A stretch of DNA of 64,000 nucleotides from Stegostoma tigrinum (lineage: Eukaryota). Every line of letters starts with the position of its first letter. Within the stretch, counting starts at the first letter, position 1. Made by a program: the position numbers and the translations under genes. The notes beneath the pieces were generated by a model, which worked only from the letters and a program-made list of their open reading frames with translations, ran no database searches and had not been told where the DNA came from. Where the stretch lies: contig NC_081383.1 in NCBI RefSeq assembly GCF_030684315.1, forward strand, positions 43,261,138-43,325,137, in the 5' to 3' direction. Below are positions 1 through 64,000 of the stretch, piece by piece.

Positions 1-830
1 AGAAGCAGAAGTAGGCAATTCAGCCCTGCCAGCCGGCTCCACCATTCAATGAGATCAAGACTGATCTAATAATCCTCAACTGCACCTTCCTGCCTTTTTC
101 ATATAACCCTCAATTCCCTTACTGATTAAAAATCTCTCAGTCTTGAATAGGTTCATGACCCAGCTTCAACAGCCCTCTGTGGTAAAGAAAGCCAAAGATT
201 CACAACAATCTGAAAGAAGAAATTAAATGTGTGACCCCTTATTCTAAAATTATTCCCTCTGGACTGAGACTCTCCAACAAGGGTCATCAATCATTCTGCA
301 TCTACTCTGTCAAATTTCATAAGCATCTTATGTGTCTCAGTAAGATTGCTTCTCATTCATCTGTATTTCAATGAGAACAGGCTAAATCTACTCAACATCT
401 ACTCATAAGACAGTCTCTCCATGCCTGGTACCGTCCTACTGAACCTTCTGTGACTACCTCAACGCCAGTATATCTTTCATAGAATCATACTGCATGGAAA
501 CAAGCCCTTCAGCCCAACTAATCCACGCTGACCTGGTTTCCCAAACTGAACTAGTCTCATTTGCTGCGTTTGTCCCACATCCCTCTAAACCTTTCCTTTC
601 CATGTACCGGTCCAAATGTTCTTCGTTTTCCAATGTCAAGGTGTTAAGTTTACTGACTTGTGATTTTCCCTTTTTTGTCTCCCTTCCCTTTTGAATGAAG
701 GAGTTACACTGACTATTTTACTTTGGAAAAGAAATCTTCCAAGAATCTTGGGAATTTTAGAAAATTAAAACCAAATATCAACTCTCTCACTTGTCTTTTC
801 TTTTAAAACTTGAGGGTAAAGTCCTTGTGA
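1..830 (-). mobile_element. Nested, decayed CR1 3' ends
   Basis: gaagtaggcaattcagccc and catagaatcata...ggaaacaagcccttcagccc are reverse-complemented CR1 3' termini. Confidence 0.7.
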
Positions 831-1334
831 AACGCCACATGGTAAGAGAACCCTTTTGTTTTAAATCTGCTTTAAAGATCAGCTAAGATCTTTTTGTAGA
901 CAGATCCAACAGAACCATCAAATCATCTCGCCAGTCTTGAACCTAACTTGGTAGCTAGCTACAAGACATCAAGCAGCCAAAATACTTCACTGTTCCAGCT
1001 TCAAATTTCACCTGACAAAAAACTCAAATTCAAATATAAATAACTGACCTCACAACTTGCTAAGCAAACATTTCATTTTACAAGACCATTATTTCAACTT
1101 CAAAGCATCAAATCCATTCCAGAAGCCACAGGCCTAATATGTGACACCGGAAATTATCAGAGAATGAGTTAACTGCGATCTCTACTTATCTGTAAGCAAT
1201 GTGAAGTGCATATAGGTGAGAGATCAATTAGATGATGTTGCCTTATTTTGGGGTAAGCATGAGAAAATAATATTCTTTAATTTTAAACTCACTGCTGTTG
1301 AATTAATTAATTGGAATATACACTGAGTTAGAAA

Positions 1335-1558
1335 CATTCACCAGAGGCAGGTTCTTTACTCAGAGTGGTAAGGGCGTGGAACACCCTGCCTGCCAACGTA
1401 GTGAACTCAGCCACATTAGGGGCATTTAAACGGTCCTTGGATAAGCATATGGATGATGATGGGATAGTGTAGGGGGAGGGGGTTAGATTAGTTCACAGGT
1501 CGGCACAACATCGAGGGCTGAAGGGTCTGTTCTGCGCTGTATTGATCTATGTTCTATA
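1335..1558 (+). mobile_element. CR1 3' end
   Basis: FFTQ..V.AWN.LP remnant, acaggtcggcacaacatcgagggc, and a tctatgttctat tail. Confidence 0.85.
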
Positions 1559-2039
1559 ATGATCACAGGCAGTAGGAGAGCACATTATATATTCAGAGCA
1601 ACATAATTAAGATCCAGAGCCAAATCACCATATCTAAACAAAGAATATGAAATCAACAGAGAAGAAATTCATTATATTTCACTTAGCACCTGTTTTATTC
1701 TCAATCCTTTGAAGCATATTTGGCATATTTGTATATTTATGAGTCTATACAAATGTAAGTTGTTACACATAGTTTTAAACAGTTGTGCAAGAAACTGAAA
1801 CATTGGCAAAAGTACAGTGAAACCATTCATATATCTTTGCACATTGTACATCAGCTACAATTTGTATGAAAGACTCCAATTCCAAACATAGTAATTTATT
1901 TCACAGGAAAATTTATACAACTTCAAGGTTAAGATCTTGAAATTTAATCAAGTAAACACAAAATAGGAGACAATGAAAGAGGGAACAGAAGGATGTCATT
2001 CAGCCTCAGGAACTCTGCTAACAGTTACATAAAACAGAA

Positions 2040-3600
2040 AGCAAACGATCATGAACAACACTGACTCAATAAAGACTGTAAGTGAGAATAATGTCAATGA
2101 TTATGGGTAAACAGGAGACATACTGAATAACTACTTTGCCTCAATATTTACAGTAGAAAAGCAGGATAGCTTGCCAGAGGTCCCAAGGAAATCAACAGTG
2201 GATCAGGAATAGTGACCGCATAGAATTAACATAAGTAAAACATCAATAATAAGGAAAAGAATGGAAATCAAGAGAGTGATAAATCCCCAGGAACAGAGTG
2301 TTTCCACCCAAGGACTTTAAAGAAAATAGGGATACAGACCATTAGCCTAACATCTGTCATGGGGAAAATACTGGAATTGATAATCAAGGATGGGAGTGAC
2401 TGAACACCTTGAAGATTTTCAATTATTGAGGAAAACACAGCATGGTCTCATGATGGGTAGATCATGCCTGACGAATCACATTTAATTTTTCCAAGAGGTG
2501 ACTAGTGGGCTAACAGCTATGTATGTTGATTACATCTGCAAGTCCTACCATAAGGGATTGTTAGCCAAGGCAGAAACCCATGGAACTGAGGAGAAATTAC
2601 TGACAATGGCAGGTGACAGAAAGTAGGAATAATGAGTGGTTATTAAAACTAGCAGGATGAGACCAGTGGTGCCACAAGGATCTATTAGACAATGACACAA
2701 AGTCATATATCCAAATGTGATGATAAAAGTTAGACAGTATTATAGACATTGGAGATGACAACATAAAATTATAAAGGGACATTGATTGACTAGGTGAATA
2801 GGCAAAACTGTGACAGATGGAATTCAATGTAAGCAAGTGTAAGGGTATCCATTTTGGACCAATCATGGTACTTTCTCGGTGGTATGAAGTTAAATACGGC
2901 AGATGATTTAACAGGCCTGAGGGTTCAAGTGCATAGATCATGAAATTTCCATGAGCAGGTCCAGAAAATAATCATGGTGGTTAACTGCATGCTGGTCTTT
3001 ATATCTAGAAGATGGAGCACGAGAATGCACAAGTTATACTGAAGTCATACAAAACTCTGGTCAAATCCCACTTGGAATACCGAGAGTTGATTTGGGCACT
3101 ACACCTTAGATTAGTCGCAGAGGAAGTACAAAGTAAGTTCATAAGAAAAATACCTTGAGTTCAGGGATTAAGTTGAGGAGAGATTATATTATTTAGGCCT
3201 GTGTTCTCTAGAATTTAGAGGGTTAAGGGGTGATCTGATCAAAGTCTTCAAGATATTAACAAGAAAAGACAGGGCAGTTAAAATATTTTCACTGATTAGA
3301 GATTCTAGAACTGGGGACACAGTCTGAGAATGAGGGACATTCAAGACCGATGATACGAAGTACTTCTACGCACAAAGGGTGGTAGAGGTTTGGAGCTTTC
3401 TTTACAAATTGCAGGTGACACTAGACCAGTTGTTAGTTTTAAATGAGATAGTTAATTTGCTGGTAAACAAAGGTATTAAGGGATATGGGCCAAGGCTAAG
3501 TATATCCAGCTAGACTGCAGATCAATCATGATCTCTTTAAATGGTAGAACAGGCTTGAGGGGTTGAATGGCATACTCCTGTCCTTAGGTTCTTAACATTC
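2040..3600 (+). mobile_element. Old CR1 LINE remnant
   Basis: Decayed ORF2 (KSPG...HPR, SCLTN, WQMEFNVSKC) and a CR1-type 3' UTR. Confidence 0.8.
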
Positions 3601-3879
3601 ACGACAATGAACCTCCAACTGAAATACTGGACTGAATTTGTCCCCTTTCTCTCTATACAGTATACAGCAGCCAAACAATTGCAACACCAGTGTAAAAGAC
3701 TAGACTTTATGTTGAAGCACATCATCTCATCATCAGTTTGAAGCAAAGTTTCTGTCCCCTTGTGTCCCTCTCCCAGAAAAGGCATTGAAGGGTAAATAAA
3801 GTAAAAGTGAAAAAGGCCAGTGGCCAGACCAAATTTCAGCGTACTGACTGAAATAAGGACAAAATAGATCATTCAGAAA

Positions 3880-4860
3880 CCAGATACACAACACAAAACC
3901 AAGTGGGATTGAGAGTTGTGAGGAGGATGCAAGGAGGCTTCAAGGTGATTTAGACAAGTTGTTTGAGAGGGCAACTACACGGCAGGTGCAGTACAACATG
4001 ACTACATGTGAAGTTATACACTTCAGGGTTTAAAAAAAACAAAGGAAAAAGTGTTAAATTAAATGGTGATACATTGGGAAACGTGGATATACAAATGGAT
4101 TTGGGTACCCTTGTACACCAGTCCATGGAAATAAATAGCAATTAGGAAGGCAACTGGTATTTAAGATCGGATATACTCTTCGTAGAGGGAGTGACCGGAG
4201 GTTCACCAGGATGATACCAGGGATGTCAGGACTCTCATAAAACGAGAATTTGGCCTGTATTCACTAAAGTTTAGAAGAATGAGAGGAAACCTGATTGAAA
4301 TGTACATACAATTCTAACAGGGCTGGATAGGCAAGATGCAGGGATTATGATTAGTCTAGTTGAGAAGACTGAAACCTTTTAATTCTTTATTCATTAATGG
4401 GATGAGGGTGTCGCTGGCTCGGCAGCATTTATTACCCATCCCTAATTGCGCAGGGGGCGGTTAAGAGTCAACCACATTGCTGTAGGTCTGGAGTCACATG
4501 TAGGCCAAATTGGGTAAGGATGGCAGTTTCCTTCTTTAAAAAGGAAAATAGCAAGCCAGATGGGTTTTTATTCCCCCAACAATCGACAATGGATTCATGT
4601 CATAATTCAATCCTTAATTTCAGAGATTTATTGAATTCAAATGCCTCAATCTGCAGTGGTGAGTTTCAAACCTGGGTCCCCAGACATTATCCGGGTCTCT
4701 GAATTAACAGGTCAGCGATAATAACACTAGGCCACCGCCTCCCAATTCGAGGGGGAGGCAGTCTCAGGATTCAGGGTAGGCTATTTGAGATACGGAAACA
4801 TTTCTTCTTTCAAAAGGATAGTGAACCTGTGGAATTCTTGACCACAAAAGAAGATGGACA
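3880..4860 (+). mobile_element. Old CR1 remnant interrupted by a SINE
   Basis: ggcttcaaggtgatttagacaag and tttagaagaatgagagg motifs; resumes after 4745. Confidence 0.7.
4378..4745 (-). mobile_element. SacSINE1/Deu-domain-like SINE inserted in a CR1
   Basis: Reverse complement aligns by eye to 41842-42198. Confidence 0.78.
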
Positions 4861-5004
4861 CAGGTTTAGATTTTAAGGGTGTTATGGAACCAACCAGATC
4901 TTCTCAAAGCATTTTAAGAAAGTCTAAGGTTTTGGAGTAGGTTTGTAGCTTGGGTTGTGGGTGTTGAGGTTGGTTGGTTCGCCGAGCTGGTTTGTTGTTC
5001 CACA

Positions 5005-5038
5005 GATGTTTCGTTACCATATTGGGTAACATCCTCGG
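5005..5038 (-). ncRNA. Minimal hammerhead ribozyme motif, Penelope family A (U4C variant)
   Basis: tgca-CCGAGGA-T-GTTACC-caatat-GGTAAC-GAAAC-ATC-tgtg: a perfect 6-bp helix II and a short helix I (tgca/tgtg). Confidence 0.7.
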
Positions 5039-5483
5039 TGCAGCCTCCAATGAAGCGTTGGTGTGTTTTCCCACCTGGTTTTGAAATCCTGGAGTCTGTT
5101 GAGCTGGATTGCCCCATTTCTGGTTTTCCTTCATAGTGGAGTGTATATGGGAATGAATTCTATGGTTTATTAATGGCTTGCTTCATGGAGGGCCAGGCTT
5201 CTAGGAATACCTGTGCCTATCTCTGCTTAGCTTGCCCCAGGATTTTGGTGCTGTCCCATTCGAATTAGTGATTCTCTTTATCGCCATGGATTGAGATGAG
5301 TCAGTATTACTTGTGTCTTTTTGTAGCCAGTTGGTGTCCGTGGACCCTTGTTGCAAGTTTCCTTCCTGTTTGTCCGATGCAGTGTTTCTCACGGTCTCTG
5401 CAGGGGATCTTGGTCCTGTCAGATGACATTGGTCCCGTCCACGACAGGGAGGGGGTCTTTAGTTCGGGTGAGCAGTTGTCTTA

Positions 5484-5572
5484 GGGTTGATGGGCTTCAG
5501 ATTGGTATGACAGGTCGGCACAACATCGAGGGCCGAAGGGCCTGTACTATGCTGTAATGTTCTAAAAAAAAA
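5484..5572 (+). mobile_element. Short CR1 3'-end fragment nested in the Penelope element
   Basis: gatgggcttcag...acaggtcggcacaacatcgagggccgaagggcctgtact...gttcta plus an A run; near-identical to the 3' end at 54060-54136. Confidence 0.85.
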
Positions 5573-6747
5573 TGTGGGCTTGTGTGCCACTCTGATGCCC
5601 AGCAGTCATAGCAGTCATGCAGTTAGTTCTGATGTGTTCCTGATGTAGGGTAGTGAGATGGTAGTGTCAGGGCGTGTACTATGTTCCTGATGTTGTTTGT
5701 GTAGGCATCTTCTGACCCAGTTTTTCAGATATCCATTATCCTTGAAAACCTGGAAGAGGTATTCTCCTTCCACTTGGCGTAGTTGTGTGTTGTTGCCCAT
5801 TTAAACAGTGTTCGCACACAGTTTCGTTTGTGTGTGCTTGGATGGTTCCTTTTGAGGTTCAGTACCTGGTCTGTGTGCGCGGCTTTTCTGTGTACTTTCA
5901 TTTGGAGTTCCCCATTTGTCTTGCACTATACCATGACGTCCAGGAATGGGAGCTGTTTGTTCTTCTCCTCCTCTCTGGCGAATTTTATTCCAGTGAGGGT
6001 GTTTTTTTTAAGTTTGTGTGTCTCCTCTAGTTGGTCCGTTTAATGATGACAAAGGTGTCGTCCACATAGCGTATCCAGTTTTGGTGGATTTGCAGAAGGG
6101 CCATCCTTTCTGGTCTTTTGCATCACTGCCTCTGCTATGGATCTGGAGACAGGCAATCCCGTGGGTGTCCCGTTGATTTGTTTGTATGTTTGGCCGTTGA
6201 AAGTCAATTGGGTGGTGAGGCATAGGTCCAGTAATTTGAGCATGTTGAATGTGGAGATGGTTTCACTGGGGTCTTGTTCGTGATCCTGTCGTGTTGTCAT
6301 TGTTTCCCTTGCTAGTGGTATGTCTAGTGATGTAAATGGGGCAATGACATCAAACAATATCATGGTCTCCTCATTATCTATCCTTATGTTTTTGATGGAG
6401 TTGAGGAATTCTTGGGCTGAGGGGATTGAGTGGGGTGGCTTGTTGACTAGGTGCCTGAGTCTCCTTTGTAGTTCCTTGGCTAATCTGTGTGATGGAGTGC
6501 CTGGTAGGGAGACTATGGGTCTAAGGGGTACTTCTGGCTTGTGCACTTTCAGAAGGCTGTAGAATCGGGTTGTGTTGGTCCCCTCGGGGTTCATTCTTAA
6601 GAAGTCTGCTTTGTTGATCTGTCCTGTCTGTTTAAGTCTTTTTAGCGTGTGGAGAATTTTGTTGCCTAGTTGCGGTGTCAGGTCAGTTTGTACTCATTGC
6701 TATGTGTTTTCGTCGGCGAGCAGTGCAAAACACATTTAAACATTATC

Positions 6748-9123
6748 CAGTCCTTTCTGTTATTACGGATGTTTCATTAAGGCGAATTGGCTGTAATGTA
6801 ATTGATGAATGCTATTCGTAAAATGCAAATTTTCACATTAGTGTGTTGGCTATTATGCAATTCCACCACGAACACTTTAAGAGTTGTAGTGCATGCAGGA
6901 ATAAAATGTTTACGCCAACAAAGTCTGCACGTCGACATCACATGTTCAGTCCATTTACGTGCTTTGTTGTGAAGTGCTTTTCAAGAAGTATTCCATAATT
7001 TTTGGGTTTTTTTGCAAATTATGCTGTGTCATCCATTAGTATAGGAGCACAAAGTAACAAGAAAGTTTACAAAGAAGCGTTCTGGTGAAGATAAAGATAG
7101 GCTATAAACACTTGGAGAAGCTAGACGTTATAAAGCATTTGAATGTAATGAAAGAATGTGATGTTGTTTGTGCAACAGGAATAAAGGAGTTTATGTCACA
7201 CATCATTCGAGGCAGTGCAGAAAAAATTAAAGCAAGCTGTATAGCTGGAAGAAACCAGAGTAGTGAATCTGAGAGATCATGTCCAAAGAAAATTGAGAAG
7301 ATGGAGCAGCTTCTGGGTGCATGGATAGAAGATCAAACGAAAAAGCAATCTGTGATCAGCTTTTTGCACCAAAAAAGAGAAAACCTTATCAATTATGAAG
7401 ACCTAGAGGAAAAAAAGCTGAAAATCCTGCAGATATGCCTGCCTTTGGTGCTAATAGTAGTTGGTTTGCTGGTTATAAGGACCACGATGCTTTTCATAAC
7501 ATTAAGTTATATGGCAAAGCAGCCAGTGCAAACGAGGAATGTGCAATGACATTTCCTGCCATAGTGAAAAAATTGATTGAGGAAGAAGGATACAACTTAG
7601 GTCAAATTTTCAATTTGGATGAGACAGGTTTATACTGGAAGCGAATGCTATCAAGAACTTACATTTCTAAGAATGTAGCACACACTCTAGGCTTTAAGGT
7701 TGTAAAGGATCGTATGACAGTGCTGTTAAATGCCAAATGCTAGTGGAGACTTAAAGCTTAAGCATGTATTGGTGTACCACTCTGCCAACCCACAAGCCTT
7801 GAAAGGTTATCTTTGAAAGTCTATTTTAGGAGTCTACTTTAGGTCAAGCGAGAGAGGTTGGATGACAAGGCAAATATGTTTTTGAAAATGGTTTTAAAAA
7901 TTATTGCAAGGAAAAAAATTGATTTCAAAATTCTCCTCATTCTGGATAATGAGCCAAGCCATTCTCCCATTCTATTGCTGAGCTTTCTAGAAATAGCACT
8001 TTGATATGGTTACCTCCAAACACAATCTCTCTCCTTCAACCCATGGACTAGGGTGTAATAGCAAAAGCTTTTAAAGCTTATTATTTAAGGCATACATTTA
8101 AAATGCTGGCGGAACTACTGAGGGCGATTATAAAGGATGGGATTCTTCAATTTTGGAACAGCTTGAACATCAAGAATGCATTTGACTTTAATGTGGAGTC
8201 CTGAGGTAATGTCAGTAAGGACTGTTTGCATGAAGTTTGGCAAAAGCTTTTTCCATTTTTTATTCATGATTTTAAAGGATTTGAACTGTCAGAGGAGCTC
8301 CCAAGAATCAAAGAACATTGTGTTGATCTTGCAAAGCATGTTGGATGTTAAGAAGTGGCGAGCGAGGATGTTGAGACCCATTGGGAATACCTCTCCACAG
8401 CTGATCTACAACAACTTGTTGCTGAGGAGGAAATGGAATCTGGAGATGAAGAAGTAGTAGTCCAGGATGCAGCACTACGACAGCTTTCCACTTCCCTTCT
8501 GTCTTCTATCCGGAGGGAGGTTGAGAAACGGTTGCAGCTCTTGGAAGACAAAGATTACAATGCAGAAGGCAGCAGGATAGCAGTTTTTGGAATAAGGTCT
8601 TATCTGGCAACCTATAAACAGCTGCTTCATGAAAGAAAAATGGCAAAGCAGCAAAAACTAGATGCCTTTTTTTAAGCCAATCACCAAAAACACAATCAGA
8701 AGACTATGAACCACAGTCATCTCCTTCTGGATTAATTTTTTTTGACTTAACCCCACAACCACAACAGCACCTAAACGTGATGATGATGATAATGATAATG
8801 ACAGTGATGACCCGCAGCCCCCGTCTTAACAACTCAGCTACCTCAAAACCACCCTCCTCCCCCCATCAAACTATCTTCAAATATTTTCAAGGTAAAGTGT
8901 TAAACTTACTGTATTATTTTATTACTAGATATGAATTTAACATTTATTTAAACCGTGCTGGCCTATGTTAGGTACAAACTGCTACATTTATTTTGATTTT
9001 GAGTAATATTTTTGGTGGTCTGTCCCTATTTTTTTCCATATGCCCTGTTATTTTAATTGTGCAATTTTCTATTGCACAAACTCGCACAAGAGCGCAACTA
9101 CCTTGTTATAGCAGAAAGGACTG
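6748..9123 (+). mobile_element. Full-length decayed Tigger/pogo (Tc1/mariner superfamily) DNA transposon
   Basis: TIRs begin cagtcctttctg at both ends (6748 and the reverse complement at 9123). TA follows the right end; the left flank reads TC. Length is about 2.38 kb. Confidence 0.92.
7085..8675 (+). pseudogene. Frameshifted Tigger/TIGD1-like transposase
   Basis: HTH/CENP-B-like N-terminus (EKMEQLLGAWIEDQ), FNLDETGLYWKRM, LLILDNEPSH, LLQPMD*GVI, an acidic tail and C-terminal KQQKLDAFF; multiple stops and frameshifts. Confidence 0.9.
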
Positions 9124-11539
9124 TAGTTAAAAACAAATCAAAAGGAAAAAGAACTTAGAATAACTTAACTCTACTGGAAAGCCTCACAGAATAATAGATA
9201 CAATAACTATTACTAATTAACTGCTCCAATACAGTGACATCTCAAACACACCCCTTGCCAAAAAAGGCAAATGCAGAAAACAGATTTTGTCACATGTAAT
9301 CCAGCAGCCTAGGAAGAGAACCTCCAGCTTTTGCTGCAATTGAGAGGAGCAGAAACAGTTTCTACTTCATAAAAATACCAGCAACTTATACCAAATCTAA
9401 AATCTAAAAAAAAAACAAGAAATCCTGGACTGAGAGAGCTGACCACATTCATCCAGGCTGCTTCTATTGTTCCAACTTTTTTTAAAAAACTACAGAAAAG
9501 GTGGCAAGTCAGGTAGAATTTTTCCAGAAATGTAACAAGATTATGAAATTACAAGGGGAACTGCCGAATAAAGCAAGAAAGCCAGGATTTATTCATAGAG
9601 TAAATTTCTTAGAGTACAAGACTTTTTTAAATGACTGACAACCAAGTCTGAGTCAGCAATTACTAAAGAGACAAAAAAAAGGCTTAGGATTCTTTAGAAC
9701 AAAGTAAAAGCAATCTAGTTCCACCTGGTTTTCCAATACAGGAAAAGTTAACTTTATTAATTGTTATGTCAACAAGAAATTTAACAGATACTCTGCTTCC
9801 TTACAATAAAATGAAGTAAATCTGGGATTCTGGTGGTACAAAATGCAGTGATTCATATTGTAGTAATTTTGGTCCAACTCTCTGTAATTAGACAGATTTT
9901 AAGAGGAATAAGAAAATTCAGAAGAAGCTTTTTCACTCAAAGACCAATAAAAGTGGAGCCTGTTAGCATGGGGAGTAGTTAAAGCCACTAGGACTGAAGC
10001 ATTTAAAAGGAAATTAGTATGATACGAAGGAGGGAAGGAGTCGATTTAAATAAGAAAATTTGGAGGAATGGTGGAGTATTAACACAAGTATGGAGTGATT
10101 GAGCCAAATGGCAGTTCAGCACTATATATCTTACATATTACTATAATTACTCCAGATAAATGTCCTGTAGATCATTGTTATTTCATCTAATTTATTTGCC
10201 TCCACTTCTCAAGGTTCTAACCTTGTGCTTATTTCTACAAGTTGCTACTGTTCCACAAAATTGAACAACATCCAACTAGTTACTCTTTTTAACATTAGAC
10301 TAATCAACAATTTTTTCAATCACCCCAGATAACTTCACAATCAAGCCTTATCTTTTGACCAGTTGAATTCGATATTCTTGCATTTTCTAACAATAGTCAC
10401 GGGTTGATGACCTTCCTTCCAGCCAGGGATACAAATAGTAAACAACAAAACCCTGGCTTTTTGATTTCAAATTGGATCCAAAAATGAGGGCTTCCAGCTC
10501 TGTAATTTGGTGGAGGGTGGGCACTTGCCCAATGAGCTCAAGGAAGCTTTAATATTTTAAAGCCTGATTAGGGTTGATGGGCATTTTTAATTTAATAAAT
10601 AACTGAGGCCAATGATTCATCAACCTTCAGCCTTTTGGACTAACTCAAAGTCATTTCCCCATCGCATGGAGACTAACAGAAGGTCAATTCCAGAGTCACA
10701 CTGTACTTGTGTTCTGAAGCTGTAACATGTTGTATTTATGTATCATCCACATACAACGCCCCAAGACAACTCGAGCAGTGCAACTGGATTAAAAAATTAC
10801 ATGAAACCAAGGGAGACACTAAACAGGTGATGAGATCATTGAAGTGGGTTTTAAAATGCAACTTAAAAAGAATGAGGGATGGGGTTGCAGGGGGGGGAAT
10901 AGTTTTCCAGAGGGAATTTTGAAAATTACAGTTTAGATAGTGAAGGCAGTTACCTAGTGGTATGAAGTAAAAAGTCATGGACTCAAGAACTCAACAAGCA
11001 TAGAGATCTAAGGGTTATAACATTGTCAGAGGATAAACAGGTAGGGGGCAGCAAGGCCATGCAGAGATCTAAAAACGAGATGAGTTTTTTTTAAAAAGCA
11101 TAGGATTTCTAGACTAGGAACTAATGTATATAAGTGAGTGAATGGGACTTGCTAAGAGTTCAGAGACAACTCATGTGCTGGATTAGTTTAGAATGGTATC
11201 ATAGTGGGCCTGCTCTTATGCTGTACCTCAGCTGATGGAAATCTGAAATAAAACCCGTGTTGGAGGAAGTCTGACAGCATCCTTAAAGGGAGAAACAGAT
11301 TTCATACTTCTGAGTCCAACTCTTCTTGACTCTGAAGACAATGCTCACATGGTTTCTCTCTCCACAGATGCTGTCAGATTTACTGAGTTTTGTCAGCACT
11401 TCACTTTTATTTCATCACTGGAATAGTTCAATCAGTTTGTTCATGTTTGGAAAGAGATGAAAGCTTTACTTTCAATGGAGTTCGCTCAGAGTCGTGCCAG
11501 TATTCTCCATCTTTTCGCTATAAATTTTGTCTATTAATA

Positions 11540-13250
11540 GAACCATAAGAAAGTTATGGCACAGAAAGAGGCTGTTCAGCCTGCACCTGTGCCTGCTGAA
11601 TAAATTAGCCACCCAATCTGTCCTACTTTCCAGTACTTGGTCCCAAACCTTGCAGGTTACGCAGGTTCAGATTCCTTTTAAATGAGTTAAGTGTTACCAT
11701 TTTAACCACCAAACTGGATACTGATTTACAGACTCCCACCATCCCTCGTCTAATGAAAATATTTTTTCCTCATATCTATTCTAATCCTTCTACCAATCAT
11801 TTTAAATCTGCACCCCTGGTAAATTGATCTCTGCAAACAGGTCTTTTCCTTGTTCACTGTTCCAATCTGTCATTATTTTATACATGTCAATTAAGCCACA
11901 TCCCGCAGACGCCTTTGTTTTGAAGGCAACAACTTTCAAGCCTTAGAAATATTCTTCTACGTTTGCCCTTCTCGTATTTAAAAGAAAGTGAACACCATCA
12001 TAGTCCAAGAGGGTCATCATTTTCTAGTGAGAGAACAGACTGTGGTGAGTTTAACCTGAAGATCACCACACCAAAGGCTTAAGGAATAGATCTTCACGGT
12101 GACCACAGCAAGTGTGAAATTAACCCAGTTGTTTGCACACACTGAACCACAAACTTCCAGTCCAGCCAACTGAGCTAACGAAGCCCAAATCATGTCTTTC
12201 ACATTTAAATCAAAACAATTAATATATTCAATAAGCAGCAAAAGGTGCCAACACCGAGCCCTGTGGAACACCACGAGAAACCATTTTCCATTCACAAAAG
12301 CACTGTGCGCCGTTAACATTCATTTCCGGTCACTAAGCCAATTCTGGATCCAACTCACAACATTCCCCTGTTCTCATGGGCTTTCATTTTTCTAACCAGA
12401 CTGCCATGCAAGTCCTTCTTAAATGACTTACTAAAATCTAGGTAGACAAAATCCATTGTATCGCCCTCAAAAAAAAAATGAGTTTTTCCACAGATAATTC
12501 AAAAGCAAATTAACACAACTTTCAATAAAACTGTGCTAACTATCCCCAATTAAACAATGCCTTTCTAAGAAACAATTAATCATATCCCTCAGTAATTGGA
12601 TCACCAGAGGGACGACTGGCCAGCCTATAATTATTCAAACTACTCCTCACAGCCTTTTTGTAACATGGCACAACCTTTGTAGACCTCTAATCATTTTATA
12701 CCTCACTTGTATCTAGTACAAATTGAAAAATGATTCCCAGAGTACCAGTTACTTCCTCCCAAGCTTCCTTTAAAAGCCTAAGATACAATTCACCTGGCCT
12801 TCGTATTTATCCACCTTCAAGGTGATCAATCGCCCCATATTTCCCCTTCTCATTCTCATTCTCCTTATTTTGTCTAATACTTCACATTCCTCCTCTTTAA
12901 CGAGGATATCTACATCAACCTTTTCCTTTATGAAGGCAAGAAACAAAACACTTGCTCAAAAACCTGCCCACATCTTCTGCATCCATGTACATGTTACTAA
13001 ATACACCTGGTAGGTCTCAAGCTTGTTCCTTAATCATCTTGGCTCATAAAGTGCTGATAAAATTTCTTTGGATTTTCCTTAATTATACAGGTCAATTGTT
13101 TTTTGTATGCTCTCTGTTTCTCTAAATTTCCTTTTTCACCTTACCCTTCTACCTTCTACACCCCTCTTAAGTTCCCTTTTTTTTTGAGATTGTCACAAAC
13201 TCTGTTTTTCTGCTTTATCTTGCCCTTTATAGTGCTGTATAACCAGGGGC
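11540..13250 (-). mobile_element. Old CR1 remnant
   Basis: Reverse-complement CR1 3' terminus at 11540-11590 and a PQGSVL remnant at about 12255-12275. Confidence 0.65.
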
Positions 13251-13999
13251 CGTAGGTTTGACAGTATCACACTTTAATTTAACTTGCAAAGTTATTTTAT
13301 AGATAAATTTTGGAAGTATTTTACATCTGTACACCAAAAAGTAGATTTATGCCCCAGCCTTATGATTAAGTTGTTCTCTTCACAAAGAGACTAGAAGCTG
13401 CGGAAGTGTTATGGTTCTCATGGTATACTTCCTGCAATCTGTGTAAATATCCTATCTGTTCGCATTATTTTCTTTGTTTTTAAAAACTAAGAAACACAGC
13501 TTTATAGTAATCAAATTAGCCAAAAAATCCTTTAGTTCATTCCTAATTCTGTATTTTTTTTATAAAAAAATCAGGAAGTTAGGATAACATAGCAAGTCAG
13601 GTAGAGCATTTCCAACGATAAGTAATACAATTATAAAATGTTACCCGGACACCAATGAAACAGAGAGTCAACTGCGTTGTTGTCCAAGATGGGAATTTAT
13701 GCATTAAGTAAACTTTATGGGCCTCCTAAATCTTCCCTAGATCCCAAACTTCTTACAGCTCAGGTCTAAAGAAAAGATGTTCAGCTTGCAACAAATGCAA
13801 TTGACGAGACCCATGGACAAAAAAAAGACCTGTTGCTACAGACACATTGTGCAAAAATGACAGGGACAACAAATGTGAAGTGAAAAGCACAATGAACAGA
13901 GAGATAGTGAGTGACGCATACTCAATTTCAAAAAAGATCATAAAATGTGAGGCTGGATGAACACAGCAGGTCAAGCAGCATCTCAGGAGCACAAAAGCT

Positions 14000-14027
14000 G
14001 ACGTTTCGGGCCTGGACCCTTCATCAG
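14000..14027 (-). ncRNA. Minimal hammerhead ribozyme motif, family B, intact core
   Basis: ct-CTGATGA-A-GGGT-ccag-GCCC-GAAACGTC-ag: both conserved boxes, a GUC triplet and palindromic ACGU. Confidence 0.75.
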
Positions 14028-14280
14028 AGAGGGGGATGGGGAGAGGGAACTGGAATAAATAGGGAGAGAGGGGGAGGCGGACCGAAGATGGAGAGTAAAG
14101 AAGATAGGTGGAGAGAGTATAGGTGGGGATAGGTCAGTCCAGGGAAGACGGACAGGTCAAGGAGGTGGGATGAGGTTAGTAGGTAGATGGGGGTGCGGCT
14201 TGGGGTGGGAGGAAGGGATGGGTGAGAGGAAGAACCGGTTAGGGAGGCAGAGACAGGTTGGACTGGTATTGCGATGCAGT

Positions 14281-14311
14281 GGGTGGGTGGGTGGGTGGGT
14301 GGGTGGGGGGG
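14281..14311 (+). repeat. (GGGT)6 plus G-run microsatellite
   Basis: gggtgggtgggtgggtgggtgggtggggggg. Confidence 0.9.
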
Positions 14312-14809
14312 AAGAAGAGCTGGGCTGGTTGTGTGGTGCAGTGGGGGGAGGGGACGAACTGGGCTGGTTTAGGGATGCAGTAGGGGAAGGGGAGATTTTG
14401 AAACTGGTGAAGTCCACATTGATACCATTAGGCTGCAGGGTTCCCAGGCGGAATATGAGTTGCTGTTCCTGCAACCTTCGGGTGGCATCATTGTGGCAGT
14501 GCAGGAGGCCCATGATGGACAAGTCATCTAGAGAATGGGAGGGGGAGTGGAAATGGTTTGTAATCTCTTCAAAAAAGATCAATCAGTTTGAATAGAAATG
14601 ATGCTTGAAGGCTACTGTGGGATATAGAGTACTTCCTCACAATGAGGGAACTGTAGGATACAATCACCCTGACTACTTTTAAGCATATTCTACAAGTGGT
14701 GCCCAGAATGGAAGAGGAAAGGTATCTCTAATTAACTTCTTTGGCTAAAGAAGATTCACAATACAAGATGTGCCATGAACACGCACACACACACACAAAC
14801 ACGCAGACT

Positions 14810-14904
14810 AAGATAACAAAGTGTGGAGCTGGATGAACACAGCAGGCCAAGCAGCACAAAAGGAGCACAAAAGCTGACATTTCGGGCCTAGACCCTTCAT
14901 TAGA
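14810..14904 (-). mobile_element. Solo Penelope family B terminal repeat with mutated hammerhead (CTAATGA)
   Basis: ctaatgaagggtctaggcccgaaatgtcagcttttgtgctcc...; core at 14876-14903. Confidence 0.8.
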
Positions 14905-15734
14905 AAACGCTAAATTCACACACTAAATTGTATTGAGATTACTGACAGTCCAAGACTATTGTGCACTGCCACGGCACCATGACTTTAACATCAATAATGA
15001 AAGAAAAGTTGCCATAAATATTTTCAACTACAATATACTCAGTCAGCTTTTATGCCACTCAGTCATTACTTATTTACATCCTTATACATCATCACCAGTA
15101 AAAAGAGCAAGTCCAGTCTTAACGATTAGTTTTATTCCAGTACATTTGCGCTATAATTTGGGATGGTGCCACTGATTCTCATCGATTTTGAACTTCACAT
15201 ATACAAACGGATTGGGGCAAAATGCTTATGCACAAACGTTCACTAACAACAAAAAACTGGAAGAAATTGCTAAAACAGTAAATACAGATTCAACAGAAAC
15301 ACAGAACCAGACCATTAAGCCCAACAGCTCTATGTCAGCAATCATACTCCACACAAGCCTCCTCCTTATTTCATCCAACTCGGTGTGGATATCCTACTCT
15401 CTTCTCCTTCATGAACTTACCTAGTCTTCTCTTAAAACATATATGCTACATTAGAGTTGATCCACTGAAAGGGATAGGCAGTTCTTGATCCAACAAGACT
15501 TTGGAGTTTTATTGAACTGTGAAAGTCGACATCCCAGTCGAGAAACTGGATAAGAAATTAAGTTTACAAGGGAAAATTGTATCCTTATGAGTATGAATGT
15601 TAAATTCTCCAAAGACGGTGAAATACTGGTTAGGGAAACAGCTTCACACCAGGACTCAGTTAAGTCCTGTAAGAGTCTACAAAATAGGGTCTGAATAGCA
15701 ATACAGAACTTCAACAGATCCAGAGGATAGTGGT

Positions 15735-18190
15735 TAGTGTGGTGGCCATCACAGAGGTGGTGGTGCTGGGGAAGCTGCAAGGTCTGAAAGTGTGTAAATC
15801 ACCCAGATCAGATGGATTACACCCTAGAGTTCTGAAGGAGATAATTGAGGAGATTGTGGAGGCATTAGTCATGAACATTCAGAATCACAAAAGTCAGGGA
15901 GGATTGGAAAACGGCCAACGTAACACCCATTTTTATTTGGAGAGAGGGGCAGAAGACAGGAAACTACAGGCTGGTTAGCTGACTTTAGTTTGTTGATAAG
16001 ATTTTAAGTGTTTACTATTTAGGCTGCGATTGTGGAGGTACATGGTAAAATAGGGCCGAGTTAGTATAGCTTCATCAAGGGCGTCATTTTTGACAAATCT
16101 GCTAGAATTCTTGGAGAAGGTAACGAGCAAGTTAAATTAAGAAGAGCCAGCGGGCACAATCTATTTGAAATTCCAGAAGGCCTCTGCTGTGATGTGGAGG
16201 TGCCAGAGTTGGATTGAGGTGGATAAAGGTCAGAAGTCAATTGGCACCAGGTGTATCTGAAGTCACAAGCTTACAGAGAACTGTGCCTTCATCAGGTGAA
16301 ATGAAGAATAGCATCCAGGCACCAGAATTTATAGGCAGAGAGATCAACAGATTATACAAGTGCTGTGAGTGGAGTGTCGAATAATAAATCTCTGCAGGTG
16401 ATAAAAGTGTCAGACAGAGTGAGTAAAGTGTCAACAGCTGAATAGTAAGTGAAGGGTATGACCATAATCCAATTAATTGGGGAATAGAGATAATTACAAA
16501 ACATTAAAATAAAGTGGTGCAGGAGACAAACCAACTGGCTGGAATAATGTGATAGATATAAAAGAGTTGCATGCCAAGGGTCTAACCAAAGTAACAAATA
16601 ATCCAAAACTGTACAAACTAATTAAAGGTAGAGAGATCATAACAAGTTATCAAGGTGGCAGTGTTAAAACAGGACAGCAAGGAAGGTTCTGCCAAATAGA
16701 GAACAGCATGGTGGGGTTACTCGTTGCGCAACATGTACCCAGTTCACAGCTGACACCATCTTCATGGGTATGGAACTTGGCTGTCAGTTTCTGCTCGGTG
16801 ATTCTGCATTGTTGTGCATCTCAAAAGGACACTTATCCGAAGATTGGAGGTTGAATGCCCATGACTGCTAAAGTGCTCCCAATGGGGAGGGAATATTCCT
16901 GTCTGGCAATTTATCTGTTACCATAGCATCTGCACGGCCTCACCAATGTACCATGCCTCAGGGATCCTTGCCTGTAGCATACAAGATAAACAACATTGGT
17001 TGCCTCTGGCTGAGTCACAAGTGCCTGCGATGAACGTGGTTGGTGGTTTTCCCACATGATGCAAGTATCAATGTTGATGATCTAATTTGTCTTGCATATG
17101 TTGTCGTGGCAAGGTTGTGTCACACTGTGGTCGAAGTTGCCCTGAAATCTGGGTAATTTGCTGTGAATGAAGGTCTGTTTAAGGTTTGGCAGTTGTCTGA
17201 AGGTGAGAAGTGGGGGCAAAGGAATGATTTTAGCAAGATATTCAGAATCCATGGTGTTAGAGATCCACATACGAAGGCACAGAAGATTAGCCAACCGGCA
17301 GAATATAGAGAGTGGGGATAAAGGGTCTTTTTCAGAATGCCAGCCAGTGACTAGTAGAGCTCCACAGGGGTCCATGTTGAGACCACAACAATTCACATTA
17401 CATATTAACAATCCAGATGAAGGATCTTCGCAAAGGGGATGTGGCTGGTTGCAGAAGATGCAAAGGTAAACAGAGGGCCTGGTAGTGTTGCAGAAGTGGG
17501 GAGGCTGGAGAAGGACTTGGACAGGCTTGAAGAGTGGGCAAAAAAGTGGCAGGTGGAGTACAATGTTGTAACATTCAAGATTAGTCACTTTGGTAGGAAG
17601 AATAGAAGCATAGACTATTTTCTAAATGGGGGAAGGTTTTCAGAAATCTGAAGTACAAAGGGACTTAGGAGGCGTAGTTCAGGATTCTTTTCAGGTTAAC
17701 GTGCAGTTTCACTTGACAATTAGGAAGGCAAGTGTGATGGTAGCAAGGCAAGTGCAATCTTAGCATTTATTTCGACAGCACTAGAATACAAGAGCAGGCG
17801 TGTCCTACTCAGGATATAAAAGACTCTGGTCGGATTGCATTTGGGATATTTTGAGCAGTTTTGGGACCCTATCTAAGGAAGAATGTGCTGACCCTGGCAG
17901 GATTCCAGAGGAGGTTTACAAGAATGATTCCGGAGATGAAGGGCTGTCACATGAGGAGCGGTTGAGGGTCTGGGTCTGGGTCTGTAAGCCATAGAATTTA
18001 GAAGGAAGAGGGGGATCTCATTAAAACTTGCAGAATACCAGGAGGCGTGGGAAAGGGTAGACATGAAGACAATGTTTCCATGAGATCCAAGGACACAGCA
18101 TCAAGTGTGAACGAATGACCTTTTACAATTGAGATTAGGAAGAATTTCTTCAGCCGGAGGACAGTGAACCTGTGGAACTTATTGCTGCAC
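15735..18190 (+). mobile_element. Decayed CR1 LINE ORF2 split by the Penelope insertion
   Basis: KSPRSDGLHPRVLKE on the left; PQGSMLRPQQFTLHIN and DLDRLEEWAKKWQVEYNV on the right. Confidence 0.85.
16190..17235 (-). mobile_element. Penelope-like element 3' portion, family C, inserted into a CR1
   Basis: PLPPLLTFRQLPNLKQTFIHSKLP...QPCHDNICK linker/zinc-knuckle remnant. The terminal repeat carries a decayed CTGATGA-AGG...AAGCTT core at 16267-16295. Confidence 0.75.
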
Positions 18191-18894
18191 TTGTTGCAGG
18201 TTGCTACTCTGAAAATGATCCCTCTAGCCCAACCTTATCTTCTATTAGCATGAATAGAGAATTCAATAGCTAATGATTATTTTAATCAGCTAGTTTGGAA
18301 TATGTTATGACAAATGATCGGGCAAGGTAGCACCTCCTTATTGGAGGACACTTCCATTGAGCCACAACAGCCTTAAATTCTAATGCTCTGCTGACTGAGC
18401 TTGTCCAAGATATAGCTCTCTATATGTGCTAATATGTTATTCCAGCTCCCCCCCCCCCGCCAAAATATTGGACTCTTATCTTATTAAGAGACGTTACATG
18501 CCCCTTAACTACATCTTCAACAGCGGTTGTAAACAGCTTAGGCTCGAGCATTGATTCATGCAGCACTCCATTCTTCCAGCTTGCTATCCCATAAACATCC
18601 TACTTATTCCTGCCCTGGTTTCTGTCCATTAGTCAATCCTCAACCCACACAAACGTATTATCCTCAATCCCATGAGTCTTAATTGTGGGTAATAACCTGT
18701 TGATTTCAGAGTAGGAGTAAGCAACTGGCATTTCAACCTATTCAATAAGGCTAATATGACCTGACTGTGGTCTCAACACCCTTGTCTATACAACTCAACT
18801 TTGAATAAATTCAATGACCCAGCCTGCATTATTTTCTAGGAAAGGGAATTCCACAGACTAACAACCCTTTAAAGTATTGGCAAACATCCATAGA

Positions 18895-19040
18895 TCGGGT
18901 TGTGGATGAGGTTGTTGATTTGCTCGACGAGCTGGCTTATTTTTGTTCAGACGTTTTGCCATCATGCTAGGGGACATCACCAGTGGAGTTTCTGATGAAG
19001 CAATGTCTTGCTACTCGCTTGGAATTCATACTGTCCAGAC
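18895..19040 (-). mobile_element. Solo, decayed Penelope family A terminal repeat
   Basis: Aligns by eye to 4950-5100, with a degenerate core CTGGTGA-TGTC...GGC-AAAACGTC. Confidence 0.7.
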
Positions 19041-19544
19041 AGTAGCCATCCTTCCAGAGCTCTTTCTTAAATTACCACCGTGAATATCTATTCCTATCTT
19101 TACTTCTTAAAAAGTCGTTTTTTGACCCCACTTCTGATCATCTACTCTAAAATCCTATTCTATGGCTCAGAACCAATTTTTGTTTGACAACAATCGTAAC
19201 ATCTACAAAAACTCACTGTATAATCTCATTATCCAAGTTGTTTTCCTAAGTGACAGTTCTACAAAATACTTCCTAATTCCAAAAGCCAGGCAAAAGTGTA
19301 CAATATTTATAAACCTGTACTCAATTCTGCCTTGTGCAGACAACCACCAATCCAATGCCAAGTAATAAGGTGTAATTCCATGTTGGAGCTAATATAAACA
19401 TGTCTGTCTGTTTTAAGAAAATTCCTGATCAATTGGTTAATTTCACTCACAACAATAAAAGGTCATCAAGCTGATCGCCAGTGAATAAGAAACACAAAAA
19501 CCAGTGCTCCCACACAGACCAATTCCAAAGCGACCAGTGATTTT

Positions 19545-20660
19545 TTTTCCCCCATTTATTTACAGGATATGGGCAACTCTGGCGAGGCCAGCATTTATTG
19601 CCCATTCCTAGTTGACCTCAAGGTGGTGATGGTGAGCTGCCTCCTTGAATTTCTGTAATCCAATTGCTGTGTGGGCCCACAAAGCAGTTGGAAAGGGAGT
19701 TCCAGAATTTTGACCCAGCAACACTTAAGGAACAACGATATATTTCCAAATCAGTGGACAGTGACAAGGAGAGTGACTTGTAGATTAACTTGCACGTGGT
19801 GGTGCTCCTATATCTGCTGCCCATGTCCTTCCACATGACAGTGGTCATGGGTTTCGAAGGTGTTGAGGAGCCTTAGTGAATTTCTGCTTATAGATGGTAC
19901 ACACTGCTGCTAAGCATCAGTGGTTGCAGGAATGTTTGTAGAGGTGGTGCCAATCAAGTGGGCTGCTTTGTCCTGAGTGTTTTTGGAACTGCTGTCACCC
20001 CGGTATCTGGGAATTATTCCTTCATTCTTATTACCTGTGCCTTGAAGATGGTGCTGCAGCTATTTGCTGCATGATTCTTAGCAATTGGCATGCTACTATA
20101 ACCGCAGTACTCATATGTTCAATTTCTGGCCAATGGTAACCTCGTAGAATGTTGACAGTGAGGGATTCAGTGATGATAATACCATTGGATGCCAAGGGTC
20201 AATGGCTAGATTCGCTTTTGTTGGAGATGGTCATTGTCTGGTACTTGCATAATATGAATGTTACTTGCCACTTGTCAACTGTAACCTGGATATTGACCAG
20301 ATATTGCTACGTTTTGGCACAGACTGCTTTAGTATCTGAGACATTGCAAATGGTGATGAACACTGAGCAGTCAACGAACATCCCCCTTCTGACTTTATGG
20401 TGGACAGAAGTTCATTGATGAAGCAGCCGAAGATAGGTGGGCCTAGGATACTGCTCTGAAGAACTCCTGAAAACATGTCCTGGACCTGAAATGACTGACC
20501 ATTAACAACACAAACATCTTTCTATGTGCCAAGTGTGACTCCAACCAGCACAGAATTTTCCAACTCATTCCAATTGACTCAAGTGTTACTAAGGCTCCTC
20601 GATGCCACACTCAGTCAAATGTGGCCTTGATGTCAAGAGCAATCAATCTCACCTCACCTG
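19545..20660 (-). mobile_element. Decayed L2/CR1-group LINE 3' part
   Basis: SGVLQSSILGPPIFGCFINEL RT remnant and the same gggcaataaatgctgg tail. Confidence 0.8.
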
Positions 20661-22106
20661 ATGTAAATACATTCAGTTCAGGTGACCACTGATGACACTT
20701 TGACTTAGCTATGATGCCACTAAACAGCCAGTCAACAATTCCTGTTATACGGAGTCATGGAAAATAGTTAATAAACATAGAAAGTGCTGGAGAAATTCTA
20801 TACATTTGGTAGCATTGCTGGAAAGAGAATCAGAGTTAACACTGAGTCTAACAATTTTACTTCAGAATGAAGAATCCTGACGGGAGTCAATTCATTTCGA
20901 AGAGATGAAATGAAGGGAAAAGTTGTACAGTGAGAGTTGCAGTTTAGTTATTTTTCTTTACCTCACAAGTACATCAGTAACTGTTGAGCCCTCTACCTGG
21001 CATCTGCCAGGACCAGTCTGAACCAGTAGGTTTGGACAGCTACTCTTTCAACAGCTAAGAGTTGAATAGTGGTATACTGACAGAGGCAGCTAGAAGAGAT
21101 TATACTCACTGACAACAAAATATACCAGTATGTTTTGTTTCCCACTATCTGCTTGAAATAATGAACCATATATCTCTACTCCTTCCCCTTCAAATTCCTG
21201 TATTTCCATGTCTGAATTCTGTTCCACATTCCCCTTCACCCAATGATTCCACTAAACGTGTCACCACCTCTCAAATCCTTCTTTCTTTCCTTCCCTTTTA
21301 ATTTTCCCTCACTTTTCTATCCTAAGTCTCTCTCATCCCCTCCTTCAAATATCTCAGTTGAAACATGACCTGCATACAAAAAAGTAATATACACTGATAC
21401 ACTCACTGCTAGGATTTTACTTGACATACATGTAGAAAAAGTATAAATGAAAACACTCTTGAAAACAGTTTAATAAGTAAGACAGGCAAAGATCTGACTG
21501 CTTAGTCAACATCTCTTCCCCTCCAGTGTTAAGTAATTGTCATATTAAATAAGGTGAGATTCCCTCCCATCAGGAATGGAACAGTGAGAAACAGTAAAGA
21601 AAAACACAAAAAAGGTAACAAATTAGAAGCCTGCAAAGGCTCAACAGAAGTAATTTCTGTGGTTTGTAGCAGTTCTTCAACTCAATAACAAAATGTAATT
21701 ATTTTCACCATTTATTTAACTGAACTTACAATCTTTACAAAATCAGCAAAACTTAAAACACAAGTCGCTGTCTTCTCACAACTAGCATTGTTTGAATGCT
21801 TAAATGCCAAGATCATGCATGAAAACTCTAAATCGGTTTCTACAATTTTCAGGACCAGATACAAGGGCCAGGCAGCTAAACAAAGAAACCAGTGAGCCAC
21901 ATTTCGAGAAAGTTGCATATAACTCACATCATCCCTATTGCCCATTTTTAAGATCAGGTTTGCACACAGGCACACACACACACACAAAACGCTCCTTCCC
22001 TGTAAAGCGGTTGCATGCTCCATACACAATGCCCAATTACTCAAACAGATTTCTCCTATTCCAACTGCAATTTAGTACTTGCAGCGAAAGTACCAAGTTG
22101 CTGGGA

Positions 22107-22917
22107 AGTTGCAAATGCGAGGTTTTGCACTTTAGAAAAGAAGAATACAGGCATGGACTATTTTCGAAATGGTGAGAAAATTCGTAAAGCAGAAGTACAA
22201 AGGGATCTGGGAGTGTTGGTCCAGAATTCTCTAAAAGTTAACTTGCAGGTAGAGTCCGTGATTAAGAAAGCAAACGTAATGTTGCTGTTTATCTCAAGAG
22301 GGTTGGAATATAAAAGCAGTGAGGTGCTTCTGAAAGCTTTTTAAAGCTCTAGTTAGGCCCCATTTAGAATACTGTGTCCAATTTTGGGACCCACACCTCA
22401 GGAAGGACATACTAGCCCTGGAGACTGTCCAGCAGGGATTCACACGGATGATCCCTGGAATGGTAGGTTCAACGTATGATGAACGGCTAAGGATCCTGGG
22501 ATTGTACTTATTAGAGTTTAGAAGGTAGAGGGGAGATCTAATAGAAACTTACAAGATAATGTATGGCCTAGAAGGGGTGGACGCTGGCAAGTTGTTTCCG
22601 TTAGGCGGGGAGACCAGAACCCGTGGGCACAGCCTTAGAGTTAGAGGGGGTAAATTTAAAACAGAAATGAAATGACATTTCTTCAGCCAGAGAGTGGTGG
22701 GCTTGTGGAATTCATTGCCACGGAGTGCAGCGGAGGCCAGGACTTTAGATGCCTTCAAGGGAGAGATCGAAAAATTCTTGCTCTCACAAGGAATAAAGGG
22801 CTACGGGGAGAGTGCAGGGAAGTGGAGGTGAAATGCCCATCAGCCATGATTTAAATGGCAGAGTGGACTCGATGGGTCGAATGGCCTTACTTACACTCCT
22901 ATGTCTTATGGTCTTAA
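22107..22917 (+). mobile_element. Young 5'-truncated CR1 LINE
   Basis: QRDLGVLVQNSLKVNLQV ORF2 segment and an atgtcttatggtctta tail; the same family ends at 63924-64000 on the minus strand. Confidence 0.92.
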
Positions 22918-25792
22918 TATGAAGGATTATAAAGCCATTAGATAACATAAGACCTGGAGATATACATGGATAGCCTAATGTTATTTAAGCTTTCTCAGTC
23001 ACTGAACATCAGACATTTATACCTGACTCACGACAGAACTTTCAAATATAACATCTCATATGAATTCTTTGAATAAATTACCATCTCCAAACAAAGAGTA
23101 AATTGTCCCAATATTGTAAGCGATGTGAAACTACATCCAGGAGTTCAAAATGTCAAAGATCCACGAAAATGATGAATTTTTAAGATGTCAAATTCCATTT
23201 ATATCAACAGACAATAGCTCATGCACACATTAATTTGCAGCTTATACACCACATCCAATTTACTTCCACTGAATACTCCTAATTCTGACGAGTTTAAGTC
23301 AGCAGACTCTTAGCCATAGTGCTAGTTAGACCAGTTTTTATATCAATACAAATTTCATGCCAGAGGCATGTTACAGATTGCAAGAGATATAACTGTGGAA
23401 CAATTCTGGTATAAACTGCTTCTCCCACTCACAGCTTGCCTTTGCATTGGATTGCTCACTGCAGGAGATTCAAGCTTTAATGCTGCAACTGCCTGACCTC
23501 CTCCACAAGCTTTAACAAATATTGATATACTTCTCAAATTTCATATACAAGCTTAGAGGGAAAAGATAGAATGCAAATACATATCATACAAATTACTAGC
23601 TATATTCAGTAGTGCTCTTTTAGCAATGTAAACATTACTGATTCAAAAGCTCTACCTCATGTGTATGTACACAAAGCACTGACAAAAAAGTTACTCCACA
23701 TTCAGAAGTAGTCCTCAGAAGCAAGTATATTTAATTCACAACATTCCATAACTTTGAATGGAACACAAATTCAGGGCCAAGCCCTAACAAACTTTCAACT
23801 ATCTTAGAACCAAGAACATTACAAGTTGGTTAAGTCTGTTAATTCTTTTCCATCAGTGAATGACAAAGGTTTCACCAGATCTGAAGTAATATATGTCAGA
23901 AGATAGGCATGACGATATCAATGAAAATAAAAAGCCACACACATAAAGTCGCCACAGCTTGTAAACCAGGTCCAGCAGACATGAATCAGAATCCAACAGT
24001 CTGGGCAAATAATCAGTTCACAAAATTAATTTTAAAAAAGTATCTCTCTAACTGCATATACCTCACGGACAGACAGAAAGAATGATTTGAGTTAGTACGG
24101 CAAGTATAAAAATCTTTCATGTACCAAAGTTGCCTTCAGCACCAAGGAAATCAGTCTCCTAGTTGACAGGAAAACAATAATTCGGGTCTAAATTGCTTCT
24201 CCCACACTCATCTCAAGAATGGAAAAAACAGAAAAAGTTGTAAATACTGAAAAGGTTGTTAGCCTAAAACATTAACTGCTTCTCTTCCTGCAAATGCGAC
24301 CTAAACCGATTCTGCCAATATTTGCTTTTATCAAACACTGATATATAACCAAAGATCCAGAAGTTTCACTTTATTACCTACCATCTCGTAATTCAAGCCG
24401 CTGTGTATATACATCAATATAAGAGCACCACATGACCAATACAAAACTGCAGCTCCACAGTGAATCCTGCATATCAAATGTGAGAAACAACATTCTTGTG
24501 CTCAAAACTGCTCCCAGCTCACGAAGTAATATTACCAGAGAGAATCTCTCATAGACCACTACAATGCCAAAATACAAACGATATTGTTTGGTACAGACCC
24601 AACTGCAGCAATGCTCAATCGCCTTTAAGACGTCTGCCAACGTCGAACAATGCACATCTGAGACCATAATCCACTGTTGGAAGGTTTAGCTTGGGCTAAT
24701 ATTTCTTGTAATTAGTACTTACTCTACAATGCCTGTCTCATGCTTATAGCAAACTGCCTGTCTGCCTGACATATGGTCAGAAACTTCAAAAGCTAAATTA
24801 ACCTCAATCATATTCATGATGGAGCTATTAGGATTATTCCAGGCAAAGGAAAAAGAAACATTAGCCAAGTTTCCTGATCCGCACAATTGTCCAGTGACCC
24901 CTGCTGGTTGTTTATACTTTGTGCGGATTTTTTTGTATAGATGTCAGGCTCAGTTCTGAAAACCCATCCCTGTCACACAGCACAACAATCACCAACGCAG
25001 TTTCCTAATCTGAAGGATGGTCACTAGTAGAGTCATTTCAGGGGTTCACGGTGCCTGTGAAATTCCAGCAAGTTGTCACATTCAGGAAAAGACGTCAAAG
25101 GAGTCGGCTGAAAATAAAACCCTGTAAAGCTTCTACATTGCGCTTTCGGGCTATGAACAATTTCTCAAACAACTTCGATTTCTTACACTGTCCGCTGGAA
25201 TGAAAGACAGCAGGAAAACTCTAGATCCATGCCCCAATGTGACAGAAGGCGATGCAAACACTGGCACCAGCCTTCGCAATGTCTAAGGAAGTCTATATAT
25301 GTGAGGGAAGGGATGCCAGGCTTCTGCTTGGAACACTGAAAGACAGTGCAGCAAGCACAGACCCACCAAGCCTCCACACTGCAGGCTGACTGTAAACAAA
25401 CAGCAGTTGGAGGGAGACCCTATGCTCACGAGCCACAGTAAGAGAAGGGAAATAAGGGGACGTGCTCTGCATTCACAGACGAGGAAGGAGCGGGCTCCTG
25501 GAACTACTGCAAAGCTGGTGCTGGCTGGGAGCCTCGGCTTGCCATTCAGACTCGCAACCACCTCGTATTCCCACCCGTCGCCCACCTTCATCCGCTCGGA
25601 TTCACCCCAGCCGCGGCCTAGGCGTCTCTCCATTACCCTTCTCACTGACAGTGAAATTATACGAAACCCCGCTCCAGAGGCTTCGGGCCTCGGCGGGGAG
25701 AAGATTCAGCCTCTGCTGCTGCTGCCGCCGCCGCCGTCCCCCAGGCTCTCCCTCCCTCACCAACACCCCAGCAGCCGAATCATTCTCGGTAC

Positions 25793-25819
25793 CTGAGTGA
25801 GAGAAACAAGCGCCGCCAT
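25793..25819 (-). CDS. EPS15L1: First coding exon of an EPS15-family gene, most likely EPS15L1
   Basis: gcgaagATGGCGGCGCTTGTTTCTCTCACTCAG|gtaccg = MAALVSLTQ, with a strong Kozak context inside a CpG island and a phase-0 donor. It matches the short first exon of EPS15 (MAAAAQLSLTQ) and EPS15L1. Only 9 codons are visible and exon 2 was not found, so the paralogue call is tentative. Confidence 0.7.
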
Positions 25820-25822
25820 CTT
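25811..25822 (-). promoter_or_regulatory. YY1 motif (AAGATGGCGGCG) overlapping the start codon
   Basis: Exact match to the YY1 consensus, typical of housekeeping genes that start Met-Ala. Confidence 0.55.
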
Positions 25823-25885
25823 CGCCGCGGAGCAGCACCCGCGCTCAGACCGGGCTTTTGGTTGTGGTTGGGAGTGTTGGTGAAA

Positions 25886-25904
25886 CGCATGCGCGCACGG
25901 GCGG
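25886..25904. promoter_or_regulatory. NRF1-like site (CGCATGCGC) followed by a GC box (GGGCGG)
   Basis: acgcatgcgcgcacgggcgg, about 70 bp upstream of the ATG. Confidence 0.6.
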
Positions 25905-26534
25905 CGTCCGCGCACGCACACAGCCGGGGCGACGAGCCTGACGCGCCGCCTGATCACCAAGGGGGTTCGCGCGCGCTGCACGAGCACCGATTGATGTTGC
26001 CTTTTGCCATGTGTTTCCAGAAGCTGCTGTCAAGGCATTGAACCACTTGAGGAAGCAGCGTGTCCCATTCTCAGTAAAGCATCACTCTCAAAAACCGGCT
26101 TCGAAAAATAACAAATACACAAATCATCCAGAAGCAGAAAAGAACATTGATACAAAAACAGAAAAAGCTGGAAATACTCGGTGTTCAAACAAAAGGTCGT
26201 TAACCTAAAATGTTACCTCCGTTTATTATCTCCCCACTGCTGAGCATTTGAATATTTCCACCAAGCTGTGCACTGTGATGGTTACATTTAGCATCGGACA
26301 CCTCGTGGCGGTATGTGCAAGTCCATCCACCACTAATTTCGCATTTGTCGATGTTCCAAGACCGCTGTTAAAATTCTGAAATTTTCTACCCTGTATCATG
26401 GGTGGAGCAAAATCACCCCAAGGACTACAGCAATGCATTCAGAAGGTCCCCCAACACCACTTCAGGGCATCCAGAGAAGGATATTAATGATCAAAGGATA
26501 CTGTGTCACCCATAGGATTAGGAAGAACTGCCCA

Positions 26535-26615
26535 TCTAGGTCCGAAACGTCAGCTTTTGTGCTCCGAAGATACTGCTTGGCCTGGTGTGTTCATCCAGCT
26601 TTACACTTTGTTGCC
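26535..26615 (+). mobile_element. Penelope family B terminal-repeat fragment truncated inside hammerhead helix II
   Basis: tctaggtccgaaacgtcagcttttgtgctcc...ttcatccagct. Confidence 0.75.
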
Positions 26616-26899
26616 CTATTAACCACATTGTGTTACCCACCTCCTCAGAAGTGACATAGACATAGAAGCAAAGTACTGTGGCACCTGAAAACCTGAATTA
26701 AAAACCTAAAATTACATGGCGCAAAAATTTCAGCAGGTCAAGTAGCCAATCCTGAAGTAAGTAATATTCAACTAAAAACATTAGTGCTAATAATGTATTT
26801 ATTAAGTGATAGAAGCATCAGAAAAGATGTCACAAGTAATTTGCAGAATCCTCAGTGCCAGATTGAGGAAATCTCAGTTATTTATAACTGTTTATTCCT

Positions 26900-28912
26900 G
26901 TCTGTCACAAAGGCAAAATGGGTGGACCAGTCCATGCCTTACAAAGGAAGTATGAAATAGTATCCAATCCAAGGAAGAAGCATACAGAATGGCCAAGAAT
27001 AACAGTAAATCTAAGGCATGGGAGCAGTTTAGAATTTAGCAGAGAAGGACCAAGGGATTGATTAAGAAAGGGGAAAATACAATACAAAAGTAAGCTTGCA
27101 GGGAACATAAAGATTGATATTAAGAGTTTCTATAGGTACTTGAAGAGAAAGAGATTGATAAAAACAAATGTAGGTCCCCCTACAAACAGAAACAGGGGAA
27201 TATATAATAGGGGACAAAGAAATGGCTGAGCAACTGAATACCTACTTTGGTTCTGTTTTCAGAAATTACGACACAAATTAGACACCAGAAATGTTGGAGA
27301 AGGCAAGATTTAGTTAGAGGGAAGAGCTGAGGGAAGTCAATATTAGCAGAGAAATGGTGCTGGGAAAATCCCTCTGATTGAAGGCAGTTAAATCCCCAGG
27401 CCTGATAATCTACATCCCAGAGTACTTAAGAAAGTGGCTCTAGAAATAGTGGATGCATTGGTGGTCATCTTTTCGGATTCTATAGACTCTGGAATAGTCC
27501 CTGTAGATTGGAGGGTAGCTAATGTCACTCCAATAGTCCAAAAGAGACGTAGACAGAAAACAGGGAATTAAAGACCAACAAGCCTAACATTGGTAGTGGG
27601 GAAAGTTCTCAAATTGATTATTAAGGATTTCATAGCAGAGAATTTAGAAAGCAGTGGCAAGATCATCTGAGTCACCATGGATTAATGAAGGGGAAATCAT
27701 GCTGGACAAATCTGTTGGAATTCTCTGACGATGTAACTAGTAGAGTTGACAAGAGAGAGCCAGTCGATGTAATATATTTGGACTTTCAGAAAGCATTTGA
27801 CAAAGTCCATATAAGAGATTAATATGCAAAATTAAAGTGCATGGAATTGGGCAAAGTCTATTGAGGTGGAAACTGGTTGGCAGAGAGGAAACAAAGAGTA
27901 GGAATTAATGGATCCTTTTCAAATTGACAGGCAACAACTAGTGGGATGCCACAGGGATCGGTGCTGGGATGTATTAATGATTTGGAAGAGGGAACAAAAT
28001 ACAACATCTCCAAGTTTGCAGATGACACCAAGTTGGGTGGGAGGGTGAAATGTGACGAGGATGCAGAGATCCTTCGGCATGACCTCAACAGGTTGGGTGA
28101 GTGGGCAAATCATTGGCAGATGCAGTATTTTTGGATAAATGTGAGGTTATTCGCTTTGAAAGCGAAAACAAGAAGGCAGGTTACTACCTGATTGGCTGTA
28201 AATTGGGAGAGGAGAGCATGTAGTGGGACCTGGCTATCCTTGTGCACCAGTCGCTGAAGATAAGCATGCAGGTGTAGCAGGTAAATGGTATGTTGGCCTT
28301 CATTGCAAGAAGTTTTGAGTACAGGAGCAGGGATGTGTTGTTGCAGTTGTGCAGGGCATTGGTGAGGCCACACCTAGAATATTGTGTACCATTTTAGTCC
28401 CCTTTTCTGAGGATGTTCTTGCTCTCAAGGGAGTGCAGTGAAGGTTAGCCAGGCTGATTTCAGAGATGGCAGGACTGGCGTATGAGGAGAGATTGACTAG
28501 GTTTGGATTGTTTTCACTAGAGTTCAGATAAATGAGGGAGAGATCTCAGAGACTTATAAAATTCTAACAGGACTAGACAGGGTAGATGTAGGGAGGATGT
28601 TCCCAATGGTGGATGTGTCCAAAACCAGGGGTCACAGTCTGAGAATTCAGGGTAGACAACTTAGGACGGAGATGAGGAGACATTTCTTCACCCAAAGAGT
28701 GGTGAACCTATACATTCATTACCACAGCAAGTAGTCAAAATGTTGACTGTGTTCAAGAGGCGAATATAGTATTTGGAGCAAATGAGAGCACAGGTTTGGG
28801 GAGAAAGCAGGATTAGGCTATTGAGTTGGATGATCAGGCATGATCATGAAGAATGGCAGGGCAGGCTTGAAGAGCCAAATAACCTCCAGCTGCTCCTGCC
28901 TTCTATGTTTCT
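26900..28912 (+). mobile_element. CR1 LINE ORF2/RT remnant
   Basis: [33 protein letters not shown], and 3' tail tctatgtttc. Confidence 0.92.
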
Positions 28913-29004
28913 GAAAACAGTGAAATTGACAGGAAGGAAAAGACCAGCAGCTTCATCAAACCTAAGCATCCTATTAACAAGTCTGAGATAAGAAAGCAGA
29001 AGAG

Positions 29005-29470
29005 TCATAAAGATGGACAACACAGAAACAGATCCTTTAGTCCAACTCGTCCGTGATGACCAGAAATCCTAAATTAATCTAGTCCCATTGGCCAGTATTT
29101 GGCCCATATCCCTCTAAACCTTTCCCATTCATGTACCCATCCAGATGCCTTTCAAATGTTGTAACTGTACCAGCCTCCACTACTTCCTCTCGCAGTTCAT
29201 TCCATACGTGCACTGTCCTTTGCATATAAAGGTTGCCCCTTAGGTCCCTTATTAAATCTTTCCCCTCTCACCTGAAGCTTATAACCTCTAGTTTTGGACT
29301 CCCCCACCCTGAGGAAGACACCTTGTCTATTTACCCTATCCTTGCCCATCATGATTTTATAAACCTCTGTAAGGTCACCCCTCAGCCTCTGAAGCTCCAG
29401 GGAAAATAGCCCTAGTCTATTTAGCCTTTCCATATAACTCAAATCCTCCAACCCTGGCAACATCCTTTAC
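29005..29470 (-). mobile_element. CR1 3' end
   Basis: MLPGLEDLSYMERLNRLGLFSLE..RLRGDL. Confidence 0.9.
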
Positions 29471-30454
29471 AGAAAATAAAGTAAATCTTTGTCAATAGAG
29501 AAAAAAAACATTTTTCAGAGGCTCTGTATCATTCATTAACTGAGGGGATCAAAACCGAATTATTCCTTCTTGATTCTTGTTGAAGAACAGCACTGCTCTT
29601 TATATTGGCTCAGACTAGAAATGCATCTTAATTCTCATTTGTGTTTCTTTAAATTATTTTGTTATACACTCTGCACAAGTCATGAATCTTCACAGTCCAT
29701 TTCCTAAACCACCTCAGCCTGTTTCCTGCTCAACAGACCAGTTTGGAACCCTACACCGTACAGAAATGCATGTTTTTAGCCCAATGTACATATATATTCT
29801 GTTGGTTCACATTATATGTCATCTCCTAGACCCATTTTCACATCACTTTCTTGCTCAATTCAAATCTTTGTGTCATCCATGACTTGTACAGAGTTCCTCA
29901 AAAACCTTCACCCAGATGTTTAATATACAGATATGTCTCTTTTCTCCTGTCATTTCTGAAGGTTGGGCATGGACTTCCATTGGATGGAAGTCAATGGATT
30001 CCCATTCAAGCTTAAGGGAAACATAACAATGGTTTGCAATTGTCTTCTATAGGGTAGCTGGCCAAGAAACTCTTCTGCTTGTATGGCCTTCCATATTGCA
30101 GATATATTGGAAGAATTTACCAACTGACAATCAGCTTGTTTGACCTCTTTAGGAACATACAATCCATGGCCAACAAATCTTGGTATGGGAGTCAAATGCA
30201 AACTTATGGCCAAAGGTAGTGACATTAGCACTATGCTGTAAGAGCTCCCTGCTAATAGAGGAATAGTGAGGAGTAAACATTCTCACACCAATGCCTAAAG
30301 TCTACAAGAATGCAATCAATTCTTTATCCAATCCAAGATCTGTCCACTTAAACCTCTTACATAAATTGGGCTTTATAGCACTTTGTCAAGTTTTTTTTGA
30401 AGATCCAAGCACACAGTATAAGTCATCACTATCAATATCCTCAACACAGGAGTC

Positions 30455-30612
30455 TAGCAATGAGCATGAATCCATTACCAATTGTTGGGGAAAACCCCAT
30501 CTGGTCTTTTAGGGAGGGAAACTGCCATCCTTACCTGGCCAGCCTATTGTAACTCCAGACCCACAAATACGTGGTCGACTCTTAAACTGCCCTGTGTGCA
30601 ATTAGGGATGAT
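30455..30612 (+). mobile_element. SacSINE1-like SINE fragment
   Basis: aaaaccccatctggtcttttagggagggaaactgccatccttacctgg...ctccagacccac. Confidence 0.65.
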
Positions 30613-30764
30613 CTGTTCTTTCAAGTCTGGCAATTAGAAACATCATCATTCTGGCATTCTCACATTCCAATCACAATCTAACTGTCTACATCCTTTCTCC
30701 CTCAGCATTCCTAAGCCCCTCTGCCCACTATTGCAGAAATGCTGCCCCCTGTACACTTCACATC

Positions 30765-30895
30765 AGCTCTGGAGAAGAGTCATCTCGACTCAAAGTGCTG
30801 GCTTGCTGTCTCCACAGATGCTGCCTGACTTGCTGTGATCTCCAGCACTTTTTGTATTCAGTATAGATTCCAGCACCTGCAGTAATTTGCTCCTT
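30765..30895 (+). mobile_element. Old Penelope-type terminal repeat remnant
   Basis: ctggagaaGAGTCatctcGACTCaaag...ctccacagatgctgcctgac; helix II is retained but the core is decayed. Confidence 0.55.
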
Positions 30896-31274
30896 TCCTG
30901 GTAAATCTCCTCTGCTTTTTTTTTGCTCTTAAATGTACACAAGACAGCAACTATATTAAACTGCATTGTAATTAACATTTAACAGTGTCAGGAATAGAGA
31001 ACTGTACATGGAATAAATCAGATTTTGTTTTTAGAAAATGGGGAAGCAGTTCAAAACATTTACAAGTATCAGCCAAATTGACATTTAGATGGGCTTAGTC
31101 AAGAGGTGAGTGACAATTCCCAATTAACACAGACAATAAAACCTATATATTATCAATGGCAATACTCAAATGGTCAAGTTATGTGATTTTCCCATCTGTT
31201 AAAGTTTTGAGAACACTAACCTTCTCTGCCAATGAACGTAAACTGACTGAATCCATCTTGCCATCTTAAGTACT

Positions 31275-31750
31275 TCACCAGCTTCAAAATCTCCCCTTCC
31301 TCCACCGCATCCCAAAACCAGCCCAATTCGTCCCCTCCCCCCACTGCACCACACAACCAGCCCAGCTCTTCCCCTCCACCCACTGCATCCCAAAACCAGT
31401 CCAACCTGTCTCTGCCTCCCTAACCTGTTCTTCCTCTCACCCATCCCTTCCTCCCACCCCAAGCCGCACCTCCATCTCCTACCCACTAACCTCATCCCAC
31501 CTCCTTGACCTGTCCATCTTCCCTGGACTGACCTATCCCCTCCCTACCTCCCCACCTATACTCTCCTCTCCACCTATCTTCTTTTCTCTCCATCTTCGGT
31601 CCGCCTCCCCCTCTCTCCCTATTTATTCCAGAACGCTCACCCCATCCCCATCTCTGATGAAGGGTCTAGGGCCCGAAACGTCAGCTTTTGTGCTCCTGAT
31701 ATGCCTCTGGGCCTGCTGTGTTCATCCAGCCTCACATTTTATTGTCTTGG
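31275..31750 (+). mobile_element. Penelope-like family B 3' end
   Basis: Reverse-complement near-copy of 13945-14412. Confidence 0.88.
31654..31682 (+). ncRNA. Minimal hammerhead ribozyme motif, family B, intact core
   Basis: ct-CTGATGA-A-GGGTC-tag-GGCCC-GAAACGTC-ag. Confidence 0.72.
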
Positions 31751-33219
31751 AAGAGGGGAGATGTAGGTTTACAAAGTAAACAATATGGCTGCATTGCATT
31801 ATATCTACTTTGATAATGATAGCCAGAGTGGAATAGGAAGGAACAGTGCATAAACATGGAAAACAGCAGGTTATAGGGACAAAGAGGGAGAAGAGATTAA
31901 ACAGTCATTAATTGTGCCTTAATTTAATTTCACACAGAATTCTAAACAAAATCAATGAATAGAAGTTACTGGGAGTGATCTTACAGGCGTTGTGGAAGAA
32001 AGGTCATTAGGAGATCAAAGCTGAGAACTAGAGATTCAGAGGTCTATGACTTTTCTAAAGGGCAGGCAGGAAAAGGTAGTGGAGTGTCTTTATTTGAATG
32101 AAACAGAATAAGTACGAGAGCAAGAAATTATCTTGGATCAGGAGAATTAGAATCCATATTGGTGGAGGTAAGAAATAAAGATTAACACAAAACATAGATA
32201 TATCCCAAGGGCCTTAAACATTAGTTTAATGCAGGACAGAGAGTAAATCAGGAGATTACATGTGAATGTTTTTTAAAAAAAAAGCAAGACATTAATCGCG
32301 GGGGACTTAAATCTTCAGATTGGCAGAGGTAGCCATGAGGACGAGTTCACAGGGTGCATTTGGGATAGTTTCCTCAAACAGTACATTGTGGATCCAACCA
32401 GGGATCGGGCTATTTTAAATCTGATCCTGTGTAAAGAAGCAGGGTTAATGTGATTACCTTAATGTCAAGATTCCCTAAGAAACAGTAACTATAATATGGC
32501 AAATTTAATATTCAGTTTGAGAGGGAGAAACTGATGTCAGAAAGAAATGTGCTAAAGTTAATTGAGGGTATTTGCAAGGGAATGCAGGAGGAGTTGACCG
32601 AAGTTGATAGCTGCGAAACAATTACAGACTTAAGAAAATACTTCATGACTCACAAAATATATGCCAATGAGAAGTTTTTTTTTAAAAGAATGGGGATAAA
32701 CCAACAAGTTATACAAGCAAGTTAATGATAGCATCAATTCAAAAGACAAAACACTTCAAAGTAGCAAAACTTAATAGTAAGCCTTGCTGGGGCCTAAGCT
32801 GCTTGGCCTGCTGGGTTCATCCAGCTCAAACACCTTGTTATCCTAGTAAGCCAGAGGATTGGGAAAGATTTAATAATTTTTTTAAAAAGACCAAAAACAA
32901 GGAGAAAATAAACATTGTGGGAAAACATGCAAGTAATATCAAAGTGGACATCAAGAATTTTTAAAATTTATATTAAAGATAGGTAGAAGTCAAAATAACC
33001 ATTCGCCTTTTAGGGAATGAGGTTGGGAATATAATAGTGGGGCAACTGGGTTGAACACCTTCATTATTTCATTTTGCTCTGCTCACTTTTGGTCTGAAAA
33101 GGAGCTTGAATTGAATGTAACCATTAGAATGAGCATCAGCTTGTTTAAACAAAAGCTAACTTGTTCATGGGAACTAGCCTGGGAAGTTAATTGCAGATTG
33201 ATTATTGTTCAGAGGTGGT

Positions 33220-33406
33220 GGTGCGGAGGTGCCACTGTTGGACTGGGACGGACAAGGTCACAAGTCACATGACACCAGGTTATAGTTCAACAGGTTTATT
33301 TGAAATCACAAGCTTGCGTGGTGCTGCTCCTTTGTCAGCACTCCGAAAGCTTGTGATTTCAAATAAACCTATTGGCCTCTGATATGGTGTCATGAGACTT
33401 GACCTT
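33220..33406. mobile_element. Inverted pair of Penelope family C terminal repeats
   Basis: Perfect 24-bp arms at 33292-33315 and 33347-33370, extending imperfectly to about 33254 and 33406; ctccGAAAGCTT half-core. Confidence 0.8.
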
Positions 33407-35523
33407 CAAAAGAACAAAGCAGACATTTCGGCTCCAGTAATGCATTATGCTCAACAGCTAGCACCTTTAGATGTTGAAAAGAGCCATCACAGGGGAGGTC
33501 AGTGCAGACCAGTCTAACAAAGAGAATGTTGCAAAAGAGACTCCGAAGTTTGAACAGTTTTGAACTATATTCTTTAGACAGAAATGCCATGGCTGTGAAA
33601 ACTACTAGTTTTCTAGTTAAAGAATTACTGAACCTATAACTCCAGTATAAGAAATAGTGAATATTCCTCAGAGCTAACTGTCAGAATGATACATTGACCA
33701 GGAACTTAAGAAATAAAGCAAAATACAATGCAATATAAATCACGCGGAGTCAACAATGGCTTCCTGAAAGGGAAACCATATCTGACAAATCAGAATTCTT
33801 TGAAATTACAACAAAGTAGGAACAGATAAAGTAGAAGCAGCAGGTGTAATATATTTGGATTTTTAGAAGGCTTCTGACAAGGTACCATATGCTAGGCTGC
33901 CTTCTAAGATAACAATCCAAGGTGCTGGGGTAGTCTATCAGCATGGATAGAGGTTCTGCTAACTAATAGAAGACAAAGTTGGGAACCTGTTTTCAATGGA
34001 GTGCCTCTGTGCTGGGGCCACAAACATTTATACAGTGTAAAACAAAAGTTACCCTTCAGGTCTCTGCTAAATCTTTCCTCTCACTTTAACAATATGCCCC
34101 CCAGTTTTGAACTCCCTTACCCTGGGGAAAAGACTATGCTATTCATTTTATCTATACCTCATAGGTAATCTAAATCATGATTTTATAAACCTCGAAGGTT
34201 ACCCCTCAACCTCCGATACTCCAGTGAGAAAAGTCCCAGACCATCCAGCCTCTCCTTGTAATTCAAATTCTCCAGTCCCGGCAACATCTGGTGACTCTGA
34301 CGTTGGCAAGTCCTGCACGGGTATCGTTGGTCAGCCAGCTTAGGGCTCAGGAGTCATGGTGGAGGCTGCTGAGGGAAGGTGGACTTTCTTTCAGCTTTGT
34401 CTTTTTATTCTTGAAATATTCAAACAGCACCAGATTGTGGTAACAGTTGAAGTGTTTCACTGTATTTTACCATGTTGTTCATGGTAGAGTACAAGTGACA
34501 AAGTATAAATCATAAATCACATCCTGGGAAATCTTTTATGAATCCTCTCTAACTTAGTATCTTTCCAATAGAAGGAGGACCAGAACTGTACACAGTACTC
34601 CAAAAGTGGCCTCACCAACACCCTGTACAATCTTAACATGGCACTGCAATTCAATGGTTTGAGTAATGGAGGCAAGCTTACCAAACACCTTCTTAATCTG
34701 TGATGCAATTTTCAGAAGAATTATGTACTTGAACCCATACGTCTCCCAGTTTGACAACACTATCCATGACCCCAACATTCACTGTATAAGCCTTGTTTGT
34801 TTTACCTAAATGCACCAAATTAGACTCCACCTGCCACTCCTCAGCTCACTGACCCAACTGATCAAAATCCCTCTGTAGTCTTAGATGACCTTCACTGTCC
34901 AGAGACAGACAGATCAAATGCATGGGCAAAAGCTTGGCTGGTGGAATATAATGTAGGAAAATGTGAAATTACACACTTTGGCAGGAAGAATAAAGCTGAA
35001 CATTACTGAAATCGAGAAAGACTGCAGAAACCTGCAGCATGGAGGTATGTGGGGGGTCCTTGTGGATAAATCACAAAAAGCAAGCATACAAGTTCAGCAA
35101 GGAAAGGAAAGGCCTTTATTTCAAAGGGAATGGAGGAAACTAAAACTTTACAAGGCACTAGTTTAGCATACTGTGAACAGTTTTGGTGCCTTTATCTAAA
35201 GAAGGATATACTGGCATTAACTGCAGTCCAGAGACAATTAACCAGGTTGATCCTGGGTATAGTGGAATTTTCTTACAAGAGAAGTTAGATTGGACTGGTA
35301 TTCAATGCAGTTTAGAAGGAGAAATGACCTTGTTATAACACTGCTGATTCCTAGGAGGCTGGTCAATGTAAATGCAGAGTTTGTCCTGTTGGACAAGTGT
35401 AATTAATCTGTGGAATTCTTTACTGTAGTGGACTGTTACGGCTGATCATGAAGATATTCAAGGCCGTGATGGATTTTGAATCAATCAGTGGCAAAATCAA
35501 GAGTTATGGGAAAAGCCAGAAAA

Positions 35524-35845
35524 GTGGAGTTGAGGATCATCGGATCAGCCATGTTCTCACTGAATGGCAGTGGAGTTGAGGATCATCGGATCAGCCATGT
35601 TCTCACTGAATGGCAGTGGAGTTGAGGATCATCGGATCAGCCATGTTCTCACTGAATGGCAGTGGAGTTGAGGATCATCGGATCAGCCATGTTCTCACTG
35701 AATGGCAGTGGAGTTGAGGATCATCGGATCAGCCATGTTCTCACTGAATGGCAGTGGAGTTGAGGATCATCGGATCAGCCATGTTCTCACTGAATGGCAG
35801 TGGAGTTGAGGATCATCGGATCAGCCATGTTCTCACTGAATGGCA
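35524..35845 (+). repeat. Perfect tandem array, 7 x 46 bp, derived from a CR1 3' UTR
   Basis: Unit gtggagttgaggatcatcggatcagccatgttctcactgaatggca starts at 35524, 35570, 35616, 35662, 35708, 35754 and 35800. Confidence 0.97.
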
Positions 35846-35999
35846 GCTTAGACTCAATGGACCAAAATGTCCCACATTCACTCCTCGCAATCTTGGAATT
35901 CTAAACTGCTCCCAACTCTACTTGCTGGCTACTTTTGTCTTGCAACCTTGCATGACTCCTCTGAATCTAATATTAATAATTAATTTCTTTTTTCAGCCA

Positions 36000-37110
36000 T
36001 GACTGGGCCTCTATTTCTGCTGGATTTTTGAATGAGTAAATGATGTATACATTTGTTTCCGAATTTTAGCTATTGCAACCTGACTTTTGAAGAAATTACA
36101 GCCTGTCACAGCCTGATCATCCCTCATATCTTTGTAGTTTTCTTTATAGGAACTTAGTTTGAGACTGGACATTTCACTGATGTCGCTTCAGAATGTCTAG
36201 TTCTAAAATTTTATGATCTCCTTTTCCGAAGGATCCCACACATTGTTAATTAATCCCTTCTCTTTGCAAACTAGGAAATAATCTATTTCCTAGATGGTTC
36301 CTCAAAATGCTGGTCTAAAGAAAAATCTTGCACATGTTCACAGAATTCATCCATGACAGTATTATTGGAAATGTGGTTGGCCTTGTCTATATACAGATCA
36401 CAATCACCCATGATTACTGCAGCAACCTTATTACCTGCTTCTCTAATTTCCTGTTTAACACTTTCTTCTACCTTAACACTACTGTATGGAGGCCCATAGA
36501 ACACTCCTGTTCATTGTTTTCCACGTTGTTGCTCGAGTTACAACATGGCTGATTTGACATCCAGATTTTCCAATTCAATAACCTCTCACTACTGTACACC
36601 ATTCACCCTTTACAAACACTACCACCCTGCCTCCTACTGTAGAATGAATGCCTTGGATATTCAGTTCCCAGCTTTGGTCACCCATCAGCCACTTCTGAGA
36701 TTGCAATCATATTGTACCTATGTATAACTATTGTGCTGTTAATTCATCTACTTTATTGCAAATGCTTGATGCATTTGATATAGTAACTTTAGATTAGCCT
36801 TCCAACATTTCTACGCTTTTCTCATGTGTTTTGGTCTGGTTTACTGCTAGTCCTCATTTCCTCTACCTACATTTTTACTAGGTTTCTATCTTTCTTGTTT
36901 CCCTCTCTCATCTCTTCACTCAGGTTCCAATACCCCGCCACTCTAGTTTAAACTCTCCTCTACTATTCTACCAATAGTCCAACACTGCTAGTTTGCAACC
37001 TTTCCAAATTGTAGAAGAACCATCTCTTCCAGATTTGGTTCCCAAGCCTTAGGTATCTAAATCTTTCCCTCTCATCTCTCCAGCCATGCATGCATCTGAT
37101 CTTTGCTCCT
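36000..37110 (-). mobile_element. Decayed CR1 endonuclease / 5' region
   Basis: YGPP.SS...VIMGDCDL...FCEHVQDFSLDQHFEEPSR. Confidence 0.75.
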
Positions 37111-37130
37111 ATTCCTGACTAGAAGTGATC

Positions 37131-37286
37131 AGCTGACATTTCGGGTCAAGACCCTTCTTCAGAAAGGGGTGTCGACCCGAAATGTCAGTTTTCCTGCTTC
37201 TCTGATGCTGCTTGGCCTGCTGTGTTCATCCAGCTTCACGCAGTGTTATCTCAGATTCTCCAGCATCAGCAGTTCCTACTATCTCC
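37131..37286. mobile_element. Inverted Penelope family B-related terminal repeat pair
   Basis: ctgacatttcgggtc...gacccgaaatgtcag arms. Minus-strand core CTGAAGA-A-GGGT-cttg-ACCC-GAAATGTC at 37135-37162. Confidence 0.82.
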
Positions 37287-37529
37287 ATACCTCAAATCAA
37301 TTTTCTTTCCCCAGAACTCATGTCAGTAGCATCTGCACTGAGGTGAATCAAACTCATTTCACGTAGGATCCTCAATGCCAGAAGATGCTTTGATTTAGCT
37401 TGGTCAGAAATTCATGTGCACAGATTTGCTACATTAATGACCAATTAGCTAAGTAATTTAACTTCAGTAGATTGTGTGAAACTCAAAATATATAGAAAAC
37501 ATACTGAATAGTGACTAAAAAAACAAAAC

Positions 37530-40500
37530 TATAATAAAGCTTTGTAAAAAGCCTTTATTGTAGTTAACACAAACATTGTGAATCCCAGGAACATTCAGCA
37601 AATCAGCTCTAATGTCAAAGGTACCTGATGCAAGACTGGGGCTTACAATTCTCTTTTTGACTTAAAGTAATAAGGGCAAATTGAGTCTTAGGCTGTAGTT
37701 AAAGAGGTCAATTGCAAATATCACCGATGTAAAAATGTGAATTGTGGTTGCGTACTGGTCCAGTGAATTAATCTAAATTCAGAATCAAAACAGTATAAAT
37801 GAAACAAGTCATCAGTACAGGGCTACTAACAATAGACTTGCATGAAATGCAGCCTATTCAAGTCTGGGGCTGTGCTGCTCTCCAACAGATTAGCTTTTCT
37901 TGGAACAAAATAACTCGAGAGAGTTAGAGGAGTATAAGACATGGCAGCAGACACAGCAACATGCCCTTGTGCCTCAGCAACAGTGGGCCAGTACAAGGCC
38001 TGTTTGATCAAACTACTGGACAGGTGGGTGGGGAAGGTAGGGATGCAGGCCCAGAAAGAAGCGAGGAGTAAACAGCACCAGTACTAAATATAAACTACAT
38101 TTCCAATTACCTTTCAGAGACAAGCTTCTGATTTTGAATTGATGTATACAGGAACTTGGAAAGGGTTTTCAAGTGAGTAGAACTGAGCTTTATTTTATTC
38201 GATTCTAGTGAATCTAGCTCCATATGTCAGCAATGGCATTTTGAAAAAGGTGGGGTAGGGAAGGCCATAACAAGCAGCCATTACTTAGTGGCCCAAGACT
38301 CTCACTTTGAGAATGGAACTGAATCACAAACACATTAACACTCAACATTAATCCCCAACTACTCCAAAGCATGAGCAGGCATACAATAAAACCAGCAGAC
38401 AAATAACCAAAGGACAATCAACTTAGTGCTGACCCTTTCCAATCCCTTCTACATTAATGCACATGCAGCAAAACTGCAGAAGAGGGGTTTTAATGTCCCA
38501 TTAAACTAAGGACGGAGTCTAACTAAGAAGTCTATAATTATAATTACTATACCCCCCCAACTCCTCATACTCTTCCAACAATCTAGTTTGGACACACTCT
38601 TTGGTCACAGAAGTTAACAATTCTGCTGACTAGCCCCCAAACAAAACCATCTCTCCAGACTTAATTACATAATAACTCAAACAATTAGAAAGGATACAAC
38701 TAATTGGAACTTCAAACTAATTCATTTCTCAGGCCAGGTGATTTCAGGCTCCAGATGGTCAATAACTTACTTAACCTAATGTTGAAGTAATCTATCAAGC
38801 TCAGCTCAAGTATGGGCAGATTCCAAATAGTATACAGAAATGTCTGCTTGGCATTAATAAAAGGATTCAGATTAAAATAGTGGGATTGGATGCTAAATGT
38901 AGATTAACTATCAAAACAGACTGGAGGGGCTTTTGGGAACTCATGTTAGCTTATATCCCTGAAAGGTAAAGTGCATCCTGTATACATTCTGAACAGTTCA
39001 ACACTGTTGGAAAGTTGTAAATCAAAATATTTTGGTTAATTACTTCAAGTTCCTTCAGAGGTTAGCCATAAAATAGCAAAAGGCTTTAATAAAAATGCTC
39101 ACATAATATCCGCATAGCAAAAAGTAAAAGCTTTTTTGCTATTTTAAATTGTCAATGATGGGAAACTATTATCAAAAGCTTGCATTTGAAAGTATTTTTC
39201 AACAACCTATAAGCCATAATTTTTATCTCCTTTTTAACACCATAAACAGTATCACTTCTCGTCAGACTATTCAGGGAATAATTCAAGGTGTCAAGATTAA
39301 ACTTAAGCGATTCACTTTTTTAAAAAGAAGAAGTGTTTGATGGATTATATACAAAATAAAATTAATTTCAGTGATCAAAAAAAATTTAGGTTTAATTTAT
39401 GATTCCCAAGGCCTCAGTCAGGTAACTTCAGTGAAACAGCAAGGTTTCAGCTATCTGCCTACAAACTGAGACACAACAGTATTATTTTACCTCAAGCCAA
39501 TATCATTCAAACATAATTAAGTCAGCTCAACTTGTGCCTCAAAATTCTGCAGAAAGTAATGGCGTGAAAGATTCCAATCATGAATGCTCACATGCAGCTG
39601 AGTTCAGAAGGAAAACTGCAAGCAACTGTATTCCTTGTAGAGTAATCACAACCGTAACTGCTCAAGACAGCCTATTAGAAGAGCCATGGTTCAACACAAA
39701 AACAAAAAACGCATATCTATTTCTTTTTGAAGCACCTCAAAGCTATGTTTTTGAGTTGCAAACAGGAAACTATTACAGGAAAGAAAGACTTCCAGTTCTG
39801 AAGTGTCACAATAATCAAAGGCATTTTTCTGATGATAATGTTTTTAGGTTCCACTGAATAAGTGTTAGAAAAATTATTTCAGTCTTTCAACTGTAATTGG
39901 TTACCTCTCACCTGAGAGAAGATAAAACAAAGCAAAAAATCATGGCATACATCATCGGGACTTGAGTAAAATAAAAATCCTCTTGACCAACTTATGACCA
40001 AACCCGGTTCCTTAGTCACTCAAATTAAACCGTATTCTAATTTACAAGACTGCTTCAGTACATCATAAAAATAACTATTAAACCAATCTGTGCACCTCAA
40101 AAATATTACTTAACTCTGCAAACAGGCCAAGTACATAATCATTTTATATAACCCATCTTGGTGACAGTTATGCACTTTGTTACTCCCTATCCAACACTCG
40201 TCAAATTTAACTAAACATGAACTTGCTGCACTCAATAGTGTGTGGGAAACATCAGAGTTGTGTAGGCAGGTCTGACTGCCCTACCATGCCTATTGCTATG
40301 GGATCGTTTTGATGTGTTGCCCTTGGTCAAAAGCTTGTAAATTGTCTATTTGACTCTCTAAATTCAGGCCAGTTAGTGCTATTTAGAATATTGATTCCAC
40401 AAGTAGTTTAACATTAAGAAACAGCTACGTGCAATATTTGAGTGAGCGCTAACAAAATTAAACTGCTGCTACTTACTCCGACAAGCTAGAGATTCCTGCA

Positions 40501-41356
40501 GTGATTGCAAGCTGCTGTTTAATACCGTGCTTCATTTTGTTTTTAATAAAAATACAGACTGCAACACACACTTTCTAAACAGCAATGCAAGACAGGTTGC
40601 TTTTTAAATACAGCAGTTTCCAAATGTGGGAAATTTTGCACTTTTATTTTTAAAAAACATTTTGCTGCCTTCACGATGGGTATGGTTGCATTTCCAATAG
40701 TTGGCAGACATAAACCAGGCAATATTCTATTAGGCATCACAACAGCTGTCAGCAACATTCCAGAATGGCAATGTCTACTACTTAATGATTGTACATTTCT
40801 GTCCACCAGCCCACATGCCCAGCTAAACCCCCCTCCCCACACCCAACACAAACATACAAAGAAAAAAAAATCTACTGAAAAGTCTGATTGTAGGCAAGTT
40901 TGAAACATTATGCTGCAGAAGCACTTGACCTTCAGTCTCCGCCACACAAATCCAGGCCTGTATTCACAAAAAGCACAAATGCAAAGTGTTTTATCTAAAA
41001 TTCAGGGGCTAGGGAATTTTTGGTGCATATACTGCATAAGCTTTTGTGAATACAGGCCCGTACCAGCCCCTGCCCACCCCCCAACCACCAAAACTGACTA
41101 GTCATAATGAGTTGTTATTTATCACCTAGTATAGACTGACCAAAGGGATACTGTATCTGATTTGTTTAAATATGTGCTTTCCAACGCTGCACTTCACAAT
41201 GCTGATACCACCAGGTAATACACACTAGGCTGGGCCTCACCATTAACCACCCACTGCAGATAGAGGGAGAGAGGTTGGGTTCTGAATAGAAGCGTGGGTG
41301 GGAGAATGGAAGGGGAGATGGGGGAGGGGAAGAGGAGGAAGAAGGGGAAAAAAAAA
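37530..41356 (-). other. Putative long 3' UTR of RAD23
   Basis: About 3.8 kb after the stop codon with no recognisable TE, in an otherwise TE-dense window. Minus-strand poly(A) hexamers at 40643-40648, 40542-40547 (ATTAAA), 38189-38199 and 37554-37559. Confidence 0.55.
37554..37559 (-). terminator. Candidate distal polyadenylation signal (AATAAA) of RAD23
   Basis: Minus-strand AATAAA followed by a U/GU-rich tract (tagttttgtttttttagt), near the end of the TE-free block. Confidence 0.5.
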
Positions 41357-41470
41357 TCATTCATCATCAAAGTTCTGCTGGAGAAGGAAGTTTGCAGCGA
41401 GGTTTTCATTCTTCTCACAAGCGAAGTAGGCTTGAATGACAAGTCCCTCAGGGAAACCCAGTGCCTTTAA
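41357..41470 (-). CDS. RAD23: RAD23 last coding exon, UBA2 domain and stop
   Basis: ttcttgtttcag|TTA AAG GCA ... GAT GAT GAA TGA; 114 nt, [37 protein letters not shown]. Confidence 0.98.
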
Positions 41471-41841
41471 CTGAAACAAGAAGAAAAAAAATTGTTTATA
41501 GTTAATTATTGATCCCAATCTTTCCACCCACCTTCACAGGAGATAAATGCCAAAAAACAAAAACACACTAAGTAGACAAGCCTCTGTTGCTAAAGGCAGG
41601 GAGCAGGTGTCTATAATGACTGTATTCAACATATTCCCAACCACTGACTGGAGCAAGTAACACTGAACAAAACTCATGCTTGAAGGGCAAGGAAAAACTC
41701 AGCAGAACATGTAGAGACCCAAAAGTAGTATGAAGATCTTAAAGTAAGATGAGAACAGAAGACTAGTATTTTGACAGCCATTAACAAGTAACAGACATCC
41801 AGAGTGTGGCACAAAGTGTTAGGGAACTGCGCCTGTATTTT

Positions 41842-42198
41842 TGGGGAGGCACTGACCTAGTGGTATTATTGCTGGACTGTTAACCCAGATGCCAGGTAAC
41901 GTTCTGGGAACTTGGGTTCAAAACCCTCCAGGGCAGATAGTGGAATTTGAATTTAATAAATATCTGGAATTAAGGGTCTAATGATGACCATGACTCCATT
42001 GCCAACTGTCAGGAAAACTCCATCTGGTTCACATGTCCTTTAGGGAAAGAAACTGCCATTCTTACTTGGTCTGGCCTATGTAAGACTCCAGGCCCAGAGG
42101 AATGCAGCTGACTGATATTGCCCACTGGGCGGTCAGGGGTGGGCAATAAATGCTGACTTAGCCAGCAATTTCTTTATTCCTTTAATGAATAAAAATAA
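41842..42198 (+). mobile_element. SacSINE1/Deu-domain-like SINE
   Basis: tRNA-like head (ctagtggta...gggttcaaa), central catctggttcac..gtcctttaggga core, and a gggcaataaatgctg...atgaataaaaa tail. Confidence 0.8.
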
Positions 42199-42894
42199 TT
42201 TTACACGGAGACTTCCCAATCTTTAACTTTTTGCTGGTTTGTTATGGGCCCAGTTAAGACTAAAATATTCCACTTAGGGATTAAATTGACTGCAGGGACT
42301 AAATTGAGGGCACAGTTATGTCAAGCCATTATTTAAACTGGACATGTTCTCAAAGAGAGAGATAATTGATAAGTGTTGGTTTTTGTATTATCATAATGTT
42401 TTCATCGTGTCAACTATTATACCTTGTCCAAAGCAATAAGACAGACGAGACACTTGAAAGGGATAAATTCAAGACTAATCTTGGGAATCAATATTTCAGT
42501 TAACAGGCAGCCTATATAATCAAGCTCAATGCAGAGGATTCAGAGGGGAAGTAAAAATGGAGTATGAGAAGGGACTGACAAATAAAATAAATCCAAAATG
42601 GGTATTTACACATCAAGAAAGAGGGTAAAACCCTGAAGTCCTGAGGGAGGACCAGTCTTTACCAAAGATGTTGCTGCTGCCCAAGTCATGGTGAAAGAGG
42701 ATAATTTAATGAGTTTGAAATCTGATGTGATGTTGGATGGGCAATCTGTACATAAAGTTGATGATTGGATGAGAAGTACCCAAGAGTAATAAGGAACTGA
42801 TCATGGACACTGAGGCGGCACTGGGCATAATCTTCTAAACCTCTCAAGATGCAGGGCGGTGTCAGGGTATTGTGAATGTTTGCTCAAAGGAAAA

Positions 42895-45010
42895 GTTTTT
42901 TTTTCTTAAATTCACTCACGTGAGATGTGGGCATTGCTGGCTGGCCAGCATTTATTGCCCATCCTTAGCTGCCCTTAAGGACGTGCTGAGTTGCCTTTGT
43001 GAATTGCTGCAGTGTGTGTGCTATAAGTGGATCCACAATGCCTTGAGGGAGAGAATTCCAGGATTGTGACCCAGCTACATTGAAGGAAAGGCAAAAACAT
43101 TTCAAAGTCAGGGTGGTGAGTGGCTTGGAGGAGAGCTTGCAAGTGGTAGTGTTCCCATGTATCTGCTACCATTGTCCTTCTAGATGGAAGTGGTTGTGGG
43201 TTTGGAAAGTGCTGTTTATAACCTTTAGTAAAATACTGCTGTGCATCTTGTAGATAGTAAACATTGATGTTACTGAGCATTGGCGGAGGAGGAAGTAAAT
43301 GCTTGTGGATGTGTTGCCAATCAAGCAGGCTAATTTGTACTGGATGGTGTCAAGCTTCTTGAATGGTATTGGAGCAGCACTCATCCAGGCAAATGGGGAG
43401 TACTCCATCACACTTCTGACTTGCCTTGTAGCTGGTGGACGGGCATTCAGGAGTCAGGAGATGAGTTACAGTATTCCTCACCTCTGACCTGCTCTTGTAG
43501 CCACATTATTTACATGGCTGGTCTAGCTGAATTTCTGCTCAATGGTAATCCCTAGGATGTTGATAGTGGGGGAATTCAGTGATGGTAATGCCACTGCATG
43601 TCAAAGGTAGTGGTTAGATTGTCTCCTATTGCTCGGTATTTGTGTGGCACAAATGTTACTCGCCATTTGTCAGCCCAAGCCTAGATGTTGTCCAAGGCTG
43701 ATGCATTTGAACATGGACTGCACAATTCACAACTCCTCAAATACCAAGGCAATCAATGAACATTCCCCCTTCTGACCATATGAACAGAAAATCATTTGAA
43801 GCAGATCACTGGGCCTAGGACACTTCCCTGAGAAACATCTGGCATTTGTGTGGTGGGAATATTTCTCGTCACTTCTCAGCCCAATCCTGGATATTGTCCA
43901 GGTCTTCTGCACTTAAACATGGACAGTTTCAGTAGCTGAGGATTCATGAATGGTGCCGAAGACTATTGGCAAACATCCCCATTTCTGACATTATGATGGA
44001 GAGAAAGTTCTTCATAAAGCAGCTGAAGATGATTGGGCCTAGGGCACTGAGAAACTCCTGCACAGATATCCTGCAGCTGAAATGTCTGATGCCCACCAAC
44101 CACAAACATGTTCCTATGTGCCAGTGACTCCAACCAAAGACTTTCCCCTGATTCCAGTTTTGTTAGGATTCCTTGAAGCTGCACTCAGTCAAATGCAGCC
44201 TTGATGTCAAGGGCTGTAATTCTCTCCTCACTTCTGGAATTTATCTTTTGTTCACGATTGAACCAAGGCTGTAATGAAGTCAGGAGCTGAGCGGTTCTAG
44301 TTGAGCCTAAACTAGGTGTCACTGAGCAGGTTACGGCGGAGCAGGTGCTGCTTGACAGCACTGTGATGACACATTCCACTTTACTGATGATCGAGTAGGC
44401 TGATGTGGAGGTAACTGGCTGGATTGGATTTGCACAGTCTTTTTGTGTGCAAGACATACCTGGACAATTTTCCATATAATTGGGTAGATGCCAGTGTTAT
44501 AGCTGTGTTAAAAAAAACTTGGCTGGGGATGTGGCACACCTGGATCACAAGTCTTCAGTACTATTACCAGGATGTTGACAGGGCACATAACCTTTGCAGT
44601 ATCCAGTGCATCCAACCATTTCTTGATATAACATAAGTGAATTGGTTTGGCTGAAGACAGGCATCTATGATGCTGGGGACTACTACTGGAAGCAGAGGTG
44701 GATCATGCACTCAATTTCTGGCTGAAGGTTGCAACTATCTTAGCCTTGTGTACCAGGTTCTTCCATCATTGAGGGTGAAAATATTTGTGGAGCTGTCTCC
44801 TCCTCCAGTGAATTGTTTGATTGTCCACCACCATTCATGACTGGATGTGGTAGGACTGCAGAGGCTAAATATGATTTGTTGTTCATGGGATTGCTTAGCT
44901 TGGTCTATCACTTGCTGCTTACGCTGTTTGTCATGCAAGGTGGTCAATTTGGTAGCTTCACCTCATTTTTAGATATGTCTAGTGCCGATCCTGACACAAC
45001 TTCCTGCATG
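42895..45010 (-). mobile_element. Decayed L2/CR1-group LINE(s), including the 3' end
   Basis: RT remnants (ALDIKAAFD, MEYSPFAWMSAAP..KKLDTIQ) and tail gggcaataaatgctggccagccagcaatgcccacat. Confidence 0.8.
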
Positions 45011-45299
45011 CTCCATTATATAGAACTCTGATCAACAATTATAAACCAGTCAGTTTAAGCTTGGTGGTGGGGAGCTTTTGGAAACAATGATTTGAGATAA
45101 AACTGATTTACTCCAATTATTTGAGAGCCAGCATAGATTAATTGAGGTCAATAATATGTAGTTTTTAGATGAAGTGACAGATAGACATATCTGAAAGTAA
45201 CGCACAATAGACACAAAGCAAAATTTAGGCTTCACGAACTGCTGTTTTTCCAGAAAATGAGGGACAAATTTTTTTAAAAACACGTTGGTTCATAAGAGA

Positions 45300-46395
45300 T
45301 ATGTACTTCCAGAGGAAGTGGTGGATGCGAGTAGTTACAACATTTAGAAGAAATTTAGGTAAGTACATGAATAAGAAGTGTTGAGAGAAATGGGTCAAGT
45401 GCAGACAGATGGGACTAGTTTAGGATTATGGTTGGCATGGACTGTTTGGACTGAAGGGTCTATTTCTATGCTGAATGACTGTGACTATGACAAGCGGGAG
45501 GATTTTAGTGGAGTTCCCCCATGCGTAGTTTGTGGAACCTTCCTTTTCCAGATACACTCATAATTTAGACCTAGTGCACAAGGTATAATTTTAAGAAGAA
45601 CAACGATAAACAGACTAGACAAGTTGTTTGAATATGCAAAAGATATGAAATTTAATGTAGAGAAGCGCGATGTGTTTCAATTTAGCAGTAAGAATGGGGA
45701 GAGACGACATAAAAGGTACAATTCTTTTTTAAAAAAAGGAGGCAAAGGTGCAGGGAGAAATGGAGGTATGTGTGCATATAAAATAATTGAAGGTCGCAAG
45801 AACGGTTGAAAACAATGATTGGTAAAAGGCGCGTAATCCTGGATTTATAAATTGGGACATAAAGGGCAAAATCAGTAAAGTTAAGATAAATCCTGCATAA
45901 AACAGTCATTTGGCCTCAAATGGAGCAGTACTTTCATCTCAGACATCATGCTTTAGGAAAGATGCAAAGGAATAGATAGTGTGCAGAAAAGATTTAAAAG
46001 AATTGCTTATGTGGATAGATGGGAGGGGTTGGTGGCATCTTCCTCGAAGAGAACGCTAAAAGTTGACTTGATAGTAATATTCAAAACTCATGATGGAGTT
46101 GGGTCAGTTGGATAGAAAATGCTCCACTGGTGAAAGATTGAGATTCAGAATAGGAATATGAGGAAGCCCCTCTTCAGCAGCAAGTAGTTAGAATCTAGAA
46201 TGAGGTGCCCGACAGCAGTGTAGAGGGAGATTCGGTCATAGCATTCAAAACGGGAATAGAACCATTATCTGCAAGAAATTCAGGGCTACACATAAAAGAC
46301 AGTAGCACTAGGTAACTTTATCTTTTGCACAGCTAGTAGAGACTCAATGGCCAAATGGCCCAGTTCTGCACCATAAATATTCTATCGTTCTTAAG
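45300..46395 (+). mobile_element. CR1 fragments
   Basis: 3' end with gaagggtctatttctatgctgaatgactgtgac, followed by an older ORF2 remnant. Confidence 0.65.
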
Positions 46396-47199
46396 TTTGA
46401 TGTGACCAGAAGAGCACAATTAGATACAAATTAACACCTAGACACTGGCACACGTGATTAAGAAACTGGTAAAAGATGCCCCTTTTAAGAACTGTCATAT
46501 AGGGGAGGGGGGCAGATTTAGGGAGAAAATTCCAAAACTTAAGATCTAGACAGCTGAAAGAGCAGCTGTCAATGATTCAGAGGATAAAGTTGCACAGGAT
46601 GCTAGATTTGGAGGAAGGCAAAGTTCTCAAAATGATTCCAGGATTGCAGTGATGTATAATTATTGTCTTCACTATAATCATAACCAAAGTAACACCAAGT
46701 CCTCTTTCTGCACTCTCACAACTACCTCTGTATACCCTGGGGAGAAATTCTTAGTTCTTTCCTATTTCTCACTTATATACTCTCCCTTGACAACAACATT
46801 CCAAGCCTTCTGACGTCGTGTTTACACCATTTCTAGAAGTACCTATTTTCTCCTCCCATAACATCAAGAGACTATGCCCCATTTTTGAACATCTGCTGCT
46901 GAGCCTTTATTCATAACTTCAGTACCTCTGGACTCCAATGCATGCCTGGAGCAGCTCTGACATGCTATGTACCCTTTCCGACTGGAGAGCATCCAAAACT
47001 CTGCTGCCCATTTCTTATGATTAGAAAAGCTTGAGAATAATTATTCCTACGTTGGTGGCTGCATTTTCAACTGTTTAGAACCCACGCTTTGGAATTCATG
47101 CTGTATACCTCTGTTTCTACCTCACTTGCCCCTTTAAAACACTTTAAAGAAATCTCTTCAAGCAAGCTTTTGGTCATCTGACCAAGTGGCTTGATGTCA

Positions 47200-47326
47200 T
47201 AGAGATAGTAGGAACTGCCAATGCAGGAGAATCTGAGATAACACTGTGTGAAGCTGGATGAACGCAGCAGGCCAAGCAGCAGAGGAGCAGGAAAGTTGAT
47301 GTTTCGGGTCGAGACCCTTCTTCAGA
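47200..47326 (-). mobile_element. 127-bp solo Penelope terminal repeat with 13-bp target-site duplication
   Basis: TGGCTTGATGTCA at 47187-47199 and 47327-47339. Core CTGAAGA-A-GGGT-ctcg-ACCC-GAAACATC at 47298-47325. Confidence 0.88.
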
Positions 47327-50300
47327 TGGCTTGATGTCACCTTTGCTTTATAACACTTCCATGAAGCGCCCGTGAAAATGACACTACGTTAAAAGGTGCT
47401 AAATAAATATGCCGCCACTGTTTGAGGGGTTTAGGGAGGTTAAAAAGAGGGAGGAGTGAGATCATGGAACAATTAAAACAAGAGGGTGAGAATGAAATAC
47501 AAAGATGTTGTACTGGGAGTCAATGTAGGTTAGAGAACATAGGGGTGACAGGTGATCTGAATTTCTTGCCTGTCAAGATATAGGCAAAGTTTTGGATGAG
47601 ACCAAGTCTACAAAAGGGTAGACGATAGAGTCCAATGAGGAATATATTTAAATATTCAAGTTTAGGGATAACATAAACTGAAATGAGGAGGTTAACAGAA
47701 TATTGTTCAAGGCAGAAGTGAAGTTGGACAATGCTTGAGGTAAAGGTTGTCAGTTTAAGTGACTGAGAGACTGTGGTCAAAAGCTTCAGTCAGGGTCAAA
47801 CAAGAACAGGTGAAGTTGGATTAATTTCCACCATCCTCAATTGCTGCAGCCTTCCTTGCATCATTTATCAATTTGTTTTAGATTAACTGATGGAAATTGG
47901 TGGTAATGATTAGTCAGCACCATTCATTGCCACAATGGTAAGGCAAATTAGCATGGGCTGTCACCTTTATTAACAATAATTCCTAACAAAATACCACATT
48001 GATATGACCACCACAAAGTCCCACCTTCCCAGTGAAGATATCCTTTAGTATTTCTAAGCTGCATAGCTGTGTATCTGCTGCTCATTATTCCACGCATGAT
48101 CATCAACGTCAGTATGCCAACCATGACATTGACTTCCAGTTCCAGAAGGCACTCCAACGCACAGGATTTAGAGGCCCAAGCAGCTGGAATGAGAAATAGA
48201 AGGAATGCTATCTCCACTCAGCATTCTCTGATGAGCTGTGTGGAATTACCACAATGCTGAATGTAACCAGTTTCAAACAAATTGAGCAATTAAAGACTCA
48301 GCACTTTGGAGGTGTAGTAAGACAGCTGCAAATCTCATTTAACCACAGTCCATAACCTCATGGGCTGGCACACCATCCCACTCTACCACTGCAACCAAGC
48401 CAGGGATCAACCGTGGTTCAGAGAAGGGCATCTCAGGAGCAGAACCAGGCATACCTAAATATGAGGTGTCAACCTGATGAAGCTGCAACACAGGAATATA
48501 AAAATCAGTGTTAGCAGCAAGCAACAGCTAGTAAAATTATACTACCAATGGATCAACTCCAAGCTCTGCAGTCCTGCCACATCCAGTGTTGAATGGTGGT
48601 GGGCAATTATATAATTAAATTTTCCAACCCTCAACAGTGGAAAAGCCCAAAACATCAACGTAAAATACAAGACTGAGGCATTTGCATCAATTGTCAGCCA
48701 GAAGTATCAAACATATCAAGAACGATCATTCCTAACAAAAAGGGAAACAGAAGATGCTAGAAACAATTGCAATCTCCTCAGGGGTGGTAAGGGATCCAAA
48801 TATTTTTACAAGCACAAACATTAAGGACAGAAATACTTGGAAAAAAAATACAGCAGTTATAATGCCACGGCAATAGAAAAGTAAATGTTTACATTTTGTA
48901 TTAGTGACATTCAGGACACGAAGATGATTTTCAGATTTTAGACAACAGAAACCTTGCAAAACTGACCAATTCTTGACTCTACAGGATTTATTCCACACCT
49001 GAGTATGAAGAACCAACAGCTGCCGGCTACGCTTTCTCTGCAATTTGGCACCAAACTGAGTTACACTCTTTCATTAAAATCTATAACAGCATTGCGGTTT
49101 CTGAAATCAAGAATCATACTCGTCAGCAATTGCACTCCTCAAACTAAACCTATCATATTCCACTAAAAAAATGACACACAGATGCTAGTTCATCTCAATT
49201 CTAGAAAGTAGAAGGATAAGCAATACAGCTAAAATTTGTTCTTTACACACTTACTCAATGCCTTACATTTAGTAGCTTCTGTACTGCTCATCCTCCTCTT
49301 TAACCAAAATGAAAGCGATCTTAAGACAAAATGGAAATGAGGTCCCTATTCTTAACTGTCAGTAAGCATCACTTCAGTTTCCACACATCAGGTGGAAAAT
49401 ATCTTACTGATGATGTACACAACACAAATTAATCCTGATAGAGATAGATACAGACCTGGAGGAACTCTTTTGGGCTATCAAGCGACAACAGCCAAATATG
49501 CACTCTGGCAAGAGGACTTACTTCGCAGTGGTAATGTGTCTATTCTGAGTTAGAAGGCCTGGATTCAAGTTGCACCTGTTCCAGGATTGTGTAATAAACA
49601 GATCTGACAGGTTGATTAAAAATGTCTATACTCTAGTAAACCTAACTATTTGGAACTTCTGCACAACTTTCTAGGTAAAATAGGTTGGGAGAGGGTCTCA
49701 CATGAATGAATAACAATCGATTAAATTTCATCAAGAGACATGGAGGTCTTTCCTTAGCAATAGAAATTGTTGGGCTGCTCCAGTATTATTCCTGTATGCA
49801 CCCACAGCCTCTAGCTTTGGAATAAATCAAACAGCAAGTGTTGCTCCGGGGTTACAGGAATCAATTCACACAGATCTGGGTTTTGAAAACCCAGGGTTGC
49901 ACCACTGTCCTTACTTCATTTTTTGACACTGTCATACAAAAATGCATTAGATAGACAGTTTAACTCTCGGGAATAATAACATTTCTAAGGTTTAGAGAGT
50001 CTGATTTACTTAGATAGGTACAGATACAGAGACAAAGTATCCAGATAAGTTGTTCATCCCATTTTGCTTCAGTTTTGGCACATATTTTTACTTTAATAAT
50101 TATTTTCAATAACTATGTAACAAATTCTCATTTTAAGCTTTAGCCTTGTACACGTTGCCTAAAGTGTAGATCAAAGTTTGTCATCTATATTTTTAAGTGA
50201 TGAATTTTCTATTGCACACATTTATCTTTACTGCATTTTTGTTTCCAAACCTTTCAGAATCATCGGATCAGCTATACAAGTAGCTCTCCTATAATGCGAT

Positions 50301-50533
50301 AGTTGGATTCCTTGTGCTATAGAAAATCACATTATAGTACAGCAGAAAGTTGTGTTATCCAAACAGTGTCCACTATTCATCAATCACATTATCGCCAATT
50401 TGCATTAATGAAACACGTGTTACAGCAGAACTACCTGTAGTCCTATTGAGCAGGCTCAAGTCTTTATTTCCGCTCCTGGATTGCATGCTCATATGCAAAA
50501 TAAAACACCCTCAGATTTTTAAAATTTACTTAC

Positions 50534-50677
50534 CCTTTCTATTGCTTCCTTCTCCTGGGGTGTAACCTGGATGTAGTTAGTGTGTGGTGACCCATGACCC
50601 TCTGCCCCTTCACTTCCAGCCTCTCCCAAAGGGTCATTCAACATCTGAACAAACTGCTCCTGATGCTGAGTTATTTG
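50534..50677 (-). CDS. RAD23: RAD23 coding exon (exon 9 equivalent)
   Basis: ttgcttttcag|CAA ATA ... GAA AGG|gtaagt; 144 nt, [48 protein letters not shown]. Confidence 0.97.
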
Positions 50678-51107
50678 CTGAAAAGCAATCAGAAACAATC
50701 AGTGCAATTTGCATACTGGGATACCATTCCAATCAACAAGTAACTCAACACAACATTAGAATAAAGTTTATTATTCCAAGAAAAATCACCATGTAGAATG
50801 TTTGTGTTTTTAAAAGCAATGGTGTGGTTATTTTGGAATGGATACTTCCTATTTCAAGCACTGAATGTCAACATTAAGCAGCATTAAGTCAGACACAGTT
50901 CCATCTGGAGGAAAAGTGATGCTCCTTTTACTTTACATCACAACATGCTTCATAATAGTAGTGACAGCACAACAGACAGCAATTTAGCCCATCAAATCCA
51001 TGCAGGCTGACTATAGCAAAATCCTACCAATTGCTTTCTTGCCCTTAGAATGGTTAACAAGATATGCTTTCCTCAAATGTTTCTACAGCTTCCTTAGTTT
51101 TAACAAC

Positions 51108-51400
51108 AGGGGAGGAGGTATCTTATTGTCAATGTCTCTGGACCAGTAATCCAGAACCCCAGAATAATATTCCAGGATATAGGTTCAAATCGCATCAGGA
51201 CAGCTCAAAAAATTTGAATTAAATAAAATTTGGAATTAAAAATTAGTCTAATGACAAACGTAATTTTTTTCTTTTACAAAAAGCCAATCCATCACTGATG
51301 ACTTTTACAGAAGGAGCACTGCTGTCCTTATCTGATCTGGCCTACACACAACTCCAGACCCACTCTTAAGTGCCCCCTGAAATGGCCTAGCAAGCCACTC
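51108..51400 (+). mobile_element. SacSINE1-like SINE or related LINE 5' head (decayed)
   Basis: Same head and core as 41842-42120, without the tail. Confidence 0.6.
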
Positions 51401-51860
51401 AGTGGTATCAAAACCACTACAAAATCTACCGAGCTACTGGAAACAACAACAGCAAACAGCAGCCACCTGGTAGCCATATGCATGGAAACATAGCTTTGCA
51501 GACAATATCCCAGTGACCATCACCACTATCCCTGTGTATACCTTGTCCCACTAGCAGCAGACCCACCATGAAGTTTTATGGCATCAGGTCAAATATGCGC
51601 AAACAAGTTTCTTGCTGATTAATACCTGCCACCAGACCTCAACTGACGAAAATCAGATGTCCTCCATGTTGAATTGCTACCCGATCAATATTGCCAAGGG
51701 CATAGATGTGGCCTGTGTGGGAACGTCAATATCCTTTAGCAAGGTGGCTCACTATTGCAATGGTGGACCGAGCTGTCAAGCCCTAAAAGGCAATTACTAG
51801 ACTAAGTCTGCAGTAGGTGGACAGGACTCCAAACAATTCAAACAGATCCAATAATTCAAA

Positions 51861-52070
51861 CACAGCAGGGTCAGCAGCATCAGCGGAGCAGGAAAGCTGA
51901 CATTTTGGTTTGGGACCCTTCTTCAGAAATGGGATTTCTGAAGCCACTTCTGAAGAAGGGTCCTGACCCAAAATGTCAGCTTTCCTGCTCCTCTGATGCT
52001 ACCTGGCCTGTGTTTCTCCAGCTCTACACTGTTGTCTCTGACTTCAGCATCGGCAGTTCTTACTATCTCC
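51861..52070. mobile_element. Inverted Penelope family B-related terminal repeat pair inside an L2-like LINE
   Basis: Arms at about 51862-51928 and 51948-52012; both hammerhead GAAA boxes are decayed to AAAA. Flanked by tccaa(a)caattcaaa-like repeats. Confidence 0.8.
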
Positions 52071-53607
52071 AACAATTCAAAACTGGTCACCCATGAACTG
52101 CTGGTGGCCACCTGCACAATTATATTCAAATCACACAACCTGTACTCTAATTTCTGGCATTTTTGTCACTCTACCATCAATGGATTAGATTCAAACTCTG
52201 CAGTCCTGCCACATCCAATCCTGAATGATGATGACAATTTGAATAACTAACAAGAGTCATTAATTCCACAAATATCCCAATCTTCAAAGATGGAGAAGCT
52301 CAGCACATCAGTGCGAAAGCCAAGATGCAAATATTTGCATGTACCTCCATCCATAAGTGCCCAGTGGATGATCCATCTCAATTTCCTCCCGAGTTCTGTT
52401 GCATCACAGACTTAAGTCATTTTGATTCACTGTGATATCAAAGAACATCTGGAGGGCACTGGATATTGCAAAGGCTACAGGCCCTGATAACATTTCAGCA
52501 ACAGTATTGAAGACTTATGTGCTAGAATTTGTTGCACCTTAGTCGAACTGTTCCAGTACAGCTACAGCACAGGCACCAATTAGACAATGCCGAAAATTGG
52601 CCATGACTGCCCTGTCTACAAAATGTAGGACAAATCACACCCAGCCAATTACTGGCCCCATCTACTTTCGATCATCAGCAAATTGGTAAAACTGCTATTA
52701 AACAGTACTTGCAAAGGAATAGCATGCTCACTGACACTTAGTACAGGCTCCACCAGGTCACAGCTCCAGTCCAAACATGGCCAAAAGTGGTAAGGTGAGG
52801 TGACACAACTTCCCTTGACATTGAGGCAGCATTTGACCAAATATAGTATCAAAGAGCCCAAGCAAAACTGGATTCAATGGGAATTAAGTAAAACTCCCCA
52901 GTGGTTGGAGCCAAACCTAGCACAAAGGAAAATCCTTGTGTCTATCAGTTAGGACATTTTTCAGGGTAGTGTCCTATACCCAACCATCTTCAGCAGCATT
53001 TTCACGATATTCTATCAGAAGAGGAGATGTTCACTGATAATTGCACAATATTCAGCACCATTTCAAGCACCTCAGGTACTAAAGCAGTGTTTGTCTATGC
53101 AGAGTAAAACATGGACAACATCCAGGTTTGAGCTGATAAGTGGCAAGTAACATTTCATGCCACTCAAGTGCTGATGACTATCTCAAACATGATAATTTAA
53201 TCCTTACCACATGACTTTCAGTGGCATTACCATCACTGAATCTCCCACTATCAACATTCTAGAGTTACCAGAAATTGAACTAAACTAGTCATATAAATAC
53301 TGTAGCAAAATAAGCAACTCATTCTGTTTACTAAATGCCTGTCCAATAACTATAATGCATAAGTTAGGATTGTAACTGAACACTCTCCATTTGCTGATGA
53401 GTGGAGCTCTAACATCTTTCAAGAGACCATTGGGTACTTCATCCACTTATTCCCTACACTACTGGTGCAAGTTGGCAGTAATGTGTACCAACTACAAAGA
53501 TGCAATGCAGTAAATCATGAGGCCTCCTTCAACAGCACCTTCCAAACCCATGACTTCTATCATCTAGATGAATAGTGGCACCAGAAGCATGGGAACACAA
53601 TACTTCA

Positions 53608-54140
53608 AGTGCAGCCGCACTTGGAGTATTGCGTACAGTTCTGGTCACCGCATTATAAGAAGGAATGTGGAAGCTTTGGAAAGGGTGCAGAGGAGATTTA
53701 CTAGGGTGTTGCCTGGTATGGAGGGAAGGTCTTACGAGGAAAGGCTGAGGGACTTGAGGCTTTTTTCATTAGAGAGAAGGTTGAGAGGTGACTTAATTGA
53801 GACATATAAAATAATCAGAGGGTTAGATAGGGTGGATAGGGAGAGCCTTTTTCCTAGGATGGTGACGGCGAGCATGAGGGGGCATAGCTTTAAATTGAGG
53901 GGTGAAAGATATAGGACCGATGTCAGAGGTAGTTTCTTTACTCAGAGAGTAGTAAGGGAATGGAACGCTTTGCCTGTAACGGTAGTAGATTCGCCAACTT
54001 TAAGTATATTTAAGTCATCATTGGACAACCATATGGACGTACATGGAATAGTGTAGGTTAGATGGGCTTCAGATCAGTATGACAGGTCGGCACAACATCG
54101 AGGGCCAAAGGGCCTGTACTGTGCTGTAATGTTCTATGTT
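53608..54140 (+). mobile_element. Young 5'-truncated CR1 LINE
   Basis: Largely open ORF2 C-terminus (LERVQRRFTRVLPGMEGRSYEERLRDLRLFSLE...FFTQRVVREWNALP) and a gttctatgtt tail. Confidence 0.92.
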
Positions 54141-54564
54141 CAAACTCCCCCTCCGAGTCTCTCACCATTGTAATTTGGAACTATAATGCTGTTCTTTCGC
54201 TGGGACAAAATCCTGGAACTCCCTAGAAACATGATGAACATCCCTCCACTGTGAGGAATTCAGAGTTTGAGAAGGCAGCTCATCACCACTTTTCCCCATC
54301 ATTTAGTAAAAAGCAATAAATGGTGATCTAGTTCACAAAATTTACATCTCAAAGATAAACTTTAAAAAAAACCCCTACTGAGCCAAAGGCTTCATTTCAT
54401 GCAGAATCGAGCCCATATATCAGTAACTGTATCTGATCCAGTATAAGATTTAGCTTTTCAATATTTTTTTAAGTGAAAAGTTCCATATCTAACAGAGGTC
54501 GTCACTGAAGACTGAAACCTGTCAGCACACAGTCAGCAACAATCACAACTGAGGTATCACATAA

Positions 54565-54900
54565 TTAGAATGCTAGAATCCCTCTAGCATAGAAAAAGGA
54601 TACTGGGCACATTCAGTTTGCATGAACCTCCAAAGAATATCCCACACAGACCTAGACTCCCCCACCCTATCCCATAACCCCACATTTACCACGGCTAACA
54701 GTGCACATCCCTGGACACATGAGGCAATTTAGCATGGCCAATCCACCATACATGTTCATCTTTGGGCTGTGGGAGGAAACTGAAGCACCAAAGAAGAAAT
54801 CCACACAGACACAGGGAGAACATGAAAACTCCACGCAGATAGTCATCCAGGGCTGGAATTGATCGGTGGTGCTGTGAGGCAGCAATGCTAACCACAAAGC
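54565..54900 (-). mobile_element. HE1-like V-SINE (tRNA-derived)
   Basis: Head gtggttagcattgctgcctcacagc, V-domain-like ctgcgtggagttttcatgttctccctgtgtctgtgtggatttc...ggattggccatgctaaattgcc, and a CR1-like tail. Confidence 0.85.
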
Positions 54901-55678
54901 CCAAACATCACTGAAATTGCAACCAATCTACTATAATCTCCAGAGGCAACCATTACTTGCATCGATTTCAACTCCTTTTCAAAATCATGTTCAAGTGACC
55001 ACAACAAGCTACCATTTTAATGAACAATTTGGCCAACTCAATCATCGCAAGCTAATAGTAAAGTCTGTTCAATTTGAATAGTATCCAATTGTAGGTGCCT
55101 CACTTAAGAAAATACAAAGTCAGCAAAAGAATACAGATGAAATTAATGATATAAAAGATGGAAGTGTTTAATTTTAAGAGGAGACTGAAGAAACTCTCAG
55201 TCTTTCCATTACGACAAAAAATTAAAACATTAACAGACATGTTCCAATTTAAGGTATTTCAAAGATGATAAAACATTTCACTGATCAATCAACTAACAAC
55301 CACAGGGTCTCAATTATTTACAAGACCGAAGGGAGATGTGAATATTTATTTCAACTTTCCCAAGGCTGTTGGGCACAGATTGAGACCCAAAAGGTCTCTC
55401 AAAAGATAAAGCAGATAAATATCAGGAAAAGAAAACTCTACAGGCTAGAAGGAAAGGGATTAAGTAGATATCGGACAGCCAGCACAAATATCAGGGGAAA
55501 GGGCAGGAAAGTGGAACTTGGGACAAGGCACTGTCAGCATTCTTGGCAGCCATGCAGCTGTAACCCAAAAGTAACCAAGACAAAAGGAAGCAATTGAAAC
55601 ATGAGAAAGAATTAGTTTTGCAGACATTGATGTTCATGCAAGTGATATTGAACATGCAAAAAAAAATGGATGGCATAC

Positions 55679-55806
55679 TTGTAAAAGCGTTGGGTTGTCT
55701 CTCCCAAGCTGCTGGAGAAGGGCTGGCAGTAGTGCTGGATTCTGCTGTATTATCTGACGCATCTGCTGAAACTGGGGTTGGGTTCGTAGAAATTCCAGTG
55801 GGTTAC
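55679..55806 (-). CDS. RAD23: RAD23 coding exon (exon 8 equivalent), XPC-binding/STI1 domain
   Basis: atctttttcag|GT AAC CCA ... TTA CAA|gtatgc; 128 nt, (S)[42 protein letters not shown]. Confidence 0.97.
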
Positions 55807-56002
55807 CTGAAAAAGATCATAGTTAGTCATCTTCACAAACTAAAACAACAGTCGGTACCTTAGTGGAGTGACTGCTCACCAACACGACGCTAGATTGTTA
55901 TATTTCCAAAATTAACAAAAATTAGTCATCGCGTTTTGTGCTACAGACTTCAGTGAAGTTCACCACATTACTCTATTGCCCACACTGACTGACTACACTC
56001 AC

Positions 56003-56096
56003 TGCTTGGTGTAGATTGCGACGCTGGCTGTGACGGTGGTTGTGTTGTGACTCGAGGTTGTGGTTCCTCTGGAACTTCCGGCTCTGCCGGGATTCC
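56003..56096 (-). CDS. RAD23: RAD23 coding exon (exon 7 equivalent), linker
   Basis: tcttcattcag|GGA ATC CCG ... CCA AGC A|gtgagt; 94 nt, GIPAEPEVPEEPQPRVTTQPPSQPASQSTPS(S). Confidence 0.93.
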
Positions 56097-58702
56097 CTGA
56101 ATGAAGAGCAAAACATCAATCATAACTGCACCACAGGTAAAGACAAAAACTACAAACTAACCTAATATTATGAACCAACTGATCCAAAAATCAAGAGTTT
56201 CCCAAGATTAACAGAATCAAAATTACAAAACAAAGCAACTGTTCAGAGGTCAGTAAAGATCAGTACCAAACATACTTCATTATTGAACATTGTCTATGTT
56301 GCCACTTTTTTTCCAGTCGAGTTTGTGACTCCCTGCATTAACCAGGAAGAAATAAGCACATTTTTTGCCATAGCCGTATGATTACTTGACTGGAAATGTT
56401 AGAACAGTCAGGCCAATCTTACTTGCAACTAATAAAAAAGTCATATTAGTAAGCTACTACCTCAAACTTAGTCGATAAAATTTTTTAAAATGTTTAAAAA
56501 TAACATTAAATGTTGGAAATACTCAAGTCAGGAAAAGTCTCTCAAGAGAAAGTTAATGCTGATGAACTTTCAATGAACTGAAAAGAAAAACTGATACTAA
56601 GTCAACGGAAGCCAGGAGTTAAGAAAATAGAGAATAAAGCCTGTGATAGAGCAGAGGGCAAAAGGTTTCCTCGTACAACAAGCCAGAGAGAGAGATAGTG
56701 AACAAGATTTAAAAATTTGACCAGATAAAGCATGAATGGCTATATTGCAGCGACCTGAATACAACATGAAGGGATAAGCAAAGAAATAAGACCAAGCAAG
56801 CAAACAAACAAAATGGAGGAAGAGGTTATGTTCAAAAATCATTGAACTCAATATTGAGTCCAGAAGGCTATAAAATGCCCAGTCAAAAAATGAGATGCTG
56901 TTCATCAAATATGCATTGAGCTTCACCACAGTGAGCAAAGAACAAAAAGATCAGCATGGGAGCAAAGTGCAGAATTGAAATAAAGAGCTACAGCAGTGCA
57001 GGCTCATGCTTGAGGACTGAACAGAGGCCTTAGGCAAAACAGTCACTCATCCAAGCACAGGGGACGCAAAACCTGTCCTTTTACCACTTCTCTTCCCACT
57101 CCCGAGTGGACATATATTTTTTCTTCTTTCAATCTAGCCGACTGTATTTGTTGCTCATGTTCAAGTCTCCTTGACACTGGGAAGGCCAAGCCCTACCCAC
57201 AGACCTTTCCTATTGCTCTTCCTGCCCTTGTCCCCTTCCACTGTTTTAAAACCTATACATTACTGTCTTCTCTTTCAGTTTTGATGAATAGTCACTGACC
57301 TGCATCAATAAGTGCTTCTTTCTACAAACTCCTCTGACCTGCTCAGTAATTTCATGATTTTCTGCTTTAAGATTTCCAGCATCCACATTATTTTACTTTT
57401 ATGTAAAAGGTGTTTTGCCAGTAATACTGTTTAAAACGATAATCAATCCAAGAGAGGTACAAAACAGCAAGTGTGAGACCGGAAGAACTGCCTTTAACAC
57501 TTGAGTCCAGCAATTTAATTAAGTCCTTCAGAAAGAAACCTATAAAAGGATACAGTGCTATGAACACAGTATGCTAATTCAGCGTTCCTGCACAGGCTGA
57601 GTAACTGCTCTGCAAAACAGCTCTACTCAGTCCATAAGAATGACCCCGACCTTCTAGTTATTTGCTATTTCAACAAGCCACCTTGCTCTCATGTCAACAT
57701 TTCTGCCCTGGGCATGCTACAAAGTTCCGACAAAGTGCAACATAAGCTTAAGGAAATTCAGTTAATTTCCTGTTTAAGCACTTTATCGCCATGAGGTCTC
57801 AACAATCAAACTCAATAACTTCAGAAACTGACCACATGATGTCTATTGTCCATTTTTCTTACATTGCCATCTCCCCGCCATGTTCACTTATTTTCCCCCT
57901 CAGTACAGAGAACACAATCCCTCCTTTTCACATCTCAACTTACACCAATTTACAACCCTTTTTCTCTTCCCTCCACCACTAACGATACTTTTATGTTTTG
58001 CACTATTCCCTTCATCCCTCCTTGGTCTGTCAAGAGCACGCAAAATGTTTGCCAACATCCTTCAATTCTGAACTTGAAATGTTAACTGCTTCTCTCTACA
58101 TAGATGCGGCAAGATAGGTTTCATTTCTCTTGCATTGTCAAATAGAAAATTATGCCACACTGTTCTTCTGCAACTTTAGTACTGGGAAGGTTATCGCTCC
58201 TCATTACCACCAGATCACTACTACATCAAAGACTTCAATGTTTGATAGCTTCCACAACATTTTTCAGTAGAAGAATCTTCCAGTGACCTGCATTGTTCAG
58301 AAAGACCTCATGGTATGTTAAGCAAAGGCAAAGACACTGTTTGGCACAATGCTAAGCCATGAAGTCCAGAAGATTCCAATCTCTAGCTGAGCTTAGGAAA
58401 TAGAGTACTTGTTGTTTTGTACCTCCTTTGATTAAATAAAAATGCCAAAATTGGTTATAGTTTTTAAACACTATTGATGGCAAAGCCCCTTCTTTCAAAG
58501 AAAAATAAAGGGGGATGCTGGAAATCTGAAATAAAAACAAAAATTCCATGAAGTATAGAGCAAGTCAAGAGCATTTGTAGGAAGAAGCAGTTAACATTTC
58601 AGGTCAATGACAATCTTGTCAATTTTCTCTCATGCATTGGCACTAACGAATGCCTCCCTCTACAGGCAAAAATAAACACTTCAAACTCCATCTGTGACTC
58701 AC

Positions 58703-58830
58703 CGTCAGAAGATATTCCACAGCTCTGTCAGGGTTATTATAGCTTGCCCGCAGAGCTGCAAGAACCTGCTCCCGTTCGTAGCCCATTGACATGATTTCTG
58801 CCACCAGATTTTCATAAGCTTGCCCTGTTA
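58703..58830 (-). CDS. RAD23: RAD23 coding exon (exon 6 equivalent), UBA1 domain
   Basis: tttactccag|TA ACA GGG ... CTG ACG|gtgagt; 128 nt, (V)[42 protein letters not shown], with the UBA MGY motif. Confidence 0.97.
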
Positions 58831-59264
58831 CTGGAGTAAATGTGCATAAATGAACCTATGCCAGTCCAAATGGAAACAAATTCACTGACAGATCTCAAAA
58901 TTTCAATGAACTAAAATTCAGTAGTTCTACTTTTTTTCTAAAAAATCTAAACATAATAAATTGGTTTTTGTGGTTTTGGACAAGTGACTTTTGCAGCCTT
59001 TTTATAAGAGTAATTCTGTGAGCAAACACCAGAATTGCACCCAGTTACACTAACAATGAAACATCTACATATTTTCCTTTTATGTAGTCTATGCAGATTA
59101 CACAATGGAATAGTGAAGCCAGACTGTGATGGCCCTTCAGTATGTTTATTCAGTAGAGATAAGATTTCCTTCTTGCATACATCACATGGAACTCATCCTC
59201 AGGAATTTAAGGAAAGTAAATGTAGTTGAAATGAAAGTAAATGTCCTCCTTCACAAAGGAGGAT

Positions 59265-59760
59265 ATGAATAACATTCCAAACATCTTACAGAACACGGGA
59301 TCGAGTGAGAAAGATGAAAAAATATGTAACTGCAATTCAATAGAATACCAGCACCAGGTTATTGACCAGCACCACGTTAGAATATATCAGGCACTGATAC
59401 ACTAGCTGAAGGACAAAATACAGTTTAGAAAAACCCGAGGAAACACTATGCAGGGAGGATGTTTCCACCAGCTGGGGTTTCTAGAACCAGTGGTTCACAA
59501 TCTCCTGTACGGACAGGCCGTTTAGTACCGAGATGAGGAAAAATATCTTCATTCAAAAGTCAGTGAGAACCAGTGTAATTCTCTACATCAGAAAGCTCTG
59601 GAGGCCAAGTCACTCAATGTTTTGAAGGAAGAGATAGTTTATTTTAAAGGCATGTTAAATGGGGAGAAAGCAGGAAAATGGCATTGAAATAGAGGATCAA
59701 CCATGATCATATTGAATGGCAGAGCATGCTTCAAGGGATTACACCAGCTCCTGGTTTAAC
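59265..59760 (+). mobile_element. Old CR1 3' remnant in a RAD23 intron
   Basis: gagatgaggaaaaatatcttcattcaa and gatcaaccatgatcatattgaatggcagagc 3' UTR. Confidence 0.7.
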
Positions 59761-59975
59761 TATATTAAAAAACAACTTCTGAAACAGAACAGAATACTTT
59801 CCTTAATCAACATAAGTAAAATACTGGTGTCAGCATTACTTTTTCTTTCTCATATTATTCTAGTGTCTAACGCATGCACAGAAAAGAATTTCAATTTATT
59901 CAACAGATTAACAGTAAAGCAAGACTACTCAGTGCCTAATGTTTCAGCAGTGATAAATCCTTTCTATAAGCTTAC

Positions 59976-60031
59976 CTAATGTGGATGAGGCTGTTTCCAC
60001 CAAATTCAAGTCAATTTCTTCAGCCATAGAT
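59976..60031 (-). CDS. RAD23: RAD23 coding exon (exon 5 equivalent, 56 nt)
   Basis: tattattccag|A TCT ATG GCT ... ACA TTA G|gtaagc, encoding (R)SMAEEIDLNLVETASSTL(V). It bridges phase 2 to phase 1 exactly and resembles the DATSALV/DAASTLV segment of RAD23B/A. Confidence 0.92.
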
Positions 60032-61670
60032 CTGGAATAATACATTACAATTAAAATTTTACATTAACTCATCATTCTGCCACCTGAACATAGCAAATCG
60101 GATTACTGCATGGTTCTAATATAATTAACCAAGGTTCCATAACAGAGATTCTAGTGAACAGATTGCATCTGTTCCAACTGCACTGGCCTGAATGGTTTTC
60201 AAACAAAACACAAAACTTGAAACTTAAGTGACCAAGGTCACTCAATTTAATATAATTGCAAACTGTATTGTTGGCATCAAACGATGAAGGAAAGTTCATT
60301 ATTGGTAGTTTGCTAGTTAAGAGGCTGTACAAAGCTTTTATACACATGTACTCCATGCTGGAAATGATTGATCAGTAAACAATTGTTATCAAGTATAGCA
60401 CAACATGCAAAGTTAAGACAGCAATAAAATGCAAATCTATTTGAGATAATTACATTCTTTATCAATTAAAATTCAATTTCCACAAACACTTTTGACTGAT
60501 TTTATTTGTCATTTGCACCATGCACCATTCAAGGGAGGATAAGTAGATTGTTTATTCCTCAGCTTCCACCCAATCTTGTTCTTGAATCAGACATCCAGGA
60601 AGTGCATAGAAGGTCACAAAATGCAACTCCAGTCAAGTACTTCTATCTGACATCAGAGCTGGGATTGTAGACCTATTATTGGGACTGTAGGGAGCACCAA
60701 CACACTGCTCTATCAAAAACAATTTTAAATATCCTTAAATACACTCAGGCTTATTCACTAACAACAATCTAAATGCATCTTATTCTCTCAGAAGTACAAC
60801 TGTATCATCAGTTCCATGATAAACTAGAACACAAGAACATTTGGAAAGTAACAATGTACTTAAAAATCTCCCTACAAAGGTACAACGTGTTGGAAATCAC
60901 AACGTCTTCTCCCACAGAACACTATGATATGGACGCACTTTCTCAAAACAGCACATATTGAATTCCCAAGCTCAATCATTCACTCTGTGATAAGAACAGT
61001 GAGAAAGAGAAACAGGAAAAGGGGGCAGCAGGGAAGAGGTCAGGAGGGGGTAGCAGGCAGGAGAAGAGATAGAGCACAAGAACAATGAAATGTTGGGGAC
61101 AGGGGAAAGTGAGACACACGAGGTGGGGGGGCAGATTAGAGTGGGGGGTGCAGACAAGAGGGCGTGAATAAGGGAGCGCAAGAGAGAAAGATTTAGTGTT
61201 GCCCAGGAGAATATTGGTGCACTATAACTTTCAACAAAAAAATCTCTCTGCAAACAACCTGGTAAACTGAATATTTGCGATGCAAAATGTGAATCTGAAT
61301 AATAAAACTGCTGTGTTTGTGCAGATCCTGAAATTTCAACGCAGCCACAAAGCAGTTCCAGGTACTGTAACTAAAAATCTACAGCAGCTCTAGGCCAAAA
61401 ATGATTTTCATGAGTCTGATTGGATCTTTTCAAAAATCAGATGGATCAGGGGAAAATTAAGCCATTTCTTCTTCTTTCTTCCATTTGCTTAGTTCATGCT
61501 GCTAGGAATTAAGTCTCAAAAAGTAAATTTAAAACCTTCAATCATTATTGTAAAAGGACCTCCTGAAAATTAAGTCAGATGCCCCAAAAATACTGTTGTT
61601 TTCTTTCCTAACTTCAGCACAAATCATATGCATTAATATCCAGCACTTTTCCTACCCAACTTTATTGTAC

Positions 61671-62008
61671 CTTGGGTTAAGTGCTTCAGAAACGGCACTG
61701 GTTTCTTCTTTTGTTTCTTCTTCCTTTGGCTTTTCCTCTGTAACTGTACTAGAAGAATCAGACGTCGGAACAATAGCTGGTGGTGAGGCAGGGGCAATAG
61801 ATGTGGCACCTGAGGTTGGGGTGGGGTTAGAGTTGGAAGTTTGACTTGAAGGTGAAATTGAATCTGCAATTAAGCTTGGAACTGCAGTTGAAGCTGGAGC
61901 CGTAGCTGAAGTTGTAGTTGAGGTGGACGCAGCTGAAGCGGTACTCACTGAAGCAGGCACTGGAGCAGGCTGTGTTGTTGGTTGTGCAGGCACAGGAGCT
62001 GCTTTAGG
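61671..62008 (-). CDS. RAD23: RAD23-family gene, coding exon equivalent to RAD23B exon 4 (Pro/Ser/Thr/Ala-rich linker after the UBL domain)
   Basis: Acceptor ttctttgaaaacag|CCT AAA GCA and donor CCCAAG|gtacaa; 338 nt, PKAAPVPAQPTT...EEKPKEEETKEETSAVSEALNP(R). It ends in phase 2, which matches the next exon. The UBL exons are not in the window. Confidence 0.9.
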
Positions 62009-63923
62009 CTGTTTTCAAAGAAGAAAAAGTTAAGCACTAATGTGGGGTGAGGTCAGCTGCACTGAATAATAGTAAAACAAACAAGACTGCTGAGTACCTC
62101 CGCACATCCAACCAAGTCAAAAACCTTATGCCAGTCTCAAACAATAATCACACATAGTATCAACTCAAAGAAGCCTGACAGCTCCTCTTCCTGTACTATG
62201 CAAGGACACCTTCCAGTAGATCCCACAGATGATTATGGGTTAGTCCATCCCAAACTGTAGAAGGGTCAGAGCAAAGTTGTTTGTCTCTTTTTCAGGACAA
62301 GGACTGGTTTCAATCAAATAACATTTGGTTCATAACTGCCTCACTACAACTTCCACTTTGATGCCAGAATGAACACCTTGCACACATAATGATAGTCACA
62401 TGAATAGCTCCTGTCCCAGCAGTATAATTTCAAAGAGAGCAGCCTGTCTAAATATTGAAATATTGGAGAAAGCCTCATGCTGACTCCAAAACAGCACCAA
62501 AAAGGTTTTGGAGCAATTAACCTACCTTTTCAACAATAAAAGGAAAGAGAACATAGATGGCAAGGAGGAACAAAAATCAACAGCAACTTATTGCCCTTAA
62601 AAAAAAGGAACGAGGAAACAGACACGGAATGCTATTTTTGGATTGATTACTATATTTCAGCCATAATTATGATAAGGATTAAGGTAAATTCTGTTGTTTT
62701 AATTTTTTCCTTACAAACCAATGTTGAGGCCATGGAAAAAAAATCAGCAGCTATTTTTAGAACTTACAAAACCTCTATTTGAGGCAACAAGTAACTAGTC
62801 ACATTTTTACAAATTATTGAATCTTGCCGTCTCAAAATTGAAGTTACTTACAAGAGGTACAGGCAACAAGAACAAAACGCTAAAAATTATCAACTAAAAG
62901 ACTTCTGAAAACCTAAACATGGGCAAATGGGGTAAAAAAAAATCCATGTAAAAATTTTGTTTGCACAAGTCCAGACAAAATGTACTTTAGTCAACTGGGG
63001 CTCTGAAGTACATGCTATTTTAGTTCTGGGTTTGAAGGCCTTTATTTTCAACAAAAAAAACAGATCGACATTTGGTGAGTATCACAAATTTGGAGATTCC
63101 AACTCCCAAACACAGACATGTGGTTTCTTTGAGACGTGTGTAATATTATGTGAGATCAGTGCTCATGGCACAGCTCTCAATCTGCAGTTCGCAAAAAGAA
63201 TTGACTTAAAAAAGACCCAAGACCCCCGTTGTGGGAACTGGTAACTTAGTATGACACTTACCCCAATGTAAAAGCAATTGAATTCAATTGTAACTTATTA
63301 TCAATTTAATTTGTACTAAATCCATAATGAAATGTGAATTTAGTTGATCTGAATGGCTGCTTCCAAGAAATCAAGTAATATTAACACATGATGATCAGTT
63401 GGGATGAATTTTTTTTTGGGAAGGTCAAGAGAGGTGGAATTGAAAGTCCCAATAAAATGAAGGTTCGAAGGCATTTTACAAAGCAGACACTTTTGCCAGC
63501 ACACAATAGAATAAAATCACAAAATAATGAGAGATTTTCTCCCAACTCCTCTTAACGAGCTTGCCCACTCATCTGTTGATTAACCAAATGCAATTAATTC
63601 TTCAACTACTTGCTTTATTTCTTCCCTCAGTTTCATCACTCTGAACAGTAACTTTGCAAAGTCTGAAGACCTGCTGTCAAGTGCATGCTAATACAATTCT
63701 TAGTGAGTGTCACAAAGAATGCTTGAAGGGATTCCCAGCACAATCATAACATTCTCTAACACATTTTAAGAGATGAAACACTGCTTTTACTATATTGCAG
63801 TGAAAAATGCTCAATCAGGAACAGGAAGTGACAGCTGCAGAACATTTCTCAAACATGTACCAGAGGAAATATCAGTAAAAGCTACAGTCACCATCCATTT
63901 GACATAAAAGAACAGCTGCATAG

Positions 63924-64000
63924 CATAAGACCATAAGACACAGGAGTGGAAGTAAGGCCACTCAGCCCATCGAGTCCACTCAGCCATTTAATCATGGCTG
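63924..64000 (-). mobile_element. CR1 3' end, continuing beyond the window
   Basis: Reverse complement closely matches 22840-22917. Confidence 0.85.

Follow-up and report, generated by a model that had tools for sequence, protein, structure and literature searches.

Minimal hammerhead ribozymes (min-HHRs) in the pseudo-LTRs of Penelope-like elements (PLEs) have already been described (PMC4209133, PMC8557442), and animal non-LTR retrozymes with a mean unit of 363 bp are reported from one chondrichthyan (bioRxiv 10.64898/2026.07.22.740005). Beyond that chondrichthyan, the literature, as far as its accessible text goes, yielded no hammerheads in shark PLEs; Repbase, Dfam or supplements may record the present families or higher counts. 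The ribozyme–PLE link is known, and what is new here is its scale and the read-out provided by the insertions. The 64,000-nt stretch of Stegostoma tigrinum DNA analysed here (the window) contains hammerhead-like motifs of three families (A, B and C) which, judged by their sequence, are minimal type-I hammerheads of PLE pseudo-LTRs. The initial annotation had assigned them to PLEs, and all three are linked to reverse transcriptase (RT) and GIY-YIG coding sequence; a fourth hammerhead family, D, had been overlooked. We consider it likely that the short solo and inverted units of these families are abortive insertions, copied by the PLE RT/endonuclease from uncut, capped RNA.

The coding link is clearest in family B, whose natural full-length copies of 3.66 kb consist of a hammerhead, a 1,089-aa RT–GIY-YIG ORF and a second hammerhead. 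RVT_1 was recognized at residues 571–715 (E 1.9e-5) and GIY-YIG at 949–988 (E 0.004), both below Pfam cut-offs. The linker ahead of the endonuclease, CX4CxxC, falls within the definition given for Neptune, CX2-5CxxC (PMC8557442), and on this motif, rather than on a tree with named references, family B is classed as a young Neptune-type PLE; many of its copies keep long open frames. It also exhibits pseudo-LTR traits, i.e. partial tandems, inverted partners and two 3′ ends, with an upstream partial copy of 613–2,039 nt at 3 of 20 long-ORF loci. In families A and C, RT and GIY-YIG persist only as remnants, and family D is tied to PLEs by DNA likeness and a GIY-YIG remnant seen by eye only. For family A, we infer a Poseidon-like clade.

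In the window (signed positions are counted from core nucleotide C3, taken as 0), two family B elements on opposite strands are 5′-truncated ends with a canonical ribozyme. The first (13934..14564, minus strand) retains the GIY-YIG C-terminus (95% aa identity with the family ORF across 78 aa), the 3′ UTR, a TATTTAT box at 14061–14055 (-34), the hammerhead at 14027–14000 and a 3′ end at +93. The second (31272..31748, plus strand) has its TATTTAT box at 31620, a core at 31654–31682 with one extra G in loop II and a 3′ end near +92. Short solo copies are found at 14811..14907 (minus strand; -4 to +92, preceded by an untemplated G, core at 14903 broken to CTAATGA by G5A) and at 47187..47339 (minus strand), where the unit from -1 to +128 (47326–47200) lies between 13-nt target-site duplications (47187–47199 and 47327–47339). 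The previously noted half copy at 26535..26612 (plus strand; +11 to +88) starts inside helix II, and a tail-side fragment without ribozyme lies at 32798..32847 (plus strand; +48 to +91). Finally, two family B units are head-to-head. The unit at 37131..37287 combines a minus arm from -7 to +31 (core at 37162) with a plus arm from +8 to +127, a half copy at 37167. The other (51832..52081; C3 at 51926 on the minus and 51950 on the plus strand) carries G12A in both arms, the GAAA box being replaced by CAAAA, and folds as a hairpin of -122 kcal/mol with a candidate 11-nt flanking duplication.

The other two families are more eroded. A decayed family A PLE (4973..6720, minus strand; 67–68% DNA identity to family A loci) retains an RT remnant (tblastn 6720–5803, E 7e-10; Pfam RVT_1 E 0.002, below cut-off), a GIY-YIG remnant and a hammerhead at 5038–5005 with CATC and helix III CA. 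The CUGANGA box claimed for this copy reads CCGAGGA (U4C); the second copy (18919..19001, minus strand; match from -17 to +64) is decayed, as stated before, its core at 18983 carrying A6G and G12A. Family C is represented by a PLE end at 16190..17211 (approximate ends, minus strand) with TATAAAT at -38, a hammerhead at 16295–16267 reading GTAA for GAAA, and an upstream remnant 74% identical over 309 nt to a locus (L196) with RT (E 4e-9) and GIY-YIG (E 0.005). Its head-to-head unit (33254..33406) has a broken minus arm (C3 at 33338, CTGACAA with GCAA) and a plus arm starting from helix II, a half copy at about 33330, and folds as a single hairpin of -87 kcal/mol. An exon-like ORF at 61652–62014 gave no match in a PDB search.

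Hammerhead-like sequence is present at every cited site and exceeds chance, with four min-HHR descriptor matches in the window versus 0–1 in each of 20 shuffles; the remaining window cores are broken, decayed or half copies. The matches all belong to family B, at 14027(-), 31654(+), 37162(-) and 47325(-), and the palindromic CG of helix III is kept only in the first two of them, with TG at 37162 and CA at 47325. The "about ten cores" of the initial annotation overstate the intact ones, of which there are four by descriptor and two fully canonical, and the family C cores that it placed at 16267–16295 and 33310–33352 are not intact. Intact cores exist outside the window, with 8,251 exact pattern matches for family A and 155 for family C. 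An Rfam scan of the window, even at E<=1, returned no hammerhead family and three unrelated weak matches; minimal PLE hammerhead variants evidently escape the Rfam hammerhead models.

Genome-wide, the very high copy number suspected at the outset is borne out by 106,753 exact family B cores, or one per 30 kb, and about 270,000 descriptor matches in all. Assembly artefacts are excluded by equal counts on both strands, controls at 0 and units flanked by target duplications. A 990-kb sample gave 84 descriptor matches versus 0–1 in five shuffles. All but one of the 84 have the extra nucleotide between CUGANGA and helix II, and 81 have CG (46) or its CpG-decay forms (35) at 15.2/16.2 of helix III. 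Helix III is indeed palindromic (ACGU in A, B and D; AGCU in C, where the search pattern fixes it). Helix II has four or more base pairs, opens with G-C and keeps its pairing over differing stems (85–100% of cells paired per pair in A, B and D), with mostly one-sided changes within a family. Helix I is 4 bp long in D, while A has 3 bp and C, by eye, 3–4 bp; in B it has only 2 bp (a third pair in 2/109), similarly to the 2-bp D. virilis variant described in PMC4209133. Among family B copies spanning the core, all 11 core positions are present in 71/133. Conservation of the non-CpG core versus the 3′ flank is 0.96/0.89 in B (p = 0.03), 0.95/0.87 in D and 0.98/0.83 in A, the D and A sets being partly picked by core-like sequence. 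In family B, a block from +45 to +75 is as conserved as the core; between families, only the boxes are common.

The short copies have a sharp 5′ edge. In 1.054 Mb, the 5′ ends of 227 family B copies (236 anchor matches, nine dropped; some D copies entered the set) fall 61 times at -4 to +1, against 11 at -40 to -11 and 49 at +2 to +27 (p = 1e-36 and 1e-17). A further 58 copies reach 60 nt or more upstream. The edges of short copies are at -4 to +1 in B, -5 to -2 in D, -17/-16 in A and, by eye, about -6 to -8 in C. Across the genome, 27,724 exact cores have a non-template base at -12; loose ends pile up at -1 in two of four runs (all contigs from a single sample, perhaps that of the assembly itself). 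An untemplated G often marks the edge. Among the first 100 of 6,167 matches, position -5 is occupied by G in 71, T in 21 and A in 8 (hand count), and at 30 loci, G accounts for 15/21 bases unexplained by a partner versus 26% expected (p = 2e-5). Solo copies, used as control, have it in 6/9 cases at -6 to -4 versus 2/33 at +2 to +61 (p = 4e-4). The tally is 15/22 at -4/-3 in family D and, by eye, 5/5 host-flanked copies at -17 in family A, where a script found A in 9/15 non-template bases at -18, mostly from inverted partners. TATA-like boxes lie at -34 in B, -33 in D (by eye), -46 in A and -38 to -41 in C, i.e. about 28–33 nt above the edge in all four families, the box shifting with the edge in A; short copies have no such upstream box. 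An untemplated G at a sharp edge about 30 nt below a box likely denotes a capped transcription start, as far as DNA alone can tell, and the short units would then be run-off cDNAs of uncut RNA.

An alternative, which we regard as unlikely, is a structural stop, whereby RT or cDNA falls off on finishing the ribozyme hairpin, the RNA starts further upstream and G reflects terminal-transferase activity. In B, the edge and a hairpin foot indeed fall together, the minimum-energy fold pairing CUGAUG with CGUCAG (-11.4 kcal/mol; foot at C3), and in A the edge by eye meets the foot of a 5-bp hairpin from -17. In addition, nine copies among 274 loci span the ribozyme region and continue into the ORF; none of these starts at -4 to +1 and seven extend above the edge, which a simple capped-start model does not predict. 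However, a stop explains neither the constant box-to-edge spacing in four families nor the enrichment of G at the edge versus internal truncations, and an RT travelling 3′ to 5′ would reach the hairpin at +29 and not at its exit at -4.

The 3′ ends of family B copies lie at one of two fixed sites, +92 or +128, and in 44 of the 45 short inverted pairs, one arm ends at the first site and the other at the second (p = 3e-12). Pair arms are more alike (89%) than random pairs (81%), and target duplications of 7 nt or more flank 33/45 pairs versus 1/45 controls. Solo and inverted units are common, as first reported, about 40% of family B copies being within short perfect-arm palindromes. Short inverted pairs are probably single double-primed insertions; they fold as long hairpins (-65 to -122 kcal/mol for head-to-head transcripts) and not as ribozyme dimers, since in the transcript of a head-to-head unit a sense copy is paired with an antisense one; orientation and folding both exclude the dimer. 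Head-to-tail hammerhead tandems are absent from the window and rare elsewhere, with no short copy classed as direct among 227 and 1/30 in another locus set.

The initial annotation saw here a separate family of short retroelements that repeat annotation would label as SINEs. It is very unlikely that the short unit is such a self-propagating non-autonomous element, either SINE or retrozyme monomer, that has masters of its own and is mobilised by the PLE protein. Its constant length of about 97 or 133 nt, its target duplications and the 169/227 copies reaching less than 60 nt above the core would fit, as would a 301-nt three-copy tandem array outside the window (L136), similar to the retrozymes of bioRxiv 10.64898/2026.07.22.740005 as far as that preprint's accessible text describes them. 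Against this, direct tandems are rare, and 5′ ends spread over -4 to +1 and tail off downstream, with no single master end. Moreover, short copies begin at the ribozyme without upstream box and share subfamily letters and both 3′ ends with long coding copies, so they look like dead PLE products. Least probable of all is the proposal, made for PLEs and retrozymes, that units derive from ribozyme-cut or circularised RNA, which could account for the 28 of 91 usable rows in +22 to +36 starting at +28 (mean about 5 elsewhere) and for AGCT-centred palindromes outnumbering ACGT-centred ones 18 to 1 (hand counts), but not for the complete uncut ribozyme of the main class, the 2-bp helix I of B or an active B fold about 8 kcal/mol above the hairpin, 22 of the 28 rows being explained by microhomology (18 palindromes by 4 nt, 4 more by 3 nt) and only 2/227 sampled copies starting at +28.

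Under abortive copying of uncut, capped RNA, the TATA-like box would have Pol II begin transcription at the edge, just ahead of the ribozyme, and the untemplated G would be the copied cap. RT would start in the tail and copy back to the transcription start; the protein would prime both target strands from two tail sites, as an anole PLE does in vitro, and the two cDNAs may then join at their 3′ ends. Copies that retain the box (about a quarter of family B) could be transcribed into such RNA, and this would account for the copy numbers, whereas short copies without box are likely dead ends. The ribozyme is predicted to cut only as a dimer or with protein help, taking off a 32-nt capped leader, and most templates that left insertions would have stayed uncut. 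A peak of 5′ ends at the cleavage site proved ambiguous (2/227 sampled copies versus 28/91 genome-wide rows); the local genome-wide excess of 5′ ends (hand count) suggests that some templates may have been cut.

These steps could be unified, tentatively and with more doubt than confidence, as fossil strong-stop cDNA. The transcript would start 4 nt before the hammerhead and hold -4 to +128 at both ends, like a retroviral R. RT from the 5′ tail would reach the cap and insert there, yielding hundreds of thousands of ribozyme-only units, often twin-primed palindromes, or would jump to the 3′ copy and go on, renewing pseudo-LTRs with neither ribozyme cleavage nor a circular RNA. In that case, the ribozyme would act as a switch at the 5′ extremity of the mRNA, cutting off the cap and possibly competing with a predicted 139-nt intron. 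The donor GU of this intron would be that of the GUC cleavage triplet, and its removal would place the 1,089-aa ORF in frame with the AUG contained in the CUGAUGA box. No joint at this intron was found among the matches listed in four runs (contigs of one sample). An intron-less genomic junction had 0 matches, which speaks neither for nor against the intron since PLEs keep introns.

The counts obtained here would far exceed the published vertebrate hammerhead counts that we found, although the majority of copies are probably silent. These insertions offer a natural read-out of PLE transposition and of the role of the hammerhead in it, pointing to a start site, uncut capped RNA as main template and paired priming from two tail sites. 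Besides, the family B palindromes are a large potential source of dsRNA in introns, and the youth of this family, with its numerous long open frames, makes each step testable.

Compared with known systems, and within the accessible text of each source, the ribozymes resemble the metazoan PLE min-HHRs of Cervera and De la Pena (2014; PMC4209133) in their type I core, extra nucleotide between 9 and 10.1, G10.1-C11.1 pair, palindromic 15.2-16.2 and short helix I, and in occurring mostly as single motifs from truncated PLEs with some opposite-strand pairs. That study, using another descriptor, counted about 4,000 in coelacanth and about 9,000 in Xenopus, versus a minimum of 106,753 exact cores for a single family here; its accessible text mentions neither cartilaginous fish nor a fixed 5′ edge. 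With the EN+ PLEs Neptune and Penelope/Poseidon (Craig et al. 2021; PMC8557442), the present families share RT with C-terminal GIY-YIG, 5′ truncation, partial tandems, an inverted 5′-truncated copy and a 30–40 nt tail at one end. The Neptune linker is present in family B and missing in family A. In contrast to those elements, short pairs here follow the tail rule almost without exception and most copies are little beyond ribozyme and tail. Retrozymes are likewise PLE pseudo-LTR derived with type I hammerheads, but are defined as tandem arrays (bioRxiv 10.64898/2026.07.22.740005), whereas units here are solo or head-to-head and 97–133 nt long. PAc, a Poseidon of Anolis (Frangieh et al. 2024; PMC11167929), is similar in having two sites, on either side of the tail and downstream of the ribozyme, at which RT starts, in uncut RNA as main template and in the nicking and extension of both strands. 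These steps were shown in vitro for PAc and are deduced from insertions here, as is the transcription start, which the accessible text of that paper leaves unmapped, from the edge. Finally, full-length L1/SVA inserts carry an extra G at the 5′ junction, ascribed to m7G cap copying (PMC3287187), whereas the G here marks very short inserts, as would be expected of an RT that begins within the RNA, close to the 5′ end of the transcript. No paper on a cap-marked 5′ edge came up in the literature, as far as its accessible text goes.

Hammerhead-like sequence is present at the places pointed out by the initial annotation, and its architecture is real: a descriptor consisting of CUGANGA, 0-1 nt, a helix II of at least 4 bp, GAAA and UH, with helix I optional, gives four matches in the window (G000:C38:43261138-43325137) versus 0-1 per shuffle in 20 dinucleotide shuffles. 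All four are family B cores, at 14027(-), 31654(+), 37162(-) and 47325(-), and the palindromic CG is retained in two of them. The proposed total of about ten cores thus shrinks to four plausible ones, of which two are canonical, the other cited sites being mutated or half copies, with U4C in the family A copy. An intact family C core is absent from the window, and an Rfam scan of the window returned no matching hammerhead model. That list also lacks a fourth family, D, which has a 4-bp helix I and is present as decayed copies (about 11200-11400, 30770-30860(+) and 58060-58120(+)). The motifs of the window are real, derived from Penelope-like elements (PLEs) and known in kind: publications already describe minimal hammerheads within the pseudo-LTRs of PLEs, along with solos and pairs on opposite strands. 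In the literature searched, mainly articles outside subscription journals, no description was found of these families, of counts this high or of the cap-marked edge described below.

Family B, a Neptune-type PLE of 3.66 kb, is linked to coding sequence. Its 480-nt end (13934-14413) has 2,651 candidates in the genome, the best 40 of which are mostly 90-100% identical, and its RT has 115,753, many with long open frames. Of 20 family B loci picked for long frames, 3 have a hammerhead on either side of the ORF region, repeating every 3.5-3.7 kb, and the partial copy that precedes this unit measures 613-2,039 nt. The ORF at locus L107 encodes 1,089 aa with an RT as well as a GIY-YIG at the C-terminus, both under Pfam cut-offs, and a CX4CxxC linker, a type of linker that the accessible text of PMC8557442 gives as a Neptune mark. 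In family A, the RT is joined to GIY-YIG without such a linker, which suggests that this family is Poseidon-like. Family C has RT and GIY-YIG remnants in L196, a locus that aligns to the region upstream of the window copy, while family D, whose tail is related to that of B, is common (82 anchor matches, a few of which are B). A GIY-YIG remnant in the window (57594-57803(+)) is 36% identical to family B over 70 aa; it lies within 57288-58614, and on either side of it a decayed D-like end faces outward (57288-57447 and 58450-58614).

The window holds other features besides. Within an older repeat, a 46-nt unit is present in seven perfect copies (35523-35846), which reflect either an expansion that is very recent or an artefact of assembly. 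Broken frames at 7058-7743(+) look pogo/Tigger transposase-like by eye, without a Pfam match. An exon-like, Pro/Thr/Ser-rich frame at 61652-62014(-), which resembles a RAD23 linker, matched nothing in Pfam or the PDB. Finally, the GC-rich segment 25283-26041, with its overlapping open frames, probably represents a CpG-island promoter or a first exon.

The number of hammerheads in this 3.2-Gb genome is unusual. A single 31-place pattern for the intact core of family B gives 106,753 exact matches, even across strands, and its reversed control none; exact patterns for family A, family C and a truncated class of D give 8,251, 155 and 8,452. A sample was drawn as 99 10-kb stretches placed at round coordinates, regardless of content. 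In these 990 kb, a stricter descriptor gives 84 matches (54 from B, 13 from D, 12 from A and 5 others, versus 0-1 in shuffles), which extrapolates to about 270,000 cores genome-wide (bootstrap over loci 207,000-336,000). With another descriptor, about 4,000 hammerheads in coelacanth and 9,000 in Xenopus are reported in PMC4209133, and the retrozyme preprint (bioRxiv 10.64898/2026.07.22.740005) gives a maximum of 14,255 tandem elements, in axolotl. Decay of the core looks neutral. It is intact in 71 of the 133 family B copies that span it, with mutation hot spots at the CpG of G12 and the CpG of helix III. In family B, the core varies less than the 3' flank (column constancy 0.96 versus 0.89, p 0.03), chiefly because differences between subfamilies fall outside it, and the block +45..+75 equals the core in constancy.

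The short copies share a sharp 5' edge. Positions are counted on the sense strand of the element from hammerhead nucleotide C3 (position 0). Among 227 family B copies from the sample and the window (9 of 236 matches were excluded because of their score, a short 3' end or an edge), 61 start in -4..+1, compared with 11 in -40..-11, 10 in -10..-5 and 49 in +2..+27; 58 reach at least 60 nt upstream. Their 3' ends are at +92 in 114 and at +128 in 113. Genome-wide, 27,724 exact family B cores depart from the template at -12. Family D starts at -5..-2 in 30/30 loci, all selected because their base at -12 is non-template, and truncated family A at -18..-16 in 20/20 non-long loci, for which the pattern itself fixed -16 as the latest start; judged by eye in 20 loci, most family C copies start between about -6 and -8.

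On sequence grounds, this edge resembles a capped start site. By hand count, 71 of the first 100 matches, out of 6,167, have a G in front of the -4 start of family B. For a subset of 30 loci, an adjacent copy explains 9 G, and the remaining 21 have G in 15 versus 26% expected. Among family B solos in the sample, G precedes 6/9 starts at -6..-4 versus 2/33 at +2..+61. Family D has it in 15/22, and family A, at -17, in 5/5 copies flanked by host DNA (by eye), those flanked by a partner having mostly A. The usual distance from a TATA box to the start is about 30 nt. A TATA-like box is located at -34/-35 (B), -33 (D), -46 (A) and -38 to -41 (C), 28-33 nt upstream of the edge in each of the four families, and its columns are 94-98% constant in family B amid variable surroundings. 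Promoters within the PLE pseudo-LTR (PMC2377424) and a putative TATA (PMC3846280) are known from the accessible parts of these papers, and PMC3287187, likewise partially accessible, ascribes the extra 5' G in L1 and SVA to cap copying.

The observations comprise a coding link, two 3' ends, a sharp edge, an extra G, a box spacing and, as detailed below, asymmetric pairs with duplications. We propose that Pol II would initiate directly before the ribozyme, that RT would start within the first repeat's tail and arrive at the cap after about 100-130 nt, that target priming may take place on one strand or both, and that the product would insert as a solo or a palindrome without promoter. Against this capped-start mechanism, a hairpin coincides with the edge, and among nine copies reaching the ORF none begins at the edge and seven pass it. 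A jump from the 5' to the 3' repeat would fit the latter, although this is speculative. Equally speculative is a predicted 139-nt intron from +25 to +163 (L107:4753-4891(-), also in loci L106 and L118), which would join an AUG at +3 in frame with the ORF. Its donor, a weak one, is the GU of the cleavage triplet, whereas the branch point and the acceptor are good, the acceptor lying 2 nt before the Met of the ORF; a genomic junction search found no spliced copy. An upstream frame of 27 codons begins at +46 and shares the reading frame of the main ORF; it is closed by a single TGA at the tail end.

Cleavage itself is predicted between +27 and +28 in family B. One of nine published Xenopus hammerhead dimers was cut. 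In the available text of PMC4209133, PLE hammerheads are uncut as monomers and weakly cut as dimers, and in that of PMC11167929 the motif of an anole PLE requires protein and the main template is uncut RNA. Helix I of family B has 2 bp only, families D and A having a better one. Pairing between the two boxes of family B can form a hairpin predicted at -11.4 kcal/mol versus -3.6 for the active fold. Insertions beginning at the cut site number 2/227 in the sample; among genome-wide rows counted by hand, 28 of 91 usable start at +28 (another 9 of the 100 rows were point or indel mutants and were excluded), 18 of them palindromes centred on a 4-nt AGCT there. These sequences hint at a possible minor class of cut templates.

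Short head-to-head pairs number 45 and comprise 90 of the 227 family B copies. Of these pairs, 44 combine an arm ending near +128 with one ending near +92 (p 3e-12), although both ends are equally abundant over all copies; the arms are 89% alike versus 81% for random pairs, and flanking duplications of at least 7 nt accompany 33/45 pairs versus 1/45 controls. Each pair therefore represents a single insertion. Antisense self-priming, proposed for PLE palindromes in the accessible text of PMC3846280, could generate such units, but alone it does not predict the cap-like G. That they are ribozyme dimers is ruled out, since a transcript across the pair is predicted to fold into a long hairpin. A family A head-to-head pair (L141:+6425 and L141:-6314) is joined via (TA)n directly above the TATA-like box. 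Direct tandems are also observed: three family B units at L136:5076-5746(-), with a period of 301 nt (about -69..+242) and a core in each, form a retrozyme-like array. Further tandems, at G000:C1:4383887-4384021 and G000:C1:2722781-2722882, repeat every 100 nt (roughly from the cut site to the end of the tail) and every 59 nt, respectively.

Family B insertions are informative about the PLE mechanism. The asymmetry of the pairs agrees with the 'tail at one end' rule in the accessible text of PMC8557442. The pairs likewise agree with the anole PLE, which, in the available part of PMC11167929, nicks and extends both strands and whose RT begins at two sites bounding the tail.

Follow-up and report, generated by a model that had tools for sequence, protein, structure and literature searches.

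The window, by which we mean the entire 64,000-nucleotide stretch of Stegostoma tigrinum DNA analyzed here, holds on its minus strand seven exons (exons 4 to 10) of a RAD23 gene and the first coding exon of an EPS15-family gene (Table 1). Flanked throughout by AG/GT ends, the seven RAD23 exons add up to 1,002 nt, or the 333 amino acids plus stop that a first-pass annotation of the window had translated; three further exons, encoding the UBL domain, lie 2.6 to 30 kb past base 64000 and bring the gene to 10 exons with an open frame of 409 amino acids. The same annotation had placed the two genes in tandem on one strand about 15.5 kb apart, and the RAD23 stop codon is indeed 15,538 bases from the MAALVSLTQ exon. 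Neither a tRNA scan nor an Rfam scan of the window gave a hit.

Table 1. Features of the RAD23-EPS15L1 region (window positions unless a contig is given)
Feature	Position	Strand	Remarks
RAD23 exons 1-3	G000:C38:43354897-43354832, 43329303-43329222, 43327771-43327692	-	Outside window
RAD23 exon 4, 338 nt	61671..62008	-	Ala/Ser/Thr/Pro-rich linker after UBL domain
RAD23 exon 5, 56 nt	59976..60031	-	Both joints spliced in transcript contigs
RAD23 exon 6, 128 nt	58703..58830	-	UBA1 domain
RAD23 exon 7, 94 nt	56003..56096	-	Second linker
RAD23 exon 8, 128 nt	55679..55806	-	XPC-binding domain, Pfam PF09280, 62.5 bits
RAD23 exon 9, 144 nt	50534..50677	-	XPC-binding domain end to UBA2 start
RAD23 exon 10, coding part, 114 nt	41357..41470	-	UBA2 and stop
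RAD23 3' UTR, ~3.8 kb, lower end approximate	37540..41356	-	Transcript contigs, AATAAA
EPS15L1 coding exon 1 (MAALVSLTQ, phase 0)	25793..25819	-	Inside CpG island
CpG island over EPS15L1 start	25500..26000		GC 0.64, CpG observed/expected 0.98

RAD23 was spliced in contigs from all four runs, and the joints 60031-61671 and 58830-59976 were present in every one. The run search returned no run on record as RNA; with the kind of run unrecorded, we take the contigs to be transcripts on the grounds that introns bounded by CT..AC are missing from them. The loose end of the spliced contigs at exon 4 reads exon 3, contigs cover positions 37598 to 41471 piecewise, and an AATAAA at 37559 stands near the lower end of the 3' UTR. 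A second acceptor 6 nt downstream in exon 6 would yield the 407-amino-acid database isoform that lacks VT, and protein P0479 is identical to the window's RAD23 at 407/407 residues. The open frame and the spliced contigs rule out a pseudogene. A calreticulin-RAD23 read-through or fusion is likewise ruled out, since in the shark 10.9 kb separates the calreticulin stop from the RAD23 start.

The domain order, UBL-UBA1-XPC-binding-UBA2, is that of the RAD23 family, and P0479 scored above the Pfam cut-offs for PF00240, PF00627 (twice), and PF09280. Because its UBL, UBA, and XPC-binding domains are nearly identical to those of human RAD23B, the protein is predicted to bind the proteasome, ubiquitin chains, and XPC. 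One stretch of 190 residues is free of lysine. The protein is an ordinary RAD23, with no new biochemistry, already in databases under other names.

The MAALVSLTQ exon is the sole such candidate between RAD23 and EPS15L1 exon 2 (G000:C38:43204882-43204841), which lies 82 kb farther on and is followed by EH-domain exons. The phases of the two exons match, PDB 1QJT has SLTQ-LSSGNPVYEKYYRQ over the same joint, and exon 1 is predicted to splice to exon 2; the lack of contig cover of exon 1 in the four runs speaks neither for nor against this splice. EH-domain exons (PF12763) were found on contigs C38, which carries the window, and C10. The C10 gene is nearest human EPS15 (78.9 versus 60.1 bits), and the C38 gene, being the less similar of the two paralogues to human EPS15, is putatively EPS15L1. 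The CpG island over its start is the only one in the window, its observed/expected ratio exceeding that of every other bin (127 bins in all; median, 0.24).

Placement among RAD23 lineages

Trees were built on 246 structured-domain columns with sets of 44, 36, and 21 rows. One clade united the shark, ray, and chimaera proteins that databases name RAD23B or B-like (the automatic naming that the first pass had foreseen) with the rad23ab proteins of gar, bowfin, and teleosts, at 98/96 (44 rows), 94/94 (36 rows), and 94/90 (21 rows); a RAD23A clade (100/97) excluded the window's RAD23. This lineage, which we call RAD23C, is distinct from A and B, as had been proposed, but it is not special to cartilaginous fishes: its orthologues include rad23ab of gar, bowfin, and teleosts. 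A single clade of teleost aa and ab was rejected (p-AU = 1e-5), and rad23ab is therefore not the teleost duplicate of RAD23A that its name implies.

Four columns mark the RAD23C clade. At positions 97, 180, and 187, all 9 C rows carry L, T, and V, where all 22 A and B rows carry M, S, and I; at position 171, all 9 C rows carry D, and 21 of the 22 A and B rows carry E. The first pass had argued instead from a mixture of A- and B-type motifs. That mixture is real as sequence, every quoted motif being present (STLV and YLLTGIP straddle exon joints), and the Gly run of RAD23B is absent as described (longest G run of 1, versus 7 in lemur RAD23B); unlike the four residues, however, it does not identify the lineage. 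As an argument it is weak because the shark's own RAD23A lacks A-type states (ASFNNP and NPSML in place of ASYNNP and NPALL) and because several of the states that the window's RAD23 shares with A or B also occur in outgroups.

Ray-finned fishes have a RAD23B separate from rad23ab; in Conger, C (P0046) and B (P0252) proteins occur together, and gar and Polymixia each have A and C. RAD23C was not found in lobe-finned vertebrates among the best 120 of 1,323 matches (20 of 150 representatives named). P0018, labelled lamprey, looks teleost-like and lies on a 36.8-kb contig; it was excluded from the trees. The RAD23A and RAD23C clades each hold cartilaginous and bony fishes, which places the duplication before the split of sharks from bony fishes. 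Relative to the lamprey gene, the trees gave no order for A, B, and C, and AU tests rejected none (B+C, p = 0.10 and 0.17; A+C, p = 0.26, from 21 rows only; A+B, p = 0.38). The RAD23B clade was weakly supported in two trees (87/13 and 52/93), and in the third (21 rows) amphioxus fell inside RAD23A, the root being unstable. For these reasons, the timing of RAD23C rests on synteny, not on the tree.

Paralogous blocks and the RAD23B locus

The block on C38 reads calreticulin-RAD23-EPS15L1-KLF. Calreticulin, predicted to lie beyond base 64000, is directly upstream of RAD23 and ends 10.9 kb ahead of its ATG; the KLF gene predicted beyond the 3' end of EPS15L1 is at 42.85 Mb, and a TMEM38 gene is at 43.86 Mb. 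There are three sister blocks: calreticulin-RAD23A on C45, calreticulin and EPS15 on C10 with the RAD23 slot empty, and ZNF462 and KLF4 on C3 with the slot likewise empty. Across these four chromosome-scale contigs, the calreticulin, EPS15, KLF, and TMEM38 paralogues match in order and orientation, that is, as paralogous neighbors in conserved order on separate chromosomes. Human gene orders for the RAD23, calreticulin, EPS15, and KLF blocks are assumed here, as are the labels CALR3, KLF2, KLF1, KLF17, and TMEM38A/B for the block genes. Human CALR is most closely matched by the C45 calreticulin (129.9 bits versus 114.5 and 106.3), and the RAD23 beside that gene (G000:C45:16.524-16.544 Mb) fills the RAD23A role by both clade and position. 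Fused gene models in skate (P0008) and gar (P0026), used as signs of adjacency only, join calreticulin to a C-type RAD23, so this neighbor pair is apparently common to shark, skate, and gar. Support for grouping the gar calreticulin with the C38 copy is only 82/90, site counts are even (5 versus 6), and the gar comparison covers the upstream side. No RAD23 remnant was found between calreticulin and EPS15 on C10 (best protein-profile E, 1.7; best DNA E, 0.044).

The first pass had expected separate RAD23A and RAD23B genes in the same genome, making the window's gene a third copy. RAD23A is there, on C45, but four genome searches, one with a coelacanth RAD23B query, yielded two RAD23 loci only and no RAD23B. 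Its usual site, which we take from human order to be between ZNF462 and KLF4, is empty: the 140-kb interval on C3 has no N, no RAD23 trace was found in 500 gap-free kb around it, and searches of C3 for a remnant gave at best a protein-profile E of 1.4 and a DNA E of 0.042, the latter outside the ZNF462-KLF4 gap. A 10-kb low-complexity repeat lies inside the interval (C3:26.144-26.155 Mb). No chondrichthyan protein was among the best 120 of 1,294 RAD23B-type matches, and the skate and chimaera proteins that bear the plain name "RAD23 homolog B" belong to the C type. Of two observations that the first pass had named as jointly telling against its reading, absence of a copy at the canonical RAD23B locus was thus found, and nesting inside the RAD23A or RAD23B clade was not. 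Because only two RAD23 genes were found and the ZNF462-KLF4 interval is empty, the shark "RAD23B" is a hidden paralogue. The loss of RAD23B is seen in one assembly only.

That a RAD23B nevertheless exists in the shark beside a real RAD23C, missing from the assembly or placed elsewhere, seems unlikely to us: the searches give scores for the top candidates only (104 of 143 in one) and the repeat could mark an assembly fault, but a slow-evolving RAD23B would score high, and the N-free interval and the chondrichthyan matches also stand against it. It is very unlikely that the window's gene is the shark's true RAD23B, either moved to the CALR3-EPS15L1 block or there ancestrally, with its likeness to rad23ab due to convergence or shared ancestral states. 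It is the sole B-like RAD23 in the assembly among the candidates scored, it bears a B or B-like name, among solved structures it matches human RAD23B best (460 bits, versus 413 for RAD23A), and a grouping of the shark gene with RAD23B without rad23ab was not rejected by an AU test with 21 rows (p = 0.112). With 36 rows, however, that grouping was rejected (p = 0.011), and the free trees (3/3) all join the gene to rad23ab and not to bony-vertebrate RAD23B; the four derived residues are common to rad23ab, not B; gar apparently has the same calreticulin-RAD23 pair, and ray-finned fishes have a B besides; and a move would need to have reached exactly the paralogous slot. A segmental duplication in early jawed vertebrates, for which the unordered trees leave room, is a highly improbable source of the third lineage in view of the neighbors matched across four contigs.

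RAD23C and known systems

We are confident in the following reading: the intact, spliced RAD23 of the window forms, with gar and teleost rad23ab, a third jawed-vertebrate lineage, likely an ohnologue of early whole-genome duplication; the protein is predicted to function like other RAD23 proteins and probably stands in for the RAD23B missing from the assembly. An ancestral calreticulin-RAD23-EPS15-KLF block would have been quadrupled, ray-finned fishes would have retained A, B, and C and the shark A and C, and lobe-finned vertebrates apparently kept A and B. Judging from the family, the UBL would dock on proteasome ubiquitin receptors, the UBA domains would hold ubiquitin chains, and the XPC-binding domain would stabilize XPC in global-genome excision repair. 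We also lean toward a broader scenario in which all cartilaginous fishes lost RAD23B and rely on RAD23C, an ohnologue not recognized as such, for XPC-dependent repair and proteasome shuttling, lobe-finned vertebrates lost C and kept B, only ray-finned fishes keep all three, and the names shark "RAD23B" and zebrafish rad23ab are orthology errors. In that case, zebrafish would offer a direct test of B/C interchangeability.

In current papers, vertebrate RAD23 genes number two (PMC12921049). Our literature search returned no paper on a third RAD23; matches to "rad23ab" were a plant paper and a use of the term as shorthand for human A and B. A third lineage reaching from chimaeras to teleosts would correct that count and also the orthology assigned to zebrafish rad23ab. 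Studies setting shark "RAD23B" against the mammalian protein (e.g., in shark genome stability work) would be comparing paralogues.

Closest to the shark gene is rad23ab (gar XP_015221197.2; teleost "RAD23 homolog A, nucleotide excision repair protein b"), which shares its clade and four marker residues. The gar protein is 69% identical to the shark's over its full length, and its gene model likewise has calreticulin directly upstream; the teleost first linker is longer than the shark's, and rad23ab of ray-finned fishes coexists with RAD23B whereas the shark gene does not. RAD23A (human hHR23A; the shark C45 copy) has the same domain order and calreticulin directly upstream on the same strand, yet is only 55-60% identical to the window's RAD23, has NPHRAV and QFQNMRQV, and in the shark has 9 coding exons instead of 10. 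An intron at YAG|KIL, presumably also in human RAD23B, splits the UBL of the window's gene and is absent from shark RAD23A. Human hHR23B (PDB 28JS/8EBS), the best structural match, has the same domain order, and mammalian RAD23B is 64% identical to the shark protein; RAD23B of bony vertebrates nevertheless differs in clade, in locus (ZNF462-KLF4, not calreticulin-EPS15L1), in its Gly run, and in having M/E/S/I for L/D/T/V at the four columns. As to its history, the nearest parallel is GREM3 and similar differentially kept ohnologues, vertebrate paralogues that humans lost but cartilaginous fish and gar retained (10.1101/794404). RAD23C differs from the case described there in that the sister retained by humans is in turn missing from the shark, which makes the loss look reciprocal; filling a slot in the calreticulin-RAD23-EPS15-KLF paralogon, it would add a clean case of reciprocal loss.

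The RAD23 gene of the window and its transcripts

The minus-strand RAD23 gene of the window is real, expressed and ordinary for its family; it belongs to a third vertebrate lineage of RAD23 (here RAD23C, beside RAD23A and RAD23B) and is wrongly named in two different ways. The motifs quoted by the first-pass annotation were found on the minus strand where it had placed them. The UBL domain was encoded by 3 further exons in DNA adjoining the window, for a total of 10 exons (66, 82, 80, 338, 56, 128, 94, 128, 144 and 114 nt) and a translation of 409 aa without internal stop, in which Pfam identified, above cut-off, a ubiquitin domain, two UBA domains and an XPC-binding domain. The Stegostoma tigrinum record XP_048415781.1 equaled this protein at 407/407 residues, with two residues missing where the exon 6 acceptor lies; it is titled "RAD23 homolog B-like isoform X2," so the guess that an automatic RAD23B-like name would be given was right. 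The tandem acceptors of exon 6 yield isoforms that include or lack VT immediately ahead of UBA1, and 409/407-aa isoform pairs also occurred in database records of three other carpet sharks. Exons 4 to 9 were joined across 5 introns in one contig in 4/4 runs (from two studies; the kind of run was unrecorded); loose ends of these contigs extended into exons 3 and 10, and contig cover beyond the stop reached about 37,600, close to an AATAAA. Repeat copies with very deep contig cover are probably abundant short interspersed elements.

Features in and around the window (bare positions, window coordinates; C38, contig carrying the window; C45 and C3, other contigs of the assembly)
Feature	Location	Strand	Remark
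Window	G000:C38:43261138-43325137		
RAD23, 7 exons	62008-41357	minus	AG/GT ends; 333 codons + stop
RAD23 exon 6 tandem acceptors	58830-58824	minus	6 nt apart
AATAAA	37559		
Deep-cover repeats	31300-31750; 37170-37290; 53600-54140		
Predicted EPS15L1 exon 1, MAALVSLTQ	25819-25793	minus	phase 0; in sole CpG island of window
Predicted EPS15L1 intron 1	25793 to G000:C38:43204882		82 kb
KLF gene	C38:42.85 Mb	plus	
Calreticulin (CALR3 position)	G000:C38:43365831-43407228	minus	ends 10.9 kb before RAD23 ATG
TMEM38 gene	C38:43.86 Mb		
RAD23A, first-linker exons	G000:C45:16.531-16.533 Mb		
Non-LTR retrotransposon-like element	G000:C45:16505200-16510300		downstream of RAD23A
KLF4	C3, end near 26.097 Mb		
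ZNF462	C3, end near 26.237 Mb		
Low-complexity tandem repeat	G000:C3:26144500-26155500		about 10 kb

Trees, marker residues and database relatives

Tree rows were chosen by name for taxon spread (in the first tree, 42 of 307 proteins from three relative searches), and 246 of 409 positions were kept after removal of linkers. Three groups recurred in every tree (n=3). At 44, 36 and 21 rows, branch supports were 98/96, 94/94 and 94/90 for the window's gene with rad23ab of gar, bowfin and teleosts; 100/97, 95/97 and 86/97 (the last with amphioxus inside) for RAD23A; and 87/13, 52/93 and 93/90 for RAD23B. Constraining the shark, skate and chimaera genes to RAD23B was rejected at 36 rows (p=0.011) but not at 21 rows (p=0.112), and AU tests rejected no branching order of the three groups. 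Teleost rad23aa and rad23ab as one clade were rejected (p-AU 1e-5). Residues L97, T180 and V187 were found in 9/9 third-group rows versus 0/22 others, and D171, the only one of these columns inside the XPC-exon query, in 9/9 versus 1/22. All four occurred in 95 of the best 120 of 1323 XPC-exon matches, the remainder being unread at some column; any of the four was found in 0/68 matches to the C45 RAD23 exon and in 0/119 matches listed for a bird RAD23B query. The A/B motifs favored by the first-pass annotation proved less telling: shark RAD23A reads ASFNNP and NPSML, and DRAV, QQM and LGR also occur in lamprey or invertebrates.

Relative listings were the best part of longer lists, such that missing groups are "not seen" rather than "absent." Among the best 120 of 1323 XPC-exon matches, sharks, rays and chimaera came first, named "B" or "B-like," followed by gar, bowfin and teleost rad23ab, contigs without a name and a single questionable "lamprey" protein, with no named lobe-finned vertebrate. 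That protein (P0018, labeled Lampetra planeri) resembles teleost rad23ab, lies on a 36.8-kb contig and is possibly contamination or a mislabel. Most of the 68 C45-exon matches were RAD23A; a single bird RAD23B and a protein from lamprey were also listed. The best 120 of 1294 RAD23B-type matches to the bird query comprised mammals, birds, a snake, sturgeon, paddlefish and eels, with no cartilaginous fish. From a library of 50% clusters (20 of the best 150 of 6535 checked by name) came RAD23B of coelacanth, Danionella and pufferfish, together with outgroups from invertebrates.

Neighboring genes, sister blocks and the search for RAD23B

The first-pass annotation had predicted a calreticulin beyond base 64000 on the minus strand and, if the downstream gene is EPS15L1, KLF2 past its 3' end; a calreticulin and a KLF gene were present there. 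Presumably, the human order KLF2-EPS15L1-CALR3-TMEM38A equals that of C38 minus RAD23. By sequence comparison, the EPS15-family gene of C38 is assigned to EPS15L1 because the genome's other EPS15-type gene, on contig C10, was nearer human EPS15 (78.9 versus 60.1 bits). The MAALVSLTQ exon was the sole such ATG-exon lying between RAD23 and the EPS15-family exon that comes next. That exon is also in phase 0 and is followed by EH exons; Eps15 (PDB 1QJT) reads SLTQLSSGNPVYEKYYRQ, the same joint. A splice between the two exons is predicted; no transcript contig covered exon 1 in the 4 runs. Calreticulin lay directly ahead of RAD23C-type RAD23 in fused gene models of skate and gar; this support for shared neighbors is modest because the branch joining gar calreticulin to the C38 copy had 82/90 and the informative sites were evenly divided (5 versus 6).

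Three sister blocks were identified. On C45, calreticulin, the nearest to human CALR (129.9 bits versus 114.5 for C38 and 106.3 for C10), was the immediate upstream neighbor of a second RAD23, identified by tree as RAD23A. On C10, calreticulin was followed by EPS15 with nothing between. C3 carried TMEM38, ZNF462 (identified by its sole PDB match, 1X6F) and a KLF; the latter's best match among KLF entries of PDB, where there was no KLF2 for comparison, was KLF4. The genome held three calreticulin and three calnexin-type loci; the C38 calreticulin is well conserved and looks intact, with a KDEL end; the C10 copy beside EPS15, where humans have the pseudogene CALR4P, also looks intact. In shark RAD23A, exons of 143 and 158 nt share the first linker, and the gene's branch is longer than that of RAD23C; A is therefore the faster-evolving copy in sharks. 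The element downstream of it is fairly complete, with ORF1-, endonuclease- and reverse-transcriptase-like frames called by eye.

The results spoke against the first-pass annotation's picture of three RAD23 copies. Whole-assembly searches with the UBA1 exon (2 matches among 3 candidates), Pfam XPC-binding (2 among 37), the UBA2 exon (2/2) and full-length coelacanth RAD23B (RAD23-type matches on C38 and C45 only; 104 scored of 143 candidates) found no third locus. Neither tblastn with five queries (including two RAD23B), nor four domain profiles (lowest E 1.4 versus 1e-14 to 1e-30 at true loci), nor a DNA search using 13 exons revealed any RAD23 trace between ZNF462 and KLF4. No N occurred in the 500 kb that run from KLF4 to TMEM38; the ZNF462-KLF4 interval may contain an assembly fault because of its low-complexity repeat, which has stop-free frames up to 1386 codons. 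RAD23B has apparently been lost in this shark, a reciprocal loss.

Proposed function, history and comparison with known families

RAD23 proteins stabilize XPC. The domains of human RAD23B are near-identical to those of the shark protein (460 bits; RAD23A, 413), and the shark protein is lysine-free from residue 177 to 366, a stretch alike in other RAD23s. Judged from its sequence, it would serve as a proteasome shuttle and as an XPC partner and, RAD23B being absent, may shoulder RAD23B's load. An ancestral calreticulin-RAD23-EPS15-KLF block would have been quadrupled, with early loss of RAD23 from the EPS15-adjoining copy; ray-finned fishes would have retained A, B and C, this shark A and C, while coelacanth and tetrapods appear to have retained A and B. 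The YAG|KIL intron was found in the window's gene and not in shark RAD23A; human RAD23B presumably has it too, which would fit B and C as second-round sisters.

In one study, UBA domains of UBL-UBA proteins hold ubiquitylated targets and UBL the proteasome, and RAD23A needs its lysine desert for full UV repair (10.1101/2022.12.08.519562). The protein type was already in databases as RAD23B-like or rad23ab; in the literature searched, no paper treated it as a third lineage. Vertebrate RAD23 isoforms are given as two in PMC12921049. An ohnologue database built with gar and elephant shark (PMC13450315) may already contain the family online, "RAD23" not being found in its main text and one supplement; five supplements of PMC8302630 held no match. 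Coelacanth DAND5 has RAD23A and GADD45GIP1 as neighbors in 10.1101/794404, where GREM3 is a case like RAD23C.
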